A stretch of 58,126 bases of DNA, filler included, from a bacterium (lineage in GTDB: Bacteria > UBA9089 > CG2-30-40-21 > SBAY01): NCBI GenBank assembly GCA_040757115.1. It is 3 parts of 3 records of this genome, joined end to end, with 100 filler letters (N's around TTAATTAATTAA, not from the genome) between each part and the next. Parts side by side here need not be neighbours in the genome. Positions count along the whole stretch, not along the records: positions 1 to 19,449 come from JBFLYA010000057.1; positions 19,550 to 38,867 come from JBFLYA010000058.1; positions 38,968 to 58,126 come from JBFLYA010000059.1. One strand, 5' to 3'. The position numbers and the translations under genes are program-made. The notes beneath the pieces were generated by a model that worked only from the letters and a program-made list of their open reading frames with translations, was not told the origin of the DNA and did not search any database. This document shows, piece by piece, positions 1 to 58,126 of this stretch. Numbering within the stretch: position 1 is the first letter of the stretch; each line of letters starts with the position of its first letter.

Positions 1-122
1 TGTGGAAAACAACAAATTTCCATAAATTTCTATTAGTTTCTATTAATTTCAATTTTTTTAATAATATCTCCCTATCTCCTTAATCTCCACATCTCCTTTT
101 GTTACACCACCTGAACGCTTAC
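1..122 (-). mobile_element. MITE A, partial copy at contig edge (IS66-like end)
   Basis: Reverse complement of the first 122 nt of the full copy at 4037-4273; ends CCTGAACGCTTAC. Confidence 0.9.
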
Positions 123-257
123 AAAAACCACTAAGGCACTATAAAAACATCAAGAAACTTTAAGGAAATAACTATAGAAATACAATAATAAAAAATTAAT
201 TTTAATCCTGTTCATCTGCGAAAATCTGCGTCCCATAACCTATTTTCAGGGGAAAAA

Positions 258-1313
258 ATGATTTTAGCGATTGATAAGATTTATAAGGTAAATTTAGGAG
301 TAAAAAAGAAGGAGAGAATTTTAGTCTTTACGGATGGGTTACAAGAATTGGAAGAATGTGCCAGACTGGTTAGTGAGCGTGGGAAATTTCTTGGATTTGA
401 TGTTTCGTTTTTAGTTTTTGAACCAACTGGTGGACATGGAATTGAGCCGCCAATTGAAGTCTGGGAAACCGCATTTGGTAAAAACATTGTCAACCACTTA
501 AAAAAAGAAAGATTACTTGAGAAATTATTAAAAAAAGAGGTTTTGCCAGAGGATTGGCATTTCCCTCAACAAATAGTTGCAGATAAAAAAGGCGAGGTCG
601 TAGATGTCATCATTGCCTTATCCTACTATTCGACTTCACATACGAATTTTAGAAAATTACTAACCCTCAATGCCGGCACTCGATATGCCAGCCTACCTCT
701 TTTTAACCCGGATATGTTTTTAGGAGCAATGGATGTAAATTGGAAAGAAGTGGAGAAAACTACACTCGCATTAAAAGAAATAATTTCTACGGCGATTATG
801 GCTGAAATCTCTGCTCCTAACGGGACATCATTAAAACTTAATTTAGAAGGAAGACAGCCGTTTGCCGATACAGGAATATTGACTAAAAAAGGCTCTTTTG
901 GTAATTTGCCGGCGGGTGAGGTTTTTATCGCTCCTGTTGAGGGAAAAACAGAAGGTAAATTGGTTGCTGAAGGGATTGTTTTTGAGATAAAAAATGGTCA
1001 GGTAGAGAAATTTTACGGAGAGAAAAAAACGAGATTTGAGGAAATTTTCAGTAAAAATGAATTGAATAGAAATATCGCTGAGTTAGGCATTGGCACCAAC
1101 CCAAAGGCAAAAGACCCAACCAATGTTTTGGAGGCTGAAAAAATCTCAGGCACAGTCCATATTGCCCTGGGTGATAATAGTGGTTTTGGAGGTAAAATCT
1201 CTACACCATTTCATGAAGATTTTGTGGTATTTTCTCCAACGCTAAATTTAGTCTCAAAACAGGATAAAATTACAACGATTTTAGCCAATGGTAAATATTT
1301 ACCCTTGACATAA
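258..1313 (+). CDS. Aminopeptidase, M29 (thermophilic metalloprotease) family
   Basis: Motifs NLPAGEVFIAP, NIAELGIGTNP, EAEKISGTVHIALG. Confidence 0.8.
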   Translation: MILAIDKIYKVNLGVKKKERILVFTDGLQELEECARLVSERGKFLGFDVSFLVFEPTGGHGIEPPIEVWETAFGKNIVNHLKKERLLEKLLKKEVLPEDWHFPQQIVADKKGEVVDVIIALSYYSTSHTNFRKLLTLNAGTRYASLPLFNPDMFLGAMDVNWKEVEKTTLALKEIISTAIMAEISAPNGTSLKLNLEGRQPFADTGILTKKGSFGNLPAGEVFIAPVEGKTEGKLVAEGIVFEIKNGQVEKFYGEKKTRFEEIFSKNELNRNIAELGIGTNPKAKDPTNVLEAEKISGTVHIALGDNSGFGGKISTPFHEDFVVFSPTLNLVSKQDKITTILANGKYLPLT

Positions 1314-1333
1314 TGAAAATATGCGTGTATAAT
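1305..1333 (+). promoter_or_regulatory. sigma70 promoter for dnaG
   Basis: TTGACA-17 nt-TATAAT, perfect consensus. Confidence 0.8.
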
Positions 1334-1343
1334 ATATACAGAA

Positions 1344-1483
1344 GACAGCGAAGAGTGATAATTCACAATTCACAATTGACAATTCACCATTCACCATTTT
1401 AAGGAGAGTTAAGGAAGAAATTGTGAATAGTGAATTGTGAATGAAAGTTAAGGATGCGAATTGTGAATGAATGTAACATTGTC
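1344..1483. repeat. Inverted heptamer-array element B in the dnaG 5' leader
   Basis: (AATTCAC)n followed by (GTGAATT)n; near-identical segment at 29934-30025; boundaries approximate. Confidence 0.7.
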
Positions 1484-1531
1484 CAGTAAAACTTATGGGT
1501 AAAGATAAGGATATAACTGGGGGGATGTAGC

Positions 1532-3265
1532 TTGGCTGGATTTATTCCAGATGAAATAATTGAAGAAGTTAGAAATCGAACTGATTTGGTTGATGTCATT
1601 TCTGATTATGTACTTTTGAAGAAAAGTGGCGAAAATTATAAGGGATTGTGCCCTTTTCATAGTGAAAAGACGCCATCTTTTACCGTCAATCCTCGTAAAG
1701 GAATATTCCATTGCTTTGGCTGTGGTGTAGGAGGAAATATTTATTCCTTTCTAATGAAGATGGAGAAGATGGAATTTGTCGATGCCGTTAAACATTTAGC
1801 CGCTCGATGTGGTGTGGCAATACCACAATTTCAACCTTCTAAACAAATTCAAGAAATAGATACCCTGTATAAAATTAATGAGTTAGCCTCTAAATTCTAT
1901 GAACAACTTTTATGGTTACCAGAAGGGCAAAGGGCTTTAGATTATTTAAAAAAAAGGAAACTGACTCCACAGACAATAAAGAAATTTAAGTTAGGATATG
2001 CACCTGATTCCTGGGATAGACTATTGAATACCTTAAAAGGTTATCCACAAGACAAGATTTGTCAGGTAGGGTTAATATTACCCCGCGAAGGAGGAGGATA
2101 TTACGATAGATTTAGAAATAGAATTACATTTCCCATTATAAATTCCTTTAATAAAATAGTTGGTTTTGGGGCACGGGTTTTAGATGATTCCTTACCTAAA
2201 TATGTCAATTCGCCAGAATCACCTATTTATTATAAAAGTAAGATATTATATGGGTTAAATTTTGCAAAAGAACCTATTCGCAAAGCGAATGCGGCAATTA
2301 TTGTTGAAGGATATATGGATGCCATTTTGTTATCCCAGGCAGGATTTGAGAATGTAGTGGCAGTGGCAGGAACAGCTTTTACTCAAGACCAGGTTGGATT
2401 ATTAAAAAAATTTGGTGAGAAAGCATTTGTGTTATTTGACCCGGATATCGCTGGCATTCAAGCAACATTACGCGGGTTAGATTTATTAATCGAACAGGAA
2501 ATAGAGGTAAAGGTAATTTCTTTACCGCCAAAATTAGACCCCGCAGATTTTATCAGCCAGTTTAGCACACAAGAATTCTCAAAATGCCTCCAAAACGCTG
2601 AGAATTTGTTAGATTATCAATTTAAACAACATATTGCCACTGCGGATATTAATATTGCGGCATCTAAAATAAAGGCTTTAGAAAATATTCTACCAACTAT
2701 TTCAAAAATAACTAATCTCATTCAAAAACGAGATTTTATCAAAAAAGTTGCTGAAGGACTTAGAATAGATGAAGAAATAATCTTATCTGAACTTAAAAAA
2801 GGACAGAAAAAAGCACCTGTCTCAACTTCAGAATATATTACCAAACAAGAAGAAGGAGTGGTATTAGCCGAAAAAGGGTTAATTAAATCTATGTTAGAAA
2901 ATGAGGTATGGGCTAAACAAATATCCATCGAACTTAATCCTGATGATTTCTCAAATACTCAATGTCAACAGATAATTAAGATAATCGTTGAACTCCTTAA
3001 TCAAAAAAAGGCAATTAGTCCACCGCAAATAATTGATTTAGTAAATGAAAAAGCAAAAGATTTAATTACTTACCTTTTACTTCAAAAAGACTTTGGCGTA
3101 GAAAAAGAAAAACTAATTAATGAATATATTAAAAAGATAAAAGAAAATAATCTAAGAAAAAAGAAACTTGAAATCCAAAAAGCAATTGCCCAATTAAAAG
3201 AAGATAACGAGGAATTGTTACGGCAGTATCAGGAGTTAGATTCTCAGATTAGAAGTTTAAAATAA
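1532..3265 (+). CDS. dnaG: DNA primase
   Basis: CHC2 Zn finger (CPFH..EKTPSF..CFGC), YDRFRNRI, KYVNSPES, Toprim EGYMD / DPDIAG; TTG start. Confidence 0.97.
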   Translation: MAGFIPDEIIEEVRNRTDLVDVISDYVLLKKSGENYKGLCPFHSEKTPSFTVNPRKGIFHCFGCGVGGNIYSFLMKMEKMEFVDAVKHLAARCGVAIPQFQPSKQIQEIDTLYKINELASKFYEQLLWLPEGQRALDYLKKRKLTPQTIKKFKLGYAPDSWDRLLNTLKGYPQDKICQVGLILPREGGGYYDRFRNRITFPIINSFNKIVGFGARVLDDSLPKYVNSPESPIYYKSKILYGLNFAKEPIRKANAAIIVEGYMDAILLSQAGFENVVAVAGTAFTQDQVGLLKKFGEKAFVLFDPDIAGIQATLRGLDLLIEQEIEVKVISLPPKLDPADFISQFSTQEFSKCLQNAENLLDYQFKQHIATADINIAASKIKALENILPTISKITNLIQKRDFIKKVAEGLRIDEEIILSELKKGQKKAPVSTSEYITKQEEGVVLAEKGLIKSMLENEVWAKQISIELNPDDFSNTQCQQIIKIIVELLNQKKAISPPQIIDLVNEKAKDLITYLLLQKDFGVEKEKLINEYIKKIKENNLRKKKLEIQKAIAQLKEDNEELLRQYQELDSQIRSLK

Positions 3266-3298
3266 GGGAAGAAGGGAAGAAGGGGTAAGTTAACAAGT

Positions 3299-3440
3299 TA
3301 TAGCGGTTATTAACTGGAAGTTTACATAGGATAATACCCATAAATAAGGCATGAGAATAATCGTTCCGTTAGGAACATAATATCGGTAGGAATAGATAGA
3401 CAAATCAATCAGTTCCGTAGGAACGATATATTGGTAGAAA
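3299..3440. repeat. Solitary TATAG-type MITE end followed by two REP-like palindromes
   Basis: TATAGCGGTTATTAA at 3299; GTTCCG(T)TAGGAAC at 3363-3376 and 3412-3424, each followed by a similar ..ATAT.GGTAG tail. Confidence 0.55.
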
Positions 3441-3519
3441 TTTGTTAGGCATTTATGATTTTGGAGGAGATAACATTATGTCCATCCGTTGCTTGTTCGC
3501 CAGTGGGGTGAACAGATAA

Positions 3520-3605
3520 TAGGGCTTCACGAAATTATAAAGTAAGTAATCGGTTAAATGGTAACTGGTAACTAATTACCATTCACCAGTTACCAATTAC
3601 CAAAA
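3520..3605. repeat. TAGGGCTTCACGAAATT plus inverted (GGTAACT)n/(TTACCAA)n array
   Basis: Related copy at 21306-21390; both lie directly upstream of a ribosome-binding site. Confidence 0.65.
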
Positions 3606-3620
3606 ATAAGGAGTCTGCTT

Positions 3621-3836
3621 ATGAAACTCAAAGAAAAAATTTATCACGCGATGACAATGATGAAAAGTGATGAATTATGGTTATTGTATGAGCAAATACA
3701 ACTCATTCAACATCTTAAGCAAATTTCACGACCACAAAAAAACCGGATGACGATTGATGATATTTTAACTATGACCAGTTCTTCACACGAATGTTGGTCT
3801 GAGGCGGTAAAAGAAGACCGAATGGAACGGATATGA
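3621..3836 (+). CDS. Small protein, putative antitoxin partner of the PIN toxin
   Basis: 71 aa, RBS AAGGAG, ATGA overlap with the downstream PIN gene. Confidence 0.55.
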   Translation: MKLKEKIYHAMTMMKSDELWLLYEQIQLIQHLKQISRPQKNRMTIDDILTMTSSSHECWSEAVKEDRMERI

Positions 3837-4057
3837 ATTATTATTTCGATACCTCAGCATTAGTAAAGATTTACCATCGTGAAGACGGAACAGACAGAGT
3901 ACTTGTTATCTATAAAGGTGATGAGCCAATTGCAATTTCTGAGTTAAGCCGTATCGAATTCATAGCCACCGTAATGCGAAAATATCGTGAGCAGGCAATT
4001 ACGCTCGACACACTTCAGTCGCTCCTAACAAAATTTGTAAGCGTTCAGGTGGTGTAA
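3833..4057 (+). pseudogene. VapC/PIN-domain toxin, truncated by MITE A
   Basis: YFDTSALVK..E PIN start; last residues (VSVQVV) come from MITE A, which begins at 4037. Confidence 0.8.
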
Positions 4058-4273
4058 CAAAAGGAGATGTGGAGATTAAGGAGATAGGGAGATATTATTA
4101 AAAAAATTGAAATTAATAGAAACTAATAGAAATTTATGGAAATTTGTTGTTTTCCACAATCAATTTCTACCTATTTCTATAAATTTCAATCTATTTCTAT
4201 TATCTTATCTCCATATCACTCTTATCTCCTTATCCCCTTTCTTACACTTTTGATATATAGCCTGAACGGTTAC
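4037..4273 (+). mobile_element. MITE A, full 237-bp copy, IS66-like ends
   Basis: Ends GTAAGCGTTCAGG / CCTGAACGGTTAC (12/13 inverted match); purine-rich left half mirrors pyrimidine-rich right half; five copies in window. Confidence 0.9.
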
Positions 4274-4358
4274 GAAAGTTTTGTAGTATCTCAAAAGGGT
4301 AATCGTGCAGACAAAGTTTAGTGGCAATTCTCCCCGCCGCCGCTGAACTCAGCGTTAA
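4274..4358 (+). other. Probable 3' half of a degenerate attC site
   Basis: Ends CCGCCGCTGAACTCAGCGTTAA, resembling the GCGGCTGAGCTCGGTCGTTAG arm at 40770-40790; related sequence at 8413-8465. Confidence 0.45.
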
Positions 4359-4389
4359 CTTCTTTTCTTTATAAAGGAGGCGATAAGGA

Positions 4390-5958
4390 TTGAAAAAAAA
4401 TCAGTTTGTAGATGAAATTGAGCAGATTATTGAATCAGGTAGGGTAAAAGGAGAATTAACTTATGATGAGATAAATGAGATGCTTCCGGATGATATTAGT
4501 CCAGAACAAATGGAGAATCTTTTTTTTCAATTAGCCGAGCAAGGAATATCTATCGTAGATGAATTTTTGCCTGAAAAGGATGAAGAAGGCAAAAAACTAT
4601 CATTTGAACTTCCAGAAACAGAAGGATTTGTTGAAGACCCGGTGAAGGCTTATTTGCGAGATATAGGGAAAGTAAATTTACTTTCATCAGAAGAAGAAAT
4701 TAAAATGGCGATGAAAATGGAATTAGGATGGGAAAAACTAATAGCGGCGGTTTTAGATAGTAGTATAATTATACAGGAATTACGAAAAATTGCCATTCGA
4801 TTAGATAGGGGAGAAAGAAGAATTAGTGAGAATATTGAAGGTGGAGAGCAAGATGAATTATCTCCAGCAAAAAGAGCCCGTCTGGCAACACAAATTAAAA
4901 ATTTATTGAATAAGATAGATAAAGAAACTGATTTAAAAAGAAAAGAAAGAATTAAAAGTATTTTACAAAAGGCGAATCTTCATCGAAATTTAATTCAAGG
5001 AATTGCAAATAAGATAAAGAAGATAATACAAAATATTTCTGAGATTAAAGGGAAAATAGATGAATATGAAAATAGATTAAAGGATATATCTGATGAGAAA
5101 AAAATTGATGAAATAAAAACCCAGATTAAGAAGTACCATAGAAAACTGAAACAAATTGAAACTGAGATTATGGATGATTCCATTGAAAAATTAGTTGAGA
5201 TTGGTGAAAAGATTAAGGAAGGCGAAAAATTAATAGAAGAGGCTAAAGAAGAAATGGTAAGTGCAAATTTAAGATTAGTCGTGAGTATTGCTAAAAGATA
5301 TATTAATTGGGGATTATCTTTCCTTGATTTAATTCAAGAAGGGAATATGGGATTAATTAAGGCTGTGGAAAAATTTGAATATAAGAAAGGATATAGATTT
5401 TCTACTTATGCTACCTGGTGGATTAGGCAGGCAATTACACGAGCTATTGCCGACCAATCAAGAACTATTCGCATCCCGGTGCATATGGTTGAGCAGATAA
5501 ATAAGGTGGTTAAGGAATCAAGACGATTGATACAGAAATTAGGTCGCGAACCTCTACCAGAAGAAATATCAGAGGGATTAGATTGGCCAGCAAATAAAGT
5601 GCGGGGTATTTTACGAATTGCTCAAGACCCAATTTCTTTAGAAACACCAATTGGAGAGGAATCAGATAGTCATTTAGGTGATTTTATAGAAGATAAATCA
5701 GTTGAATCTCCTGTAATTGCAACTACTTTTGCCTTACTACAAGACCAATTAAGAAAGGTGTTAAAAACACTTTCTCTTCAGGAAGAAAGGGTTCTACGAT
5801 TACGATTTGGGTTAGAAGATGGTTCCCCGCGAACATTAGAAGAAGTCGGAGAAAGGTTTAATGTTACCCGGGAGAGAATTCGGCAGATAGAGGCAAAGGC
5901 ATTACGAAAACTCCGCCACCCAACTCGAAGTAGAAAATTAAAAGATTATTTAGAGTAA
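4390..5958 (+). CDS. rpoD: RNA polymerase primary sigma factor
   Basis: Regions 1.1, 1.2 ([11 protein letters not shown]), 2 ([33 protein letters not shown]) and 4 ([16 protein letters not shown]); follows dnaG. Confidence 0.97.
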
Positions 5959-5960
5959 AA

Positions 5961-6130
5961 GTAACTATTCAGCCACTGATTAACACGGATTAGCACGGAT
6001 AAATAGCAGAGGGCAGAAGGCAGAGGACAACAGGAGAAAAACCCTTCAGCCTAATTACGGACATGGAAAACGGACACGATTCACGAATTTTCAGTGTTTC
6101 ATCCGTGTCTATCTGTGGCTGAATAATTAC
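5961..6130. mobile_element. IS66-like MITE, 170 bp
   Basis: TIR GTAACTATTCAGCCAC / GTGGCTGAATAATTAC (15/16); first 39 nt identical to the reverse complement of 51515-51553. Confidence 0.8.
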
Positions 6131-6131
6131 A

Positions 6132-6268
6132 CAGCAATTCTCGGTGAATTTTTAGAGACTGAATTCATCTATGTTGAGGAGAGATAGAGAAAAAAATTTT
6201 TCGTAAAGATTTTGAGAGGAAAATAAGGAATAATGAGTCTCTATCTAATTTTTCACCGAGAATTTCTG
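6132..6268. mobile_element. MITE with CAG ends (IS4-like by inference), inserted at the end of the previous element
   Basis: TIR CAGCAATTCTCGGTGAA / TTCACCGAGAATTTCTG (16/17); flanks AATAATTACA / GATAATTACA. Confidence 0.7.
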
Positions 6269-6286
6269 GATAATTACAGAAATTAT

Positions 6287-6315
6287 TTGACAAAAATAAC
6301 TATGTATCGTATAAT
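6287..6315 (+). promoter_or_regulatory. sigma70 promoter for the tRNA pair
   Basis: TTGACA-17 nt-TATAAT. Confidence 0.8.
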
Positions 6316-6317
6316 TA

Positions 6318-6462
6318 TATAGTAACTATTAACCAAAAGTTCACATTAGTATTGTTGATAGTTGATGGTTGATAGTCTATGAAACTATAAACTATAAACT
6401 ATCAACCATCAACCCTGTTGCTATATCTGTTCTATGAGAAATTTTCGTTAATAACTACTATA
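6318..6462 (+). mobile_element. MITE D, 145 bp, TATAG ends (IS630/Correia-like)
   Basis: TATAGTAACTATTAAC ... GTTAATAACTACTATA; near-identical inverted copy at 8664-8808. Confidence 0.85.
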
Positions 6463-6467
6463 GATGT

Positions 6468-6543
6468 GGGCCCATAGCTCAGCGGTTAGAGCTCCGGACT
6501 CATAATCCGGGAGTCCAAGGTTCGAATCCTTGTGGGCCCACCA
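6468..6543 (+). tRNA. tRNA with CAT anticodon, most likely tRNA-Ile2 (lysidine)
   Basis: Cloverleaf GGGCCCA acceptor stem, CTCATAA loop, GTTCGAATC, CCA end; Ile2 rather than Met inferred from sequence style and position after rpoD. Confidence 0.85.
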
Positions 6544-6563
6544 TTTACCAATTCCCAAAGATT

Positions 6564-6639
6564 GGGCGGTTAGCTCAATTGGGAGAGCGCATGCGTCACA
6601 TGCATGAGGTCACAGGTTCAACCCCTGTACCGCCCACCA
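6564..6639 (+). tRNA. tRNA-Val(CAC)
   Basis: CATGC-GTCACAT-GCATG anticodon arm, GGTTCAA T-loop, CCA end. Confidence 0.9.
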
Positions 6640-6664
6640 GTTACCAATATTTAGGAGATAGAGA

Positions 6665-7369
6665 ATGAATGAGCAGATACAACTTTTAGTCAGCCTCCAA
6701 AATAAAGATACCGCTATTTTTGAATTAAATCAAATAATTAAAAATTTACCCACGAAGGTAGAACAATGGAAACAATCCTACCATGCCAGACAAAATGAAT
6801 TGAATCAAAAAAGAAAAGATAAAGAAAATGTAGAAAAAGAACTAAGAACCAAAGAAAGAAGATTACAAACCATAGAAGATGAATTGAAAAAATTTAGAGC
6901 AAGAATATACGAGGTAAAAACACAAAAAGAAATGGTTTCTTTAGATAGTGAGATAGAAAAAGCAGAGGAAGAAAAAGGTATAGTGGAGGAAGATATTCTC
7001 AAACTGTTTGATGCAAATGATAATTTAGCTAATAAAATTAGTTCTTTAACCATTGAATTAGAAAAGGAATTAGTTGAACTTAAAAAGGAAGAGCAAGAAA
7101 CTAATCGACAAATTGAATTAAATACCAATAAATTAAACTCTGTGACTAAAGATAGAGATGAGATATCTGAAAAGATAGCAAAAGAGACATTAGCACTTTA
7201 TGAAAAAATTCGGGCACATAAAAATAATTTAGCTGTAGTTCAGGTTAAAGATAATGCCTGCCAGGGATGTTTTATAAAACTGCCTCCACAGGTAATCAAT
7301 GAAGTAAAATCTGGTTCACATCTTGTTAGATGTGAAGGTTGTGTGAGAATCCTTTATTGGAAAGAATAA
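6665..7369 (+). CDS. Coiled-coil protein with C-terminal C4 zinc ribbon (DUF164-like)
   Basis: Long coiled coil, then CQGC..LPPQ..CEGC.RILY. Confidence 0.85.
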   Translation: MNEQIQLLVSLQNKDTAIFELNQIIKNLPTKVEQWKQSYHARQNELNQKRKDKENVEKELRTKERRLQTIEDELKKFRARIYEVKTQKEMVSLDSEIEKAEEEKGIVEEDILKLFDANDNLANKISSLTIELEKELVELKKEEQETNRQIELNTNKLNSVTKDRDEISEKIAKETLALYEKIRAHKNNLAVVQVKDNACQGCFIKLPPQVINEVKSGSHLVRCEGCVRILYWKE

Positions 7370-7439
7370 CAGAAAGTTTAGTTGATAAATTGGTAAGTCA
7401 ATTTATAATGAAGGAATGGCGTAATGGAGGTAAAATAGG

Positions 7440-8159
7440 ATGAAAAAAGAAAAGACAACTCCAGTTCCAGAATTGGTGGAAAGATTAAAGTCTTTTCATC
7501 AAGAAGCAGTGAATTATACTGAAGAATTAAAAAAAACTCATTCATTACACGAAAGTGAGCAGGAACACCTAAAAAAGTCATATCAGGATTTTGAAAAGAT
7601 TTATATCAATACTATTTGTACCTTAGCGGATGCTATTGATGCCAGGAGTAACTATACAAGAGGACATTCTTCAAGGGTAAGACATTATGTTGAAATGATG
7701 GGTAAAAAGTTAAATTTACCAGAAGATGAATTAAAAACACTTGGTATCGCCGCAACTTTACATGATATTGGTAGAATGGGAATTGATAATACTATCTGGG
7801 AGAAACCTGGTGGATTGACTAATGAAGAATATGAAGTGGTGAAACGCTATCCAGCTGAAAGTGCAGATGTCTTAGCCTCTGTTTCCTTTTTGGAGTTTGT
7901 TGCAAAAATAGTTCGGCATCATCGCGAAAATTATGATGGCACAGGTTATCCAGATAAACTTAAAGGAGAAGAAATACCACTTGGGGCTCGAATATTATCC
8001 GTTGCTGATGCCTTTGATGCAATGACATCAGAGCGTCCTTATCGTGAGCGAATTGACCCTGAAGTAGCCATAGATGAACTTAAAAATAAAGCAGGAACCC
8101 AGTTTGACCCAAAGGTGGTTGAAACCTTTATCTCTATCTGGGAACAGATGTATAGCTAA
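7440..8159 (+). CDS. HD-GYP domain protein with degenerate metal ligands
   Basis: YTRGHS.RV, LHDIGR, HHRENYDGTGYP, VADAFDAMTSERPYR, GTQFDP. Confidence 0.9.
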   Translation: MKKEKTTPVPELVERLKSFHQEAVNYTEELKKTHSLHESEQEHLKKSYQDFEKIYINTICTLADAIDARSNYTRGHSSRVRHYVEMMGKKLNLPEDELKTLGIAATLHDIGRMGIDNTIWEKPGGLTNEEYEVVKRYPAESADVLASVSFLEFVAKIVRHHRENYDGTGYPDKLKGEEIPLGARILSVADAFDAMTSERPYRERIDPEVAIDELKNKAGTQFDPKVVETFISIWEQMYS

Positions 8160-8220
8160 ATAAGAAATAGCAGAAGCATATAGCAGAATCTAAGCTCGAC
8201 TGGACGAATTAGGGTCACTC

Positions 8221-8412
8221 GTAACTGTTCACCGCACAGACGCAGAGAAAAAAATTAAAATCTATGGACGCTGGCTTGCCTGCTGAACATTCAGCAAGCA
8301 GGTCATAAGTATTTCTATGTCTGCATCAATAATCTTTTATGTTATCTGATTTATTTCCATATCTTCTCTGTTCCTCTGCGTCTCTGCGGTAAAGGACTAC
8401 CTGAACGGTTAC
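8221..8412. mobile_element. IS66-like MITE, 192 bp
   Basis: Ends GTAACTGTTCA / TGAACGGTTAC; internal CGCACAGACGCAGAG mirrored by CTCTGCGTCTCTGCG. Confidence 0.75.
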
Positions 8413-8495
8413 ATAGAGTTTAGTGGCAATCCTCGCCGCCGCTGCTGAATTCTATCGGTGGACGCATGACTGATAACCGATTACCTTCCTATATT

Positions 8496-8582
8496 GCCGA
8501 AGTGGTGAAATTGGCAGACACGCCAGGTTCAGGGTCTGGTGGAGGTAACTCTGTGGGGGTTCGAATCCCCCCTTCGGCACCA
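8496..8582 (+). tRNA. tRNA-Leu(CAG)
   Basis: GCCGAAG stem, TTCAGGG anticodon loop, long variable arm, CCA end. Confidence 0.92.
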
Positions 8583-8663
8583 AAAATTTTAGCCTACTTC
8601 TAACAGAATAGACCGTGATAAATTATTTGAATAAAATTTAAACATTCACCTCATCCCGGCAGT

Positions 8664-8808
8664 TATAGTAGTTATTAACGAAAATTTCTCATAGAACAGA
8701 TATAGCAACAGGGTTGATGGTTGATAGTTTATAGTTGATAGTTTCATAGACTATCAACCATCAACTATCAACAATACTAATGTGAACTTTTGGTTAATAC
8801 TTACTATA
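8664..8808 (-). mobile_element. MITE D, second copy (inverted)
   Basis: Reverse complement of 6318-6462 with few substitutions. Confidence 0.85.
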
Positions 8809-8847
8809 CGATGTGTCTGGGGTATTCTACACATATAAAAAAACTTC

Positions 8848-8876
8848 TTGCAAGATTTAAAATATTGTGCTATAAT
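8848..8876 (+). promoter_or_regulatory. sigma70 promoter for porAB
   Basis: TTGCAA-17 nt-TATAAT with extended -10 TG. Confidence 0.6.
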
Positions 8877-8920
8877 TAAACTGAAAAAACATAAAAGAGA
8901 AAAAAGGAGGAAGAAAGAAG

Positions 8921-10090
8921 ATGCGAGTAACAAAAACAGGTAACGAGGCAATGGCAGAGGCAATGCGTCAAATTAATCCAGATGTTGTCGCCGCATATCC
9001 AATTACACCCGCTACAGAAATAGTGCAGATATTTGCAAATTTTGTTGCGGATGGTCTGGTAGATACAGAATTTATTGCGGTTGAGAGTGAACATTCGGCA
9101 ATGAGTGCTTGTATTGGTGCCTGTGCCGTTGGAGCACGAACAATGACTTCCACAGCCTCACAAGGACTGGCATTAATGTGGGAAATGCTTTATATTGCCT
9201 CAGGATTAAGATTACCAATTGTTTTAGCCGAAGTAAATAGGTCACTTAGTAGCCCAATCAATATTCATTGTGACCATTCAGATACTATGGGTGCTCGGGA
9301 CGCGGGTTGGATTCAAATTTTTTGTGAAAATGCTCAAGAAGCCTATGATAGTCTTATCCAGGCCGTTCGGATTGCCGAAGAATCTCTATTACCAATAATG
9401 GTAACTACTGACGGATTTATTATCAGCCACGGGATGGAAACTATGGAATTGATTGAAGATAAAGAAGTAAAAACTTTTATTGGAGAGTATAAACCAAAAT
9501 ATACCGTCCTGGATATTGATAATCCGATAACTATGGGTGCGATAGACTTTACCGATTACTACTTTGAACATAAAAGACAAACCATTGAGGCGATGAGAAA
9601 CTCAAAAGAAATAATTGCTAAGGTTAATCAAGAATTTGGGGCAAAATTTGGCAGACACTACGAATTCTTTGAAGAATATAAATTGGAAGATGCAGATATA
9701 GCTATTGTTGTTTTGGGTTCTACGGCAGGAACTTCAAAGGTGGTGATAGATGAATTACGCCAGAAAGGAATAAAGGCGGGTTTATTAAAACTACGCGTAT
9801 TCAGACCATTTCCTGTTCAAGAAATAGCCCAGATTTTATCCAGAATACCTTGTGTGGCAGTGATGGACCGTTCCGACTCATTAAATGCCTCTGGAGGTCC
9901 TGTTTGGACTGAAATCCGCTCCGCTCTTTATGACTTCAATACCAGACCTAAAATGATTAATTACATTTATGGATTAGGTGGAAGAAACATTGGGTTAGAA
10001 ATGCTCAGGTCGGTATTTGAAGACCTGAAAAATATCCTGAAGACAGATAAAATCGATAAGCAAATTCGGTATTTGGGAGTGAGGGAATAG
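8921..10090 (+). CDS. porA: Pyruvate:ferredoxin oxidoreductase alpha subunit
   Basis: TGNEA, AYPITP, VESEHSAMS, TASQGL, NIHCDHSD, YGLGGR. Confidence 0.9.
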   Translation: MRVTKTGNEAMAEAMRQINPDVVAAYPITPATEIVQIFANFVADGLVDTEFIAVESEHSAMSACIGACAVGARTMTSTASQGLALMWEMLYIASGLRLPIVLAEVNRSLSSPINIHCDHSDTMGARDAGWIQIFCENAQEAYDSLIQAVRIAEESLLPIMVTTDGFIISHGMETMELIEDKEVKTFIGEYKPKYTVLDIDNPITMGAIDFTDYYFEHKRQTIEAMRNSKEIIAKVNQEFGAKFGRHYEFFEEYKLEDADIAIVVLGSTAGTSKVVIDELRQKGIKAGLLKLRVFRPFPVQEIAQILSRIPCVAVMDRSDSLNASGGPVWTEIRSALYDFNTRPKMINYIYGLGGRNIGLEMLRSVFEDLKNILKTDKIDKQIRYLGVRE

Positions 10091-10184
10091 AAATCTAAAA
10101 TGTAACTATTTAACCATCTGAAGTGAATAACAGGACTCAAATTTATCTGAGACTGTTGACCAAATAAGAGGAGGTTTAATACAA

Positions 10185-11120
10185 GTGGCAACTTTAAAAG
10201 AATTATCTCATAAGAAAGAACTTTTATCTGGTGGACATCGAGCGTGTGCTGGATGTACCGAACCAATAGCCGTCCGACAAATATTAATGGCAACAGACAC
10301 ACCAATAGTGGTGTGTTGTCCAACCGGGTGTCTTGAGGTGACGACAACTATTTTCCCTTATACTGCCTGGCGGATGCCATGGATACATTCTGCATTTGAA
10401 AACGCGGCGGCAACCATTAGTGGAGTAGAAACAGGGTATAAAGCCCTTAAAAAAAGGGGTAAAATTGACAAAGAGATTAAATTTATAGCGATAGGTGGTG
10501 ATGGTGGAACTTATGATATTGGTTTTCAATCACTATCTGGGGCAATGGAACGGGGACATAATATTCTCTATGTTTGCCTTGACAATGAAGCATATATGAA
10601 TACTGGTATTCAACGTTCAAGTGCCACACCAAAAGGTGCTCATACAACAACTTCACCTGCAGGTAAAGTTATCCCCGGGAAAAAGACATTTCGTAAAGAT
10701 TTAAGCGCGTGTATTGCCGCTCATAATGTTCCTTATGTGGCTCAATCTATTCCCAGTATGTGGAAAGATTTAACCAATAAGGTTCAAAAGGCATTAGCCG
10801 TGAACGGACCTACTTTTATCAATGTTCTGGTGCCTTGTAGATTAGGTTGGGGATTTCCACCTGAAAAGGCGATTGATATTGGTCGAGAAGCAGTTAATTC
10901 TTGCTTTTGGCCATTATATGAAGTAGAAAATGGCGAATGGAAATTAACTTATAAACCGAAAGAAAAAACCCCAGTAAAAGATTGGTTGAAATCTCAAGTA
11001 AGGTTCAAACACTTATTTAGACCGGAAAATGAGTCTATACTCCAGGAGATACAGACAGAAGTTGACCATAATTGGGAAAGACTTCAAAAATTATGTGAAT
11101 TTAGTGTCGGACTTGTCTAA
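10185..11120 (+). CDS. porB: Pyruvate:ferredoxin oxidoreductase beta subunit (TPP-binding)
   Basis: GHRACAGC, TGCLEV, GGDGGTYDIG, DNEAYMNTGIQRS. Confidence 0.9.
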   Translation: MATLKELSHKKELLSGGHRACAGCTEPIAVRQILMATDTPIVVCCPTGCLEVTTTIFPYTAWRMPWIHSAFENAAATISGVETGYKALKKRGKIDKEIKFIAIGGDGGTYDIGFQSLSGAMERGHNILYVCLDNEAYMNTGIQRSSATPKGAHTTTSPAGKVIPGKKTFRKDLSACIAAHNVPYVAQSIPSMWKDLTNKVQKALAVNGPTFINVLVPCRLGWGFPPEKAIDIGREAVNSCFWPLYEVENGEWKLTYKPKEKTPVKDWLKSQVRFKHLFRPENESILQEIQTEVDHNWERLQKLCEFSVGLV

Positions 11121-11158
11121 CTGATTAGGAAGGTAAAGAAGAGGGGGAGACAATTAAA

Positions 11159-11497
11159 ATGGAAGATGACAAATTTAAAAATAAATTGTTTTTCTCCATT
11201 GGTGAGGTAAGTCAATTAACCGATGTTAAATCTTACATTTTAAGATATTGGGAATCTGAGTTTGACTTATTGTCACCTGAAAAAACTGAAACAGGTCAAA
11301 GAAGGTATCGAAAAAAAGACATAGACTTGATTTTAAAAATAAAGGACTTATTATATAAAGAAGGCTATACAATTGCTGGTGCTAAACGATATTTAAAAAG
11401 AAAACAATTTAAAGAAGAAGGAAAATTTATTGAAATAGAAAAAGATTATTTAAAAAAAGAACTTATGGAGATGTTAAAGATAATGGAGAAGAAGTAA
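11159..11497 (+). CDS. MerR-family transcriptional regulator
   Basis: FSIGEVS..ILRYWESEF..RRY..LLY.EGYTIAGA; upstream of tRNA-Pro. Confidence 0.9.
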   Translation: MEDDKFKNKLFFSIGEVSQLTDVKSYILRYWESEFDLLSPEKTETGQRRYRKKDIDLILKIKDLLYKEGYTIAGAKRYLKRKQFKEEGKFIEIEKDYLKKELMEMLKIMEKK

Positions 11498-11515
11498 GGG
11501 AACAAGTTAATAAGT

Positions 11516-11747
11516 TATAGCACTTATTAATCGAAATTTGACATAGATATAGCTATGAAATTCCAAATCACAAATTCCAAATTCCATTTAGTGAATTAGT
11601 GAATTAAGCGAATTAGCGAATTAGTAAAATCTAATCTCTAATTCACTAATCTCTAATTCGCTTTTTGGTATGTGGAATTTGGTGCTTGGGATTTGGGATT
11701 TTTTTACTTATCCACTCTGAGTAAAGTTTTGACTAATAACTGCTATA
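11516..11747 (+). mobile_element. MITE C, 232 bp, TATAG ends
   Basis: TATAGCACTTATTA ... TAATAACTGCTATA; nested inverted arrays (AAATTCC)n and (GAATTAGC)n; near-identical copy at 24452-24683. Confidence 0.88.
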
Positions 11748-11776
11748 TGACTTTATTCTCCCCTCGCTTCGCTCGG

Positions 11777-11836
11777 GGAAAACAAGGCAATGGAGACGGA
11801 TGCTCCTTCGGGGCACCGCTCATCGCCGCATTAGGC
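11777..11836 (+). other. Degenerate attC site upstream of hicB-hicA
   Basis: AAC-AA-GGCAATG...TTCG loop...CATCGCC-GC-ATTAGGC; hairpin with extra bases on the left arm; both core boxes mutated. Confidence 0.6.
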
Positions 11837-11866
11837 ACTTGAATTCGAGAAGAGGAGAAAAAAAGG

Positions 11867-12166
11867 ATGAGAAATAAATACACAGCAATAATTCGTAAAA
11901 GCAAATTTGAATATGTTGCTGTATGTTTAGAATTGAATGTTTCTGCCTGTGGAGAAGATCTTGCTGATGTAGAGAAAAACCTAAGAACGGCAATAGAATT
12001 GTATGAGGAAGATATAAGAAAATATCCAAAAACAGTTGTGTCTTCTATTTCTCCTGAGGAGTTGATAGAGTTTTTGAAAGATACAGAGCCTGAATGGTAT
12101 AAAGAGCCCAAGAAGGGTCTGATATTAAGACCTCTTGAGGTACATGAGGTTCCATCATATGCTTAA
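11867..12166 (+). CDS. HicB-family antitoxin-like protein
   Basis: YTAIIRK..YVAVCLEL.VSACGE..NLRTAIELY. Confidence 0.75.
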   Translation: MRNKYTAIIRKSKFEYVAVCLELNVSACGEDLADVEKNLRTAIELYEEDIRKYPKTVVSSISPEELIEFLKDTEPEWYKEPKKGLILRPLEVHEVPSYA

Positions 12167-12326
12167 GATACCTGCTCTTTCCAGTAAAGAACTTGTCAGA
12201 TTATTGGAAAAAGGGGGAGTAGTATTTGTCAGACAGGGACCAACAGACCATGCTATATATTCAAGGATAGTTGAAGGAAGAAGATATTCTACTCCTGTCA
12301 GGCTCATTTTAAATCACGGGGCGTAG
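12159..12326 (+). pseudogene. HicA-family toxin, C-terminally truncated
   Basis: PALSSKELVRLLEK.G..FVRQG..H; only 55 aa and the stop lies inside tRNA-Pro. Confidence 0.7.
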
Positions 12327-12395
12327 CGCAGCTTGGTTTAGCGCACCAGCATGGGGGGCTGGGGGTCAGCGGTTCGAATCCGCTCGCCCCGACCA
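12317..12395 (+). tRNA. tRNA-Pro(GGG)
   Basis: CGGGGCG stem, CCAGC-ATGGGGG-GCTGG arm, GGTTCGAATC, CCA end. Confidence 0.92.
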
Positions 12396-12424
12396 GGTAA
12401 TTTATCAACTTATCCGGGCTGTAA

Positions 12425-13411
12425 CTATAGTTTGTTTAAAGTTTGAATAAAGGGTTGATAGGCAATACCTTTTTCCGTAATAATTGCTTTAATAAATTTA
12501 TTCGGGGTAACATCAAACGCGGGTGAATAAACATTTATTCCCTCAGGTGCAGTTCTTTTACCAAATCCATAAGTAATTTCGTCTGCTTCTCTTTCTTCTA
12601 TGGGAATTTGTGAGCCATCTTCTAATGACAAGTCAATTGTAGATGTAGGCGCAACAACATAAAAAGGAATATTATGTTCTTTGGCTAATACTGCCACGCC
12701 ATAGGTACCAATTTTATTAGCTGTATCGCCATTTTGGACGATTCTATCCGCACCAACGATAACGAGATTGATTTTCCCTTGTTTCATTACCATTGCGGCC
12801 ATATTATCACAGATTAATGTTACATCAATTCCTGCTTGCATTAATTCCCAGGTAGTTAATCTTGCACCTTGTAATAAAGGTCTTGTTTCATCTGCAAACA
12901 CCTTAATTTTCTTACCTTGTTTTTGGGCCGTGTATATAGCCGCAAGTGCCGTTCCTATGCCACCGGTGGCTAATGCCCCAGCATTACAATGAGTAAGAAT
13001 CGTATCACCATTTTTTATTAATGAGGCACCATATTCACCCATCTGGCGGCATTTTTCTCTATCATCCTCATGAATTGATTTAGCCTCTTTTAATAACGCC
13101 TCTTTTAATTCTGAGCCTTTATGATTTTTCGCACATTTCGCCATCCTTTGTAATGCCCAAAATAGATTAACTGCCGTTGGTCGAGTGCTCTCCAGAAGTT
13201 TAATACTCTGTTCTATTCTATTTACACCCAGGACAACGCCATAAGCCGCGGCAACACCAATAGCTGGTGCCCCTCGGACCCGTAATTTTTTTATTGCCTC
13301 GGCGACTTCATCCACAGTGCTACATTCTAAATAAACCAGTTCCTCTGGCAATTTCGTCTGGTCTATAATCTTTAATTTATCATCTTCCCATTTAATCGTT
13401 TCAACTATCAT
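12425..13411 (-). CDS. mtnA: Methylthioribose-1-phosphate isomerase
   Basis: VRGAPAIG, RPTAVNL, LTHCNAGALAT, DETRPLLQGARLT, ANKIGTY; likely start MIVETIKW. Confidence 0.95.
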   Translation of the reverse strand: MIVETIKWEDDKLKIIDQTKLPEELVYLECSTVDEVAEAIKKLRVRGAPAIGVAAAYGVVLGVNRIEQSIKLLESTRPTAVNLFWALQRMAKCAKNHKGSELKEALLKEAKSIHEDDREKCRQMGEYGASLIKNGDTILTHCNAGALATGGIGTALAAIYTAQKQGKKIKVFADETRPLLQGARLTTWELMQAGIDVTLICDNMAAMVMKQGKINLVIVGADRIVQNGDTANKIGTYGVAVLAKEHNIPFYVVAPTSTIDLSLEDGSQIPIEEREADEITYGFGKRTAPEGINVYSPAFDVTPNKFIKAIITEKGIAYQPFIQTLNKL

Positions 13412-13560
13412 AACCACGAATATTAACATAAAAATTGGGATTTGTCAATTTTTTTATTCTGACCGAAAAATAGACATAGGATAGAAAAAAACGATAAAAC
13501 CCCTTGTATTTTGATGAGTTTTGTGATATAATTATTATAACCACAATGGTTAAAAAAACT

Positions 13561-13777
13561 GTAACCGTTCAGGTTCCTCCAAATATCAAAATGCAAAAAG
13601 CAAATATAAAAATTACATATCAAAATGTAAAATTATCTCTTTCAGCGTTAAAATACTTGAAGTCCTTTTTGAAATTTGATTTGTAATTTTGCATTTTGAT
13701 ATTTGATTTTTGATATTTATTTGTTGTTTCCCCCAAATCCTATTTTGCAGAATCCTATACACCAACTGAACAGTTAC
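13561..13777. mobile_element. IS66-like MITE, 217 bp, with 8-bp TSD
   Basis: GTAACCGTTCAG / CTGAACAGTTAC; flanked on both sides by AAAAAACT (13553-13560, 13778-13785). Confidence 0.88.
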
Positions 13778-14024
13778 AAAAAACTGGTAATGGGGTAATG
13801 AGATAGAAAGAGAGAAGTTGTTTGAATTTGAGGGGATTGAGAGTGATTTAAGGGGGAGTCCGCTGTCTGCGTTGCTGAGGTAAGAGGCAAAAAGACAACC
13901 AAGCCCCAAAACAGGATATTTTTGTCAGTCGTACTATGTCAAACGGGTTAAAAAATGCCTTTATACAGGATAAAGAGGAGTATGACCATTTCTATGTCTA
14001 TTTTTCGGTTTCAAAAAATAATTG

Positions 14025-14120
14025 TTGACATTTGTTTAACACTATGGTATATATATCTCAAAACCCTATATCACCGGGCTATCGAGTCCCTATTAAAAAA
14101 TCTTAATTTGTGCCGTTGTT
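14025..14120 (+). promoter_or_regulatory. Promoter and possible orphan CRISPR leader
   Basis: TTGACA-17 nt-TATATA with extended -10; AT-rich tract ending in GTTGTTGAG upstream of csm genes; leader identity is inference. Confidence 0.35.
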
Positions 14121-14126
14121 GAGTAT

Positions 14127-14408
14127 AGATTCATTGATACATTAAAAAAAGAATTTCTCGATAAAGGAGATTTACTTTACGGTTCATTTGCCACTGGAGA
14201 AATTCACCAAGGAAGCGATATTGACATGGTCATTGTAGGTGAATTTAAGGGTAAGATATTTGAGCGGATAGAAAAGGTGCTAAAACTTACTGATTTACCT
14301 ATCGAGCCGCTTGTCTATTCTGAAAAGGAATTCCAGCAAATGAAGGAAGGCAATCCCTTCATAAAAGAGGTCATAAAGAGGGGGAAGATTTGCTATGCCA
14401 GAGAATGA
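14127..14408 (+). pseudogene. Minimal nucleotidyltransferase (MNT), 5'-truncated
   Basis: In-frame YGSFATGEIHQGSDID motif upstream of the listed ATG; no start codon before the in-frame stop at 14094. Confidence 0.75.
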
Positions 14409-14547
14409 AAAAAACCAATCAGACTACCAATCAATAATGTTAGCCGCACTTTTGCATGATATTGGCAAATTTATGCAAAGGGCAGAGGTTAAACTGAGTG
14501 CCCAGTCAGAAAGGATGAAGGAATACTTATGCCCTAAACATAAATAA
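14395..14547 (+). pseudogene. cas10: Cas10 N-terminal fragment carrying the HD motif
   Basis: MPENEKNQSDYQSIMLAALLHDIGKFMQRA...; stop TAA falls inside a 73-bp insertion. Confidence 0.9.
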
Positions 14548-14614
14548 TGGATAGTGTGTAGTTTTCCCTCCCAGTCAGTCAGAAAGGATGAAGGAATACT
14601 TATGCCCTAAACAT
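14503..14614 (+). repeat. 39-bp direct repeat enclosing a 34-bp unique insert inside cas10
   Basis: CAGTCAGAAAGGATGAAGGAATACTTATGCCCTAAACAT at 14503-14541 and 14576-14614. Confidence 0.95.
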
Positions 14615-17026
14615 CCACCAAAACATCCCAATGATGATGGTTATTCCCACAAACATACCCTCTGGACAAATGAATTCTTTGAACCTATAGTTTCAAACCT
14701 ACCTCCTGAAATCAATAAAACCGATGTAGTTAACCTATCAAGCTATCACCATAAGCCAGCCACAGATCTACAGACAATAATTCAAGAGGCTGATTGTTTA
14801 TCTGCTGGTGTAGATAGAACAACCAACGATGAAGAAGATGAGCAGTTTGGAAAAGATGCTTACAAAAAGAGAAGGTTACGAGCGATATTTGAACAGATTG
14901 AATTAAATTATCCTCTGAAACGAGACGAGAAAGGTAATCTAAAAAATATTTATCGTTACGAACTATTACCATTAAACTTACAAAAGCAAACTATCTTTCC
15001 TAAAAAACAGAGTAAACTTAGTCCACCTGAAGGTGAACTTTTAATAAATGAATATAATAACCTCTGGAAAGGGTTTATTAAAGAATTTAACCAGCTACCT
15101 GTTGACAACTTTGACCTCTTCTTTAACTCCCTTTATTATCTTCTACAAAAGTACACCTGGTGTATCCCTGCTTCAACTATTGACTTCCCAGATGTATCCT
15201 TATTTGACCACCTAAAGACTACTGCGGCTATCTCCGGATGTCTTTATAAATACCATTTACAAAATGAATCTTTTAATGAACAATCTATTAAAAATAGAGA
15301 TGTAGATAAGTACCTTTTGGTTTGTGGGGATATAAGCGGAATCCAGCAATTTATTTACAAGATTTCCTCCAAAGGAGCGGCAAAGGGATTAAAGGGAAGG
15401 TCATTCTACCTACAGATACTCCCAGATGCTATTGCTCACCATATCCTGCATAACACAGGGTATCATATAGTAAATCTGCTATATTCTGGTGGTGGTAAAT
15501 TCTATCTCTTGTTAGACCCCAACTCTGAAAACACCTTAAAGGATATTGGTAAAGAAGTTAACACCTATTTGTTGGAGCAATTTCAGGGAGGCGTATATCT
15601 TGCGTTAGGATGGTGTCATCTTAAAGGGAGTGATTTTGCTAAAAGGGAGAAGGTGGAAAGTGAATTTTATCTAAAATGGCAGGAATCTACCCGGGAGGCA
15701 AATAAGAAAAAAAGGCAGAAGTTCTCAGAATTTCTATATAATGAGGTTTTTGGTATTTTTGGTGAAGGAGCTGAAACGAAAACCTGCGAGATATGTAAAA
15801 ACGAAATAGTTGAGAATGAAACAAAATGTCCTGCTTGTGTCCTAAACGAAAAGATTGGGACAAGATTGGCAAAAGTAGGTAGAGGATTTATGTTAGAAAC
15901 CTATAACCAGGAAAAGGAAATTGATGAAGAGGGCTTTATTTTTGAACTATTAGGAATAAAATACTATCTTATCTCCAAAGATGAGATAAATAATATCAGA
16001 TCTGAACATGCAATGCTTTATACCATAAATACTACTGATATGTCCTTTATAAGGAAAGATATTACCTCTGGCTTCAAATTTATTGCTGGGAATTTCGCTC
16101 CTTCAGATAAAGAGGGAAATATTTTAACCTTTGGTGAATTAGCACAAAATTCCTCTGGTGGCTTAAAGAGATTAGGAATATTAAGAATGGATGTAGATAA
16201 TCTTGGTCAGATATTTATCAAAGGCTTGGGCAAGAAGGCTTCTATATCACGGGTAACTGAACTTAGTAGAAAATTGGAACTTTTCTTTGGGGGGTATCTG
16301 AATGAAATTGTCCAACAACAAAGTTATGACAATAAGGTTTATATCGTATATTCAGGTGGAGATGATCTCTTTATAGTAGGGGCATGGGATGTAATGCCTG
16401 AATTGGCAAGAGAGATACAGCAAGAATTTAAAACATTTACTTGCTCAAACCCTAATATTAGCTTATCTGGAGGTATTACCTTAATCCCTGGGAAATATCC
16501 CATCTATAAAGGTGCTGAATTAGCAGGGGAATCTGAAGAAGATGCAAAGAATTACAAAAGAAACGGAAAAGAAAAAGATGCGTTATCTTTCTTAAATACA
16601 GTAGTAAGCTGGAATGAATTTGAGGTAGCTTATGCAATTAAAGATATGCTGGTAAAATCTATAAAAGAAGGGAAAATAGATAATCTTTCCGGAGAAAATG
16701 TGTATCTAAAAAAGGGAATACTTGAACGATTGAGGCAAATTTATTTACTCTATCAGAAGAATAAAAATTTCTGGGAAACCAGGCAAACACAGATTAGTCA
16801 ACAAGAAATGCAAGAAAGAATTTACTACAACCAATGGTTATGGATGATGGTCTATTCCTTAGAAAGATATAGAGAACAGAATAAATTGTTTCAAGAGGAG
16901 GTGAGTCAGCTTATCCATGCTATCCTCGGTAAAGAATTTAACGGAATAAAGTCTGACCGCGAGGTCATTGATTTTATCAACTTACCTGCCCAGTGGGCAG
17001 AATTTTTAGTTAGAGAGGAGGGATAA
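14588..17026 (+). CDS. cas10: Cas10/Csm1 main body, lacking the HD motif
   Basis: DVSLFDHLKTTAAI, GDISGIQQFIY, LKGRSFY, MDVDNLG, YSGGDDLF. Confidence 0.93.
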   Translation: MKEYLCPKHPPKHPNDDGYSHKHTLWTNEFFEPIVSNLPPEINKTDVVNLSSYHHKPATDLQTIIQEADCLSAGVDRTTNDEEDEQFGKDAYKKRRLRAIFEQIELNYPLKRDEKGNLKNIYRYELLPLNLQKQTIFPKKQSKLSPPEGELLINEYNNLWKGFIKEFNQLPVDNFDLFFNSLYYLLQKYTWCIPASTIDFPDVSLFDHLKTTAAISGCLYKYHLQNESFNEQSIKNRDVDKYLLVCGDISGIQQFIYKISSKGAAKGLKGRSFYLQILPDAIAHHILHNTGYHIVNLLYSGGGKFYLLLDPNSENTLKDIGKEVNTYLLEQFQGGVYLALGWCHLKGSDFAKREKVESEFYLKWQESTREANKKKRQKFSEFLYNEVFGIFGEGAETKTCEICKNEIVENETKCPACVLNEKIGTRLAKVGRGFMLETYNQEKEIDEEGFIFELLGIKYYLISKDEINNIRSEHAMLYTINTTDMSFIRKDITSGFKFIAGNFAPSDKEGNILTFGELAQNSSGGLKRLGILRMDVDNLGQIFIKGLGKKASISRVTELSRKLELFFGGYLNEIVQQQSYDNKVYIVYSGGDDLFIVGAWDVMPELAREIQQEFKTFTCSNPNISLSGGITLIPGKYPIYKGAELAGESEEDAKNYKRNGKEKDALSFLNTVVSWNEFEVAYAIKDMLVKSIKEGKIDNLSGENVYLKKGILERLRQIYLLYQKNKNFWETRQTQISQQEMQERIYYNQWLWMMVYSLERYREQNKLFQEEVSQLIHAILGKEFNGIKSDREVIDFINLPAQWAEFLVREEG

Positions 17027-17028
17027 CC

Positions 17029-17439
17029 GTGCAAAATCAGGAAAGAATCTGGACAGAGCAACAGATTGAACAAATTATTAATGGTGACACAAAACAATTG
17101 GTGGCTACTGCAGAGAAGTTGGGTAAAGATTTGTGTGATAAGAAGGATGAGAGGGGTAATATTTTGTCTAAGGGAATGACCAAATCACAGATTAGGAATA
17201 TCTTTAATTCTGTTAAGCAGATGGAGATGAAAGGCTTCAATCCAAAAGATCTGTTATTGCTAAAGCCTAAACTGGCTTATGCTGCAGTTCGACCAGGAGC
17301 GACAAACGGAACCAGAGTGATTAAAGATATTCTTACTAAAGCAATTGATAAGGTAGGTGATGACGCTAAAAAATTTGATAATTTCTGCAACTTCTTTGAG
17401 GCTATCCTGGCTTATCACAGAGCCGCAGGCGGAAAATAA
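17029..17439 (+). CDS. csm2: Type III-A small subunit Csm2
   Basis: TKSQIRNIF, LKPKLAYAA.R, FFEAILAYHR. Confidence 0.93.
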   Translation: MQNQERIWTEQQIEQIINGDTKQLVATAEKLGKDLCDKKDERGNILSKGMTKSQIRNIFNSVKQMEMKGFNPKDLLLLKPKLAYAAVRPGATNGTRVIKDILTKAIDKVGDDAKKFDNFCNFFEAILAYHRAAGGK

Positions 17440-17450
17440 AAGGAGGTGTT

Positions 17451-18209
17451 TTGAAGATGGATAACGATTTTAAATTACTCAAGAAGATATTTATAACTGG
17501 CACAATAGAGGTAAAAACAGGGCTTTGTATCGGTGGAAGTAGTGTAGGATTAGAGATTGGAGGCGCAGATAAGGTTGTGGTAAGAAACCCCATCAATAAT
17601 CAACCCTATATCCCAGGCTCATCACTTAAAGGAAAGATGAGAAGTTTATTAGAAAGATTTGAGGGGAAAATGAGTATTAAAGAGAAAAAGGATGAAAAAG
17701 GCAACATCATTGGCGTGAGTGCTGAGCCTTGTGAATGTGGAACCTGTTTAATCTGCCAGATTTTTGGTCTTCCTGCAGAAAAAAAGGGAATGCCAGCCAG
17801 ACTGATTGTTCGAGATGGAATGTTACAAAATCCCGAATTGCTTGAAAAGAGTAAATTTACTGATATGCCCTATGCTGAGATTAAAGCAGAGGTGGTAATA
17901 GATAGGATTACTTCTGTCGCTACACCAAGAACCTTTGAACGGGTGCCAGCTGGTGCAAAGTTTAATCTTAACCTTGTATGTAATATCTATAACGGTGATA
18001 CAGAGTCAGATATCTTAAAGAAGATATTTGAATCACTTATCAAGGTTCAGGAGGATTATTTGGGAGGAAGTGGCACAAGGGGATATGGAGAGATAAAGAT
18101 TACAATCAATACGCCACTAAAATATAAAGACCAAACTGTCTATGAAGGGGATAATAATCCAAAAAGTATACAAAATAATAGCCTTATCCCTTCTCAGCTT
18201 CTTTCGTGA
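17451..18209 (+). CDS. csm3: Type III-A RAMP Csm3
   Basis: TGLCIGG..IGGADKVVVR, PYIPGSSLKGKMRSLLE, YLGGSGTRGYG. Confidence 0.95.
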   Translation: MKMDNDFKLLKKIFITGTIEVKTGLCIGGSSVGLEIGGADKVVVRNPINNQPYIPGSSLKGKMRSLLERFEGKMSIKEKKDEKGNIIGVSAEPCECGTCLICQIFGLPAEKKGMPARLIVRDGMLQNPELLEKSKFTDMPYAEIKAEVVIDRITSVATPRTFERVPAGAKFNLNLVCNIYNGDTESDILKKIFESLIKVQEDYLGGSGTRGYGEIKITINTPLKYKDQTVYEGDNNPKSIQNNSLIPSQLLS

Positions 18210-19210
18210 GGAAATGGAAGATGGAAGATATAACCGCATATAAACTTGAGTTTAAAACACCATTACATCTTGGTCAGGAAGGGATTGGATTAGAAAAGAC
18301 TGATATGATAATCCATTCAGATACCCTCTTTTCAGCTCTTCTCTCTTGTTGGAACCTATTTTATGCTGATGACTTGGAAAAGGAAATAATTAATAATCCA
18401 CCTTTTATCATCTCTTCTGCTTTCCCCTTTAGTAAAGATGACTATTTTCTTCCAAGACCTATGATAAGGATAACCCTGAACCAAGAGGTTCAATCTAAGC
18501 AGATAAAAAAGATTAGATTTATCTCAAAGGGGCTATTTGAAAGGATAATTATAGGTGAGGAGGTCTTGTTCACGGAAGAAAATACTCTACAAGGTGGTTT
18601 ATTCTGGACAGAAACACAAGACACATCTCAAGGAATATTTAAAAAGCGGGAGGTTCCCCGGGTAAGTATTGACCGACGAACAAATACCTCGGATATATTC
18701 TATTTTAATGAGCTGGTATTTACACAAGGTTGTGGTTTATTCTTTTTGGTTAAGTTCTTATCTCCCCAGATAAGACAAAAATTTGAAACGGTGCTAAACC
18801 TCATGGGAGATGAAGGAATAGGTGGTGATAAGCATCTGGGAAAGGGTGTATTTGATGTATTAAAGGATGAGCCGTTCAAATTAAACACACCATCACAAGC
18901 TAATCACTTTCTTACCCTCTCTCTGTTTCATCCTACAGAAGATGAGATAAAAAAAGGACTTCTTAATAATTCAAGCTATGAACTCATCCTTCGTAGGGGT
19001 TGGCTTCACTCTAAAGGTGCAATGAGCCTTAAGAGAAAAAGCATACGAATGTTTCTTGAAGGTTCTGTATTTAAAGAATTTGGCCAAAAGGGTTATGGCA
19101 ATATCCCAAATGTCCTGGAAAAAAATGAGGAACTAGGGACTAACCATAATGTCTATCGTTATGGAATAACCTTTAATATTCCTATCAAAGTGAGGGACAA
19201 TTATGAATAA
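18206..19210 (+). CDS. csm4: Type III-A RAMP Csm4
   Basis: PLHLG, HSDTLFSAL, ISSAFPF, GIGGDKHLGKG, EGSVF; start may be ATG at 18221. Confidence 0.92.
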   Translation: MRKWKMEDITAYKLEFKTPLHLGQEGIGLEKTDMIIHSDTLFSALLSCWNLFYADDLEKEIINNPPFIISSAFPFSKDDYFLPRPMIRITLNQEVQSKQIKKIRFISKGLFERIIIGEEVLFTEENTLQGGLFWTETQDTSQGIFKKREVPRVSIDRRTNTSDIFYFNELVFTQGCGLFFLVKFLSPQIRQKFETVLNLMGDEGIGGDKHLGKGVFDVLKDEPFKLNTPSQANHFLTLSLFHPTEDEIKKGLLNNSSYELILRRGWLHSKGAMSLKRKSIRMFLEGSVFKEFGQKGYGNIPNVLEKNEELGTNHNVYRYGITFNIPIKVRDNYE

Positions 19211-19349
19211 ATATAATATCTCTGTTTTAAGCCCAATTCATATTGGAAATGGAAATAAATTAAGCACGATAGATTTTGTCTATGACAATAATACCCTTTG
19301 GATTATTGACATTGAAAAGGTTATACTCGATGTTCAAGTTTTTGGATAG
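19203..19349 (+). pseudogene. csm5: Csm5, truncated after about 40 native codons
   Basis: MNKYNISVLSPIHIGNG RAMP start overlapping the csm4 stop; stops after 48 aa, 100 nt before the contig end. Confidence 0.8.
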
Positions 19350-19449
19350 GACTCAATATGATAGAAGTTTTTGGCACGAATTAGCTAAATAAAGAAAGGT
19401 CTTTTGCCGATAGTAGAAATAGTGTGAAGACACGAAATTTACTATTCGG
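19322..19449. mobile_element. Probable IS end interrupting csm5
   Basis: Apparently non-coding sequence starting TATACTC at the truncation point and running into the contig break. Confidence 0.4.
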
Positions 19450-19549
19450 NNNNNNNNNNNNNNNNNNNNNNNNNNNNNNNNNNNNNNNNNNNNTTAATTA
19501 ATTAANNNNNNNNNNNNNNNNNNNNNNNNNNNNNNNNNNNNNNNNNNNN
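19450..19549. other. Artificial contig linker
   Basis: 44 N + TTAATTAATTAA (stops in all frames) + 44 N. Confidence 0.97.
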
Positions 19550-19670
19550 GTGGAAAACAACAAATTTCCATAAATTTCTATTAGTTTCTATTAATTTCAA
19601 TTTTTTTAATAATATCTCCCTATCTCCTTAATCTCCACATCTCCTTTTGTTACACCACCTGAACGCTTAC
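19550..19670 (-). mobile_element. MITE A, partial copy at contig edge
   Basis: Identical to 2-122. Confidence 0.9.
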
Positions 19671-19756
19671 TAAAATCGGAGTAACTATTCACCGCAGAAA
19701 CGCCAGAGTTCGCAAGGACGAAATACTTCGATTATCATCCTAAAATGAGAGTATAA

Positions 19757-20428
19757 ATGAACATATTCGGATATAAACAAGTTATGCGAAAGCTCCTGAG
19801 AGCTGTATTAAGAGGGGAAAGGAAAATACAGCGGGTAAGGAAAGATTATGGCCCACCGAGATTATCTAAAGACTTTTTTGATAAAAACCCGTTCAAGGAA
19901 CTTTCTGCAGCAAGGATGTTATATTCTTTTCTTTTATACTCAGAATTGAACATAGACCAGTTCGCTTCGAAACTTGTAAGAATGTCCGTCGGAAAAAGAA
20001 GGGAAGAAGAGGCGAAGAGGATAAACAAAGAAACAAAACTCGAAAATCTAATAAAAATGATGGAGCAAAAGCCAGATCCCCTTAATCACTGGCTACTAAA
20101 GAAAAGGATACTCCGTTTCCGGAAATCTGCAGTCCCAAAACTTATTGAAAGCTTGAGAGATAATCGAGATGATACATTTGTCGAGATAGGTATACAGATA
20201 ATTTACGAGTCCCAAATTGATTGTTCTTCCCAGCTTTTAGGAATTTTAGACTCAATAAAAGACCCTTATACTTTATCCCTGGTGTGCCTATTGTTAGGTC
20301 TTATTGGCCCAAAGGAAGCCCTACAACCTGTTTGGAATTATTATCATTTCCTGAAAGATAAATATTTCCAGGAGCAGTATGCTCAAGGACCCTTATTAGC
20401 ATTATATGAGTTTAAAGAAAGATTGTAA
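19757..20428 (+). CDS. Hypothetical helical (HEAT-like) protein
   Basis: 223-aa ORF with AVPKLIESL / LLGLIG..EALQP helical repeats; stop codon overlaps a GTAAGTATTCACC MITE end. Confidence 0.55.
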   Translation: MNIFGYKQVMRKLLRAVLRGERKIQRVRKDYGPPRLSKDFFDKNPFKELSAARMLYSFLLYSELNIDQFASKLVRMSVGKRREEEAKRINKETKLENLIKMMEQKPDPLNHWLLKKRILRFRKSAVPKLIESLRDNRDDTFVEIGIQIIYESQIDCSSQLLGILDSIKDPYTLSLVCLLLGLIGPKEALQPVWNYYHFLKDKYFQEQYAQGPLLALYEFKERL

Positions 20429-20561
20429 GTATTCACCACGAAGGACACGAAGAAAATTAGGTAACCGTTCAGCCACGAATGTCACAGGTTAATTCGTGTC
20501 CATTTGTGGCTAATTTCTCTAATTCTCTGTGAACTCTGTGCCTCTGTGGCTGAACGGTTAC
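20425..20561. mobile_element. Nested IS66-like MITE ends; inner element 20461-20561
   Basis: Perfect 16-bp TIR GTAACCGTTCAGCCAC; additional left end at 20425. Confidence 0.8.
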
Positions 20562-20574
20562 AGGATTTGAAGTT

Positions 20575-21273
20575 ATGGAGATTTTTAATCGGTCTGAGCA
20601 AAGAGTAGTCTTATTTCTTATTGCCTCAGCATTAATTGCCTCCGGGATTTTAATAGTAACGCATATCCAGGGAGAAAACGCACTCTCTAAGATTGAGGTC
20701 GTGCATTCTGCCTTTGAGGTTTTTTCAGAAGAAACAATACCAGATAAAGTCAATATAAATACTGCTTCATTAGAAGATCTGATGACTTTACCCAGGATTG
20801 GAAGTGTAACTTCAAATAGGATTGTTGAGTATAGAAGGATGCATGGCAAGTTTAAATCGGTCGAAGAAATAACTAAGGTTAAAGGGGTTGGTAAAAAAAA
20901 CTTTGAAAAGATTAGGGGATTGATAACCGTAGGTAATGTAGAAAAATTTGCCTCTATCACCGTAACATTAAAGGAAAGAAAGAGAGATTCTTCTTCCTTA
21001 AAAAAACATCGAGCTATTGATGTTGGCTCTATAACAGTAGAAGGAAGTAAATGTCTATCAGAGAAGTTGAAAATCAATCTAAATACTGCCTCTATCGAAG
21101 AACTTGATAAATTACCCGGCATTGGTTCTGACATAGCCAACAGAATTATCGAATATCGAAATATACAGGGGGAGTTTTCATCAATTGAAGATATAACTAA
21201 GGTAAAAGGGATTGGGCAAAAGACATTTGAGAAGATAAAAGAGATGATAACAGTAGATAAGGAGAATTTGTAA
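20575..21273 (+). CDS. comEA: ComEA-family DNA-binding protein with two HhH modules
   Basis: N-terminal TM; two IN(I/L)NTAS.E.L..LP.IG...VKG(V/I)G.K repeats. Confidence 0.85.
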
Positions 21274-21305
21274 CTCAGATTTTATCCGAAAGCATTCATT
21301 ATATT

Positions 21306-21390
21306 AGGGCTTCACGAAATTAAAAATTGGTAACTGGTAACTAATTATTGGTAATTGGTAACCAATTACCAGTTACCAATTACCAAATAT
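21306..21390. repeat. Second TAGGGCTTCACGAAATT / GGTAACT inverted array
   Basis: Related to 3520-3605. Confidence 0.65.
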
Positions 21391-21407
21391 AAAGAGGTGG
21401 AATTACC

Positions 21408-22166
21408 TTGAAGTTATTAACCTTTTTGCTTATTGTTTCCTGGCTTAATTTCACAAGTTGTGCAGGCACAAGACCATATCAGGTGAATAACTTTTTTATT
21501 GATGACGCTATACATAAGTTAAAAGAAAAACGGGTTGCTGTCTTACCTTTTGAGAATTTAACCAAAATAAAAGAGGCAACCCTTTTAGTTACAGATGAAT
21601 TTAATCTACAGTTAGGGAAGATTGGACAGTTTGATTTAGTAGAAAGGATAAAGGTAGAAGAACTTTTTAAAGAACAGGATTTTTGCAAAGATAGGATTGA
21701 TGAGGCAACTGCGGTTAAAATTGGCAAGATGCTTGGTGCTCACGCCGTTATCTTAGGAGTAATTACTAAATATACACCTTATGGACAGGATAAACAAGTA
21801 GCCCAGGCACAACAACCTTCACCACCAGTTATCATCGGAGACCATCGCTGTCATAAAGATAAAGAAGAAGATGATGAAGATGACTGGTTAGATACTATCA
21901 TCGTTATCGGAGCGGTAGTTAGTGTTGTAGGTATTCTTTACATCCTTTTCCTTCAACCATCTGCGGAAGCAGGAATTAGTGTGAGGATGATTGATGTCGA
22001 AACAGGACAACAACTATGGCAAGCAAGAGATACTTTTAAAGGGAATAGACCATCTTTGAAAACATTAGTTAAGACAAGAGAAGAACGCAAGAGATTACGG
22101 AAAGATATTGATTTTTTAACTCAACATCTTTGCCAGAAATTAGCCGAAACTTTATTGATAAAATGA
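21408..22166 (+). CDS. CsgG/HfaB-like lipoprotein
   Basis: Lipobox-like FTSC; RVAVLPFEN, LVER..V..L..EQ, KIGKMLGA, RMIDVETG. Confidence 0.75.
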   Translation: MKLLTFLLIVSWLNFTSCAGTRPYQVNNFFIDDAIHKLKEKRVAVLPFENLTKIKEATLLVTDEFNLQLGKIGQFDLVERIKVEELFKEQDFCKDRIDEATAVKIGKMLGAHAVILGVITKYTPYGQDKQVAQAQQPSPPVIIGDHRCHKDKEEDDEDDWLDTIIVIGAVVSVVGILYILFLQPSAEAGISVRMIDVETGQQLWQARDTFKGNRPSLKTLVKTREERKRLRKDIDFLTQHLCQKLAETLLIK

Positions 22167-22186
22167 AAATCAAGGGAGGTTTAAAA

Positions 22187-22372
22187 ATGGCTCAGCAGAT
22201 AAAGAAAAAAATTTTCTCTCCAGATATTCAAAAGGCTATTAATTCATGGAAGGCTACTTGTGAAACCCTTTGTGACCATCAATTACTTAAGGATATAAAA
22301 GAGGGATTAGAGGATATTAAAACTGGAAAAGTCAGTCGGGTTTGGGATGATATTAAAAGATGTTCGAAGTAA
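22187..22372 (+). CDS. Putative antitoxin
   Basis: RBS GGAGG; ..ET...L..IKEGLEDIK.GKV pattern; overlaps the RelE-like gene. Confidence 0.6.
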   Translation: MAQQIKKKIFSPDIQKAINSWKATCETLCDHQLLKDIKEGLEDIKTGKVSRVWDDIKRCSK

Positions 22373-22620
22373 TCTGGACAAATAAGGCAAAAAAGTATTA
22401 TGAAAAACTAAACAGAGATTTTCAAGAAAGATTTGAGAAGATGTTGGATATTCTGGAGGTAACGCCTTTTTATTATGGAAAATCTATAAAGAAACTAACA
22501 GGAGCATTAGAGGGCTTTTATCGGTTTAGAATAGGGAAATTAAGAGTCTTCTACATCATAGATACAAAGAATAAGAATGTTATTATAACTAATATGGATA
22601 CAAGAGGAGATATTTACTAA
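22360..22620 (+). CDS. RelE/ParE-family toxin
   Basis: V.WT..AKK, IKKL.G..YRFRIG.LRVFY, RGDIY. Confidence 0.85.
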   Translation: MFEVIWTNKAKKYYEKLNRDFQERFEKMLDILEVTPFYYGKSIKKLTGALEGFYRFRIGKLRVFYIIDTKNKNVIITNMDTRGDIY

Positions 22621-22641
22621 AATCAAAGGAGGTAACTAAAG

Positions 22642-23652
22642 ATGATTAAAGAGGCAATTGCAAAGGTTGTTCAAAATCAAAACCTAACGCAAGAAGAAAC
22701 TGTAACCGTGATGAATGAAATTATGTCAGGCCAGGCATCGGATGCCCAAATTGCCAGTTTTATCACCGCATTACGCATGAAAGGTGAAACAGTAGATGAA
22801 ATTACCGGTGCGGCTTGGGTGATGCGAGAAAAGGTTACCAGAATAAATGTCGAAGGTGATGTGGTAGATACCTGCGGCACGGGTGGAGATGGATTACATA
22901 CATTTAATATCTCGACTATCTCTGCCTTTGTCGTTGCCGGAGCAGGAATTAAGGTAGCTAAACACGGTAATAAATCCGTTTCCTCAAAATGTGGTAGTGC
23001 AGATTTATTGACAGGTTTTGGAATAAATATTGAGGTATTACCTGAGGTGATAGAAAAATGTATTAAAGAGGTTGGAATTGCCTTTTTATTCGCTCCTAAA
23101 CTCCATCTGGCAATGAAATATGCCATTGGTCCGCGAAGAGAAATTGGCATTAGAACCATCTTTAATATCCTGGGACCTTTGACTAACCCTGCCGGGGCTA
23201 AACGACAACTTTTAGGTGTTTATGATGAAAATCTAACCGAAACTTTAGCTAATGTTTTGAAAAATCTTGGTAGTAAGCGAGTATTTGTCGTTCATGGCGA
23301 AGAAGGGGTGGATGAAATATCTATTACCGGTCGAACTAAAATAAGTGAATTAAAAAAAGACGGAAACATCTCTACTTACTGGATTACTCCAGAGGATTTT
23401 GGGCTAAAACGAGCCTCCATAGACGAAATTAAAGGCGGTGAGACTCAAAAGAATTTAGAAATGGCATTAGCCGTGTTAAAAGGAAAAGATGGGGCAAGAA
23501 GGGATGTTGTCTTATTAAATTCTGCCTTTGGTATTATGGCTGGTGATAAAGCAAATACCGTTGAGGAAGGAATTGAGTTAGCTAAAAAATCCATTGATTC
23601 AGGATTGGCATTAGAAAAGTTAGAAAGGTTAAAGGAATTTACTTCACAATGA
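22642..23652 (+). CDS. trpD: Anthranilate phosphoribosyltransferase
   Basis: DTCGTGGD..TFNIST, KHGN.SVSS.CGSAD, RTIFNILGPLTNP. Confidence 0.96.
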   Translation: MIKEAIAKVVQNQNLTQEETVTVMNEIMSGQASDAQIASFITALRMKGETVDEITGAAWVMREKVTRINVEGDVVDTCGTGGDGLHTFNISTISAFVVAGAGIKVAKHGNKSVSSKCGSADLLTGFGINIEVLPEVIEKCIKEVGIAFLFAPKLHLAMKYAIGPRREIGIRTIFNILGPLTNPAGAKRQLLGVYDENLTETLANVLKNLGSKRVFVVHGEEGVDEISITGRTKISELKKDGNISTYWITPEDFGLKRASIDEIKGGETQKNLEMALAVLKGKDGARRDVVLLNSAFGIMAGDKANTVEEGIELAKKSIDSGLALEKLERLKEFTSQ

Positions 23653-24425
23653 TTCTAAAAGAAATACTTAAAGAGAAAAAAATAGAAATAGAAAAAAGAA
23701 AAATAATCAAGCCTATGGCAGAGATGAAAAAGATGGCTTACGATTTACCTAAAGATAGCAGAGGTTTTAAACGCGCTATCTCTTATCCGAGGGGCAAGGT
23801 AAAATTGATTGCTGAGATTAAAAAGGCATCACCAACAGAAGGGGTTATTTGCGAAGAATTCGACCCGGTGGCTATTGCCAAAATTTATGAGGAAAGCGGG
23901 GCAAAGGCTATCTCTGTGCTGACGGATGAAAACTTCTTTCAAGGCAATTTACAACATCTGAAGGCCGTTAAAGAAGCAACTCATATCCCTATTTTGCGTA
24001 AGGATTTCATTATTGATGAATATCAAATCTACGAATCAAAGGTTTGGGGCGCAAATGCCATACTTTTAATTGCCGATTGCCTACCTCTGGAGAAAATTAA
24101 TAGTTTTTTAAACATAAGTCAAAGTTTAGGATTAGATGTTTTATTAGAGGTTCATAATTATGATGACTGGGATAAGGTTTCACAGGTGAAAACTGAGATT
24201 ATTGGAATAAATAATCGTAATTTATATACATTTGTGGTTGACTTAAAAACTACTTTTATGCTAAAATTAATCATACCAAAGGAGAAAATAGTCGTAAGTG
24301 AAAGTGGAATAAAGACAAAGGAGGATGTTCAATTACTTCAAGAAAAGGGAATCGATGCGATTTTAGTCGGCACAACATTGATGAAAAGTGGAAATATAAA
24401 GGATAAGATTAAAGAATTGTTGTAA
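23649..24425 (+). CDS. trpC: Indole-3-glycerol phosphate synthase
   Basis: IAEIKKASP, ISVLTD..FF.G, LRKDFI, GINNRNL, VSESGI. Confidence 0.96.
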   Translation: MILKEILKEKKIEIEKRKIIKPMAEMKKMAYDLPKDSRGFKRAISYPRGKVKLIAEIKKASPTEGVICEEFDPVAIAKIYEESGAKAISVLTDENFFQGNLQHLKAVKEATHIPILRKDFIIDEYQIYESKVWGANAILLIADCLPLEKINSFLNISQSLGLDVLLEVHNYDDWDKVSQVKTEIIGINNRNLYTFVVDLKTTFMLKLIIPKEKIVVSESGIKTKEDVQLLQEKGIDAILVGTTLMKSGNIKDKIKELL

Positions 24426-24451
24426 GCATATTCAGCATTCAGCTATCAGTT

Positions 24452-24683
24452 TATAGCACTTATTAATCGAAATTTGACCCAGATATGGCTATGAAATTCC
24501 AAATCACAAATTCCAAATTCCATTTAGTGAATTAGTGAATTAAGCGAATTAGCGAATTAGTAAAATCTAATCTCTAATTCACTAATCTCTAATTCGCTTT
24601 TTGGTATGTGGGATTTGGTGCTTGGGATTTGGGATTTTTTTACTTATTCACCCTGAGTAAAATTTTGACTAATAACTGCTATA
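24452..24683 (+). mobile_element. MITE C, second copy
   Basis: Near-identical to 11516-11747, same length. Confidence 0.88.
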
Positions 24684-24740
24684 CGAATTGTTAAATTAAA
24701 TCCGCTGGGAATTCTGTGGATTAAAAAAGGAGGAACTAAA

Positions 24741-25196
24741 TTGCAAAAAGGAATAGGGATTATTGGAATAATCTTAACTCTTTGTATCATTGGTTTTTTA
24801 TGTGTTTATTTTACCTCTAAAACCACACAACAAATGACTCAAGAAACAGGAGTTAAATTTATGGAGCGAACGGTTGGTAAAACCGCTGATGTTTCTACTC
24901 AGGCAAATTTAAACATATTGAGAGAGGCAATTATGCGATATTATAATGAACACCGTGTTTATCCGGATAGTCTGGATAGTTTTGGCGACCCACCGTTTAT
25001 TCCAGGTTATCTAAGGAAAATACCATCAGCAAATCTGGGAATGAATGTCCCTTATAATATAAGAACAAGTGATAAAATAACTTATGGAAATAGTGTAACT
25101 AACACGGGTGGCTGGTTATACAATCCGGCAACAGGAAAGATTATGGTCAATTATGATGGCTTAGATTCTGAGGGAGTGAATTACACTACATATTAA
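24741..25196 (+). CDS. Pilin/pseudopilin-like protein
   Basis: KG followed by hydrophobic helix without Glu5; NL..LR.AI..YY and GGW.Y motifs shared with the pilin at 28514. Confidence 0.65.
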   Translation: MQKGIGIIGIILTLCIIGFLCVYFTSKTTQQMTQETGVKFMERTVGKTADVSTQANLNILREAIMRYYNEHRVYPDSLDSFGDPPFIPGYLRKIPSANLGMNVPYNIRTSDKITYGNSVTNTGGWLYNPATGKIMVNYDGLDSEGVNYTTY

Positions 25197-25197
25197 A

Positions 25198-26040
25198 ATG
25201 AATAAAGTAAGTATTGTTATCCCGGCTTATAATGAAGAAAAGAGTATTGGTGCTTTAATTGATACACTCCGCGAAAATATGCAGGGCTATGAGTATGAGA
25301 TAATCGTTGTTGATGATGCCTCGAAAGATAAAACGGCTAATATTACTCAAGACAAAGGAACTTGTTTAATCCAACTTCCTAAAAATAGAGGATATGGTTT
25401 TGCGATTAAAACAGGTATTAAAAAGGCTAAATATGAAATCATAGCGATTATAGATGCGGATGGAACATATCCGGTTTCAGAAATGCCAATGCTAATTAAT
25501 TCTATTGGTGAATACGATATGGTGGTTGGAGCAAGAAAGAAACAAAAAATCCCACTTATCCGCAGACCAGCCAAGTTTTTCTTAAATATGTTAGCCAACT
25601 ATCTCACTGAGGCACAAATTCCGGACTTGAATTCAGGTATGCGTGTCTTTAAAAAAGATATTGCCTTGAAATTCTTTAATATATTACCTGATAGATTTTC
25701 TTTTACCATTACGATTACTCTGGCAATGCTCACAAATGATTATTTAGTAAAATTTATCCCCATAGATTACCTGCCGCGGGAAGGCAAATCTAAAATAAGA
25801 CCGATTCGCGATACCTATAATTTTATCCTGCTTATTATTCGGACAGTGATGTATTTTAATCCTTTAAAGATATTTATTCCTTTGAGTCTGACACTATTTT
25901 TAATCGCAATGGTTGTTTTTTGCTATAGTTATTTTGTGCTTGATAAAGTGATGGATATTACTGTCATCGTTATTTTAATGACTTGCGTGCAAATCCTGGC
26001 AATTGGACTTTTAGCAGATTTAGTGGATAAAAGGAGTTAA
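25198..26040 (+). CDS. GT2 glycosyltransferase (DPM1-like) with C-terminal TM helices
   Basis: IPAYNEE, VVDDAS.D, NRGYG, IDADGTY, DLNSGMR. Confidence 0.9.
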   Translation: MNKVSIVIPAYNEEKSIGALIDTLRENMQGYEYEIIVVDDASKDKTANITQDKGTCLIQLPKNRGYGFAIKTGIKKAKYEIIAIIDADGTYPVSEMPMLINSIGEYDMVVGARKKQKIPLIRRPAKFFLNMLANYLTEAQIPDLNSGMRVFKKDIALKFFNILPDRFSFTITITLAMLTNDYLVKFIPIDYLPREGKSKIRPIRDTYNFILLIIRTVMYFNPLKIFIPLSLTLFLIAMVVFCYSYFVLDKVMDITVIVILMTCVQILAIGLLADLVDKRS

Positions 26041-26074
26041 ATTGCCCGGTCTTACATCTTACCTTTTGCCATAT

Positions 26075-26941
26075 TTATCCTTTAAGTGCTTCAGCGGTTC
26101 CTGTAATTTCTGCTATTTCCTTGGTAATAGAGGCTTGTCTTGCTCGGTTGAAAGAAAGCCATAACTCATTTATCATCTTTTTGGCATTAGTTGTCGCGGA
26201 TTCCATCGCAACCATTCTTGCCGCATGTTCAAATGCCTGTGACTCTAATAGAATACGATGAAGTTGCACAACGATATGTTTTTCAAGCAGGGTATTTAAT
26301 ATCTCTTTTTTAGAAGGCTCATAGAGATACTCTGAGACTATTTTGGAAGAAGGAGGTGACAGGGGAATAATAGGCAGTAATTTTTCTCGAACTACTTGTT
26401 GTCTAAAAACAGATTTGAATTCATTATAGACACAAGTTATCTCATCTATTTCATTAGAGATGTATAAATCAATAACTCTTTTTGTTAGTCCTTCCGCAAA
26501 TTTATAAGTAACCTGGTCAGGTGTAGGAAGTGTAAATGGTATATTGTAATCAAATCGTTTAAAAAAATTAAATCCTTTTCTCCCGATTATCATTAATTTA
26601 ATATCAATAGATTTATCCCGCTCTTCTTCTAAATAATGAAATACATTTTTAATCAGATTGGTATTAAATCCACCACACAACCCTCTTTGAGAAGTGAACA
26701 TAAGTAATCCTGATGTTTTAACTTCCCGTTTTAAAAGTAGTGGATAATCTTCTTCTCTTTCTACCCTTAATGCCAGACTGCTGAGAATCTCATTTAACCC
26801 ATAGGCATAAGGTCTGGCAGAAGTAATACTCATCTCTGCTTTCTTCATTTTAGCGGCGGCAACAAGCATCATTGCTCGAGTAATTTGTTGGATATTTTTA
26901 ATCGATTTTATCCTTCTTTTTATATCACGCATCATAGCCAT
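26075..26941 (-). CDS. atpG: F1 ATP synthase gamma subunit
   Basis: IKRRIKS..ITRAM.LVAAAK, RGLCGGFN, EHAARMVAM..AT.NA, NRARQASIT.EI. Confidence 0.96.
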   Translation of the reverse strand: MAMMRDIKRRIKSIKNIQQITRAMMLVAAAKMKKAEMSITSARPYAYGLNEILSSLALRVEREEDYPLLLKREVKTSGLLMFTSQRGLCGGFNTNLIKNVFHYLEEERDKSIDIKLMIIGRKGFNFFKRFDYNIPFTLPTPDQVTYKFAEGLTKRVIDLYISNEIDEITCVYNEFKSVFRQQVVREKLLPIIPLSPPSSKIVSEYLYEPSKKEILNTLLEKHIVVQLHRILLESQAFEHAARMVAMESATTNAKKMINELWLSFNRARQASITKEIAEITGTAEALKG

Positions 26942-26984
26942 AGTAATTTCCTCCTTTTTGAGGTAATTAATTACCCCTTACTAC

Positions 26985-27716
26985 TCACCAATTACCAATT
27001 ACTAAAATAATCCCAATAACGGCTAAGAATAAATAATCTTTTTTCGCCATTTTTAGTTTTTTAGTCCTGTTTTTGATTATTTGGTCTCCACTGCTTTCTA
27101 AAACCACTGCTAATTCATCAGCTCGCTGGAATGAATTTTTAAATAATAGAACCATAGCAGGAATGATATATCTTATCTTTTTTAAGATATTTCCTTTTTT
27201 AACCTCTATCCCTTCCATCTTAATGGCTGTATTTAATTCTTCAAACAATATCGGAATAAGTCTTAAACTTAAGTGAAGAATTAAGATTATGTCTTGTATC
27301 GGTATCTTGATTTTTTTTAAGGGAGTTAATAAATATTCTAATCCATGACATAAATCTACGGAAGAAGTGGTTAGTCCTAAAACTGAAACCCATAGAATTA
27401 AAACTACCAATTTTACACTAAATAATGTTCCTGAATATAACCGTTGATTTAAAGAATATTCTTGAGGAGCAATAAGATAGATTAGAAATGTAAATATCAA
27501 AAACCATTTCAAAAATCGCAATTGAACAAAAATATCTTTTAGTTGTAATTGTGTTAAAATAATCATTAATAACAAAATGAAAATTATTACCCCTAAGGTA
27601 GTAAAATTATCTGCTAATACAGTAAATAAAAGCGCGGTTACTATCATTATCAGTTTTGCTCTCGGGTCTAATGAATGAATCACAGAATTACCCGGGATAT
27701 ATTGTTCTATTTTCAC
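26985..27716 (-). CDS. ecfT: ECF transporter transmembrane component T
   Basis: QYIPGNS.IH.LDPRAKL, LRLIP, RADELA; likely GTG start at 27716 (the MPERL extension derives from a MITE end). Confidence 0.85.
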   Translation of the reverse strand: MKIEQYIPGNSVIHSLDPRAKLIMIVTALLFTVLADNFTTLGVIIFILLLMIILTQLQLKDIFVQLRFLKWFLIFTFLIYLIAPQEYSLNQRLYSGTLFSVKLVVLILWVSVLGLTTSSVDLCHGLEYLLTPLKKIKIPIQDIILILHLSLRLIPILFEELNTAIKMEGIEVKKGNILKKIRYIIPAMVLLFKNSFQRADELAVVLESSGDQIIKNRTKKLKMAKKDYLFLAVIGIILVIGNW

Positions 27717-27733
27717 TTTATGAGCCTCTTTTT

Positions 27734-27837
27734 GTAAGCGTTCAGGCATCAGCAGTCAGAAGACAGTAGTCAGTAATCAGTGAGCAAGAGGTTATTACTT
27801 TTCACTGACTTCTGTTTTGTAATGGTTGAATACTTCC
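27734..27837. mobile_element. Degenerate IS66-like MITE
   Basis: GTAAGCGTTCAGG left end, TGAATACTTCC decayed right end, (CAGTAGT)n-like array. Confidence 0.55.
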
Positions 27838-27886
27838 AGAATTATATCATTATTCCATTATATAAGTCAAGGGGAATTTTTCGACC

Positions 27887-28110
27887 GGGTGCGTGTAAAA
27901 TTTATGGGTAAAAATATTCTGAGAGTTAGACCTGAAATTAAATCAAATATCAAATATCAAAATGCAAAATTACAAATCAAATTTCAAAAAGGACTTCAAA
28001 TATTTTAATGCTGAAATGTAGTAGATAGTTTATAGTAGATAGTTGAAGGACTATAGACTATAAACCATAAACTATAAACCATAAACTATACACAAATTTT
28101 ACATACACCC
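27887..28110. mobile_element. IS256-like MITE, 224 bp, with 9-bp TSD
   Basis: TIR GGGTGCGTGTAAAATTT / AAATTTTACATACACCC (15/17); flanked by TTTTCGACC on both sides. Confidence 0.85.
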
Positions 28111-28111
28111 T

Positions 28112-28380
28112 TTTCGACCTATGCGGTTAGAAATTACAAGCAAATTTCCTCAAACCTGAAAGGTTTGACTTTTACATAACCGTAGATAAAATCTACGGAG
28201 AGAAGAAAAACTCCTGCTTACTACTCAACCCTGAAAGGGTTGAATTCTAACCATGGCTTACATTCGACCCTTTCAGGGTCGAGTTTTGCGGGCGTTTATT
28301 TCCGTAGATTGCATCTACGGTTATTTAAAATTCGACGCTTTCAGCGTCAATAACCTAAAACCTAACCGCACAGGTCGAAA
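28112..28380. mobile_element. MITE with TCGACCT ends enclosing REP-like palindromes
   Basis: TTTCGACCTATGCGGTTAG / CTAACCGCACAGGTCGAAA (18/19); internal CCCTGAAAGGG / CCCTTTCAGGG and CCGTAGAT..ATCTACGG pairs. Confidence 0.75.
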
Positions 28381-28408
28381 TTTTTCTAAAAAAAATTTAA
28401 AAAAACTC

Positions 28409-28437
28409 TTGACAGAAATTCTTTTCTATGGTATAAT
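28409..28437 (+). promoter_or_regulatory. Strong sigma70 promoter for pilin
   Basis: TTGACA-17 nt-TATAAT, extended -10 TG, A-rich upstream tract. Confidence 0.8.
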
Positions 28438-28513
28438 TTATTTTAGAAACAAACACAAGGGTGTTGTTAATTATAAAATCTAAAAAAGAGATGTAAGGAG
28501 GTGAGAAAGGAAT

Positions 28514-29035
28514 ATGAAAAAAGGTAAAGGATTTACCCTTATTGAATTAATGATAGTCGTTGCTATCATAGGCATCTTAGCCGCAATTGCTATCCCAAGA
28601 TTTGCTCAATTGATTGATAAGGCAAGAGAGGCGGGAGCAAGAGGAAATTTAGGTGCCTTAAGAAGTGCAATTGCTATCTATTATGGAGATAATAAAGGAC
28701 AGTGGCCAGTGAAATTAGATACAAATCAATATACAGTTCCAGTTACTGGCGGTGAACTTTTCCCCGCGTTTATCAAGGGATATATGGCTAAACTTCCGAA
28801 AGCGACATTACAACGGGCTGTTCCTCATAATAATACTGCGACTATTGACTATGTTACTACACACCAAAATGATTATGTTTCTCAGACTCAAGTCTCAAAC
28901 AGTCACAAGGGAGGATGGATATACTCGTCAAATAGTGGTGATTGTCGAATTAACTGCGCCCACCGCGACACAGTATCAGTTAATACACCCAATTCATCCC
29001 TTTATTACTCAAATTATGGGCATGAAGAACCCTAA
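28514..29035 (+). CDS. Type IV pilin, probable major pilin
   Basis: KG/FTLIELMIVVAIIGILAAIAIP class III signal; own promoter and terminator. Confidence 0.9.
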   Translation: MKKGKGFTLIELMIVVAIIGILAAIAIPRFAQLIDKAREAGARGNLGALRSAIAIYYGDNKGQWPVKLDTNQYTVPVTGGELFPAFIKGYMAKLPKATLQRAVPHNNTATIDYVTTHQNDYVSQTQVSNSHKGGWIYSSNSGDCRINCAHRDTVSVNTPNSSLYYSNYGHEEP

Positions 29036-29077
29036 ACTTTAAATTCTTAAGTTAAGTGGTTCTCAAACAACAAAGAT

Positions 29078-29117
29078 AAAAAAGAGGTTGGTTAGTTACT
29101 AATCAACCTCTTTTTTT
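29078..29117 (+). terminator. Rho-independent terminator
   Basis: A6-GAGGTTGGTTAG-loop-CTAATCAACCTC-T7. Confidence 0.85.
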
Positions 29118-29139
29118 AAAAAAAGAGGAGAGAGGATTT

Positions 29140-29733
29140 TTGCTGACTAAAAAAGATAAACCAAAGTCAAAGATTTATGAGTTTATATTCGAGGTAATAA
29201 TTCCTGCTTTAATTTTAGCTTTAATTATTCGAACATTTGTTATACAGGCATTTAAAATACCCTCAGAATCAATGGTTCCGACACTTCAAATTGGAGATCA
29301 CTTATTTGTCCTTAAATTTGCCTATGGATTACCTATTCCTTTAACTAATAAAAAAATATTTGAATGGAATTCACCAAAGCGTGGAGAAATTATTGTCTTT
29401 CGTTATCCAGAAGACCCAAAAAGAGATTTTATCAAAAGGGTGATTGGACTGCCGGGGGAGGAATTACTTATTAAACACAAACAGGTTTACATTAATGGAG
29501 AATTATTAAAAGAACCTTATAAAATTCATACAGATATTTCTTCTCTGGAACAATTTCCTCGAGATAATTGGGGGAAATCAATAATTATTCCTTCTAATAG
29601 TTACTTTATGATGGGTGATAATCGTGACTCAAGCCTTGATTCTCGTTTTTGGAATTGTCTGCCTAAAGAACTAATTAAAGGGAAGGCATTTATTATTTAT
29701 TGGCCTCCGTGGAGGATAGGATTAATTAAATGA
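29140..29733 (+). CDS. lepB: Signal peptidase I
   Basis: IPSESMVPTL..GD, FIKRVIGLPG, MGDNRDSS.DSR. Confidence 0.95.
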   Translation: MLTKKDKPKSKIYEFIFEVIIPALILALIIRTFVIQAFKIPSESMVPTLQIGDHLFVLKFAYGLPIPLTNKKIFEWNSPKRGEIIVFRYPEDPKRDFIKRVIGLPGEELLIKHKQVYINGELLKEPYKIHTDISSLEQFPRDNWGKSIIIPSNSYFMMGDNRDSSLDSRFWNCLPKELIKGKAFIIYWPPWRIGLIK

Positions 29734-29817
29734 AACAGAAGCCTGTTGTTTCACTTCAGATAGCTAAATATACTCAAATAAATCAGGTTTGCAAAAAAGT
29801 TTAAACGAAAAGGGATC

Positions 29818-30032
29818 GTAACTATTCACCACGAAGGGTACGGAGAGCACGAAGTGAAATTTGATGAATTATCGAATAGAGTCATTGGATGCGCTATAGC
29901 GGTGCATCGAACTCTTGGGCCAGGTTTGCTTGACACCGTGAAGAGTGATAATTCACAATTCACAATTGACAATTCACCATTCACCATTATTAAGGAAATT
30001 TAGGGAAGAAATTGTGAATGGTGAATAGTTAC
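29818..30032 (+). mobile_element. IS66-like MITE with 8-bp TSD carrying a GxxExxY gene start and array B
   Basis: Perfect 14-bp TIR GTAACTATTCACCA; flanked by AAGGGATC (29810-29817, 30033-30040). Confidence 0.9.
29854..29933 (+). pseudogene. GxxExxY (PD-(D/E)XK-like) protein, N-terminal fragment
   Basis: Translates MKFDELSNRVIGCAIAVHRTLGPGLL and is cut at the G-L-L-E motif. Confidence 0.8.
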
Positions 30033-30115
30033 AAGGGATCAAGGATTCAAGGGGTCAAGTGCTTGAAAAGTAGGGTTTTTACTTGAACCCTTGATCCCTG
30101 GACCCCTTGAATCCT
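30033..30115. repeat. Inverted octamer array
   Basis: (GGATCAAG/GGTCAAGT)n mirrored by (CTTGAACC/CTTGATCC)n; it is the insertion target of the preceding MITE. Confidence 0.65.
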
Positions 30116-30169
30116 CTAGGTAAAACTTTTGCAAATTCGTTTTCATTGGGTATAGTTACTGGAAATCAA

Positions 30170-32554
30170 ATGATGAATTTAGACAAAAAAGACCTATGGC
30201 TAATATTCTTATTTTTAACCTTAATAATTCTCTTTTTTGGACAGGTATTATTTACTCCAGCCACCTATGTCATTAGAGATTTTTACCGCACTTTTTATCC
30301 TACTCGATATTTTGTCGCAGAATGTGTAAAAGAGGGTTTTTTTCCGTTATGGAATCCTTATCTTTACTGTGGACATCCTTTTTTTGCCTCTTTACAACAT
30401 GGTCTTTTAAATCCTTTCTCTTTTTTTATTTATCTTTTTCCATTTGATATAGGAATTAAATTATTTATTGTCTGGCATTTTTTTTTAGCAGGTTTATTTA
30501 TGTATCTATTGATGCGAGATTTTGATATAAGCGGAATACCTTCTTTAATTGCCGCTTGTGCCTATACTTTTAATAGTTATATGCTCTCAATAGATACCTT
30601 TACTCACCTTACCTCTGCCTGTTGGACACCCCTTATATTTTTGCTATTCAATCGAGTAATTTCATCTTCGGTGGGAAAAAAGTTCAAATATATTATTCTA
30701 ACAGGCATCTCGTTAAGCCTTCAATTTGCAGGAGAAAAAGTCGAGATTTTTTTTGCAACTGTAATTGTTTTGATACTATGGACTTTGGCAAAAATCATTT
30801 TATTTAAACCACAAGAAAGAAAAATTGCCTTTTTTAGTTTATCTTTAGTTGGTTTGATAAGCCTGGGATTAATCCTTATTCAACTCCTACCGTTTTTTGA
30901 GGCAGTTGTTTCTTCATATCGAACAGAGCGTACCTCATATTCCCAGGCAACAAACTGGTCTTTACCACCTTTAGAATTATTCACACTTATCTGTCCTATA
31001 AAATCAGGATTTATGGAATTTATCCATGTTGGTATACAACATGGTTTTTTTAAGGGGCTTTACTTTGGCATTGTTCCCCTTTTCCTTATATTAATTACTT
31101 TTTATGAAAAAAGGAAAAGAAATCTATTCTGGCAGGCTATATTTTTAATAGGAATAATTCTATCTCTGGGTAACTATACCCCTTTTTATAAATTTTTATA
31201 CGACTATCTCCCATTATTTTCTATGTTTCGTTATCCAGTAAAATTTTTCTGTATAAGTATCTTTGCCGGAAGTATATTAGCGGGAGTTGGATTTGAGTAT
31301 CTATTAAAAACTATTAAGGCAAAAAAGATAAAACCCGCTATTGTCCTTTTTATCCCAAATCTTTTCCTGATTTTTATTTTACTCATCTGGTATCTTAACA
31401 TGGGTAAGTTCCTCTGGTTATTAAAACTTCATTATTTTATTCCTGAGTCGATAGAAGAATTAATGGATATTGAAGGAAAAAATTTTATGATATATCAAAA
31501 CTTTTTCTTAGTCACGATAGTTTTTTCTTTATTTAATTTACTGGTAATTATCAGCTCAAAACTTAGAATCAAATTAACTGTCTTTGCTATAACTTCAACT
31601 ATCATCATTATTTTTGATTTAATCTTTTTTGGCTTAAATTTAAACCCACTTGTTGACCAAAAATTATATCATCAGCAACCTGAAATGTTAAAGATACTAA
31701 AAAAAGAAGAGGGTTACTCTCGTTTTATGATAGAACCTAAGACCATCCAATATTATTCTTTTATGACTGATGTATCAGAAAAGACTCAATTTGAAACTGT
31801 TGATGAAATGCAATTAAGATTAATTCCCAATTTTGGATTAATGCATAAAATATATGAGATTGAAGGATACGGATTTTTAATATTAGAAGATTACCTGAAA
31901 TTTTATGAGAGATTAATTTCTGGTGAATTTACTGCGGTTCATCAACTTCTTAATCTATCTAATGTCCAATACATCCTCTCTAAATTTGAGATTCCATCTT
32001 CGAGTGTTCAATTAGTTTATAAAATGAAAAAATATGGGGAGGAATTTATGCTTTATAAAAATCCAGATTACCTGCCTCGTGCCTTTTTTGTCTCTAAAGC
32101 AAAAATAGTTAAAAACCGCGAAAAAATCTTAAATATACTTACAAACAAAAACTTTGACCCACAAAAAGAGGTAATTCTGGAAGAAAATGTTCTAAATTAT
32201 CCAGAATCCAAAATCCAAAATTTTGCTTCGCAACATTCTTCGAATTCAAAATCCAAAATCCAAATTACCGCTTATCAACCTAATAAAGTAAAAATCAATA
32301 CCTCTTGCCAGACCAATGGCTTTTTATTCTTAAGTGATACCTATTATCCTGGTTGGAAGGCGTATGTAGATGGACAACAAACAAAGATTTATCGAGCTAA
32401 TTTTCTCTTTAGGGCTGTTGTCTTACCAAAAGGAAGTCATCAAGTTGAATTTGTCTATTCCCCATTGAGTTTTAAAATAGGACTTTTGGGAAGTATCCTT
32501 ACTTCACTTGTTTTAATTCTGATAGGACTATGGAAAAATAGAGGTTATAAATGA
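30170..32554 (+). CDS. YfhO-family multi-TM protein (GT-C-like)
   Basis: PLWNPYLYCG.PF, many TM helices, C-terminal LSDTYYPGWKAYVDG..IYRAN..FRAV; likely start MMNLD. Confidence 0.85.
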   Translation: MMNLDKKDLWLIFLFLTLIILFFGQVLFTPATYVIRDFYRTFYPTRYFVAECVKEGFFPLWNPYLYCGHPFFASLQHGLLNPFSFFIYLFPFDIGIKLFIVWHFFLAGLFMYLLMRDFDISGIPSLIAACAYTFNSYMLSIDTFTHLTSACWTPLIFLLFNRVISSSVGKKFKYIILTGISLSLQFAGEKVEIFFATVIVLILWTLAKIILFKPQERKIAFFSLSLVGLISLGLILIQLLPFFEAVVSSYRTERTSYSQATNWSLPPLELFTLICPIKSGFMEFIHVGIQHGFFKGLYFGIVPLFLILITFYEKRKRNLFWQAIFLIGIILSLGNYTPFYKFLYDYLPLFSMFRYPVKFFCISIFAGSILAGVGFEYLLKTIKAKKIKPAIVLFIPNLFLIFILLIWYLNMGKFLWLLKLHYFIPESIEELMDIEGKNFMIYQNFFLVTIVFSLFNLLVIISSKLRIKLTVFAITSTIIIIFDLIFFGLNLNPLVDQKLYHQQPEMLKILKKEEGYSRFMIEPKTIQYYSFMTDVSEKTQFETVDEMQLRLIPNFGLMHKIYEIEGYGFLILEDYLKFYERLISGEFTAVHQLLNLSNVQYILSKFEIPSSSVQLVYKMKKYGEEFMLYKNPDYLPRAFFVSKAKIVKNREKILNILTNKNFDPQKEVILEENVLNYPESKIQNFASQHSSNSKSKIQITAYQPNKVKINTSCQTNGFLFLSDTYYPGWKAYVDGQQTKIYRANFLFRAVVLPKGSHQVEFVYSPLSFKIGLLGSILTSLVLILIGLWKNRGYK

Positions 32555-34803
32555 AATATAAAAAAGACCTATATGCCATCTTTTTTATTTTACTATTAGT
32601 AGTTATTTTTTTTAGTGAGGTGTTATTTACTAACAAAAATTTTGTCTTTCGTGATTTCTTTATGTATCAATATCCTATTAGACATTTTACAACTGAGTGT
32701 CTAAGAACAGGATTTATTCCATTTTGGAATCCATATCTTTTTTGCGGGAATCCATTTTTAGCTAATATAAACTCAGCTATATTTTATCCACTTTCTTTCA
32801 TTAATTGTCTCTTCCCTTTCTATTTTGGTATAAAGTTATTCATGGTCATTCATTTTTTCTTATCTTCTTTATTTATGTATTGGCTAATGCGAAGTTGGCT
32901 AAAGATAATGCCTTCTTTAATATCAAGTATTACTTATGGTTTTAGTGGTTATCTCTTATCAATGATAGATACTTATACGATATTAGCTACCTCTACCTGG
33001 ACACCACTTTGTTTCCTACTTATCAATCGTGCCATTGAAGGAAGGAATTTTGCAGTTATTTTATCAGGAATATTTTTAGGAATTCAATTTTTAGCAGGTG
33101 CTCCAGATGTATTTCTTATTGCCATATTAGGACTTTTCTTGTTTAGTTTGTCTAAGAGTTTAGTAGGTAATAATAAGGGAATTTATTCCTTTTTGTTAGC
33201 TGGATTAATTGGAATGGGACTTACCCTATTTCAATCTTTGCCTTTTTTAGAGATGGCTTCTTTTTCTACCAGGATTATCAGTGGTTTAGAATATTCTGAG
33301 GCTACACTTAGAGCTTTAAGTCTGGCTGAATTATTTACCCTTTTCATTCCTATTACAAAATCAGTTAATTTCTGGTTTGGTCAAAATATAGTAAAAAGTT
33401 GTTATTTAGGAATTATCCCCTTTTGTTTTATTTTAATAGGGATTTTTTATTCAAAAAGGAAATTAATCTTGTTTTGGACCGTGCTATTCTTTGTATCTCT
33501 TCTTTTAGCTATGGGAAAATATTTCCCTGTTTATCAACTTTTATATAAATATATACCATACTTTGCAAGTATGAAAGACCCCATAAAGTTTTTTTCGTTA
33601 ACCGTATTATCAGGAGCTATTTTGACAGGATTTGGAGCGGCTAAGTTGATGGAAGAAAATAAAGGCATAAATTTTCTGTTGATATTTAATCTTATATATT
33701 TTATTCTTTGGCTAATAGCCTGGATGGCTAAAGATTTTATCCTATCTTTATGGATTAATACCGTAGAATGGTATTTTTTGAATATATGGGGAAGTTTTTT
33801 ATCACTCATTCTCCTTTCCTTAACAACATCACTTTTTATTTTAAAAATACATGGATATGTTAGAGCATCAGTTGCTTTTATAGGTATAATTTTCATTCTT
33901 ATAATAGATCTTTTTCTTATGGGATGTAAACTTAATCCATTAATAGATAAAGGTTTTTATGATTATGAACCCGAAATTGTAAAATTAATTGAAAAAGATA
34001 AAGATTACTTTCGTATCCTCTCTGCTTACAATATTAAAGTTAATGATTTTACTTTGCCGCCTATGTTTATAATAAACTTAAAGTTAAAAAATAGCGTGCA
34101 TCCCAATGTGGGAGTTCCTTACCATTTATATGATGCCTATGGTTATGATGGATTTAGATTAAAAGATTATGATACCCTAATTTCTCTTGAACAATTAGAA
34201 AAAACTTCCAAATTATTATCTTTACTTAATATTAAATACATAATTAGCCATTTTAAACTTATCAATATGGATATATTTTATGATGGAGGTGACTTTAAAG
34301 TTTATAAAAATACCGGGTATTTAAAGAGAGCCTTTTTCGTTCCAAAAGCAAGGGTAGTTAAAGACAGGAGAGAAATTTTGAATATACTCTCAAAGGGTGA
34401 TTTTGAACCCAAAAAAGAGGTAATATTAGAAGAATTTCCAAATTCTAAATTCCATCCTAAATCTCAAATCTTAAATCCCAAATCCAAAATCCAAATTATA
34501 GATTATCAACCTAACAAAGTTATTATTAACAGCTCTTGTGAGAAAAGTGGCTTTTTATTCTTAAGTGATACCTATTATCCTGGTTGGAAGGCGTATATAG
34601 ACGGCAAACCAACAAAGGTATATCGGGCAAATTACCTTTTTAGGGCAATTGTGCTTCCAGAAGGAAATCATCAGATTGAATTTGTCTATTTTCCTGCAAG
34701 TTTTAAAATCGGGCTTTTGGGAACATTAATCACTATTACTATCTTAGTTAGCTTCATGATTATCCTGAGAATTAAACATTTTTCCAATCCCATATTCTTT
34801 TAG
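32551..34803 (+). CDS. YfhO-family multi-TM protein, paralog
   Basis: PFWNPYLFCG.PF, LSDTYYPGWKAYIDG; ATGA overlap with the first copy. Confidence 0.85.
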   Translation: MKYKKDLYAIFFILLLVVIFFSEVLFTNKNFVFRDFFMYQYPIRHFTTECLRTGFIPFWNPYLFCGNPFLANINSAIFYPLSFINCLFPFYFGIKLFMVIHFFLSSLFMYWLMRSWLKIMPSLISSITYGFSGYLLSMIDTYTILATSTWTPLCFLLINRAIEGRNFAVILSGIFLGIQFLAGAPDVFLIAILGLFLFSLSKSLVGNNKGIYSFLLAGLIGMGLTLFQSLPFLEMASFSTRIISGLEYSEATLRALSLAELFTLFIPITKSVNFWFGQNIVKSCYLGIIPFCFILIGIFYSKRKLILFWTVLFFVSLLLAMGKYFPVYQLLYKYIPYFASMKDPIKFFSLTVLSGAILTGFGAAKLMEENKGINFLLIFNLIYFILWLIAWMAKDFILSLWINTVEWYFLNIWGSFLSLILLSLTTSLFILKIHGYVRASVAFIGIIFILIIDLFLMGCKLNPLIDKGFYDYEPEIVKLIEKDKDYFRILSAYNIKVNDFTLPPMFIINLKLKNSVHPNVGVPYHLYDAYGYDGFRLKDYDTLISLEQLEKTSKLLSLLNIKYIISHFKLINMDIFYDGGDFKVYKNTGYLKRAFFVPKARVVKDRREILNILSKGDFEPKKEVILEEFPNSKFHPKSQILNPKSKIQIIDYQPNKVIINSSCEKSGFLFLSDTYYPGWKAYIDGKPTKVYRANYLFRAIVLPEGNHQIEFVYFPASFKIGLLGTLITITILVSFMIILRIKHFSNPIFF

Positions 34804-34848
34804 GCTCAATATCTATATTAATTAGTATATCGTTCAAAAAAAATGATA

Positions 34849-34877
34849 TTGCAATATAATTTTATTTATGGTATAAT
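34849..34877 (+). promoter_or_regulatory. sigma70 promoter for pyrB
   Basis: TTGCAA-17 nt-TATAAT with extended -10 TG. Confidence 0.6.
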
Positions 34878-34919
34878 TATCTACAAACAAAGTTATGAAT
34901 TTCGTGAAAGGCACTTTAA

Positions 34920-35888
<969 letters not shown>

Positions 35889-35909
35889 TTACAAAAGGAG
35901 GAATAAAAG

Positions 35910-37973
35910 ATGAATTGTCCAAATTGTTCAATCCAACTAACCCCAACTATGACTACTCAAGGTGTAGAAGTTGATGCGTGCAGTAAATGTAATGGTGTCT
36001 GGCTGGATAAAGGTGAGGTATTTTTCTTTACTAAAAAAGTAAATGCCGTTGCCAGGGCACTTGAGCAAGCAATTAAAGAAGGAAAACCTACGACAAAACT
36101 TAGTCCTAAAACCCAAAAACCAATGCAAGAAATATCTCTCTCAGAGGGAAAAATTCAAATTGACTATTGTCCCCAGAGCAATGGACTCTGGTTTGATGCC
36201 GGAGAATTAGAGCAATTACAAAAGACTGATATTAAAATAACCCTTGATAAAGAGGCAAAAATATCCACTAAACCCAAAATTTACGAGATAAAGGAAAAAG
36301 TACCTCCGTTAATTAAAAACCTGACTCCACTTCCAAATCTCTTCATTCGGTCATGTAGTGTCCTTTTTGGGCTATATGCACTTTTGACACTTGTTTTAAT
36401 TACGGTGGTAAATTTTGGTCTTATCACGCCAGATTTTGCCATATTAATCGCTCTGGGAATTATTTCTTTACAATTTATCCTGGGTCCCTGGCTGATGGAT
36501 ATATCACTGCGATTCTTTTATAAGATTTCCTGGAATGCCTATTTACCAGAGCCTCTAAATAATTTTATTAAAGATACCTGTCGAAAACAAGGAATGAAAT
36601 TTCCTCGATTTGGTATTTTACAAGATGGTGCACCGCAAGCATTTACTTATGGACATCATCCCAATAACGCCAGAATCGTTATTTCGCAAGGATTAATTGA
36701 CCTTTTAGAACCAGAGGAAGTTTGCGGTGTTGTTGCCCATGAAATTGGACATGCCAAACACTGGGATATGTTAGTTATGACGATTGCGTATCTTGTTCCA
36801 CTTATTTTATACTATGTATATCGGACACTTATACAAATGCGAACAAAGGGCAGAGAGGACAAATCTGCACACATACGCTATGCCATTGCTATTGGTTCAT
36901 ATATTCTTTACATTATCAGTCAATATCTGGTTTTATGGCTATCTCGGACCAGGGAATATTATGCCGATAGATTCGCAGGTGAAGTAACTAAAAATCCTAA
37001 CGCCCTGGCATCGGCATTAGTCAAAATTGCTTATGGATTGGCTGGACAACAGAAAAAAGAAGAAAAAGAAACTCGAAGAGCCCCAACTTTAGATGCAATT
37101 GGTGCCTTAGGAATATTCGATGCTAAAGTCGCCCGTTCGTTGGCTATGGTCAGTTATTCATCCCCTGCGGCTAAAATGGGTGGTGAGATAAATAAAGAAA
37201 ATCTACAAGAAGCAATGAAATGGGATTTGTGGAATCCCTGGGCAAAATATTATGAATTGCATTCTACTCACCCATTAGTCGCAAATCGACTAAATTATCT
37301 CTCTGAACAAAGTATTTCCCTGGGACTTGAACCTTTTGTGTCCTTTAATCAAAAGAAACCTGAATCATACTGGGATGAATTTTTTGTGGATTTATTGATA
37401 CTCTACTTGCCTACAATGGTGATACTCTTTAGTTTGGGAGGTATCATTGCACCACCCTTGTTGCTACAAAGTTCTCCTGATATGACGCTATTGGGTCTGG
37501 TTTTTTGTTTATTTGGAATTGCACAATTAATTCAGATAGTATTTTCTTATAAAAATCCGGGTTATTTCCCGCAAATGGATATTGTCAGCTTACTAAAAAA
37601 TGTAAAAGTCTCGGCAATAAGACCTGTTCCTTGTAGACTTAAAGGTAAAATAATAGGTCGGGGAGTGCCAGGTCTTATCTGGTCAGAAGATTTTGTCATG
37701 CAGGATTCAACCGGGATAATATTCCTTGATTATCGTCAGCCATTAGGTATCTGGGAATTTCTATTTGGATTACTTCGTTCTTCACAACTTCAAGACCAGG
37801 AAGTAACTCTTACTGGCTGGTATCGTCGAAGCCCTGTGCCGTATGTTGAATTGAAAAATTTTACTATCGGCTCAACTACTCGTAATTGCTATGTTTATCA
37901 GATGAAACTTATTTCATCAGGATTTATAATATTATTGGGAATAGGTATGTTACTTATGTCAATAGTAAAGTAG
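35910..37973 (+). CDS. M48 (HtpX-like) zinc metalloprotease with N-terminal TFIIB-type Zn-ribbon repeats
   Basis: CPNC..C.KC.GVWLDKGE and a second GLWFDAGEL repeat; AHEIGH, SRTREYYAD, STHP. Confidence 0.88.
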   Translation: MNCPNCSIQLTPTMTTQGVEVDACSKCNGVWLDKGEVFFFTKKVNAVARALEQAIKEGKPTTKLSPKTQKPMQEISLSEGKIQIDYCPQSNGLWFDAGELEQLQKTDIKITLDKEAKISTKPKIYEIKEKVPPLIKNLTPLPNLFIRSCSVLFGLYALLTLVLITVVNFGLITPDFAILIALGIISLQFILGPWLMDISLRFFYKISWNAYLPEPLNNFIKDTCRKQGMKFPRFGILQDGAPQAFTYGHHPNNARIVISQGLIDLLEPEEVCGVVAHEIGHAKHWDMLVMTIAYLVPLILYYVYRTLIQMRTKGREDKSAHIRYAIAIGSYILYIISQYLVLWLSRTREYYADRFAGEVTKNPNALASALVKIAYGLAGQQKKEEKETRRAPTLDAIGALGIFDAKVARSLAMVSYSSPAAKMGGEINKENLQEAMKWDLWNPWAKYYELHSTHPLVANRLNYLSEQSISLGLEPFVSFNQKKPESYWDEFFVDLLILYLPTMVILFSLGGIIAPPLLLQSSPDMTLLGLVFCLFGIAQLIQIVFSYKNPGYFPQMDIVSLLKNVKVSAIRPVPCRLKGKIIGRGVPGLIWSEDFVMQDSTGIIFLDYRQPLGIWEFLFGLLRSSQLQDQEVTLTGWYRRSPVPYVELKNFTIGSTTRNCYVYQMKLISSGFIILLGIGMLLMSIVK

Positions 37974-38028
37974 CCAGTAGTCAGTGAACAGTGGTCAGTA
38001 ATTAGAAACCAATTTAAGAGGTAATGAA

Positions 38029-38721
38029 ATGACTAAAAGTCAGTTTTTAGGTAAAATATCTATTTTTAGTTCCTTAGAAAAAGAAGATTTGGAACTATTA
38101 GCAACCGCTACTCAAGAAGTAACTTACAAAAAAGGACAAACAATTATCAGCAGTGAAGAGATAGGGACGACATTTTTCGTTGTTAAATCAGGTAAAGTCA
38201 AGGTAACTGCAGAGGCGTTAGATAGTCGAGAGATTGTGCTGAGCACCCTTGCCCCTTTATCTTTCTTTGGGGAGATGTCTATTCTTGATGGTGAACCGAG
38301 GTCTGCGACTATCACTGCCTTAGAGGAGACAGAATTGATTACTATGGATAAGGATGTTTTTCTCAGAATACTACACCGTTATCCCCAAATTGCAATTAAT
38401 ATACTAACTATTTTATCTCAAAGGTTACGAAGAGCAGATGAATTAATTCAAAATTTAAGATTTTTAAGTGCCTCAGGAAGGACAATCCAAACATTATTTA
38501 AGCTCTTAGATGAGCATGGTGTGAAGGTAAAAGAAGGAATGCTAATTGATATGCGATTGACTCATCAAGAGCTGGCAAGTTTAGCCGGGACATCAAGAGA
38601 ATCAATGCGTAAGGTTATCCACGATTTTCAAGAAAAAGGTTATCTAAAATTCTACCGTGGCAAAATCACTGTTTTAAATGAAGATATACTCTTAAGAACA
38701 TTAGCGAGATCTATTGTTTAA
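38029..38721 (+). CDS. Crp/Fnr-family regulator
   Basis: FFGEMS.LDG.PRSAT cNMP pocket; LTHQELASLAGTSRE HTH. Confidence 0.93.
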   Translation: MTKSQFLGKISIFSSLEKEDLELLATATQEVTYKKGQTIISSEEIGTTFFVVKSGKVKVTAEALDSREIVLSTLAPLSFFGEMSILDGEPRSATITALEETELITMDKDVFLRILHRYPQIAINILTILSQRLRRADELIQNLRFLSASGRTIQTLFKLLDEHGVKVKEGMLIDMRLTHQELASLAGTSRESMRKVIHDFQEKGYLKFYRGKITVLNEDILLRTLARSIV

Positions 38722-38746
38722 TTATTCTCCTATCTTCATATATTTC

Positions 38747-38867
38747 GTAACCGTTCAGGCTATATATCAAAAGTGTAAGAAAGGGGATAAGGAGATAAGA
38801 GTGATATGGAGATAAGATAATAGAAATAGATTGAAATTTATAGAAATAGGTAGAAATTGATTGTGGA
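38747..38867 (-). mobile_element. MITE A, partial copy at contig edge (other half)
   Basis: Reverse complement of the last 121 nt of 4037-4273. Confidence 0.9.
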
Positions 38868-38967
38868 NNNNNNNNNNNNNNNNNNNNNNNNNNNNNNNNN
38901 NNNNNNNNNNNTTAATTAATTAANNNNNNNNNNNNNNNNNNNNNNNNNNNNNNNNNNNNNNNNNNNN
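38868..38967. other. Artificial contig linker
   Basis: 44 N + TTAATTAATTAA + 44 N. Confidence 0.97.
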
Positions 38968-39165
38968 CCCTATTCACCTGAATTAAATCCAGTGGAACGG
39001 CTTTGGGATTGGATACGGAGATATTATCTTAGTAACCGAATTTATCAGGGTTATGATGAAATAGTGGATGTTTCTTGCCAGGCTTGGCTGGAAGCAACTA
39101 ACGACAATAAACGCTTAAATTCTATGTGTTGGTTCTCTTGGATTAAATCGGCAGAAATTAATTAG
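38968..39165 (+). mobile_element. IS630-family transposase C-terminus at contig edge
   Basis: Translates PYSPELNPVERLWDWIR...CQAW. Confidence 0.85.
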
Positions 39166-39231
39166 AATTGATGTTATTCACTTTTATGTTTAGCTCCGAA
39201 TGATTCGCAAGTTAAAAAAGCTGTTGAAGAA

Positions 39232-39723
39232 TTGAAAAAGAAATGGACTAACAAACAAGGATGGTTCTGCCACTATTTTTTTGTTGAAGGTCTATTTAAA
39301 AAATTACAGGTGGGATGCCCAATGGCTGGACTAATGGCGCTGGAAGTGTTCTCAAAAGTTCCAGAACTAAAAGAATCGTTCTATGCTCAAAATGCCTATT
39401 ATCCGCTTAAATTCCACTATGAGTATGGAAAAACTATCTATTATTTTGGTCGTTCTAAACGTTTCTGGACCTTAAAATATCCCTTTATATGGTATAATGC
39501 ATTATATTTAGCAGAGGTGTTAACTCGTTTTGAATTTGTAAGAAATGAAAAGTTAGTCAAAGAATTAGTTGAGTGGATAGAGCACTCGCAGGATGAACAA
39601 GGACGGTTTATACCAACATCTATGTTTATGCATTATAAAAATTGGGATTTTGCTAATAAAAAAGAGCCATCTCCGTGGATTACTTTTCTATGCTGTAGAA
39701 TATTAAAGAGGTGGTATGGTTAA
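39232..39723 (+). pseudogene. Alpha/alpha-barrel (prenyltransferase-repeat-like) protein, probably 5'-truncated by IS630
   Basis: YPFIWYNAL, SQDEQGRF, PSPWIT; frame open upstream to the IS end. Confidence 0.55.
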
Positions 39724-39781
39724 TATGAAGCAACATTGCATAATTGTTCAATAAGGACAAATAAGAAAAAAGGGGGTTACA

Positions 39782-40393
39782 ATGAATAGCTTTAGGTTAA
39801 AAATTATGTCATTTTTGGGAGTGTTCATTCTTAATTTTTCTATTTTGTCTGCTCAACCAACAGAAGAAGGTTTATTAAAAGCCTGGGAGGAATTACAGAA
39901 GAATGATCCTAAGACAGTAGTTTTTGAAAAAATTAAAGAAAGATGCTACAAATTCAAAACTGAATGGTTTCCTTTTGATGGTGAGTTAAAGGTGCTTAAT
40001 ATTATTGTTGATGATACCTACGCTCACTTTGAAGGTGGGTATTACAGAGGCACTATTGAGGTTGAATTAGTTGGTTTACCTGACGATATTCTCAAAAAAT
40101 ATTCTTATAGTCATTCAATGTGGTGCTCGAAGAATAGCCTCTGTTTTGATAATAAAATAGGGAAGTGGCTAACTTATGGAGACCATGGGGCTGAACTGGC
40201 GAAAAGAGCACAAAAATATCCATCGTTTCTATTTAGAGTGCAAGAAATCTTCTATTATGTATGGATTATTGTATTGGGTGCATTTTTAGTTTATACTATA
40301 ATTAAATTCAACAGAGTTATAAAGATATCGGAAGAAAGTTATAAGGTATTGAAGGAAATATCAGAAAAATTAAAAGACAAAACCGAAAAATAA
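39782..40393 (+). CDS. Hypothetical exported protein with C-terminal TM anchor
   Basis: Signal peptide ending LSA-Q; one C-terminal hydrophobic helix. Confidence 0.6.
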   Translation: MNSFRLKIMSFLGVFILNFSILSAQPTEEGLLKAWEELQKNDPKTVVFEKIKERCYKFKTEWFPFDGELKVLNIIVDDTYAHFEGGYYRGTIEVELVGLPDDILKKYSYSHSMWCSKNSLCFDNKIGKWLTYGDHGAELAKRAQKYPSFLFRVQEIFYYVWIIVLGAFLVYTIIKFNRVIKISEESYKVLKEISEKLKDKTEK

Positions 40394-40731
40394 AGTATTT
40401 GCCTAATGAAAAAGATAGAAAGCGGTATTTTTCTAATCTTAATTACAACGGTATTGATGCTTGCTGCCTGTGGGAAGATAACTTGGCCTCTAAAGGTAAA
40501 GGTTGAGTTAAAAAATTTCGATCAACAGGTATCACGAAAGTGCCTATTTCAACTTGTACCGAACAAGTCAACTTTACAAGACCTATGTATACACCAAAGA
40601 CCATAACCATGTTTTTTATATCCAAATATTATCAAAAGATACAACACTTGATGACTATCGAGCGCATCAATGTTACCGGAAAGAAACGCTTGCTTTTACT
40701 CCATAGGTTTCAATTACGAGTGTATATTGTC

Positions 40732-40792
40732 ACCTAACCCATCGCTGCAGTCGACCTCGCTTACGCTCGGCGGCTGAGCTCGGTCGTTAGAT
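40732..40792 (+). other. Integron attC site 1
   Basis: ACCTAAC (RYYYAAC) ... imperfect hairpin ... GTTAGAT (GTTRRRY), 61 bp. Confidence 0.88.
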
Positions 40793-40823
40793 ACTTTAGA
40801 CGCTACAATGGTGAGATATAGAT

Positions 40824-41309
40824 ATGTTCAATTTTTTTAACCTATCAGATGATAGGGTAGTTTATAGGGATGTAAGTTTTTTCAACTTTCATAATCACTA
40901 TTTATCCGAGTTTCAGACTGAAATAGCTAAATTGATCACAGGTAGCACTCTTATTATAACCAGCGTCGATGGTGGTATAGACGAACACTTGAAGAAATTC
41001 CTCGAAAATCAAAAACTGCATTTTGATTTCTCAAAGAATGTCTGTCTTTTGTACCCGGAATCTCTTACAGGATTTTTTGATATTATTCTCACTACTCCTG
41101 AGGTAGCATTTTATTGCTGCAAGACAAAACCTCCAGAAGCCGCGCTCAATAATATTACACAAGGTTATGTGGAGGAATTTGGTAAAATTTCTAAGAAGAT
41201 ACAAATGTTGAAAGCTATCTCCGAAGAAATGGAGCTTTTGAAAGCGTTTCTTTATATATCCCAAGGCAGTTGTAATTTGTTTCTTGCGTTAAAGGAGGCA
41301 ACGGATTAA
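40824..41309 (+). CDS. Integron gene cassette ORF, unknown function
   Basis: 161-aa ORF filling the space between two attC sites. Confidence 0.75.
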   Translation: MFNFFNLSDDRVVYRDVSFFNFHNHYLSEFQTEIAKLITGSTLIITSVDGGIDEHLKKFLENQKLHFDFSKNVCLLYPESLTGFFDIILTTPEVAFYCCKTKPPEAALNNITQGYVEEFGKISKKIQMLKAISEEMELLKAFLYISQGSCNLFLALKEATD

Positions 41310-41312
41310 AGT

Positions 41313-41373
41313 ATCTAACAACTCGCTGCAGCCGACCTCGCTTACGCTCGGCGGTTAAGCTCTATCGTTAGGC
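41313..41373 (+). other. Integron attC site 2
   Basis: ATCTAAC ... GTTAGGC, 61 bp, similar to attC 1. Confidence 0.88.
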
Positions 41374-41405
41374 TGCTAAAGAAAGTATATCTGAATAGCG
41401 CTTAC

Positions 41406-41505
41406 NNNNNNNNNNNNNNNNNNNNNNNNNNNNNNNNNNNNNNNNNNNNNNNNNNNNNNNNNNNNNNNNNNNNNNNNNNNNNNNNNNNNNNNNNNNNNNN
41501 NNNNN
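41406..41505. other. Scaffold gap
   Basis: 100 N. Confidence 0.97.
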
Positions 41506-41511
41506 GAAGGA

Positions 41512-42626
41512 ATGAAGAAGAAGTTAATCAAGTCTGGGGGAGTGATTTTAATACTTTTAATTCTACTGGAAGGATGTTTCTATGACCAGTGTTCAGAAGG
41601 TGGTTCTGAAAGAGAAAAGGAGATAAAGATTACTGAATTTACAATACCTTGGGCAATAAAGAAAATGAGATTAGTTGGTGTGACCCCTATAATAATAAAA
41701 AAGTTTTAGATTATCCTCCAACTTTTAGAATTTGGTTTGATATTAATAACAATTTATATATTTCTGACATTTTTCAAGATAAAATAAAGGTATTTGATAA
41801 AAAAGGTAGATATATTAAGTATATAAATATCAAAGTAGATCATAAGCTGTATTTAGGGAGCATTATTGGCCAAGATGACTACAGAAATTTATATTTTCTA
41901 CATCACGATAATATTGTTCATAAGTTAGATAAAGAAGGAATTTATGTTAGGAGCTATGATATGAATAAATATGATGAGCGAGTTCGAATAAACCAAATAA
42001 GTATAGATCGAGAAGGGAACATCTATTTGTGGGGTGAACGTAGTAAAATTCCAAATGGTGTATATAGTGACAAAGAGAAATTGCAGCAGTGGATATTTTA
42101 TAGAAGAGGTAGAATAGAACGCGAATATTTTATTCAAAAATTTGATAAAGATGGAAGGAAAATATTAAAGTGGAAAATAGGTGATGGACTTCCTTTCTCT
42201 TACTCAGTAATATTCGATAGAATGGGTAAAGCTTATATTTATGACAAGAAAAAATGTAGGGTGCATATCTATAATCCAGACGGAAATTTAATTAAGAAAT
42301 TTCAACTGAAGAAAAATAATATACTTAATTCTATTGAATTAATGAGGATTAATTCAGAGGGCATGTTATGTATAGGGATAAGAGGGGTTAAAACTAAAAG
42401 ATATATAATATCACCGGATAAAATATTCGCAAATTTTAAAAAAATTGATAGTGATAGGGTAGTAGTATTAAATCTTGATATAGGCTATAACTTAGTTAAG
42501 CTACCACCGATTTGGGTGGAAGTGGATAACAATTTTAATATGTACTGTTATGGGAATGAAGTATATTTAAAGGCTCCGAAAGGAACGTTTATGCTGAAAA
42601 AAATTGAATATCCTCTAAGGAAGTAA
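41512..42626 (+). pseudogene. Frameshifted lipoprotein with NHL/beta-propeller-like repeats
   Basis: Signal/lipobox LEGC in 41512..; D..GN.Y(I/L).D repeats in 41649..42626; one extra G at 41651-41653 would join them as IPW-GNKENE. Confidence 0.65.
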
Positions 42627-42630
42627 GCGA

Positions 42631-42966
42631 TATCCAGAACTCATCCCTCTGGTAACTGCTGATGTAGAATACTATCGAAGGGTAATTCCTTCATTTGCCA
42701 GATGGGCAGGGATAGACACAATCCGAGGGAATGGTGTCATTGCTCTGGGTAACATTGCTGACCCTGCGGCTATCTCTGCACTTGAGGAGGCAATCCACCA
42801 TCCCAAGCCACAAATGAGAGCCTATTCTGCTTGGGCATTAGGCAGAATAGGAACAAAAAGGGCAAAAGATATACTCAAAAGAGCATTATCAAAGGAAGAG
42901 AACCCGAAGGTTGTCAAGGAGATAAAAGATGCTATTGTAGTAAAAGGGACACCCCTCATAATTTAA
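42631..42966 (+). pseudogene. QueG-like C-terminal HEAT fragment with no start codon
   Basis: Translates PELIPL...RGNGVIALGN...RAYSAWALGRIG...EENPKVVKEI. Confidence 0.6.
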
Positions 42967-43185
42967 GGATAATCGTGTGTGGTGGCAAGATTTGCTTCTG
43001 CCTGTGGTTCTATTATTACCTTGCCAGTATGGTATAGCCAAAGTGGTGAGAAAAAAAGTTTGGGGGCTCCACGATATCTTTGCCCGAGCAAGCTACCAAA
43101 AGAGCCGATAGTCTGTCCTATTGTCTGAAAGATAGGGAATCCCAAATCCAGGTCGGCTCTGAAGATTTAGTAAGTATATCTATGG

Positions 43186-44091
43186 TTATGAAGGAGAGGA
43201 TAATAAACTCAAAAATGCTTTGACTACATTGGTAAAATATTTGTCTTTGCAATAAATAAAGTAAAAATTACGCTTAAGGTTAACCTCGGATAAAGAAAGT
43301 GATTTAAGTATGCCTGCATTTATTTCCCTTAAAATAGCATATTTGGATATGATTGAGATGCCTAATCCTGCTTCTACTGCCTTTTTGGTTGCCTCTGTAT
43401 TTCCAAATTCAATTGTTTTCTTCAAAATAACACCTATCTGTTTTAGTCGCTCTTCTACAATCGTCCTTGTTCCAGAACCCTCTCTTGATAGGATAAATGG
43501 TTGGTTGATCAACTCATTGGGCTCAATAAATTCTCTACCTGCCCATTTATGCTGAGGTGGGATAATTACTACTAACTCATCGGTCAAGAATTGGTTTATA
43601 GTCAACCTCTCATCATTTACTGGTGCTCCAATAAATCCTATATCAAGCATATTAGCCAAAACCTTTTCTACTATCTCCTGGCTCAAAAAAATATCTAATG
43701 CTATCTCAATATCAGGATATTTATGCCTGAATTTTCCTAAAATCTCAGGTAAAATATAGGTACCAATGGTAACACTGGCACCCATAGTTAGTTTTCCACC
43801 CCTTATTTCTTTTAATTCATCAATCTTTATCTTTGCTTCATTTACTAAATTAAACATATCTTTGGTGGTTGCGAATAAAATTTCTCCTGCCTGGGTAAGC
43901 ATAACCTTCTTGCCGAGCCGATCAAATAGTCTAATTCCATAATATTCCTCCAATTCTTTAATATGCTTACTAATCCCAGGCTGGGTCAAATATAATTCTG
44001 AAGCTGCTCTTGTAAAGCTCTGTAATTTAGCCACATTATGAAAAACTCTTAGTTGATTTAGGTTCATTCTATTATCACCTTTAGTTATCAT
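43186..44091 (-). CDS. LysR-family regulator (CysL-like)
   Basis: SFTRAASELYLTQPGIS..IKELE, LFDR, REGSGTR; likely start MNLNQL. Confidence 0.92.
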   Translation of the reverse strand: MITKGDNRMNLNQLRVFHNVAKLQSFTRAASELYLTQPGISKHIKELEEYYGIRLFDRLGKKVMLTQAGEILFATTKDMFNLVNEAKIKIDELKEIRGGKLTMGASVTIGTYILPEILGKFRHKYPDIEIALDIFLSQEIVEKVLANMLDIGFIGAPVNDERLTINQFLTDELVVIIPPQHKWAGREFIEPNELINQPFILSREGSGTRTIVEERLKQIGVILKKTIEFGNTEATKKAVEAGLGISIISKYAILREINAGILKSLSLSEVNLKRNFYFIYCKDKYFTNVVKAFLSLLSSPS

Positions 44092-44178
44092 TATTATAAA
44101 AACAATTTATTTGAATTATATCATACTTTGTGCTACAATTTCAAATAAAAAATTAAGGAGGGGAGGAGGTGATAAAAA

Positions 44179-44613
44179 GTGGTAAAAGAAGAAGTAGAAC
44201 AGAGGGCGTTTGATTATTTTGAAGGAGGATTTCACTGTGCCGAAGCAATTTCAAAGACAATAACCGAGTTCTTTACAAAAGAGGTAAGCAGTGAAATACC
44301 AAAAGTTGCCTCAGGTTTTGGTGGAGGAATTGGTAAGACCAAAGAGGATGTCTGTGGAGCATTAACCGGAGGAGTAATCGCTTTGGGATGCATACTTGGA
44401 AGAATGGAGCCGGGTAGGGATATAAAGGATGTCTGTGAGTTGGCATCAGAGTTTAGAAGACACTTCTTAGATAAATTTGGCTCTACCAATTGCCAAACCA
44501 TACTGAAAGGATTCGGTGAACAAGAAAATATGCAGAAGTGTAAAAGGTTAACCGCCACGGCAGCAGGGATTCTCTCAGAAATATTGGCAGAAAGAGGGAT
44601 AATAAAAGGGTGA
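44179..44613 (+). CDS. C-GCAxxG-C-C family redox protein
   Basis: HCAEAI, GFGGGIG, CGALTGG, GSTNC, KC. Confidence 0.88.
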   Translation: MVKEEVEQRAFDYFEGGFHCAEAISKTITEFFTKEVSSEIPKVASGFGGGIGKTKEDVCGALTGGVIALGCILGRMEPGRDIKDVCELASEFRRHFLDKFGSTNCQTILKGFGEQENMQKCKRLTATAAGILSEILAERGIIKG

Positions 44614-44643
44614 GCTTCTTAAAACTGGGTAAGAGCATTATTT

Positions 44644-44847
44644 TTGATTATTCTCCTTATCTCTTCAAGTCTCTTTGGAAATATAGCCCAATTGTGTTAT
44701 GAGGATTCAATTGCTTTGACTATCAGCACCATGGCTAAGAATAATGCTATTGCTCTTGCCTTAGCCACATCAGCCTTTGGTGCAGAAAACAGCATTAGCC
44801 ATTGCTATTGTCGGCCCATTGGTTCAACTTCCTATTATGCTATTTAA
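44644..44847 (+). pseudogene. C-terminal remnant of an ACR3/bile-acid-symporter-like transporter
   Basis: YEDSIALT...AKNNAIALALATSAFG; short and apparently frameshifted. Confidence 0.5.
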
Positions 44848-45001
44848 GGCTAAGGGATGTTAAGAAGATTCATCACTAATGATGTTACTATAAAAGAAAA
44901 CTGTAAAAAGGTGAAGAGCTGGATGGGGTTTTAGCATTGGCGGGTGAATGAGACCGTTCAGGACTTAAGACTGAAATAAATGCATTTTTAACAAAAAGAT
45001 C

Positions 45002-45050
45002 TTGACAAATGGTTTTTATTTGTGTATAATATAAGTGTATGCTAAAATAC
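45002..45050 (+). promoter_or_regulatory. sigma70 promoter with ArsR-type operator
   Basis: TTGACA-17 nt-TATAAT then imperfect inverted repeat ATATAAG-N6-CTAAAAT. Confidence 0.7.
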
Positions 45051-45075
45051 TTTAATAAATTATGGAGAATGTGTT

Positions 45076-45375
45076 ATGAAAGAATCAGCAGAACTATTTA
45101 AACTTTTATCGGTGGATAAAAGAATAGAAATAATTGAGTGCCTTAAAAAAAATGATATGAATGTAAATGCGTTAGCTGAGAATTTAGGAATAACCCAGTC
45201 GGCGGTCTCTCAACACTTAAGGGTTTTGAAAGCAGCCGGGTTTGTAAAAGATGAGCGAAAGGGTTACTGGATTTATTACACCTTAAATCGTAATGTATTA
45301 GAAAACTGCCGACAGAGATTGAATAGAATATGTACCTGTGGTTGTTTAGAGAGAGTAAAACATAATAAAGTGTAA
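45076..45375 (+). CDS. ArsR/SmtB-family repressor
   Basis: FKLLS...RIEII, TQSAVSQHLRVLK.AG.V, C-terminal CTCGC. Confidence 0.92.
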   Translation: MKESAELFKLLSVDKRIEIIECLKKNDMNVNALAENLGITQSAVSQHLRVLKAAGFVKDERKGYWIYYTLNRNVLENCRQRLNRICTCGCLERVKHNKV

Positions 45376-45453
45376 AAAATAAGGAAGGTTTATATTTTTT
45401 TCCTAAATATATAAGTAAATGAGCATAAACTAATAAAAAGGAGGTGATTAAAA

Positions 45454-45630
45454 ATGTGTGGTGAAAGCGACATCAAGTGCGAAGTAAAGGTAATTGAACT
45501 TAAAGATGGCTATCAAGTTCAAATTACCGGCGCCAGGGTAAAAGATGCACTTAAGCCAGAGAATCTGAAGAAGTGCATAAAAGCTTGTTGCTGTGGCGAA
45601 GCACCATTTAAAGACATCTGTTGTCGTTAG
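45454..45630 (+). CDS. Small Cys-rich protein (58 aa, 8 Cys), absent from the ORF track
   Basis: RBS AAGGAGGTG; MCGESDIKC...KCIKACCCGEAPFKDICCR; followed by a hairpin. Confidence 0.75.
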   Translation: MCGESDIKCEVKVIELKDGYQVQITGARVKDALKPENLKKCIKACCCGEAPFKDICCR

Positions 45631-45640
45631 GTGGTTAAAT

Positions 45641-45675
45641 TCTGGGCGGTCTTAAGAGATTTGAGGCCGCCCAGA
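45641..45675 (+). terminator. GC-rich hairpin, possible terminator
   Basis: TCTGGGCGGTCTT...GAGGCCGCCCAGA; no clear U tract. Confidence 0.45.
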
Positions 45676-45708
45676 TGAATTAAATTTAGGGGGGAATCAA
45701 AAAAAACC

Positions 45709-45755
45709 TTGACAAGATAAAATTTTTGTGTTAGAATATAGACAATTGTAAATAT
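45709..45755 (+). promoter_or_regulatory. sigma70 promoter with ArsR-type operator
   Basis: TTGACA-17 nt-TAGAAT overlapping ATATAGAC-AATT-GTAAATAT. Confidence 0.65.
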
Positions 45756-45777
45756 GTATAAATATTGGAGGGCTTAA

Positions 45778-46098
45778 ATGGGAAAATGTGAGAATTTTTT
45801 CAAGGCATTATCGGATGAGACAAGAGTCCACATCTTAAAGATGCTGGAAGAAAAAGAAATGTGTGTCTCTGATATAGGGGAGGCTTTTGAGGTATCCCAG
45901 CCTACCATCTCTCATCATCTGGATATTTTAAAGCGAGCAGGACTGGTAAAATCAAAGAGAAAGGGACAGAATATTTACTATTCCTTGAATAAGGATTGGC
46001 TGAAGGAATGCTGTGGCGATTTTCTCTCAATGTTTGAATGCTGTCTGGATTTTTTAAAAAACTATAAAATTGTAAAAAAAGGAGGTGATAAAGAATGA
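45778..46098 (+). CDS. ArsR-family repressor
   Basis: FKALSDETR, EMCVSDI, SQPTISHHL, two C-terminal CC pairs. Confidence 0.92.
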   Translation: MGKCENFFKALSDETRVHILKMLEEKEMCVSDIGEAFEVSQPTISHHLDILKRAGLVKSKRKGQNIYYSLNKDWLKECCGDFLSMFECCLDFLKNYKIVKKGGDKE

Positions 46099-46364
46099 GC
46101 GGATGCTGTGTTTCTGAAGAAGAGAGAATAGAGAATCTAATTTCTCTTGCCATAGTCATCGGGGTAGGGTGTAAGCCTTGCACCAAATTTTACATTGATA
46201 AGGCGTTGAAAGAGGGTTGTTCTAAGGAAGACCTAAAGAAGGTTATATCAATAGCCGAGTCTTTGGAGAAGTCTGAATGCCTGCGTAAGGCCGTGAGAGA
46301 AGAAAATGCAGACAGGATGAAAGAGCCTCTTAAAATAGCAAAAGAGCTATTGGAGGCAAAATAA
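46095..46364 (+). CDS. AhpD/CMD-like CxxC protein
   Basis: LISLAI..GCKPC...KAL.EG.S.EDL. Confidence 0.65.
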   Translation: MSGCCVSEEERIENLISLAIVIGVGCKPCTKFYIDKALKEGCSKEDLKKVISIAESLEKSECLRKAVREENADRMKEPLKIAKELLEAK

Positions 46365-46380
46365 TATGGAGGTGATAGCG

Positions 46381-46590
46381 ATGAATTGCAAAAGATTTTT
46401 GGCGTTTATTTCCTCTGTTTGTCCAATGTGCAACATTAAAAGGAAATTTCCCCATTCTTCCTTTGCCAGGATGATAAAAAAGGGTGAAAAATTCTGTCCT
46501 TGTTGTAAAGCCTATGAGGAAATCTATAGAAAAATGGGTGATAAAAATGAAGAAGAACAAAATACAAAAGATTGTAGAAGAAGCCTATAG
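46381..46590 (+). CDS. Small Cys-rich protein
   Basis: RBS GGAGGTG; CPMC ... FCPCCKAYE. Confidence 0.6.
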   Translation: MNCKRFLAFISSVCPMCNIKRKFPHSSFARMIKKGEKFCPCCKAYEEIYRKMGDKNEEEQNTKDCRRSL

Positions 46591-47389
46591 CAAGATTGCC
46601 CAAGGAAAAGAAGGTTGTGGATGTGGCACTTGTGGGCCAAATACCAAAGAGTTTGCCAAATCCATCGGTTATTCTGAAGAAGAATTGAAGGCTATTCCAG
46701 AAGAGGCTAATTTTGCTTTAAGCTGTGGAAATCCGACGGCATTAGCCAACCTCAAAGAAGGTGAAATTGTCCTTGACCTTGGCTGTGGTGCTGGGTTTGA
46801 TTGCTTTCTGGCGGCAAGCAAAGTTGGTGCAAATGGCAAGGTTATCGGTGTGGATATGACACCAGAGATGATTGAGAAAGCAAGAAACAATGCAGAAAAG
46901 AACAAGATTGGTAATGTTGAATTCAGGCTCGGTGAGATAGAAAACTTACCTGTAGCAGGTAATTCAGTTGATGTGGTGATGAGTAATTGTGTCATTAATT
47001 TATCGGCTGATAAACCAAAGGTATTTCAGGAAGTTTATCGGGTTTTAAAGCCTGGCGGCAGGATAGCGATTTCGGACATTGCCCTTTTAAAAGAGCTTCC
47101 AAAGAAAATACAGGAAAGCATTGAGGCTTATGTAGGTTGTGTTGCTGGCGCAATTCTAGTTGATGAATACAAAAGGGTTGTTGAAAAAGCAGGGTTAAAG
47201 GATGTTAAAGTCAACATTAAAGACACAGCCTGTATCGACCTGAACACAAAAGATCCCATAGCAAGGGCAATTTGGGATAATTTGGGAGGGACAGAATCTC
47301 TAAAAAACTATGTTGTCAGTGTTTATGTAGAGGGGAAGAAGAGACACAGGTCTAAAGTTACCTGCACAGGTGGAAATCTTTTGCTTTGA
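46547..47389 (+). CDS. arsM: Arsenite S-adenosylmethionine methyltransferase
   Basis: LSCGNP, VLDLGCGAGFD, GVDMTPEM, SNCVINL, GCVAGA; ArsR context. Confidence 0.9.
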   Translation: MKKNKIQKIVEEAYSKIAQGKEGCGCGTCGPNTKEFAKSIGYSEEELKAIPEEANFALSCGNPTALANLKEGEIVLDLGCGAGFDCFLAASKVGANGKVIGVDMTPEMIEKARNNAEKNKIGNVEFRLGEIENLPVAGNSVDVVMSNCVINLSADKPKVFQEVYRVLKPGGRIAISDIALLKELPKKIQESIEAYVGCVAGAILVDEYKRVVEKAGLKDVKVNIKDTACIDLNTKDPIARAIWDNLGGTESLKNYVVSVYVEGKKRHRSKVTCTGGNLLL

Positions 47390-47414
47390 CAAAATGGTGA
47401 TTGTCTGGTATAAT
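47386..47414 (+). promoter_or_regulatory. sigma70 promoter
   Basis: TTGACA-17 nt-TATAAT with extended -10 TG. Confidence 0.7.
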
Positions 47415-47429
47415 CTGGTGAGAGAGAGG

Positions 47430-47708
47430 ATGGTGGAATTAATGAATTATCTTAAGGCAGTTTTTTGGGATTATCCACAATTTACCAATAAAGAAAATCT
47501 AAAAAAATACCTTCAAGAGGAAAAAAACTCCAGTTCATATCTATGGATATTAAAGAGATTTCTTGAATATGGCAGGGTTATTGATACGATAACCTATTTC
47601 AAAATAGATGAAATAGCTCAACAATTACATAATCTAAAACTAACACCTTATACTTATAGAAAATGGACGAGGATGATTGAAGTTTATGGAAAACCTCATA
47701 GAAAATAA
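47430..47708 (+). CDS. Small partner of the AbiEii-like toxin (DUF6922-like)
   Basis: FWDY...ILKRFLEYG pattern; overlaps the downstream gene; listed 47370 start lies upstream of the promoter. Confidence 0.6.
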   Translation: MVELMNYLKAVFWDYPQFTNKENLKKYLQEEKNSSSYLWILKRFLEYGRVIDTITYFKIDEIAQQLHNLKLTPYTYRKWTRMIEVYGKPHRK

Positions 47709-48375
47709 AAACTATTATGCCTCACAAACACAACGGGAAATATTACTTCAGCTTATGACACATCCGACGATAGAGGAATCTTTCTTTTTGACCGGTGGTA
47801 CAGCTCTTGCGGTATTCTATCTACACCATAGAGTATCGGAGGATTTGGATTTCTTTACACTTCATTCCTTAGACCTGGCTGAAATAGACTTTTGGATAAG
47901 GAGAATGTGGCCACAAAATGGTATTAAAATCAAAGAAAGTCCAAACTTTCTCTCGTATCTGATAAATGAAATAAAGGTTGATTTTGTTATTGATTCACTC
48001 TCAAACAAAGAAAACAGGCAAAAGGTTTTATTGGAAAACAAGCACTATCTTTTAGTTGATACGATTAATAATATCTTTTCTAATAAGTTCTGTACCATTG
48101 CCAGTAGAACAGAACCCAAGGACTTTATTGATTTTTACTTTATACACCGTTCGTTTCCCCGGGAGGATATGGACAAGTTGTATCATAGTGCCAGAATGAA
48201 AGATGCCATCTTTGAGGATCCTCCTACTGTATCTTTTCAAATAGAAGAAGGGCTTGCTTTTTTAATGAAAAATCAAGCAATCTTCCCTCAAATATTCAGA
48301 GATTTTGACCTGGACGATTTTCTTAAATTTTATAAGGAAATTATTAACTGGCTATACCAACTGGTAAAGATATAG
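47686..48375 (+). CDS. AbiEii/AbiGii nucleotidyltransferase
   Basis: FLTGGTALA.FYL.HR.SEDLDFF, NK...R..PKDFID. Confidence 0.88.
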   Translation: MENLIENKNYYASQTQREILLQLMTHPTIEESFFLTGGTALAVFYLHHRVSEDLDFFTLHSLDLAEIDFWIRRMWPQNGIKIKESPNFLSYLINEIKVDFVIDSLSNKENRQKVLLENKHYLLVDTINNIFSNKFCTIASRTEPKDFIDFYFIHRSFPREDMDKLYHSARMKDAIFEDPPTVSFQIEEGLAFLMKNQAIFPQIFRDFDLDDFLKFYKEIINWLYQLVKI

Positions 48376-48544
48376 TAACCGCAAAGATATTTGGTAAAAT
48401 TATCAAAAACTTGTCTCTGTGGCTAAAATCTATTTTTAGGAGGGAAAAAAATGAAGGGGGATAAGGGGATAAAGGAGTGTGGTATAATTTTGTTTTCCCA
48501 GGTCGACCTATTTCACAGGTCGAAAAAAATTCTTAGACAACCAC

Positions 48545-48573
48545 TTGACAAAACTCTGTTTGTATAGTATAAT
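48545..48573 (+). promoter_or_regulatory. sigma70 promoter
   Basis: TTGACA-17 nt-TATAAT. Confidence 0.7.
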
Positions 48574-48600
48574 CAATATAGTGAATAAAAAAAGGAGATT

Positions 48601-49878
48601 TTGTTCAGTATAATTAGGAAAATGACCAAAGAGATAGTCTTGCAACATAAATTAGAAAAAGAAAGACTCCTCTCAAAAGATTATATCGAACGAGAAAAAC
48701 TTGATTTTGGGAGAAAATATTTAGACTCTTCGCTCATTAAGATAGTTACTGGTCCAAGAAGGGCAGGGAAATCTGTATTCTCACTCCTGCTCTTAAAGGA
48801 TAAGGACTTTGCTTATATAAATTTTGATGATGAAGCCATTTTGAAGATAAAGGATTATGATGAAATCCTTAAGTCAATCCATGAGGTCTATCCCCAGACA
48901 AATATTATTTTATTTGATGAAATTCAAAATCTACCAGACTGGGAGTTATTTGTCAATAAACTCCAGAGAAGGGGATTTAATTTAGTCTTAACTGGTTCGA
49001 ATGCCCGACTCCTTTCTCAGGAGATGTCCAATAGATTAACTGGCAGATACATTCCGATAGAGATTTTCCCATTTAATTTCAGGGAGGTCTTAAGGGCTAA
49101 AGAGCTAAAGGTAGGGGAAGAAGAGTTTAATCTTCCTGAGGTTAAAGGACGGATTTTAAACTATCTGGACGATTATCTTAAGAAGGGTGGATTCCCTGAG
49201 GTGGTAGTCACAAATTTAGAGCCAAGGATATATCTGCAAACACTCTTTGATGCCATCCTTCTGCGGGATATAGTTAAAAGGTATAATATTAGATTCTCTC
49301 AGAAAATCTATGAATTATCCCTCTATTTAACCGCTAATTTTTGTAATGAGTTTAGCTTCAAAAGATTAACGAATATCTTGGAGTTTAGAAGCACAAATAC
49401 CCTTCAGAATTATCTGAGATATCTTGAAGAAACCTACTTATTCTTTCCTTTAAACCGATTCTCTTTTAAGATGCAAGAGGTGATTAAAACCCCAAAGAAG
49501 ATATACCTTGTGGACAATGGCTTTATTCCACTTCTATCTTCCCAGAATTTAGGTAGGTTGATGGAGAATTTGGTTATGACAGAATGCTTAAGACGAGGAT
49601 TCAAATCCAACGAGAACCTTTTTTATTATAAGACAAGGAATAATAAAGAGGTTGATTTTGTTCTCAAGGAAGGACTAAAGATTAAAGGCTTAATCCAGGT
49701 ATGTTATGAAATGGATAATTCCCTTATCCGTGAAAGGGAGTTAAAGGCATTGGTTGAGGCAAGTAATGACTTAAATTGTAATGAGCTATTGGTGATTACC
49801 TGGGATTATAAAACCCAGGAGAAATTTAAGGATAAAATGATTAGATTTATCCCCTTATGGAAATGGCTATTAGAATAG
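48601..49878 (+). CDS. AAA+ ATPase (AAA_14 / DUF4143 type)
   Basis: GPRRAGKS, FDEIQ, TGSNA, LTGR, GGFPE, KIYLVDNG, EVDFV. Confidence 0.9.
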   Translation: MFSIIRKMTKEIVLQHKLEKERLLSKDYIEREKLDFGRKYLDSSLIKIVTGPRRAGKSVFSLLLLKDKDFAYINFDDEAILKIKDYDEILKSIHEVYPQTNIILFDEIQNLPDWELFVNKLQRRGFNLVLTGSNARLLSQEMSNRLTGRYIPIEIFPFNFREVLRAKELKVGEEEFNLPEVKGRILNYLDDYLKKGGFPEVVVTNLEPRIYLQTLFDAILLRDIVKRYNIRFSQKIYELSLYLTANFCNEFSFKRLTNILEFRSTNTLQNYLRYLEETYLFFPLNRFSFKMQEVIKTPKKIYLVDNGFIPLLSSQNLGRLMENLVMTECLRRGFKSNENLFYYKTRNNKEVDFVLKEGLKIKGLIQVCYEMDNSLIRERELKALVEASNDLNCNELLVITWDYKTQEKFKDKMIRFIPLWKWLLE

Positions 49879-50075
49879 TGAAAAATCCTTTGTGCCTATT
49901 TCCCATCTTATTCTGTAACTGCTCACCGCAGAGATGATATGATAAAGTGTCAAGTTTGACCTGCGAAAGATTTTGTGGTATACTATACAAAAAGTATTAA
50001 CTAACTAAAATAAGGAGGACAAACTTATGACACAAACAACATATTTACCAAAAGATTATGAACTATTCATTGGGC

Positions 50076-51003
50076 TAGTACCCTGTCTCTATTCAATTGA
50101 TGGATAAAGTCGCTTCAACTTAATCCGGGCATCTGGGGTTGTAAATTGCCACTTCACTTTAGCCTCTACCTTGTTCCTATCTGATTTCCAAGATGCCACC
50201 TCCCTTTTCATCTCAGAAATGTTTTCGATTCTTCGTGACAAACACTGTTCGCTCAGAACACTTAATTCTATCTCTGCCATATTCAGCCAACTGCCATGCT
50301 TTGGCGTGTGGTGAATCTCCAGGCGATCCGCAATACGCTTTGCTTCGCCAGGTTCAAACAGTTCGTACAAAGACGCTGGTGTATGCGTATTAAGGTTGTC
50401 TATTACCAAAACAATCTTTTGGCTTTCTGGATATTTCTCTTCAACCAGATTGCGGATGAACTTAGCAAAATCGACTTTTGTGCGGTGTTCGGTCACTTCC
50501 ACATGTCTTTTGCCAGCCAACGGTTCAAACGCCATAAACAGATTAGCAACGCCATTGCGTCTATACTCGTGGTCATACCTGAGCGGCTGTCCAGGTTCTG
50601 CTGGGATTGGCTTGCGTATCTCGCCAATCAATTGTCTGCACAACTCGTCTAAACATACCATTGGACGCAGCGGATCATAAGGCCGTTTGTACACATCTAA
50701 AACATCTTCCATTCGCCAAACAAATTCTGCATTAGCTTGAGGCGGAATACACCATTGTTTGCTTAACCAAGGTTTAATTTCGTTTTTTTAAAGTGCGATG
50801 CACGGTGTCCTTAGATACCGAATCGATATACTCTAATGTAACCATCCTCTCTGCAAGCAATCTCAGTGTCCATCGACTGCGACCTTCTGGTGGCTCGTTG
50901 CAGGCCAGAGCAACCAGATGAACTTCAGCGTCGCCATCAATCTTTCGCCGATATTCACGCCGTGGCATCCTGCGTCCCAGGGCTGCTTCCAAACCTTCTT
51001 CTA
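50076..51003 (-). mobile_element. IS630-family element, split ORFs, 5'-truncated
   Basis: HTH part PPEGRSRWTLRLL (50774-50992) and DDE part CLDE, DNLNTH, TPKHGSWLNMAEIE (50089-50712); frame change at an A7 run (50783-50789). Confidence 0.92.
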
Positions 51004-51143
51004 GAGGGTCGGACCTATTCTAACCCCGCATCAGAAGTAGGATTAGAGAGATTATGTAATAATTACACCTCCCATCCTTAAATCCTACCCATATCTCTTT
51101 GCCCTCCCCTTTAATCTTTCCTTAAAATCAATATTTTTGTTTA

Positions 51144-51411
51144 GTAACTATTCACCACGAAGAGCACGAAGGGCAGGGAGATGTTACAGAACAAATCTCT
51201 TTATGCTTTCTTTCTATCTTTCCACATTGAAATTTATCAATAGACCAACCTTAAATAGTAGTCAGTAGTTAGTAGTCAGTAATTACTGTTCACTCTTCAC
51301 CTCTTCCCTACTGACTACTCTCTACTCTCTACTATTTTAGGTAATGACTCTATTCGATAATTCATCAAATTTCACTTCGTGCTCTCCGTGCCCTTCGTGG
51401 TGAATAGTTAC
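51144..51411 (-). mobile_element. IS66-like MITE with GxxExxY start and a nested element (51248-51342)
   Basis: TIR GTAACTATTCACCACGAAG; 51343-51411 matches the reverse complement of 29818-29886 at 68/69. Confidence 0.85.
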
Positions 51412-51413
51412 GT

Positions 51414-51553
51414 TGGACGCAGATAAACGCAGATTTTCAAGATTTTAAACTACAGAATTTTTTATTATCCTGATAATCTGTGCAAATCTGCGTCCCATTA
51501 ACTTGAAAACCAATTCCGTGCTAATCCGTGTTAATCAGTGGCTGAATAGTTAC
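51414..51553. repeat. GGACGCAGAT..ATCTGCGTCC hairpin plus IS66-like end
   Basis: Inverted repeat at about 51415-51495 (half copy at about 212-232); 51515-51553 is the reverse complement of 5961-5999. Confidence 0.7.
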
Positions 51554-53019
51554 GTTTTAGATTGTAATAATCGGCGTAGAATATTATAAATCCATATATC
51601 AACAGGAAACCACAATAAGTGGTAATGTAAGCGAGCTATTGCTATGTATCTGAATATTTCAGCAACACATCTCCTGATACTTTTCAGTTTTTCGGTTATA
51701 TAAGGTCTATACAACATCCGTAGATAGAGAATAGCTCGTTGTATATACCTGATTTCTGTAGCAGTGAATCTACCGGGGAAATAATCAAGTTTACTACTGC
51801 CATAAGCATCTACATTCAAAGCTATCCAATCTGCCAAATTCTTAGGTTCCTTGAAACCATGTTGTAATGATAATTTGAACAATGCCGTACCTGGTAAAGG
51901 TAAATATGTATTCAAAGCAATCAATGTATTTGAGCGATGAAGACACAGTTTGGCACAAGTGGAAATTGTTTCCTTTATCTCCTGAAATGATTCTGTAGGA
52001 AAACCAACGATGAACGACAATAAAACTAATATATCAGGATATTTTTTCAAAACTACCATAGCTCGTTCTATATCCTCTACCCCGAACCCTTTTGTTATTA
52101 ATTGTAATATTCTCTCGGAGGATGACTCAATACCAATGAAAACCGACCTGATACCAGCTGTATGTAATGTATCAATGATATCATAATCTATTTGGTTTAC
52201 TCTCAAATCTACTGCATAGCAAATAAATCCATTTTGACTCATCCATTGCAACAATTCTATCGCACGCTTTTTATTGCCCAAAAAACAATCATCCAGAAAG
52301 AGAAATGAATTAATACTATATTGAGAACGAAGATACTGCATTTCTTTCTGGATTTGAGTTATATCTGATGGTTGCCAATGTCTGCCATGGAATGCTTTAT
52401 TGTAACAAAAGCCACAGTTAAAGGGACATCCTCGCGAACAGATGAAGCCGATAATTTTCTCTTGATGATTGGTGCTAAAGACAAATTCCTGAACGGGAAA
52501 ACTTTCCCAGTCGGGACGTTCTATGGTAGAGTCAATTCCTGGAATACCTGGAGGGTTAATGACAACTTTACCGTTATTACGATATGCCAGTGACGGAACC
52601 TGTTCAATACCGATATTACGGTGAAGCATCTGGGCTATGGCTACTATTGTAGATTCACCAGGTCCCACGCATATCCAGTCAATAGATGGTTCATAGAGGC
52701 ATTGTTCCGGTTCAAGGGAAGGATGGACTCCGCCCCACAAAATTGGTAAATCAGGCTGAAGTTGTTTGAGTAATCTTGACAGATGTAATGCCATCTTCAA
52801 TTTGAATCCTACAAGGACAGAAAAGCCTACCACCTGTGGCTGTAATGCGAGTACTTGATTAACCCATTTGTATGAGTCATCCCCAAATCGAAACAATACT
52901 ATTTGCGATTGTTCTCCAGCATTTTTAAGTGCACCTGCCAAACACGCCAGAGCCAATGGTGGATATTTAACTCCATATACATCACATGGAGGAACGACAA
53001 TTTCAGCTAATACAATCAT
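51550..53019 (-). CDS. B12-binding radical SAM protein
   Basis: PPLALA.LA, WGGVHPS, SRGCPFNCGFC, GIESSS, VGFPTE. Confidence 0.92.
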   Translation of the reverse strand: MIVLAEIVVPPCDVYGVKYPPLALACLAGALKNAGEQSQIVLFRFGDDSYKWVNQVLALQPQVVGFSVLVGFKLKMALHLSRLLKQLQPDLPILWGGVHPSLEPEQCLYEPSIDWICVGPGESTIVAIAQMLHRNIGIEQVPSLAYRNNGKVVINPPGIPGIDSTIERPDWESFPVQEFVFSTNHQEKIIGFICSRGCPFNCGFCYNKAFHGRHWQPSDITQIQKEMQYLRSQYSINSFLFLDDCFLGNKKRAIELLQWMSQNGFICYAVDLRVNQIDYDIIDTLHTAGIRSVFIGIESSSERILQLITKGFGVEDIERAMVVLKKYPDILVLLSFIVGFPTESFQEIKETISTCAKLCLHRSNTLIALNTYLPLPGTALFKLSLQHGFKEPKNLADWIALNVDAYGSSKLDYFPGRFTATEIRYIQRAILYLRMLYRPYITEKLKSIRRCVAEIFRYIAIARLHYHLLWFPVDIWIYNILRRLLQSKT

Positions 53020-53022
53020 TGT

Positions 53023-54042
53023 TTAGTCTCCTTCTAAAGAAAAACTCCATCGAAGCACATAGATATGCCATTTAATTTTATTCAAAAATAATTTTCGACG
53101 GTCAGGGGAATAAAAATATAAAATGTATAGAACCGACCAAAAGATTCCTTTCCCCAATGCCCCAACTAAAGTTATCAGTTTGATAATGCTCGCCTTAATA
53201 AAACCAAGATGTTTTCGATAAAAATATTGCTGACCGTTTAAAATAGCACTAACACGGTTAGCAAGGGATACTACAGTACTTCCACCTCCGATGTGAATTA
53301 CCTTTGGTTTTGGGGTATAGATAATATGCCATCCATTCTTCTTAATTCGATAACACCAATCCCATTCTTCAGCATAAAAGAACATTGTTTCATCCATAAG
53401 ACCTGCCTGTTCAACAGCCTCACGGCGAACAATGATACATGCTCCCACTATCCAATCAACATCTTGCTCTTGAAGATGTTCCTGGTAGGAAAGAAAGGGA
53501 GGAGAAAAATACTTGTATTCCTTCTGTATCAAATTACTCAATTTCCCGATGGGATTAAAATTCGCAAGAATGGAATACAGCGTTGGAAACCAACCACAGG
53601 CTGGTTGTAGAGAACCATCCGGGTTTAGTAGCCCGCAACCACCAGCACCGGCTCTTTGATTCTCATCCATATATTGCACTATTTGAGAAATAGCGTCATT
53701 AACAATAATTGTATCACTATTAAGAAGGAGAAAATAGTGTCCATTTGCTTGACGCATTCCTTCATTGCAGGCAAAAGCGAATCCTTCATTTTTCTCGTTT
53801 CGGATAAGGATTGTCTGAGGAAATTTTACTTGCACCATTTCACAGCTACCATCTGTAGAACCGTTATCTACAACGATTACTTCATAGGTTACATTGATTG
53901 TCTGATTGTAAATTGACTCAAGACATTTTTCCAGTAACTCACAGGTATTCCAATTAACAATAATCACAGAGATGTTACAAGTAGATTCTCGATGTAGCAG
54001 TAATGGATGTTTTAAACGCCCCACTTGCGGCTGACTATCCAT
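53023..54042 (-). CDS. GT2 glycosyltransferase (rhamnosyltransferase-like)
   Basis: IIVNWN, VVDNGS.DGS, NEGFA, LLNSD, GAC, EEWDWC.R; start MDSQ after RBS GGAGGAGG. Confidence 0.9.
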   Translation of the reverse strand: MDSQPQVGRLKHPLLLHRESTCNISVIIVNWNTCELLEKCLESIYNQTINVTYEVIVVDNGSTDGSCEMVQVKFPQTILIRNEKNEGFAFACNEGMRQANGHYFLLLNSDTIIVNDAISQIVQYMDENQRAGAGGCGLLNPDGSLQPACGWFPTLYSILANFNPIGKLSNLIQKEYKYFSPPFLSYQEHLQEQDVDWIVGACIIVRREAVEQAGLMDETMFFYAEEWDWCYRIKKNGWHIIYTPKPKVIHIGGGSTVVSLANRVSAILNGQQYFYRKHLGFIKASIIKLITLVGALGKGIFWSVLYILYFYSPDRRKLFLNKIKWHIYVLRWSFSLEGD

Positions 54043-55267
54043 AAATCCATACCTCCTCCAGTTGTTGCGACAGTGTTTTCCAACTGTATTTTGTTTCAAC
54101 CAATTGACGGGCTCTTTTTGCCAGAGAATAGGCAAGAGAATCATTCTCCAGTAAACTACACAATGCTCGGGTGAACTCCTGTGATGTGTTAGCCAATAGT
54201 AATTCTTGTTCGCTCTGAATGTCAATCCCTTCACATCCTAATGCTGTTGATACTACGGGTAATCCAGCGGAAAATGCCTCCAGAACCTTAAGTCGTGTTC
54301 CACCGCCATTAAAAATGGGCACTACCATTGCGCGACATTGATGCATAAATGCGCAAACATCTTTAACATAACCGTGTATGGTGATACCATTCGTGCTATG
54401 TAATCTTTTAATATCCTCTGGAACGGCATCTCCAACAACTTCCAGCCGAACATCTGGCAAATGCTTGTGAATCTGTGGTAACACTTCCTGAATAAAAAAA
54501 CGCAGTCCTATAACATTCGGAGGATGTCGAAAATAACCGAGAAATAGAATGGAATGATTGTTAATTTCACAAGGATGAAACGAAAAATATTCTGTATCAA
54601 CACCGTTAGGTACCACCCAAACCTTCTCTGGAGAAGCATACTGTTGAATGTGCTGGCAATCTACTTCTGAAGGGGTAATCATTGCATCACATCGTGACCA
54701 TAAAGATTGCTCAAATTGTCTCATACGAATTATCTCCCTTTGCAAGAATTTTTTCTGTCGGTCATTGCTTTGTTCTGCAAGGCGTTGAAGGGCTATGTAG
54801 CTAATGTCGATTTCGTCAAGCACTATCCTGACATCAGGTGCATACCTCCTTATCAGTGGTAAATATCGTCCCATAGCAGTATATTCCAACTGAACAACAT
54901 CAAAATGATATTTGATTAACAATCTTTTGAGATGTTGAGCGAGCGGTGGGAAATAAAAGCGTGAAGCCTCCCGTGGTAGCCCGACAATCCGCTCTTGCAA
55001 TCGCCGTATTGTTCTCAACCATTTCCATGGCAACATAGCTTCAGCCAACCGTTGACCAAATGTATCATTATTTCTGGCCAGGACAAGAACGGCAGGTTCT
55101 TTAAGTCCTTCCAATGCCTCTGGAAATCTGTAAAGGTTAGGGGTAATCAACGAAAGAAGTTGCACATTATGCCGCTGTCCAGTATAACGGATTAAATTGA
55201 AAATGCGGCTATGTCCACCTGAACGAATTGGCAATGGATAGAAGGGTGATACAATTAATATTTTCAT
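54035..55267 (-). CDS. GT4 glycosyltransferase
   Basis: VPNGVD, GGGTRLKVLEA..G.PVVST..G.EG; start MKIL (upstream extension comes from a MITE end at 55280). Confidence 0.9.
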   Translation of the reverse strand: MKILIVSPFYPLPIRSGGHSRIFNLIRYTGQRHNVQLLSLITPNLYRFPEALEGLKEPAVLVLARNNDTFGQRLAEAMLPWKWLRTIRRLQERIVGLPREASRFYFPPLAQHLKRLLIKYHFDVVQLEYTAMGRYLPLIRRYAPDVRIVLDEIDISYIALQRLAEQSNDRQKKFLQREIIRMRQFEQSLWSRCDAMITPSEVDCQHIQQYASPEKVWVVPNGVDTEYFSFHPCEINNHSILFLGYFRHPPNVIGLRFFIQEVLPQIHKHLPDVRLEVVGDAVPEDIKRLHSTNGITIHGYVKDVCAFMHQCRAMVVPIFNGGGTRLKVLEAFSAGLPVVSTALGCEGIDIQSEQELLLANTSQEFTRALCSLLENDSLAYSLAKRARQLVETKYSWKTLSQQLEEVWIYG

Positions 55268-55348
55268 GTTAAATCTCTCGTAAGCGTTTAGGTAGTGCAC
55301 GGTTTTTAGAGCTAAACGAACGAATCGAACAAAATATTTGGGAATAAT

Positions 55349-56152
55349 TCATTTTTTAAAAATAAAAAAAATCATAGGATTAGTTCCTTGACTATAATGT
55401 ATTAGTTCTTCGATGTTTAATCTGTTTTTAATTGACATAATTTTATCATATACAACTTTTTCTTTTGCGGGAGATGCTGTAAAATATTCTATCTTTTTCT
55501 GTTTTAACCAATCTATAATCACACCACCTTCAGCATCAAAACCAGTAGGCTCTGCCGTATGAAATACATCATGGACACTTACCGGGGTTCCATTTTTTAG
55601 ATTAGAAAATATATTTTGGATATACCAATGGGCGAAAGTGTCAGAATGATCTGAATCCATAAAAAGATAATCGATTTTTTGAGGTAATTTTTCTGTATTT
55701 TCCCTTATATCTCCTTTGGTAAACACCCACCTATTTTTAGATAAATCTAATGGTACCAATTTTGTCGAGTAATTCACTATGTCATATGAATATAATATTC
55801 CAAAACCGTTATCTTTTATTGCATTTAGGAGCCATGATGTTGACCATCCTCCGCAAGGGGAAATTTCAACAACAGTCTCTGGCTTAAATTCTCGAATCAA
55901 TAAATAAGTTAGTTCTGCCTCAACATCATCCAATTGAGGATCCATTTTAACTACATTCTGTGTATAACTAAACTTTTTTAAAATATATCGCAGTGCACGG
56001 TAGATAAAATATTTTTCAAACCAAGGTTTTTCAAACCATGTGTAACCCTTTTGAGAATGTAATTTTCTTTGATATTTTCTTACCTTTCGAAGATCATATA
56101 AATATTTCTCATATAAACCAAGGATAAAATTAATATTCAATTCATTAGTCAT
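55349..56152 (-). CDS. Class I SAM-dependent methyltransferase (Methyltransf_24-like)
   Basis: PETVVEISPCGGWST, IDYLFMDSDHS, VHDV. Confidence 0.75.
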   Translation of the reverse strand: MTNELNINFILGLYEKYLYDLRKVRKYQRKLHSQKGYTWFEKPWFEKYFIYRALRYILKKFSYTQNVVKMDPQLDDVEAELTYLLIREFKPETVVEISPCGGWSTSWLLNAIKDNGFGILYSYDIVNYSTKLVPLDLSKNRWVFTKGDIRENTEKLPQKIDYLFMDSDHSDTFAHWYIQNIFSNLKNGTPVSVHDVFHTAEPTGFDAEGGVIIDWLKQKKIEYFTASPAKEKVVYDKIMSIKNRLNIEELIHYSQGTNPMIFFIFKK

Positions 56153-56400
56153 AATAATAAATCACCTTTTCTTTTTATAAATGTAACCAAACCGCCAACA
56201 AGCAATTTCGGACAACGGCACAGTGGGTATGCGAAGATGAAGGCTGTGGCCTTTGACAAAAACAAGACTGCACCAGGATATTGTAGTCATCGAGTTTCCC
56301 TTCTAAACAAAATTTCTTGGCAACTTAAAACTTGCCTTTATTCTCTTTATCGGTATGATACATCTTAAACTTTAACTAATCTGAGTTACTACCGTCTTTC

Positions 56401-57900
56401 TTATACTTCTGAGGTATAATCTGCGTCACATTTTTTCCCAGCAATTATCTTTTTTAGACTCTTCAATTGCAACCAGAGGACATGAATCAAAGGTCGTGAC
56501 CATATCAGAACGGTCGGTGCCAGACGACAAGTCAAAAATGTATCCAGCAAGAATTCCACACATCGCGACAGAGACTTTGGTAATAGATATAGATAGGCAT
56601 AAACTTTTACAAATGTGTGAAAGTATTGCCAAAACATATGTAACTGCTGACAGGATAGGCTGGGAAGATTTAAAACGGTATTCATATAATCATTGTTTAC
56701 TCTGCGTTCAGTAAGCAATCTTTCATCACGGCACAACTCATAGAGCCGCGTTCCGGGATAAGGATAGAAAATAGTATGCCGAATATCGTCAACACTGCAA
56801 TGTGCATTTAATTTAATGGTATCCAATATTCGACTTGGGTTTTCATGAGGAAGACCAATCATATTAAAAGACATAACCTTTATCCCATATTTCCTTGCAG
56901 TATGAAAGGCGTTGATTATGGTATTCTTTTCAAGATTGCGATTCAACAATTCCTTGCGGATATATTCATTGCCACTTTCTAATCCAATTCGCAGTTCATA
57001 GCAGCCAGCGTAGGAGAGCATTTGTATCGTTTTCTCATTACAAAGGCTGGGATGAATATTACAGCAAAATGGTAGCGAAATCTTTTGTCTATATAATTCC
57101 ACAAACTCTTGTGCCCAATCTGACTTTAAGACGAGAATATCGTCATCGAAATGCAACCCCTTAACAAATGGATAGTCATGCAATACCTGCTGGATTTCCT
57201 GGATAACACTATTTACAGAGCGAAATCTGACATAATGCCCTAATTCCTTATAGAGATTTCTCAGTGCTTCGTTACTGCAATAGGTGCAAGAATAAGGACA
57301 TCCCCGAGAAATCATAAATGTTGCTTCCTTCCGCTGTTCAAAATATAGATGTGGATAATCAAATAGTTCACGGTCCGGGAACGGGAGTTCGTCGAGGTTT
57401 TCGATAAGATGCCGCAGTGGATTGCGTACCACCTTTCCATTCATTCTCAACCATAGATTAGGAATGTTATCCAACCTTTTACCTTGTTCAAGTGCTGTGC
57501 ATACATCCAGTAAGCATCCCTCTCCTTCCCCGACACAAATCATATCAATCCCGGGTGTTTGTATGCTTTCCTCAGGTGACAGGGTGGGATGAATACCTCC
57601 ATATATCGTCGGTGTATTTTTATATACATTTTTAAGACACACCACCATTTTCTTGACCATTGCATAACCGTGAGTGGTTGAAGAAAAGGCAATAAGGTCA
57701 GGTTGATGTTGTTCGAGAGAGTGAGAGAAGTCTGCGGTGGAATACTCCGAATTGGTTATGTGAACGAGCGAAGTAGAATGCCCTGCACTCTTCAAAACCG
57801 CCGAAAGTAAGGCAATTCCAGTATAGAAGGTTCCTTTGTAATCGGGAATATATTCAAATATATCAGGATAGACAAAGGTTACTTTCATTGTTGCTGACAA
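56401..57900 (-). CDS. B12-binding radical SAM protein
   Basis: GIALLSAVLK, GGIHPT, GEGE, SRGCPYSCTYC, GLESG, MIGLP. Confidence 0.92.
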   Translation of the reverse strand: MSATMKVTFVYPDIFEYIPDYKGTFYTGIALLSAVLKSAGHSTSLVHITNSEYSTADFSHSLEQHQPDLIAFSSTTHGYAMVKKMVVCLKNVYKNTPTIYGGIHPTLSPEESIQTPGIDMICVGEGEGCLLDVCTALEQGKRLDNIPNLWLRMNGKVVRNPLRHLIENLDELPFPDRELFDYPHLYFEQRKEATFMISRGCPYSCTYCSNEALRNLYKELGHYVRFRSVNSVIQEIQQVLHDYPFVKGLHFDDDILVLKSDWAQEFVELYRQKISLPFCCNIHPSLCNEKTIQMLSYAGCYELRIGLESGNEYIRKELLNRNLEKNTIINAFHTARKYGIKVMSFNMIGLPHENPSRILDTIKLNAHCSVDDIRHTIFYPYPGTRLYELCRDERLLTERRVNNDYMNTVLNLPSLSCQQLHMFWQYFHTFVKVYAYLYLLPKSLSRCVEFLLDTFLTCRLAPTVLIWSRPLIHVLWLQLKSLKKIIAGKKCDADYTSEV

Positions 57901-57922
57901 TGTCCTCCTCTAATCAAAGTTT

Positions 57923-58126
57923 GTAAGCGTTCAGGTGGTGTAACAAAAGGAGATGTGGAGATTAAGGAGATAGGGAGATATTATTAAAAAAATTGAAATT
58001 AATAGAAACTAATAGAAATTTATGGAAATTTGTTGTTTTCCACAATCAATTTCTACCTATTTCTATAAATTTCAATCTATTTCTATTATCTTATCTCCAT
58101 ATCACTCTTATCTCCTTATCCCCTTT
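57923..58126 (+). mobile_element. MITE A, copy running off the window end
   Basis: Matches the first 204 nt of 4037-4273. Confidence 0.9.

Follow-up and report, generated by a model that had tools for sequence, protein, structure and literature searches.

The window, that is, the whole stretch of 58,126 nucleotides analysed here, in which linkers of N at positions 19450-19549, 38868-38967 and 41406-41505 join the contigs, comes from an uncultured groundwater bacterium whose intergenic spaces are densely filled with small gene-less mobile elements of several kinds (Table 1). We surveyed 547 kb, corresponding to the window plus a 489-kb sample of a sister genome (G001) with genes 97-99% identical to those of the window; family proportions in this sample are biased because its contigs were chosen for matching the window. 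All ends, target duplications (TSDs) and modules described in an earlier note on this DNA were recovered, and its minimum of five end types is in fact exceeded. Additional GTAA copies were detected at 4037-4273, 5961-6130, 8221-8412, 20461-20561 and 51144-51411, together with half copies at contig ends.

Table 1. Elements, arrays and remnants located in the window.
Feature	Position	Strand	Remarks
Half copy of 237-bp GTAA (IS66-type) MITE, contig end	1..122		100% to 4158-4034; right end ..CCTGAACGCTTAC at 122
'Free' AATTCAC/GTGAATT hairpin array (array B), upstream of dnaG	1344..1480		z -5.5
Leader hairpin element, TAGGGCTTCACGAAATTA .. TGGTAAC/TTACCA hairpin, closely preceding a ribosome-binding site	3516..3613	+	z -5.4
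237-bp GTAA MITE, mirrored AAGGAGAT + AATAGAAATT arrays	4037..4273		flanks of this copy match 6/8
GTAA element, CACGGAT + GCAGAAG arrays, no TSD	5961..6130		same site in G001: different, partial GTAA element
CAG..CTG MITE, 9-bp TSD ATAATTACA, no tandem arrays	6132..6268		
TA-duplicating MITE, TIR TAGTAACTATTAAC, GTTGATA/CTATAAA hairpin	6318..6462		precise TA empty site in G001
GTAA element, CGCAGAG arms, no TSD	8221..8412		~29 matches in G001 sample
Second copy of 145-bp TA MITE, inverted	8664..8808		98.6% over 145 to 6318-6462; TA both sides
233-bp TA-duplicating foldback MITE, nested mirrored AAATTCC + TTAGTGAA arrays	11515..11747		precise TA empty site in G001
GTAA shell, TSD AAAAAACT, enclosing part of TA-type 'TAGG' element including module M1	13561..13777		
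Half copy of 237-bp GTAA MITE, contig start	19550..19670		
Short GTAA element, CACAGAG arms	20461..20561		adjoins solo GTAA left end at 20425
Leader hairpin element, upstream of 21408 lipoprotein gene	21301..21396	+	
Second copy of 233-bp TA MITE	24451..24683		97.0% over 233 to 11515-11747; absent at syntenic G001 site
TTACC-type hairpin, just upstream of ATP synthase gamma gene	26969..27002	-	read by eye
GGG..CCC MITE, exact 9-bp TSD TTTTCGACC, core = M1 + CTATAAA hairpin	27887..28111		
TCGACCTGTGCGGTTAG..-ended palindromic TCGACC element, 17-bp TIR	about 28112..28385		five G001 copies, 96-98%
Outer CAAGGGAT hairpin element, GTAA MITE 29818 nested in left arm	29784..30151		wholly absent from G001
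215-bp GTAA MITE, TSD AAGGGATC: CACGAAG units + GxxExxY 5' part + AATTCAC hairpin	29818..30032		
Half copy of 237-bp GTAA MITE, contig end	38747..38867		
Broken IS630-family transposase remnant, ends unlike TA MITEs	50089..50992	-	DDE_3, E 2.9e-28
268-bp GTAA element: CACGAAG units, inverted GxxExxY 5' fragment, central AGTAGTC hairpin; no TSD	51144..51411		
Solo right end of CACGGAT-type GTAA element	51412..51553		51515-51559 = 5999-5956, 97.8%
Part of 237-bp GTAA MITE, window end	57923..58126		99% to 4025-4240

Transposon shells and their ends

The GTAA..TTAC elements are non-autonomous elements of the IS66 family. Over the 547 kb, 42 of them (159-400 bp) are flanked by 8-bp TSDs (36 perfect, 6 carrying a single mismatch); in a recount restricted to positions at least 40 nt from sequence ends, exact TSDs accompany 34 of 228 end pairs and none of 684 in the offset control. 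The copies at 13561 and 29818, for which such duplications had been announced, match at 8/8. Three precise insertions are filled in G001 and empty in the window (sites CCTTTTGC, CACCGCTC and GAATTTCC). A search for autonomous IS66 elements with matching terminal inverted repeats (TIRs) was successful in relatives: the three IS66-transposase elements with both flanks in genomes G007 and G008 (DDE_Tnp_IS66, E ~1e-39) all have GTAA TIRs (GTAACCGTTCACA, GTAATAGTTCAGCC and GTAACTACTCAGG), and one end of an IS66-transposase element in these genomes, GTAACCGTTCA, is identical to MITE ends. The earlier attribution of GTAA ends with 8-bp TSDs to IS66 is thus well founded, and it agrees with the 'GTAAGCG' ends and 8-bp repeats given as the mark of this family in an excerpt of PMC11946415. 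In G001 itself, pieces of IS66 transposase are present on two contigs and the motif GTAASCGTTCAGS occurs 721 times (reversed control, 0); this motif is found in 22 of 24 genomes of the phylum. The 237-bp type (4037-4273) has dozens of copies in G001 (94-100%), some with exact 8-bp TSDs, and the 215-bp MITE (29818-30032) has 15 G001 copies among the matches listed. A single GTAA end sequence is combined with no fewer than seven units (AAGGAGAT, CGCAGAG, CACAGAG, CACGAAG, GGAAGTA, GGGGAAAT and CACGGAT). The lack of a TSD on four of the seven complete GTAA copies of the window counts against the explanation preferred below.

The 'TATAG' ends described previously are real and correspond to a TA duplication followed by a TIR starting with TAG. 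This duplication is demonstrated by two precise TA empty sites in G001 (6318-6462 and 11515-11747), so that empty-site alleles do exist in the sister genome. Of the earlier assignment of these ends to IS630, the TA duplication is borne out; an IS630 element with matching TIRs was not found, and neither five IS630 loci nor the window's own remnant match. Our search for autonomous partners was negative for both the TA and the GGG families, a point against the explanation preferred below.

The 9-bp TSD of the GGG element at 27887, a putative IS256-type element, is exact, as claimed. Canonical GGG copies in G001 are 350-365 bp long and differ in their core from the window copy (27887-28111), which is located at the left tip of the TCGACC element 28112-28385. 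Because it has kept only about 35 + 20 bp of shell and no inner TIRs, the window copy is not explained by simple nesting, which also counts against the preferred explanation; the 19 GGG ends in G001 include no long pair. The CAG element, previously assigned a near 10-bp TSD, has an exact 9-bp one, the same length as in a second CAG..CTG copy in G001 (AAGAACCGA).

Mirrored arrays, GxxExxY cassettes and nested elements

Neighbouring arrays of the same unit form 86 inverted and only 7 direct pairs in the 547 kb. All ten hairpin arrays that we folded are more stable than their dinucleotide shuffles (z from -3.7 to -9.1, the latter for the 233-bp TA MITE core at 11515-11747; -7.5 for the AGTAGTC-hairpin element 51144-51411), with 0 of 200 shuffles folding as well as the native sequence for nine hairpins and 2 of 200 for one. 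The mirror arrangement seen earlier is more than a chance pattern. Arms change in length one at a time: the G001 allele of the 21301 hairpin is longer by 88 bp in the right arm only, and unit-sized indels in copies of the 233-bp family are confined to one arm. The suggestion that the arrays are kept as RNA structures or protein-binding sites is not supported; the alignment of 18 full-length copies of this family shows 0 compensatory changes in 64 predicted pairs at low overall variation.

Array B is present both free and inside a GTAA shell, as had been noted (1350-1435 = 29940-30026, 94% over 87), and segment 51343-51412 corresponds to 29886-29817 (98.6%). At the dnaG upstream site, the same flanks enclose another hairpin (TGGTAAC) in G001, which counts against our preferred explanation; hairpins beside tRNAs have also been gained or expanded in G001. 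The GGTAACT hairpins are a separate leader element that inserts without TSD immediately in front of ribosome-binding sites: of 25 copies, 22 are directly followed by such a site and then by a start codon with an ORF of 60 codons or more.

The GxxExxY family (PF13366) has 71 matches in G001. Inspection by eye showed that all 17 full-length genes are bracketed by mirrored tandem units (e.g., CACGAAG, CACAGAT, CACAAAG and CGCAGAG) of the kind also found next to GTAA ends; this makes derivation from GxxExxY cassettes the best reading of the GTAA MITEs. Four of these genes also lie between GTAA-type ends, one of them in a 563-bp element with an exact TSD (AAATGGGA), and the missing TSD on the other three is a point against this reading. 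GTAA ends are absent from both sides of twelve genes, and another gene has one on the left only; arms thus exist independently of any shell, a further point against the preferred explanation. The window itself contains only gene fragments, the copies at 29818 and 51144 retaining GxxExxY 5' fragments. The AT-rich units of the TA and GGG shells (AAATTCC, CTATAAA and TTGATAT) were found around none of the GxxExxY genes, which again argues against the preferred explanation.

Modules do not each track one end type: as reported before, 13640-13707 in a GTAA shell matches 27949-28016 in the GGG shell, inverted, at 66/68. In 11 of its 18 full-length copies, the 233-bp TA MITE occupies the same TA position within a GTAA MITE of the CACAGAG type, and exact 8-bp TSDs that differ from one another flank most of these composites (four detected by script, two more by eye); one composite has thus been amplified. 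This nesting and piggy-backing, in which a TA MITE inside a GTAA MITE is re-mobilised by the outer shell, is the only cross-shell mechanism demonstrated. Another GTAA element has inserted in the M1 loop (TSD AAATACTT), and the homology of 13561-13777 with G001 TAGG copies extends to ..TTTTGCAGAATCCTA and stops barely inside the right-hand GTAA TIR.

A proposed layered community of elements and its alternatives

The explanation that we favour, with a probability of roughly 0.6, is a community of non-autonomous mobile elements, dense and organised in layers, in which transposon shells and foldback interiors are mixed by nesting. The first layer would consist of classical shells moved by transposases encoded elsewhere: GTAA..TTAC elements (IS66-family transposase, 8-bp duplication), TA-duplicating elements of the Tc1/IS630 kind, the GGG..CCC and CAG..CTG families with 9-bp duplications each, and the TCGACC-ended family. 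The second layer, the interiors, would be foldback arms of short tandem units growing or shrinking by replication slippage, one arm at a time, and probably devoid of any cellular function. The GTAA MITEs would be gene-less or gene-fragment derivatives of GxxExxY cassettes with IS66 ends. Interiors would pass between element kinds mainly because one element inserts into another and then travels with it, the outer shell copying the whole composite as in the TA-in-GTAA case; cores may also, less surely, be replaced by template switching at repeats during repair.

The earlier note had instead regarded the hairpin arrays as a separate entity, captured and spread by unrelated transposases. Taken further, the mirrored hairpin would be mobile in its own right, served by a dedicated mobiliser (a GxxExxY nuclease or a Y1/HUH transposase), and would actively enter MITEs of all kinds, the shells merely spreading it. 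The separate identity of the hairpins is partly supported by the shell-less arms of GxxExxY cassettes, the exchange of hairpins at the dnaG site and the TSD-free insertion of the leader element, to which can be added the gains beside tRNAs. Moreover, G001 encodes nine Y1_Tnp matches, some with their own flanking mirrored arrays, and two variants of the CACGAAG GTAA family carry a hairpin in place of the ORF part, AATTCAC in the one and AGTAGTC in the other. However, no naked hairpin was found with an insertion hallmark or a clear-cut end, and the units around the Y1 genes (GGGACACATCC and GGTAATCTGGGGACAC) differ from those of the window arrays. Modules do cross shells, but the sole event that can be reconstructed is the nesting of a whole MITE, with TIRs and TA duplication, rather than the capture of a free-living hairpin. 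We therefore consider a self-mobilising hairpin rather unlikely.

It is more doubtful still that the arrays are maintained for a function useful to the cell or the element, for instance through RNA stems acting as RNase III sites or leader structures, or as DNA to which proteins bind at multiple sites. The stability of the ten hairpins and the position of the leader element would fit such a role, as would the 23S rRNA intervening sequence of Coxiella, in which, according to an excerpt of PMC4990558, RNase III cuts the terminal inverted repeats and GACAGAT heptamers occur in tandem. The absence of compensatory changes (in a family with low variation), the independent changes in arm length, the gain and loss of copies between such closely similar genomes and an Rfam search yielding four tRNAs and nothing else all argue against it. 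Finally, the arrays could be shell-specific subterminal repeats bound by the transposase, as in the Galileo and Foldback elements of flies: they directly adjoin the GTAA TIR, in mirrored arrangement at the two ends, and excerpts on Galileo describe long, internally repetitive TIRs (PMC3573991) with multiple transposase-binding sites (PMC3688188). The variety of units joined to one GTAA end and the occurrence of the same module in different shells make this very improbable.

Comparison with known systems

Mobile insertion cassettes (MICs) are, alongside MITEs, non-autonomous IS derivatives, and the BOX elements of Streptococcus pneumoniae form a single modular family with an internal tandemly repeated module. 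Our literature search found no description of IS66 ends combined with a short-unit foldback interior and a GxxExxY passenger. The layered community proposed here resembles the IS66 family and its non-autonomous derivatives in its ends (GTAAGCG or GTAAC, with an 8-bp duplication, in an excerpt of PMC11946415), which are identical on the IS66 elements of relatives, and in the passenger gene of some copies; it differs in that the passenger is a GxxExxY nuclease gene and the interior a short-unit foldback varying between subfamilies of one end. BOX and the minisatellite-bearing MITE of Porphyromonas gingivalis (PMC4596501) are likewise small modular elements with an internal tandem module, but they are single families with one repeat type, and an exchange of modules between end types is not reported for them.

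The Foldback, Galileo and Tetris elements of Drosophila share long, internally repetitive TIRs of variable length, according to the same excerpts as above, but are eukaryotic and use a P-superfamily transposase, whereas here one short TIR is combined with many repeat units. Tandem heptamers between genes are also known as cyanobacterial STRR and Beggiatoaceae TAACTGA sets; the latter keep a fixed orientation and are mostly found shortly before start codons, recalling the TAACTGG/TTACCAG leader hairpins, but their repeats are direct (a single inverted case in 170 sets, according to an excerpt of PMC4679880), whereas ours are mirrored hairpins, mostly inside transposon shells, in another phylum. 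REP/REPIN elements with their RAYT (Y1) genes are similar as dispersed intergenic hairpins with a gene flanked by inverted copies, and Y1_Tnp matches occur in G001; unlike REPINs, the main families of the window have TIRs and target duplications, and the units at Y1 genes are not those of the window.

The GxxExxY (PF13366/PDDEXK_3) foldback cassettes and ORF-bearing 23S intervening sequences, such as that of Coxiella, share a small ORF between inverted arms built from heptamer-like tandem units. The new point is the IS66 shell around such foldback arms: in our elements, IS66-type TIRs frequently close the arms, accompanied by target duplications and empty sites, and this provides a concrete route of movement.

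Chromosomal setting and mirrored arrays

The window is ordinary chromosome (G+C ~35%) that carries dnaG, rpoD, four tRNAs, a 2-oxoacid:ferredoxin oxidoreductase and a type III Cas10/Csm locus, together with two YfhO genes, ATP synthase gamma and B12-radical SAM genes. A cyanobacterial source, first considered for the STRR-like heptamers, is disfavoured by the genes present (PFOR, B12-radical SAM enzymes) and by the small genomes of the relatives. The sister strain used for comparison, G001 (4.7 Mb, 770 contigs), has eight contigs syntenic with the window, and gene identity between the two is 89-99%, mostly 94-99%. Public runs containing the window sequence are groundwater metagenomes only, all DNA. 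The contig ends in the window all fall inside copies of a 237-bp GTAA MITE (a gene-less non-autonomous element), and the N linkers (see table), two of which include a six-frame stop spacer (TTAATTAATTAA), join separate contigs, so that the neighbourhood across them is not real. The practical effect of the mobile elements, which occupy ~7% of the window, is an assembly broken at every contig end; in three groundwater DNA runs, no unitig joint was found across any element on 19550-38867, the unitigs ending at repeats.

Three gene regions differ between window and sister strain. The type III Cas10/Csm gene block (14588-19210), located between the GTAA MITE at 13561 and a contig end, has no G001 match at E <= 1e-30. 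The tRNA-Pro and an IF-2B-like gene, adjacent in the window (12302-12428 and 12427-13462), lie ~10.6 kb apart in contig C157 of G001, which may reflect an island integrated beside the tRNA. The second of two tandem YfhO paralogues (32492-34481) is without a syntenic counterpart in G001.

Every coordinate of the earlier note was borne out on re-examination of the window, including the exact 66/68 match between the two window copies of M1, a module shared by a GTAA and a GGG shell. The CAG element is present as described, its target-site duplication (TSD) being an exact 9 bp and not the "near 10-bp" one reported; the "TATAG" ends were also located, and their true make-up is a TA duplication followed by a terminal inverted repeat (TIR) starting with TAG.

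In 547 kb, made up of the window and a 489-kb sample of G001 contigs already matching it, TRF detected 652 arrays with a period of 6-11. Among neighbouring arrays of the same unit (within 250 bp, units agreeing within one mismatch), 86 were inverted vs 7 direct, a mirror arrangement beyond chance. This strict rule gives a mirrored partner to 23 of 58 window arrays and overlooks several obvious cases in which the consensus units are more than one base apart. Ten window hairpin arrays fold better than dinucleotide shuffles (z-scores -3.7 to -9.1). A search of Rfam over the window at gathering score returned the 4 tRNAs only, leaving the arrays without an RNA-family match, and 0 compensatory changes were found in 64 predicted pairs of the 233-bp TA family, whose copies are so alike (91% column identity) that the result weighs neither way. 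The G001 allele of the hairpin at 21301 is 88 bp longer, entirely in its right arm, and unit-sized indels in one arm distinguish copies of the 233-bp family; the arms thus change by slippage independently. Most likely, the elements owe the mirror symmetry of their arms to a palindromic origin rather than to continual correction.

IS66 ends of the GTAA elements

The GTAA..TTAC copies carry GTAAGCGTTCAGG, GTAACCGTTCAGG and GTAACTATTCACC at both ends, thus starting with GTAA(GCG) like IS66 TIRs; IS66 is recognized by 'GTAAGCG' ends together with 8-bp repeats, according to the accessible text of PMC11946415. A strict end pattern yielded 42 GTAA elements of 159-400 bp with 8-bp duplications in the 547 kb (36 exact), and a recount away from sequence ends found an exact 8-bp TSD in 34/228 GTAA end pairs vs 0/684 offset controls. 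A relaxed pattern, with 35 window matches vs ~20 in shuffles, is uninformative alone, so only TSD-confirmed or strict-motif counts are used here. The TSD of the seven complete window copies is exact in two, 6/8 in one and missing in four; the last figure speaks against the IS66 reading but would fit later rearrangement or neighbouring insertions. At least seven subfamilies have the terminal 11-13 bp in common and differ in the tandem units just inside the ends (AAGGAGAT, CGCAGAG, CACAGAG, CACGAAG, GGAAGTA, GGGGAAAT and CACGGAT). Three sites filled in G001, each with an 8-bp duplication, are precisely empty in the window. The motif GTAASCGTTCAGS has 721 copies in G001 (reversed control, 0) and is present in 22 of 24 genomes of the phylum.

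No IS66 transposase is encoded in the window, and the IS66 transposase genes of G001 are pieces only, at contig ends; a contig search with the G001 transposase returned one distant archaeal locus. In the same-order relatives G007 and G008, all three IS66 transposase elements for which both flanks are available are bounded by GTAACCGTTCACA, GTAATAGTTCAGCC or GTAACTACTCAGG. At locus L070 (1033-2537), GTAACCGTTCACA lies at both ends around a 468-aa DDE_Tnp_IS66 ORF, and loci L072 and L073 have the same build; the commonest MITE end is identical to the first eleven bases of GTAACCGTTCACA. The attribution of GTAA ends with an 8-bp TSD to IS66 is thus supported by ends, TSDs, empty sites and matching ends on IS66 elements of relatives. 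Judged by sequence, the GTAA elements are predicted to be IS66-dependent and non-autonomous.

Two ORFs associated with such ends may be passenger genes. At L073 1666-2541 (contig C235 of G007), an IS66 element with 18-bp GTAA TIRs contains, besides its transposase, a 291-aa ORF matching Druantia DruA (E 5e-31), which may be a defence-gene passenger. In the window, a 223-aa ORF without Pfam match (19757-20428) lies between GTAA left ends at 19681 (solo) and 20425, and may likewise be a passenger.

Other shells and the nesting of MITEs

The TA ends had been attributed to IS630. The TA duplication stands: G001 has empty sites for two TA-flanked MITEs (see table), each a single TA, so that empty sites exist for this type (two, in G001) as for the GTAA elements (three, in the window), and the 24451 copy is absent from G001. 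An IS630 element with matching TIRs was not found: in the four genomes searched, the 3 TA-type TIRs had no match with <=6 substitutions at five IS630 loci (C696 and C521 of G001, three in the relative G004) or at the window's own broken copy, and the only hits, two unconvincing ones, had 7 mismatches in 25.

In G001, 19 ends of the GGG family were counted (control 0), no pair of which is >365 bp apart. The GGG..CCC copies, putative IS256-type MITEs, agree with that type (GG ends, duplication of 8-9 bp): four complete G001 copies (350-365 bp) have a 9-bp TSD, exact in three and with one mismatch in the fourth, and the TSD of the window copy is an exact 9 bp. The core of the canonical G001 copies is of the AAATTCC type and very different from that of the 225-bp window copy. 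Shared descent of this GGG-365 core and the 233-bp TA family was rejected, the similarity being only 25-34-bp stretches of AAATTCC-type repeat. A PDDEXK_2 (YhgA/Rpn-like) gene was considered as a GGG partner and discarded, since one lies beside a GGG end but 12 of 13 such genes have none nearby. The one beside a GGG end, which is solo (L132 561-1598, G001 C11), has a C-terminal part of ~20 tandem MEKG/MKKG repeats. Upstream of rpoD, G001 (L014 ~6632-6800) carries a 166-bp hairpin element that is missing at window position 4365; it represents a further end type, with GGAAGTA-type units, the TIR CTCTCGGATAAAA and a possible 5-bp duplication, TTCTT.

Modules do cross end types, as the earlier note held. 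A query with the non-repetitive 43 nt of the M1 core (<=4 edits) retrieved 10 copies in the 547 kb: 5 with TA-type 'TAGG' ends, 2 inside GGG ends and 3 not assignable. The window copy at 13561 is one of the five 'TAGG' copies and is itself enclosed by GTAA ends. The GTGTAAGAAAAGGAGAT.. arms typical of the 237-bp GTAA family also occur in a GGG-ended G001 copy, with 87% identity over 46 bp (E 3e-11). The clearest case concerns the 233-bp TA MITE, 11 of whose 18 full-length copies sit at the identical TA inside a CACAGAG-type GTAA MITE. These 11 composites occupy different loci; an exact 8-bp TSD was found for four by script and for two more by eye, and the other five show mismatched flanks (three) or a degenerate end on one side (two). 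A TA-type MITE together with its arrays was thus taken up by an IS66-type shell in one nesting event and then amplified. Nesting also occurs at 29818, in the M1 loop and in the TCGACC element, at its tip. The locus is a clear bacterial case of MITE nesting and subsequent amplification as composites, through which the same interior can occur in shells moved by unrelated transposases.

Positions of linkers, modules and elements in the window, and of one leader element in G001
Feature	Position	Remark
N linker	19450-19549	joins separate contigs
N linker	38868-38967	joins separate contigs
N linker	41406-41505	joins separate contigs
M1 module	13640-13707	GTAA shell
M1 module	27949-28016	GGG shell, inverted
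TA-flanked MITE	6318-6462	single TA in G001
TA-flanked MITE	11515-11747	single TA in G001
IS630 remnant	50089-50992	broken copy
GxxExxY 5' fragment	29840-29930	in GTAA copy at 29818
GxxExxY 5' fragment	51343-51400	in GTAA copy at 51144
Leader element	3516-3613	orientation fixed, upstream of ribosome-binding site
Leader element	21301-21396	orientation fixed, upstream of ribosome-binding site
Leader element	26969-27002	orientation fixed, upstream of ribosome-binding site
Leader element	G001 L018 ~5492-5569	orientation fixed, upstream of ribosome-binding site

GxxExxY cassettes, leader hairpins and the mobility of cores

G001 contains 71 matches to PF13366 (GxxExxY), 17 of them full length, and by eye all 17 full-length genes lie between mirrored runs of short units, including CACGAAG, CACAGAT, CACAAAG, CGCAAAG and CGCAGAG. 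GTAA-type ends are present on both sides of four of these genes and on the left only of a fifth; a 563-bp gene-bearing GTAA element has the exact duplication AAATGGGA, and the other three gene-bearing ones are without TSD. Two window copies retain up to the first ~90 bases of a GxxExxY gene, as 5' fragments only (see table). Since the arms of gene-bearing copies match those of gene-less MITE subfamilies, we infer that the GTAA MITEs are deletion derivatives of GxxExxY cassettes with IS66 ends.

The GGTAACT arrays of the earlier note belong to a separate 76-100-bp element, composed of TAGGGCTTCACGAAATTA, ~20 nt and a TGGTAAC/TTACCA hairpin. Next to this leader element, 22 of 25 sample copies have a ribosome-binding site, then a start codon and an ORF of 60 codons or more, all downstream on the strand of the element, and in typical copies a few bases separate the last hairpin unit from the ribosome-binding site. 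Its 18-mer occurs in 93 copies in G001 (control 1) and in at most five in each of the other 23 genomes. Upstream of an M48 peptidase gene, G001 carries the element where the window has a precisely empty site, and no duplication accompanies it. Tandem copies also exist (four in G001 C200, spaced by ~80 bp).

The earlier note's interpretation, that the hairpins are a separate entity captured by unrelated transposases, is supported in part: modules are found across shells, a matching IS630 is not, and the demonstrated route is nesting. Nesting does not account for the GGG copy of the window, which has no inner TIRs. Within the CACGAAG GTAA family, an AATTCAC hairpin takes the place of the ORF part in one variant and an AGTAGTC hairpin does so in another, and at the same site upstream of dnaG, with identical flanks, the hairpin is of the AATTCAC type in the window but of the TGGTAAC type in G001. 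In these cases, the cores may have been replaced by template switching at repeats. All these cases would also be compatible with a hairpin entity that moves by itself; candidate enzymes for it in G001 are the GxxExxY genes and 9 Y1_Tnp matches. The Y1 genes are flanked by units other than those of the window, which is not the arrangement of a REP/REPIN-RAYT system serving these arrays. Two of them (L148 and L149, in G001 C651 and C332), IS200/RAYT-like, have mirrored tandem units of their own on either side (GGGACACATCC and GGTAATCTGGGGACAC), a REP/RAYT-like layout that exists alongside the GxxExxY layout in G001.

A bolder reading, to which we give roughly one chance in four, would combine these elements: the hairpins would be a self-standing selfish module, the arms of the widespread, hitherto undescribed GxxExxY nuclease cassette, which in this phylum would be in partnership with ordinary transposons. 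IS66-type ends directly on the arms would let a DDE transposase move them, genes included, the arms would serve as recombination handles that swap cores among unrelated shells, and a related hairpin element would home, without duplication, to a point 4-6 bases ahead of ribosome-binding sites.

The useful new link is that foldback arms of GxxExxY cassettes can end in IS66 TIRs, the elements being otherwise of known kinds. GxxExxY is a very large orphan protein family, and almost nothing was found in the literature on its genomic context; among the matches listed, as far as their accessible text goes, no study concerns the flanking repeats of GxxExxY, PDDEXK_3 or 23S intervening-sequence proteins. 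The repeat arms can carry IS66 ends, TSDs and empty sites, which offers a route of movement open to direct test, both for these cassettes and for their gene-less copies, which far outnumber them. Our literature search, covering mainly openly available journals, turned up neither IS66-ended GxxExxY foldbacks nor bacterial MITE families that exchange tandem-repeat cores.

Among known systems, REP/REPIN-RAYT differs from the window's main families, which have TIRs and TSDs, in being defined by the absence of a duplication. For the leader element, the nearest description found is that of direct repeats of TAACTGA which precede start codons in Beggiatoaceae, as given in the accessible text of PMC4679880. 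According to the accessible text of PMC4990558, RNase III cuts the terminal inverted repeats of the 23S intervening sequence of Coxiella, and the ORF of this sequence is preceded by tandem GACAGAT heptamers that vary in number, an arrangement comparable to that of the GxxExxY cassettes described here. The nearest architecture found in the literature, as far as the accessible texts go, is that of the Foldback/Galileo elements of flies.

What the first reader, a model, noticed from the sequence alone, without database searches (positions are those of the whole stretch)
14395..14614. cas10 split by a repeat-spacer-repeat-shaped insertion
Seen: a 39-bp stretch of cas10 is duplicated exactly (14503-14541, 14576-14614) around a 34-bp unique sequence AAATAATGGATAGTGTGTAGTTTTCCCTCCCAGT. 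The 73-bp gain adds a stop and a frameshift. Removing it restores one 852-aa ORF from ATG 14395 that includes the LLHDIGK HD motif. Established: Cas1-Cas2 integration duplicates a repeat-length target around a spacer of roughly 30-40 bp, whereas IS TSDs are far shorter. Inference: off-target spacer integration into the system's own cas10. If ATG 14588 is used, the product would be HD-less with an intact GGDD cyclase. Caveat: the insert ends in CCCAGT, matching the sequence at the start of copy 1, so slippage or repair with filler DNA is a real alternative.
Basis: partly seen in the sequence, partly recalled or inferred. Interest (0 to 1): 0.78.

Follow-up and report, generated by a model that had tools for sequence, protein, structure and literature searches.

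The report
cas10 split by spacer-like insertion
A CRISPR defence gene (cas10) of an uncultured bacterium is broken by a real 73-base insertion shaped like a CRISPR repeat-spacer-repeat unit, whose middle part is copied from a small regulatory RNA gene family; whether the CRISPR integrase itself made it cannot yet be decided.

Summary
An exact 39-bp duplication (14503-14541, 14576-14614) flanks a 34-nt insert in a type III-A cas10/csm1. Removing the 73 bp gives an 852-codon frame colinear with homologues. An independent k=31 assembly of one run has the junctions: depth is 346 on the insert, 308 and 306 on the flanks, and 689 on the 39-mer. So the insertion is real and close to fixed.

New: the insert is not anonymous. 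Its last 30 nt are 94% identical to a conserved, structured, terminator-bearing small-RNA gene. That gene is in 10 of 11 genomes of the host's order and is not in Rfam.

The Cas1-Cas2 reading is plausible but unproven. The 34-nt length fits local spacers. The 39-bp duplication matches no repeat in a near-conspecific genome (32 and 37 nt), nor any of 37 arrays beside related III-A loci (at most 37 nt). The target does not resemble those repeats. The window's own genome is not held, so its cas1 and arrays are unseen.

The rival is template switching. It uses the CCCAGT identity between insert end and target, plus a 4-nt slip.

My odds: integrase about 0.4, template switch about 0.3. csm5 is also truncated, so the locus looks to be decaying.

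The parts
14395..14547 (+). 5' fragment of cas10/csm1: 50 codons plus TAA, carrying the HD motif LLHDIGK
   Evidence: ORF and translation; aligns with the N-termini of 18 homologues.
14503..14541 (+). Copy 1 of the exact 39-bp duplication (original cas10 sequence)
   Evidence: In one search the 39-mer piece has about twice the flank depth (689 against 308 and 306).
14542..14575 (+). 34-nt insert, unique in the window; it introduces the stop and, together with copy 2, a +1 frameshift
   Evidence: In one search a 94-nt contig spans both junctions at depth 346.
14546..14575 (+). Part of the insert homologous to a conserved small-RNA gene family: the 5' arm of hairpin 1 plus most of its C-rich apical loop, in the sense orientation
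   Evidence: 94% identity over 30 nt to G002:C279 and G005:C78, and 93% over 26 nt to G001:C509; exact shared 19-mer; alignment and structure.
14576..14614 (+). Copy 2 of the 39-bp duplication; it contains ATG 14588
14588..17026 (+). 3' fragment of cas10/csm1: 812 codons, open, with palm and GGDD but without the HD dyad
   Evidence: TIGR02578 Cas10/Csm1, E 7.8e-200. PF22335 and PF18211; homologues of 829-854 aa cover 98-100% of it.
17029..17439 (+). csm2
   Evidence: TIGR01870, PF03750.
17451..18209 (+). csm3
   Evidence: TIGR02582, E 3.6e-63.
18206..19210 (+). csm4
   Evidence: TIGR01903, E 1.8e-81.
19203..19349 (+). csm5 truncated after 48 codons; the contig ends at 19449
   Evidence: translation. 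TIGR01899 positions 3-42 of 364 only. Csm5 of related loci is 529-532 aa.

Best explanation
A discrete fragment of about 34 bp was pasted into a break in cas10 staggered by 39 bp. At least 26-30 of its bases are copied from a member of a conserved small-RNA gene family. Filling the two single-stranded flanks duplicated the 39 bp. The enzyme known to do this at that scale is the CRISPR integrase Cas1-Cas2, so I take off-target spacer integration as the single most likely cause. The result is a knockout of the HD nuclease active site of Cas10. The 812-codon remainder (palm/GGDD) could only be made by weak re-initiation at ATG 14588. The allele is close to fixed in the sampled population. Together with the truncated csm5, it marks a type III-A locus that is being lost. 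Shown: the anatomy, the fixation, the origin of the insert and the gene break. Inferred: the enzyme, the staggered break, and any residual Cas10 activity.
For: Geometry: an exact 39-bp target duplication lies around a 34-nt insert, and no bases are shared as overlap at either junction. The unit of 73 bp equals the commonest period of type III arrays nearby: periods 73, 75 and 76 in G001:C761, and 36-37-nt repeats with spacer medians of about 33-42 nt beside related loci. The 34 nt falls within the spacer range of the type I-C arrays of G001 (31-37 nt). G001 is 97-99% identical to the window on shared genes. G001 carries cas1 and large arrays. The closest related III-A locus (L037, Cas10 48% identical) has csm5, csm6, a CRISPR-associated primase-polymerase, cas1, cas2 and an array just where the window's contig breaks off. 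The insert differs from the G001 orthologue of the small RNA: in the 26-nt core by 1 mismatch and 1 indel, and it shares only 3 of the first 8 nt. A paralogous or foreign family member is therefore the source, as expected for a captured fragment. Ku was not found in G001, which weakens end-joining alternatives. Off-target integration is known in vivo for E. coli (Nivala 2018, as cited in passages of 10.1101/148544, PMC7054753 and PMC11788318). It is known in vitro for P. furiosus (PMC6698737 passages) and for a type III-A Cas1-Cas2 (PMC13769266, abstract and passages).
Against: 39 bp equals no repeat length seen: 32 and 37 nt in G001, and 0 of 37 arrays in the 80 related loci exceed 37 nt. The duplicated 39-mer is no more similar to G001's two repeats than other 39-mers of the contig: the fraction scoring at least as high is 0.43-0.90 over four comparisons. 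The last 6 nt of the insert (CCCAGT) equal 14501-14506 at the left border. Under this model that is coincidence, which I estimate at roughly 1 in 100 (my own rough count of registers, not a tool result). The window's own cas1, cas2 and arrays were not seen. No phage or plasmid source was found. A 37/36 event would look like 39/34 if two end bases matched by chance (about 3 in 16). The relatives' small RNAs do not support that reading at the right end.
Confidence: 0.4

Rival explanations
1. Replication or repair template switching (MMBIR/FoSTeS-like). A nascent cas10 strand left its template after 14541 and copied about 28-34 nt from the small-RNA gene. It then re-annealed 41 nt back through the CCCAGT shared by source and target, and slipped back 4 nt on the CAGTCAG mini-repeat. 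This re-copied the stretch and created the duplication.
For: The insert ends in CCCAGT. That is part of the invariant loop of the small-RNA family and is identical to 14501-14506. Read directly from the sequence, annealing there plus one 4-nt backward slip on CAGTCAG reproduces the observed junction exactly. The insert has one base fewer in the T/C run than every family member seen, as sloppy synthesis would give. The first 4-8 nt of the insert are not explained by any relative, and composite fillers are typical of such events.
Against: The microhomology is not used as a simple overlap, so an extra slip has to be assumed. No microhomology can be shown at the left junction. The template lies at another locus: in G001 the small-RNA gene is on a different contig. 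The insert does not match the near-conspecific orthologue well. That both sizes fall in the CRISPR range (39 and 34, sum 73) would be chance.
Confidence: 0.3
2. RNA-templated insertion. The transcript of the small RNA was reverse-transcribed from its single-stranded apical loop to its 5' end, by a group II intron reverse transcriptase or a CRISPR-associated polymerase, at a nick or gap in cas10. The CCCAGU of the loop would pair with the cas10 3' end.
For: In alignment A3 the insert runs from 2 nt before the base of hairpin 1 to 2 nt before the end of its 17-nt loop. That is roughly from the predicted 5' end of the RNA to its only long unpaired stretch. The sense strand of the RNA lies on the cas10 coding strand. 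G001 encodes a group II intron reverse transcriptase/maturase.
Against: The 5' end of the RNA is only predicted. The sigma-70 scan found no promoter on that strand, and no RNA run is available. Only 3-4 of the insert's first 8 nt match the relatives. There is the same extra CAGT problem as in the template-switch model. No RT-Cas1 fusion was seen: the single cas1 of G001 is type I-C.
Confidence: 0.1
3. Two nicks 39 nt apart, made by some other nuclease, gave a staggered double-strand break. Its ends were filled in and joined, with a stray DNA fragment captured between them.
For: This would give the same final anatomy. Both junctions are blunt, with no overlap.
Against: Ku was not found in the near-conspecific G001, which is 100% complete by marker genes. 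No known bacterial pathway gives this outcome routinely. The CRISPR-like sizes would be coincidence.
Confidence: 0.1
4. Assembly or sequencing artefact.
For: Only one run holds the stretch, and it may be the source sample. With k=31 a wild-type allele shares all its words with the insertion allele, so a minority wild type cannot be seen.
Against: A second assembler gives an unbranched 94-nt contig across both junctions at depth 346, against 308 and 306 for the flanks, with the 39-mer at 689, about twice the flanks. The identities between cas10 and the small-RNA gene are only 6-7 nt, far below any assembler's word size.
Confidence: 0.03

Closest known systems
Non-canonical (off-target) spacer integration by Cas1-Cas2, 'neo-CRISPR' (Nivala, Shipman and Church 2018, Nat Microbiol). 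The paper itself is not held. I know it from citing passages in 10.1101/148544, PMC6698737, PMC7054753 and PMC11788318.
   Same: A spacer-sized insert is flanked by an exact duplication of a repeat-sized stretch of ordinary chromosomal DNA, giving a repeat-spacer-repeat shape outside any array.
   Different: There the duplication has the length of the system's repeat (recalled, not checked). Here 39 bp matches no repeat seen in relatives (32, 36-37 nt). Those events were made with over-produced Cas1-Cas2. Here it is a natural, near-fixed allele inside the system's own cas10, and the integrase of this genome is unseen.
Promiscuous in-vitro integration by type III-A Cas1-Cas2 of Thermotoga profunda (PMC13769266, abstract and passages) and by P. 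furiosus Cas1-Cas2 (PMC6698737, passages)
   Same: Type III-A and other integrases insert spacers at non-CRISPR sites when host factors or repeat motifs are missing.
   Different: In P. furiosus the off-target sites share sequence features with the repeat. Here no such likeness was found with the proxy repeats.
Spacer capture from RNA by reverse transcriptase-Cas1 fusions (10.1101/2020.10.18.344481, search listing only; Silas et al. 2016, recalled) and CRISPR-associated primase-polymerases (PMC8211822, search listing only)
   Same: Type III-linked adaptation modules with their own polymerase exist. The closest related locus, L037, carries such a primase-polymerase next to cas1 and cas2. The insert here corresponds to the 5' part of a probable abundant small RNA.
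   Different: No RT-Cas1 was found in the near-conspecific genome. An RNA origin of the insert is only an inference from its borders.
Microhomology-mediated template switching (FoSTeS/MMBIR, quasipalindrome switching; recalled from general knowledge)
   Same: A duplication occurs together with a short templated insertion from elsewhere, and there is a short identity (CCCAGT) at one junction.
   Different: The identity is not consumed as an overlap, so a further 4-nt slip is needed. The template lies at a distant locus.
IS or MITE insertion with target-site duplication
   Same: An insertion flanked by direct repeats that breaks a gene.
   Different: There are no terminal inverted repeats and no transposase. 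The insert is single-copy, with 1 match in the window and none in G001 apart from the small-RNA gene. Its 34 nt is far too short, and a 39-bp duplication is far longer than transposase duplications.

Membership tests
Type III-A Cas10/Csm1 | Match to the family model, with the Csm1-specific domain and palm domain | tested here: met
   TIGR02578, E 7.8e-200, 666 bits against a cut-off of 170. PF18211 and PF22335.
Type III-A Cas10/Csm1 | N-terminal HD motif and GGDD cyclase motif in one polypeptide | tested here: not met
   The HD dyad lies in the 50-aa fragment and GGDD in the 812-aa fragment. The two are joined only if the 73 bp are removed.
Type III-A Cas10/Csm1 | Operon with csm2, csm3, csm4 and csm5 | tested here: met
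   csm2, csm3 and csm4 are intact; csm5 is present but cut after 48 codons.
Cas1-Cas2 off-target spacer integration | Exact duplication of the target flanking a single insert, with no overlap at the junctions | tested here: met
Cas1-Cas2 off-target spacer integration | Insert length within the system's spacer range | tested here: met
   The insert is 34 nt. The I-C spacers of G001 are 31-37 nt. Spacer medians beside related III-A loci are about 33-42 nt. These are proxies, not the genome's own arrays.
Cas1-Cas2 off-target spacer integration | Duplication length equal to the system's repeat length | tested here: not met
   39 bp against 32 and 37 nt in G001. Of 37 arrays, 0 have repeats above 37 nt.
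Cas1-Cas2 off-target spacer integration | cas1 and cas2 present in the same genome | not testable with these tools
   The window's own assembly is not held and the contig ends in csm5. G001 has one cas1. The related locus L037 has cas1 and cas2 downstream of csm6.
Cas1-Cas2 off-target spacer integration | Target resembles the repeat or the leader-repeat junction | tested here: not met
   the score of the duplicated 39-mer against G001's two repeats, on both strands, is reached by 43-90% of all 39-mers of the contig.
Template-switch insertion-duplication | Microhomology at both switch points | tested here: inconclusive
   There is a 6-nt identity at the right junction, but with 4 extra bases. 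The left junction cannot be judged without the true source.
Template-switch insertion-duplication | Insert templated from another place in the genome | tested here: inconclusive
   The insert is homologous to a small-RNA gene family of the order. No exact source was found.
IS/MITE insertion | Terminal inverted repeats, multiple copies, short target duplication | tested here: not met
Structured small-RNA gene (source of the insert) | Conserved sequence, compensatory base changes, intrinsic terminator | tested here: met
   present in 10 of 11 genomes of the order; 16 sequences, 31 pairs, 10 with changes on both sides; a terminator on the + strand; no Rfam family. A promoter was not detected by the consensus scan.

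The most novel reading that the evidence does not exclude
The adaptation module of this type III-A system (Cas1-Cas2, perhaps with its primase-polymerase) captured a piece of a small regulatory RNA, or of its gene, from a paralogous or foreign family member. It integrated that piece not into its array but into its own cas10. This is a natural, near-fixed record of suicidal off-target spacer integration that removed the HD nuclease. It also shows that the ruler which sets repeat length can drift by 2-3 bp at non-CRISPR sites.
Probability: 0.2. Interest if true: 0.8.

Novelty: new member of a known kind. Interest (0 to 1): 0.55.

Why it matters
Off-target spacer integration has been proposed as the origin of new CRISPR arrays and as a cost of carrying Cas1-Cas2, but natural examples are few. 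A near-fixed repeat-spacer-repeat unit inside the system's own effector gene would be a clean natural case. It would also show one way in which CRISPR systems disable themselves. The case can be tested: the missing data are the rest of this genome and an integration assay. Whatever the mechanism, the work shows that the 'spacer' comes from a conserved, unannotated small-RNA family with a C-rich (anti-Shine-Dalgarno-like) loop, which is a finding in its own right. If the cause is template switching, this is an ordinary though unusually tidy pseudogenising mutation.

Tried and rejected
- Exact search for the 34-mer in metagenome, genome and viral contig collections gave 0 hits each.
- No RNA holder is listed for the stretch. 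Runs X2 and X3 of the same study hold none of it.
- The window's own genome is not held, so its arrays, cas1 and small-RNA copies could not be read.
- A better source for the insert was sought in all 24 held genomes of the phylum. The invariant 24-mer of the small-RNA loop was searched in metagenome contigs (2 further copies, both of another subtype) and in viral contigs (0). None has the insert's 5' part.
- Rfam gave no family at the element, only two chance miRNA rows elsewhere in L008.
- The sigma-70 scan found no + strand promoter upstream of the small RNA. Its 5' end therefore rests only on a conserved TATAAT-like box and the base of the stem.
- Likeness of the 39-mer to G001's repeats: none.
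- Neighbours of the small-RNA genes are ordinary genes: pilin-like, glycosylase, RNA ligase, FapA, LysR, FtsH, aspartokinase and anthranilate synthase. None is a cas gene or a mobile element.
- A type I-C PAM next to the source: TTC lies 3' of the homologous stretch in relatives, which is the wrong side by my recollection of the I-C motif. This was judged by eye and gives no support.
- IS/MITE reading: rejected.
- No close orthologue of this Cas10 exists in the phylum: best local identity 37-40% in 7 of 24 genomes, and G001's own Cas10 is 30% identical. The locus looks horizontally acquired, with its nearest relatives at 56% and 46-50% identity in metagenomes and Deltaproteobacteria MAGs.
- The last 120 nt of the contig match nothing else in the window or the fetched loci.
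- The Nivala 2018 paper is not held. Its details on duplication length are recalled, and its supplements were not seen.

Full report
**What is there**

Bases 14503-14541 and 14576-14614 are identical over 39 nt, and they enclose 34 nt at 14542-14575. The bases just outside the two copies differ on both sides, so the borders are sharp. The 34-mer occurs once in the window even with 3 mismatches allowed. Of the 15 direct-repeat families in the whole window, this is the only exact pair at short range.

The gene is a type III-A cas10/csm1 (TIGR02578, E 7.8e-200). It is followed by csm2, csm3 and csm4. The frame from ATG 14395 stops after 50 codons, and a second frame runs from ATG 14588 for 812 codons. 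Removing 14542-14614 in a script gives 852 codons. These align without a break with all 18 homologues compared, through the conserved HD region. The HD dyad lies in the short piece and GGDD in the long one.

**The window is composite**

N spacers at 19450-19549 and 38868-38967 join three contigs. The cas10 contig is 1-19449. It ends 100 nt after a csm5 that stops at codon 49. Csm5 in related loci has 529-532 residues. Whatever lies downstream is therefore simply not in view. In the closest related locus, L037, that region holds csm6, a CRISPR-associated primase-polymerase, cas1, cas2 and the array.

**Is it real?**

One public run (X1) holds the stretch. Its Logan contigs (k=31) break exactly as a 39-bp repeat predicts:
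- left flank to 14532, depth 308;
- an unbranched 94-nt piece, 14512-14605, across both junctions, depth 346;
- the 39-mer alone, depth 689;
- right flank from 14585, depth 306.

So the insert is as deep as the flanks and the repeat is twice as deep. The allele is real and near fixed. X1 may be the source sample, so this is a second assembler and not second data. A wild-type minority of about a tenth or less could not be seen this way.

**Where the insert comes from**

Exact searches of three collections found nothing. A BLAST of 14528-14590 against 30 relatives placed 14546-14575 at 94% identity (30 nt) in G002 and G005, and at 93% (26 nt) in G001. All three hits are in the same kind of element. 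There is an exact shared 19-mer.

The element is a gene-sized unit of about 150 bp:
- a conserved upstream block with a TATAAT-like box;
- a hairpin of about 19 pairs with an invariant 17-nt C-rich loop;
- a second hairpin followed by a T-run.

It is present in 10 of 11 held genomes of the order, with two or three copies in some. It sits between ordinary genes. An alignment of 16 copies gives 31 pairs, 10 of them with compensatory changes. The terminator is found by the scan, but a sigma-70 promoter is not. Rfam has no family for it. I read it as an unannotated trans-acting small RNA.

The insert covers alignment columns 7-42. That runs from 2 nt before the base of hairpin 1 to 2 nt before the end of its loop, in the sense orientation. 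Its first 8 nt match the relatives at only 3-4 positions, which is chance level. Its T/C run is one base shorter than in every copy seen. G001 is 97-99% identical to the window on shared genes. Its orthologue differs from the insert at one further core position. The source is thus an unsampled family member, either paralogous or foreign. The family's 5' arm is variable and its loop invariant, which is the pattern of matches observed.

**The ruler test**

G001 has one cas1. It lies in a type I-C operon with arrays of 32-nt repeats and 31-37-nt spacers. G001 also has a different type III-A locus (Cas10 30% identical) with small arrays of 37-nt repeats and periods of 73-83.

No close orthologue of the window's Cas10 exists in the 24 genomes of the phylum. 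Its nearest relatives, at 46-56% identity, are in metagenomes and Deltaproteobacteria MAGs. In the 80 related loci fetched, my simple array finder found 37 arrays in 31 loci. Repeats were 37 nt in 18 arrays and 36 nt in 8, and none exceeded 37 nt. Some shorter values are probably partial detections.

So 34 nt is a normal spacer and the 73-bp unit is the normal period, but 39 bp is 2-7 bp too long. A 37/36 event would look like 39/34 if two end bases matched the flank by chance, which I estimate at about 3 in 16. The relatives' small RNAs do not back this at the right end. The duplicated 39-mer is not repeat-like.

**Mechanisms**

For integration:
- the geometry, with blunt junctions;
- spacer-like size;
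- a non-orthologous source;
- an adaptation module in the nearest related locus;
- published off-target integration in vivo and in vitro (passages in 10.1101/148544, PMC7054753, PMC11788318, PMC6698737; PMC13769266).

Against integration:
- the 39-bp length;
- no likeness of the target to the repeats;
- an unseen integrase;
- the CCCAGT identity between the insert's end and 14501-14506.

That identity supports template switching. A nascent strand ending in CCCAGT can pair at 14501-14506. One 4-nt backward slip on CAGTCAG then reproduces the observed junction exactly, as can be read. This model needs the extra slip and a remote template. It also makes the CRISPR-like sizes a coincidence.

An RNA-templated version fits the insert's borders, which run from the predicted 5' end to the loop. 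G001 has a group II intron reverse transcriptase. But the RNA's 5' end is unproven and the first 8 nt do not match. End joining is weakened because Ku was not found in G001.

My odds are: integrase 0.4, DNA template switch 0.3, RNA-templated 0.1, other staggered break 0.1, artefact 0.03.

**Consequence**

The HD active site is split. ATG 14588 has its only purine-rich stretch directly abutting it, and the upstream stop lies 40 nt before it. Any 812-aa, HD-less, cyclase-competent product would therefore depend on weak re-initiation. With csm5 truncated too, the simplest reading is a horizontally acquired III-A locus on its way out.

**Verdict**

The new fact is that the 'spacer' is a copy of a conserved small-RNA gene family. 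This is a new member of a known kind if integration holds, and an ordinary mutation if not.

Noticed in passing
L015:1446-1592 (G005:C78), L016, L017, L018 and 12 further loci; homologous to window 14546-14575: An unannotated small-RNA gene family of about 95 nt. It has a hairpin with an invariant C-rich loop (CCCCUCCC, complementary to Shine-Dalgarno sequences) followed by a terminator hairpin. It is found in 10 of 11 genomes of the order, with 2-3 paralogues in some. 10 of 31 pairs show compensatory changes. There is no Rfam match.
   Followed up: partly
window 19450-19549, 38868-38967, 41406-41505: The window is three contigs joined by spacers of N44 + TTAATTAATTAA + N44, plus one 100-N scaffold gap. 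Gene neighbourhoods must not be read across these points.
   Followed up: yes
window 19203-19449: csm5 stops after 48 codons. The remaining 100 nt of the contig are not csm5-like and match nothing else fetched. They contain a TTTTGCCGATA motif like the conserved block upstream of the small-RNA genes. This may be a second lesion of the locus, or the edge of an unassembled insertion.
   Followed up: partly
window 4022-4285 and 57908-58126; inverse part at 1-127 and 19550-19675: A MITE-like element of about 250 bp with dozens of copies at 93-100% identity in the near-conspecific genome G001. Contigs start and end in it, so it probably causes the fragmentation of these assemblies (G001 has 770 contigs).
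   Followed up: partly
window 12298-13462 against G001:C157:6199-18735: In G001 about 11 kb separate the sequences that adjoin mtnA in the window. The window's III-A locus (13.7-19.4 kb) has no counterpart in G001 apart from 83 bp at 81% identity in the HD region. The locus is therefore strain-specific and probably horizontally acquired.
   Followed up: partly
L037:11566-14995 (JAFDHO010000095.1): The closest related III-A locus carries a CRISPR-associated primase-polymerase (NF040561, E 2.4e-88) between csm6 and cas1. Its cas1 is read as two ORFs (206 and 175 aa), and two cas2 genes follow.
   Followed up: no
window 13955-14122 and 14226-14408: Two small ORFs (55 and 60 aa) lie just upstream of cas10, the second overlapping its start. 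Neither has a Pfam or NCBIfam match.
   Followed up: partly
L003:19514-19645 and L004:1148-1277 (G001:C2): The type I-C array of G001 contains two cases of an identical spacer present twice in tandem (repeat-spacer units 100% identical).
   Followed up: no

Follow-up and report, generated by a model that had tools for sequence, protein, structure and literature searches.

We estimate at roughly 85% the probability that a 215-bp unit of a bacterial metagenome-assembled genome is a non-autonomous IS66-family MITE, a chimera, moved in trans, of a gutted GxxExxY cassette and a hairpin. The unit occupies positions 29818-30032 of a window of 58,126 nucleotides, the whole stretch of DNA analyzed, in which three contigs are joined by runs of N. 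The genome (GCA_040757115.1, here termed G000) comprises 4.3 Mb in 462 contigs; C-numbers denote its contigs, L-numbers denote loci fetched from other genomes, and G006 is a congeneric sister species. The unit lies on the second contig of the window and is intergenic, with a signal-peptidase (Peptidase_S26) gene on one side and a gene for a YfhO-family membrane protein on the other.

The inverted ends, CACGAAG/CACGGAG leader, GTG-start gene stub, and perfect target duplication that the first-pass annotation had reported for this unit are all present in the sequence (Table 1). The 14-nt ends, GTAACTATTCACCA, are perfectly inverted, and the 8-bp target duplication, AAGGGATC, is likewise perfect. 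The CACGGAG unit of the leader provides a GGAG before the start codon, and the same leader was found upstream of an intact GxxExxY gene in L017/L048 and in L175 of G006. Homology of the stub to GxxExxY ends at GPGLL, just ahead of the E in the GxxExxY motif, and its open frame continues into unrelated sequence as far as a stop at 30001-30003. This 49-aa run-on and a 53-aa antisense frame are the only ORFs in the unit, and a transposase gene is absent. The run-on was rejected as a real micro-protein because copies vary by 7-nt steps inside the ORF. Matches to the end GTAACTATTCACC with at most two mismatches numbered 19 in the window, compared with 1.2 expected.

Table 1. Features of the 215-bp unit, of the composite that contains it, and of the second copy, numbered along the whole window
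Feature	Position	Strand	Basis or remark
Left target duplication AAGGGATC	29810-29817	.	Read directly; exactly 8 bp genome-wide
Left terminal inverted repeat GTAACTATTCACCA, IS66-type	29818-29831	+	14 nt, 100% complementary to 30019-30032
Leader array CACGAAGG / GTACGGAG / AGCACGAAG (CACGAAG / ACGGAG / CACGAAG)	29830-29854	+	Native upstream flank of CACGAAG-type GxxExxY cassette
First 26 codons of GxxExxY (PD-(D/E)XK) gene, VKFDELSNRVIGCAIAVHRTLGPGLL	29854-29931	+	GTG start at 29854; profile match
Junction and hairpin module from another element family	29932-30018	+	Inverted pairs; copy lengths vary in 7-nt steps
AATTCAC-type heptamer array, loop, inverse GTGAAT array	29946-29988 (AATTCAC-type), 30010-30026 (GTGAAT), within hairpin module	+	
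Right terminal inverted repeat TGGTGAATAGTTAC	30019-30032	-	In register with GTGAAT array
Right target duplication AAGGGATC	30033-30040	.	Read directly
381-bp composite absent from orthologous site of G006	29771-30152	.	Alignment to G006
Native right end of CACGAAG-type cassette: CTTCGTG array and GGTGAATAGTTAC	51144-51180	-	Reads as left end on + strand
Last ~20 GxxExxY codons (KVGLLINFNVER*KESIKRFVL*)	51184-51252	-	Same 268-bp element
Second left end: terminal repeat, CACGAAG leader, GxxExxY codons 1-11	51343-51411	-	BLAST

Profile searches of the fragment supported the proposal that it is the N-terminus of a GxxExxY protein. The 26-codon stub matched TIGR04256 at positions 1-25 of 116 (E = 1e-4, 22.6 bits against a cut-off of 35) and PF13366 (E = 3.9e-4); neither score reaches its whole-protein cut-off, which is unsurprising for a stub of 26 residues. 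Sibling copies that keep 55 codons scored above the TIGR04256 cut-off, at 53.6-57.7 bits. When residues were counted by hand, 19 of 26 in the stub were identical to the start of the intact gene behind the identical leader (L017/L048). The stub has neither the E of the GxxExxY motif nor counterparts of D67, E77, and K79, and it is a gene remnant rather than a working GxxExxY member.

The GxxExxY family is highly conserved and numbers more than 8000 candidates, with 67-86% identity across phyla. In an alignment of 27 homologues, D67, E77, and K79 were invariant, together with the E27/Y30 motif, and the three residues are read as the predicted PD-(D/E)XK catalytic D...ExK motif. The predicted fold (pLDDT 86.7) displayed a weak likeness to Cas4 and Hjc Holliday-junction resolvases (TM ~0.46-0.51, all E > 1e-3), and a sequence search of GxxExxY against solved structures returned no match.

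The short-repeat arrays are native flanks of GxxExxY genes, as had been suspected, and of four-helix-bundle genes as well. Profile searches of G000 gave 104 matches to TIGR04256, of which ~20 were full length and 84 were fragments, along with 27 to the four-helix-bundle family TIGR02436. By eye, nearly every full-length gene in this genome had short tandem units on its upstream side that recurred downstream as the reverse complement. Flanks were compared in pairs of ~110-130 nt and scored for an inverted match of at least 14 nt with up to one mismatch; tandem-repeat scoring was too strict for imperfect arrays and was not the main test. An inverted match was detected for 13 of 20 GxxExxY genes and 10 of 17 four-helix-bundle genes of G000, compared with 7 of 294 control ORFs of 100-160 aa. 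The GxxExxY genes that were missed were mostly 5'-truncated, with the upstream flank replaced. Among GxxExxY loci from many bacterial phyla and three archaeal MAGs, 48 of 79 had such a match, as did 20 of 236 permuted flank pairs of the same loci. The array-gene-array layout was also seen in 15 GxxExxY loci from SAR324, Bacteroidales, Methylobacter, and endosymbiont genomes.

Many distant cassettes end, on either side, in TCACC and then three 8-nt units of the RCNNAG type. The two-ended TCACC cassettes of other phyla (n = 16, 433-562 bp) had no GTAAC tip and, when inspected by eye, no evident flanking duplication. Across phyla, the native boundary TTCACC equals the inner 6 nt of GTAACTATTCACC. 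Within G000, 66 of the 84 GxxExxY fragments and 11 of the 20 full genes lay within 150 nt of a GTAAC end, compared with 541 of 5000 random intervals.

Gene-carrying cassettes with such ends were recovered from both species. L179 of G006 measures 563 bp and is bounded by GTAACTATTCAG ends; it contains arrays of its own and an intact GxxExxY gene and is flanked by the duplication AAATGGGA. On C407 of G000, a four-helix-bundle cassette of 484 bp is flanked by the duplication AATAATTC. Intact GxxExxY cassettes on C460 and C34 of G000 have GTAACTATTCACC ends and no duplication. L179 and C407 qualify as mobile insertion cassettes, and the 215-bp unit is the gutted form. Some sibling derivatives retain codons 1-55; in others, codons 1-8 are joined to codons 82-116, or a stuffer lies between the two cassette ends (51144-51411).

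An intact CACGAAG-type cassette with GTAAC ends was not found in G000. An intact CACGAAG-type gene without GTAAC tips is present in G006 and is identical to the stub at 20 of 26 residues and 53 of 78 nt; two genomes from within the order contain decayed CACGAAG-type versions, and a tubeworm-endosymbiont MAG has the identical end and leader upstream of an intact GxxExxY gene. The 19-mer GTAACTATTCACCACGAAG, which combines end and array, was present in 33 stretches of public genomes, compared with ~4 expected by chance by our own arithmetic. Its hosts include SAR324, several Gammaproteobacteria, Bacteroidales, Akkermansiaceae, Nitrospira, and others, and at least 6 of the 33 loci are short elements with perfect 8-bp duplications.

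The right half of the unit, from CACCGTGAAGAG onward, matches a different hairpin element with ...CCCACAATTTTTACTGGACA ends that was found in nine other contexts. The unit is therefore a chimera. The earlier suggestion that a repeat-GxxExxY-repeat unit was the source thus stands for the left half and for several other deletion derivatives, but not for the right half, which belongs to the separate CCCACAATTTTTACTGGACA-ended family. It had also been suggested that new ends arise from the arrays. In partial agreement, the GTGAAT array and the right end share one register, and the TTCACC boundary makes up the inner part of GTAACTATTCACC. Since the array unit GGTGAAT is the inner half of the right end, joining of the two halves by microhomology is plausible from the sequence.

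The unit had been described as present twice, with the second copy simply truncated. Two copies are indeed present in the window, on different contigs, and the first 69 nt of the unit do recur on the minus strand at 51343-51411 with one mismatch (98.6% identity). This second copy is not a simple truncation, however, but part of a 268-bp two-ended derivative (51144-51411) with codons 1-11, the last ~20 codons, both CACGAAG ends, and a hairpin stuffer between them. The stretch homologous to its C-terminal remnant in a 212-bp subfamily matches TIGR04256 positions 82-116. No target duplication was found at the ends of the 268-bp derivative.

Genome-wide, the count of two does not hold, there being ~27 copies with at least 12 different duplications. 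BLAST of G000 returned 21 matches that were 209-215 nt long and 95.7-100% identical, together with many partial modules, and the same gene/hairpin junction is present in 27 copies (36 motif matches minus 9 in other contexts). The GxxExxY gene start of this type occurs 69 times, in 52 cases behind a recognizable end. Among the junction-type copies, lengths of 208, 215, 222, 229, and 236 bp correspond to one-heptamer steps, and the 15 with perfect duplications display 12 different 8-mers; four of these 15 have the common 8-mer CAATTTTT and may lie inside one larger repeat. When 30 relatives were searched along with G000, the full element was detected only in G000 and G006, and another genus had the right-hand hairpin only.

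The unit belongs to a far larger superfamily. The end GTAACTATTCACC occurs 182 times in G000, and the end class GTAACYRTTCASS occurs 518+528 times, compared with 1+1 for a reversed control. This class was found 609+575 times in G006 and was present in 27 of the 31 genomes searched, mostly of the same phylum; GTAAC-type ends exceed 1,000 per genome in both G000 and G006. Of 706 left-right end pairs spaced 60-700 bp apart in G000, 155 had a perfect 8-bp direct repeat abutting the ends, with no repeats at offsets of 1-20 nt and none for 9- or 10-mers. The other 551 pairs had no perfect duplication, and some of them are chance pairings or have been scrambled by nesting and recombination. Two candidates for longer elements were set aside: C356:12862-15560, which holds ordinary genes, and C444:4176-6117, which has a YhgA/Rpn-like PD-(D/E)XK "putative transposase" (PF04754) among nested ends. 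The duplication of each is A-rich and probably due to chance.

IS66 ends begin with GTAA and the target duplication is 8 bp; the ISBst12 group is the single-gene type. The ends of the superfamily begin with GTAAC, the duplication is exactly 8 bp, and the same end class bounds IS66-family DDE genes, so that the description of the ends as IS66-like was correct. On C198, a DUF6444 + DDE_Tnp_IS66 transposase gene with two in-frame stops lies between GTAACCGTTCAGG ends, and a MAG labelled Candidatus Edwardsbacteria has a copy at 96% identity in which a frame of 490 aa is uninterrupted and the ends are the same. On C36, ~150 nt separate the end GTAACTATTCAGCAC from the stop codon that closes the C-terminal part of an IS66 transposase gene, and a nested MITE splits the gene beyond this part. 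The C36-type end sits 126-127 nt from four contig ends, which is the signature of a multicopy element breaking the assembly. In relatives, L189, L190, and L192 are transposase elements between GTAAC-type ends and include one of 1737 bp encoding 541 aa and one of 1505 bp encoding 476 aa, both with uninterrupted frames (L189 and L190), and one that is internally deleted. Transposase-bearing copies carried the end variants GTAACTATTCAGC, GTAACCGTTCAGG, GTAACCGTTCACA, and GTAACTACTCAGG, and the exact end GTAACTATTCACC was seen only on MITEs and cassettes. Only single-gene transposase elements were encountered.

No uninterrupted IS66 transposase gene was found in the G000 assembly: two stops break the C198 frame, a nested MITE splits the C36 gene, and of the others only fragments are present. 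Present-day activity in this genome is thus unproven; contig breaks may conceal intact copies. A search of G000 and 12 relatives with the C36 end for a full transposase copy with a GTAACTATTCAGC end gave only ends at contig breaks, and the C36 tail had no overlap with another G000 contig. Among five distant genomes that contain the 19-mer (from SAR324, Methylobacter, Bacteroidales, and an endosymbiont), two had matches to IS66 genes, with no recognizable GTAAC ends in the stretches examined.

Comparison of the two species provided evidence of mobility for the superfamily. Alignment of contig C417 to G006 revealed several insertion differences. At window positions ~26059-26069, G000 reads ACCTTTTGCCAT, with one CCTTTTGC and no element, and at the orthologous site G006 has a 166-bp GTAACTATTCAGC...GGGTGAATAGTTAC element with CCTTTTGC on both sides. 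This site is a precise empty/filled pair. For the 215-bp unit, the empty site in G006 is that of the whole 381-bp composite only and not of the MITE alone. Outermost in the composite is an inverted-repeat element; an array hairpin occupies 30032-30109, and the MITE lies in the left arm of that hairpin. The G006 flanks at the junction of the composite are 97-98% identical to those of G000. One low-depth contig of groundwater run X2 joins 29767 to 30152, the same joint as in G006. Public-run contigs also cover both flanks of the unit and reach into the element.

Because ends of this class bound IS66 genes, the duplications are exactly 8 bp, and an empty/filled site exists, IS66-type transposition in trans best explains the spread of the unit. 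We propose that the ancestor was a mobile cassette in which GTAACTATTCACC IS66-type ends and inverted CACGAAG-type arrays enclosed a GxxExxY gene of ~125 codons. This cassette would have lost all sequence beyond codon 26 and become fused to a GTGAAT-array hairpin from a different small element, the array of which would run in register into the new right end. The resulting 215-bp chimera encodes nothing useful. IS66-family transposases acting in trans would recognize its GTAAC ends, cut and paste the unit, and duplicate 8 bp of target, which could have brought it to ~27 sites in G000 and a similar number in the sister species, and slippage in the heptamer array would account for the drift in length by 7-nt steps. 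The trans mobilization, the order of deletion and fusion, and the microhomology join are those parts of this history that we infer.

A different mover was considered, namely the GxxExxY nuclease itself, which the first-pass annotation had raised as a possible enzyme acting on the hairpin modules. As a minimal PD-(D/E)XK enzyme, it would transfer cassettes and hairpin derivatives by cutting array cruciforms or hairpins, the IS66-like tips being incidental. The invariant catalytic-type residues and E27/Y30 motif of the 27 homologues and the weak resemblance of the predicted fold to Cas4 and Hjc resolvases favor such a role, and the cross-phylum TCACC cassettes that lack a GTAAC tip must have spread by something besides an IS66 transposase. 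However, the 16 two-ended examples had no evident flanking duplication by eye, the exact 8-bp duplication is the mark of an IS66-type DDE transposase, and genes for such enzymes carry these ends. GxxExxY is also not needed as the mover, since GTAAC ends and 8-bp duplications of the same kind are found on four-helix-bundle cassettes and on gene-less MITEs, neither of which carries a nuclease gene. We therefore regard this explanation as improbable.

Still less probable is that selection, and not selfish transposition, has spread the unit because it serves the host, perhaps as an intergenic terminator or a hairpin for RNA processing. Its position between the Peptidase_S26 and YfhO-family genes would suit such a role, it folds better than shuffled sequence (z = -4.27, with a 13-bp right-hand stem), and RNase III excises 23S rRNA intervening sequences of this layout (PMC4990558). 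A search for public RNA runs that contain the locus returned none. Against this, the sister species lacks the whole composite at nearly identical flanks, which makes it dispensable there, copies occur at many unrelated sites with different duplications, and an Rfam scan of 29600-30300 gave no family at threshold for the unit, only sub-threshold hairpin look-alikes. The least probable explanation, to which we give almost no weight, is that metagenome assembly or binning produced the repeats as an artefact, or that segmental duplication and not transposition spread them. The fragmentation of G000 into 462 contigs and the four copies with CAATTTTT are what could be expected from such an origin, but the twelve duplications among 15 copies differ, the sister species, assembled independently, carries the family at different sites, the CCTTTTGC site is a precise empty/filled pair, and the public-run contigs span both flanks of the unit into the element.

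As an IS66-family MITE, the unit can be set beside several known systems. Like IS66 single-gene (ISBst12-like) elements and the MITEs derived from them, the superfamily has GTAA(C) ends, an 8-bp duplication, and a single DDE_Tnp_IS66 gene, in this case preceded by an N-terminal DUF6444. Unlike these elements, the MITE has an unrelated gene stub and short-repeat arrays, which are absent from the transposase-bearing C36/C198 ends, and the density of more than 1,000 ends in 4.3 Mb is extreme. Mobile insertion cassettes (MICs) are known from the Bacillus cereus group, as in the case of MIC231 with IS231 ends. L179 and C407 resemble them in having IS-type inverted ends, a passenger gene, and a target duplication but no transposase; they differ in that the gene carried is in every case one of two small, enigmatic ones with its own inverted arrays and in that most copies are gutted to MITEs. 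The STRR heptanucleotide sequences of cyanobacteria are dispersed tandem 7-nt arrays of unknown function. In contrast to STRR sequences, the arrays described here are in inverted pairs around a gene or its remnant, and many are capped by transposon ends.

The layout of the cassettes also recalls that of ORF-bearing 23S rRNA intervening sequences, such as those of Leptospira and the Coxiella burnetii IVS with S23p, in which a small gene lies in the loop of a long terminal-inverted-repeat stem (PMC4990558). These sequences are given a sporadic, apparently horizontal distribution and an origin called unclear, with "remnant of a transposition event" as one hypothesis (PMC4990558). Both systems place a four-helix-bundle/23S_rRNA_IVP family gene between inverted stem-forming flanks. 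The cassettes of the present study differ in lying outside rRNA, in carrying GxxExxY as well as four-helix-bundle genes, in having tandem 7-8-nt stem units, and, in this lineage, in having IS66-type tips and 8-bp duplications. No description of a link among GxxExxY or four-helix-bundle genes, short-repeat arrays, and IS66 elements or MITEs was found in the open-access literature, where GxxExxY is barely mentioned, and then only in passing, and the four-helix-bundle IVS protein is called functionally uncharacterized.

A broader proposal, which we put forward tentatively and consider possible at best, is that one pan-prokaryotic class of selfish mini-cassettes has GxxExxY and four-helix-bundle genes as its cargo. 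For the GxxExxY cassettes, the native inverted boundary, TTCACC plus three 8-nt RCNNAG-type units, would be half of an IS66-type end, and addition of the seven outer bases GTAACTA would turn a resident cassette into an IS66 substrate. Such a step could provide a route of spread between phyla for the genes, for their MITE descendants, and, by extension, for rRNA ORF-bearing intervening sequences.

GxxExxY (PDDEXK_3) and four-helix-bundle proteins are encoded by very widespread small genes without known function. To their study, this case contributes the GxxExxY version, a chimeric origin, extreme density, and an empty/filled pair. The findings show the assembly of chimeric MITEs from parts of different elements and explain the breakup of the assemblies of this lineage into hundreds of contigs. 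Collectively, this genome offers a concrete, testable route by which repeat-framed cassettes can carry IS66-type ends, duplicate 8 bp of target, and decay to abundant MITEs.

The right half of the 215-bp IS66-type-ended MITE, which joins a GxxExxY gene stub to a GTGAAT-array hairpin, derives from a separate family of hairpin elements. Elements of this family, with ends ...CCCACAATTTTTACTGGACA / TGTCCAGTAAAA..., surround the GTGAAT-array hairpin at one site in the window, on contig C416, and at eight other sites in the genome. The MITE itself is inserted in the left arm of a second, gene-less hairpin built of CAAGGRTY-type units, and its target duplication, AAGGGATC, is therefore one array unit. 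In a groundwater metagenome (run X1), summed contig depth over window positions 29792-30037 rose to approximately 121,000 versus approximately 275-280 in both flanks, where depth is not equivalent to copy number. These data show that the left-end module of the MITE is very abundant in this groundwater community.

Comparison of the window with the genome of the sister species, G006, revealed a target site, CCTTTTGC, that is empty in the genome under study, on the contig carrying the MITE (C417). At the matching site in G006, a 166-bp GTAACTATTCAGC...GGGTGAATAGTTAC element is inserted with duplication of this 8-mer, and its GTAGGAA-type arrays are those of the four-helix-bundle cassettes. Three other differences between the two genomes were observed within the window (table).

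Hairpin, MITE and insertion-difference coordinates in the window
Feature	Position	Genome under study	G006
Hairpin element, ...CCCACAATTTTTACTGGACA / TGTCCAGTAAAA...	1348-1435		
IS66-type-ended MITE	29818-30032		
Gene-less hairpin	30032-30109	8-nt CAAGGRTY-type units, without transposon ends	
Target site	26059-26069	Empty	166-bp insert
Length difference	24419-24692	272 bp	40 bp
Length difference	32492-34838	2.3 kb	371 bp, ending in GTAACCGTTCAGG-type element
GGTAA/TTACC-array insert	35891	Absent	Present, 76 bp

The best IS66 transposase gene of the genome (C198:2985-4595) contains exactly two in-frame stops (TAG and TAA) and no frameshift; in a 96%-identical copy from another MAG, the frame is uninterrupted. 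A gene for a 343-aa YhgA/Rpn-like PD-(D/E)XK "putative transposase" (PF04754, E 1.9e-46) was also found amid nested GTAAC-type ends (C444:4176-6117), where it may be either cargo or a chance neighbour.

Contigs C256, C386, C437 and C133, which are not part of the window, carry four intact GxxExxY genes that are nearly identical to one another. Their arrays are of the GGGGATAA type, and these cassettes are bounded by a further, different inverted end, CGACCTGTGAAATAGG. Thus, at least one additional transposon-end family captured such cassettes. GxxExxY genes were also detected in archaeal MAGs (loci L104, L132 and L146, from Methanothrix, Methanophagaceae and Methanosarcinales), with 63-71% identity to the bacterial genes, which points to transfer between domains.
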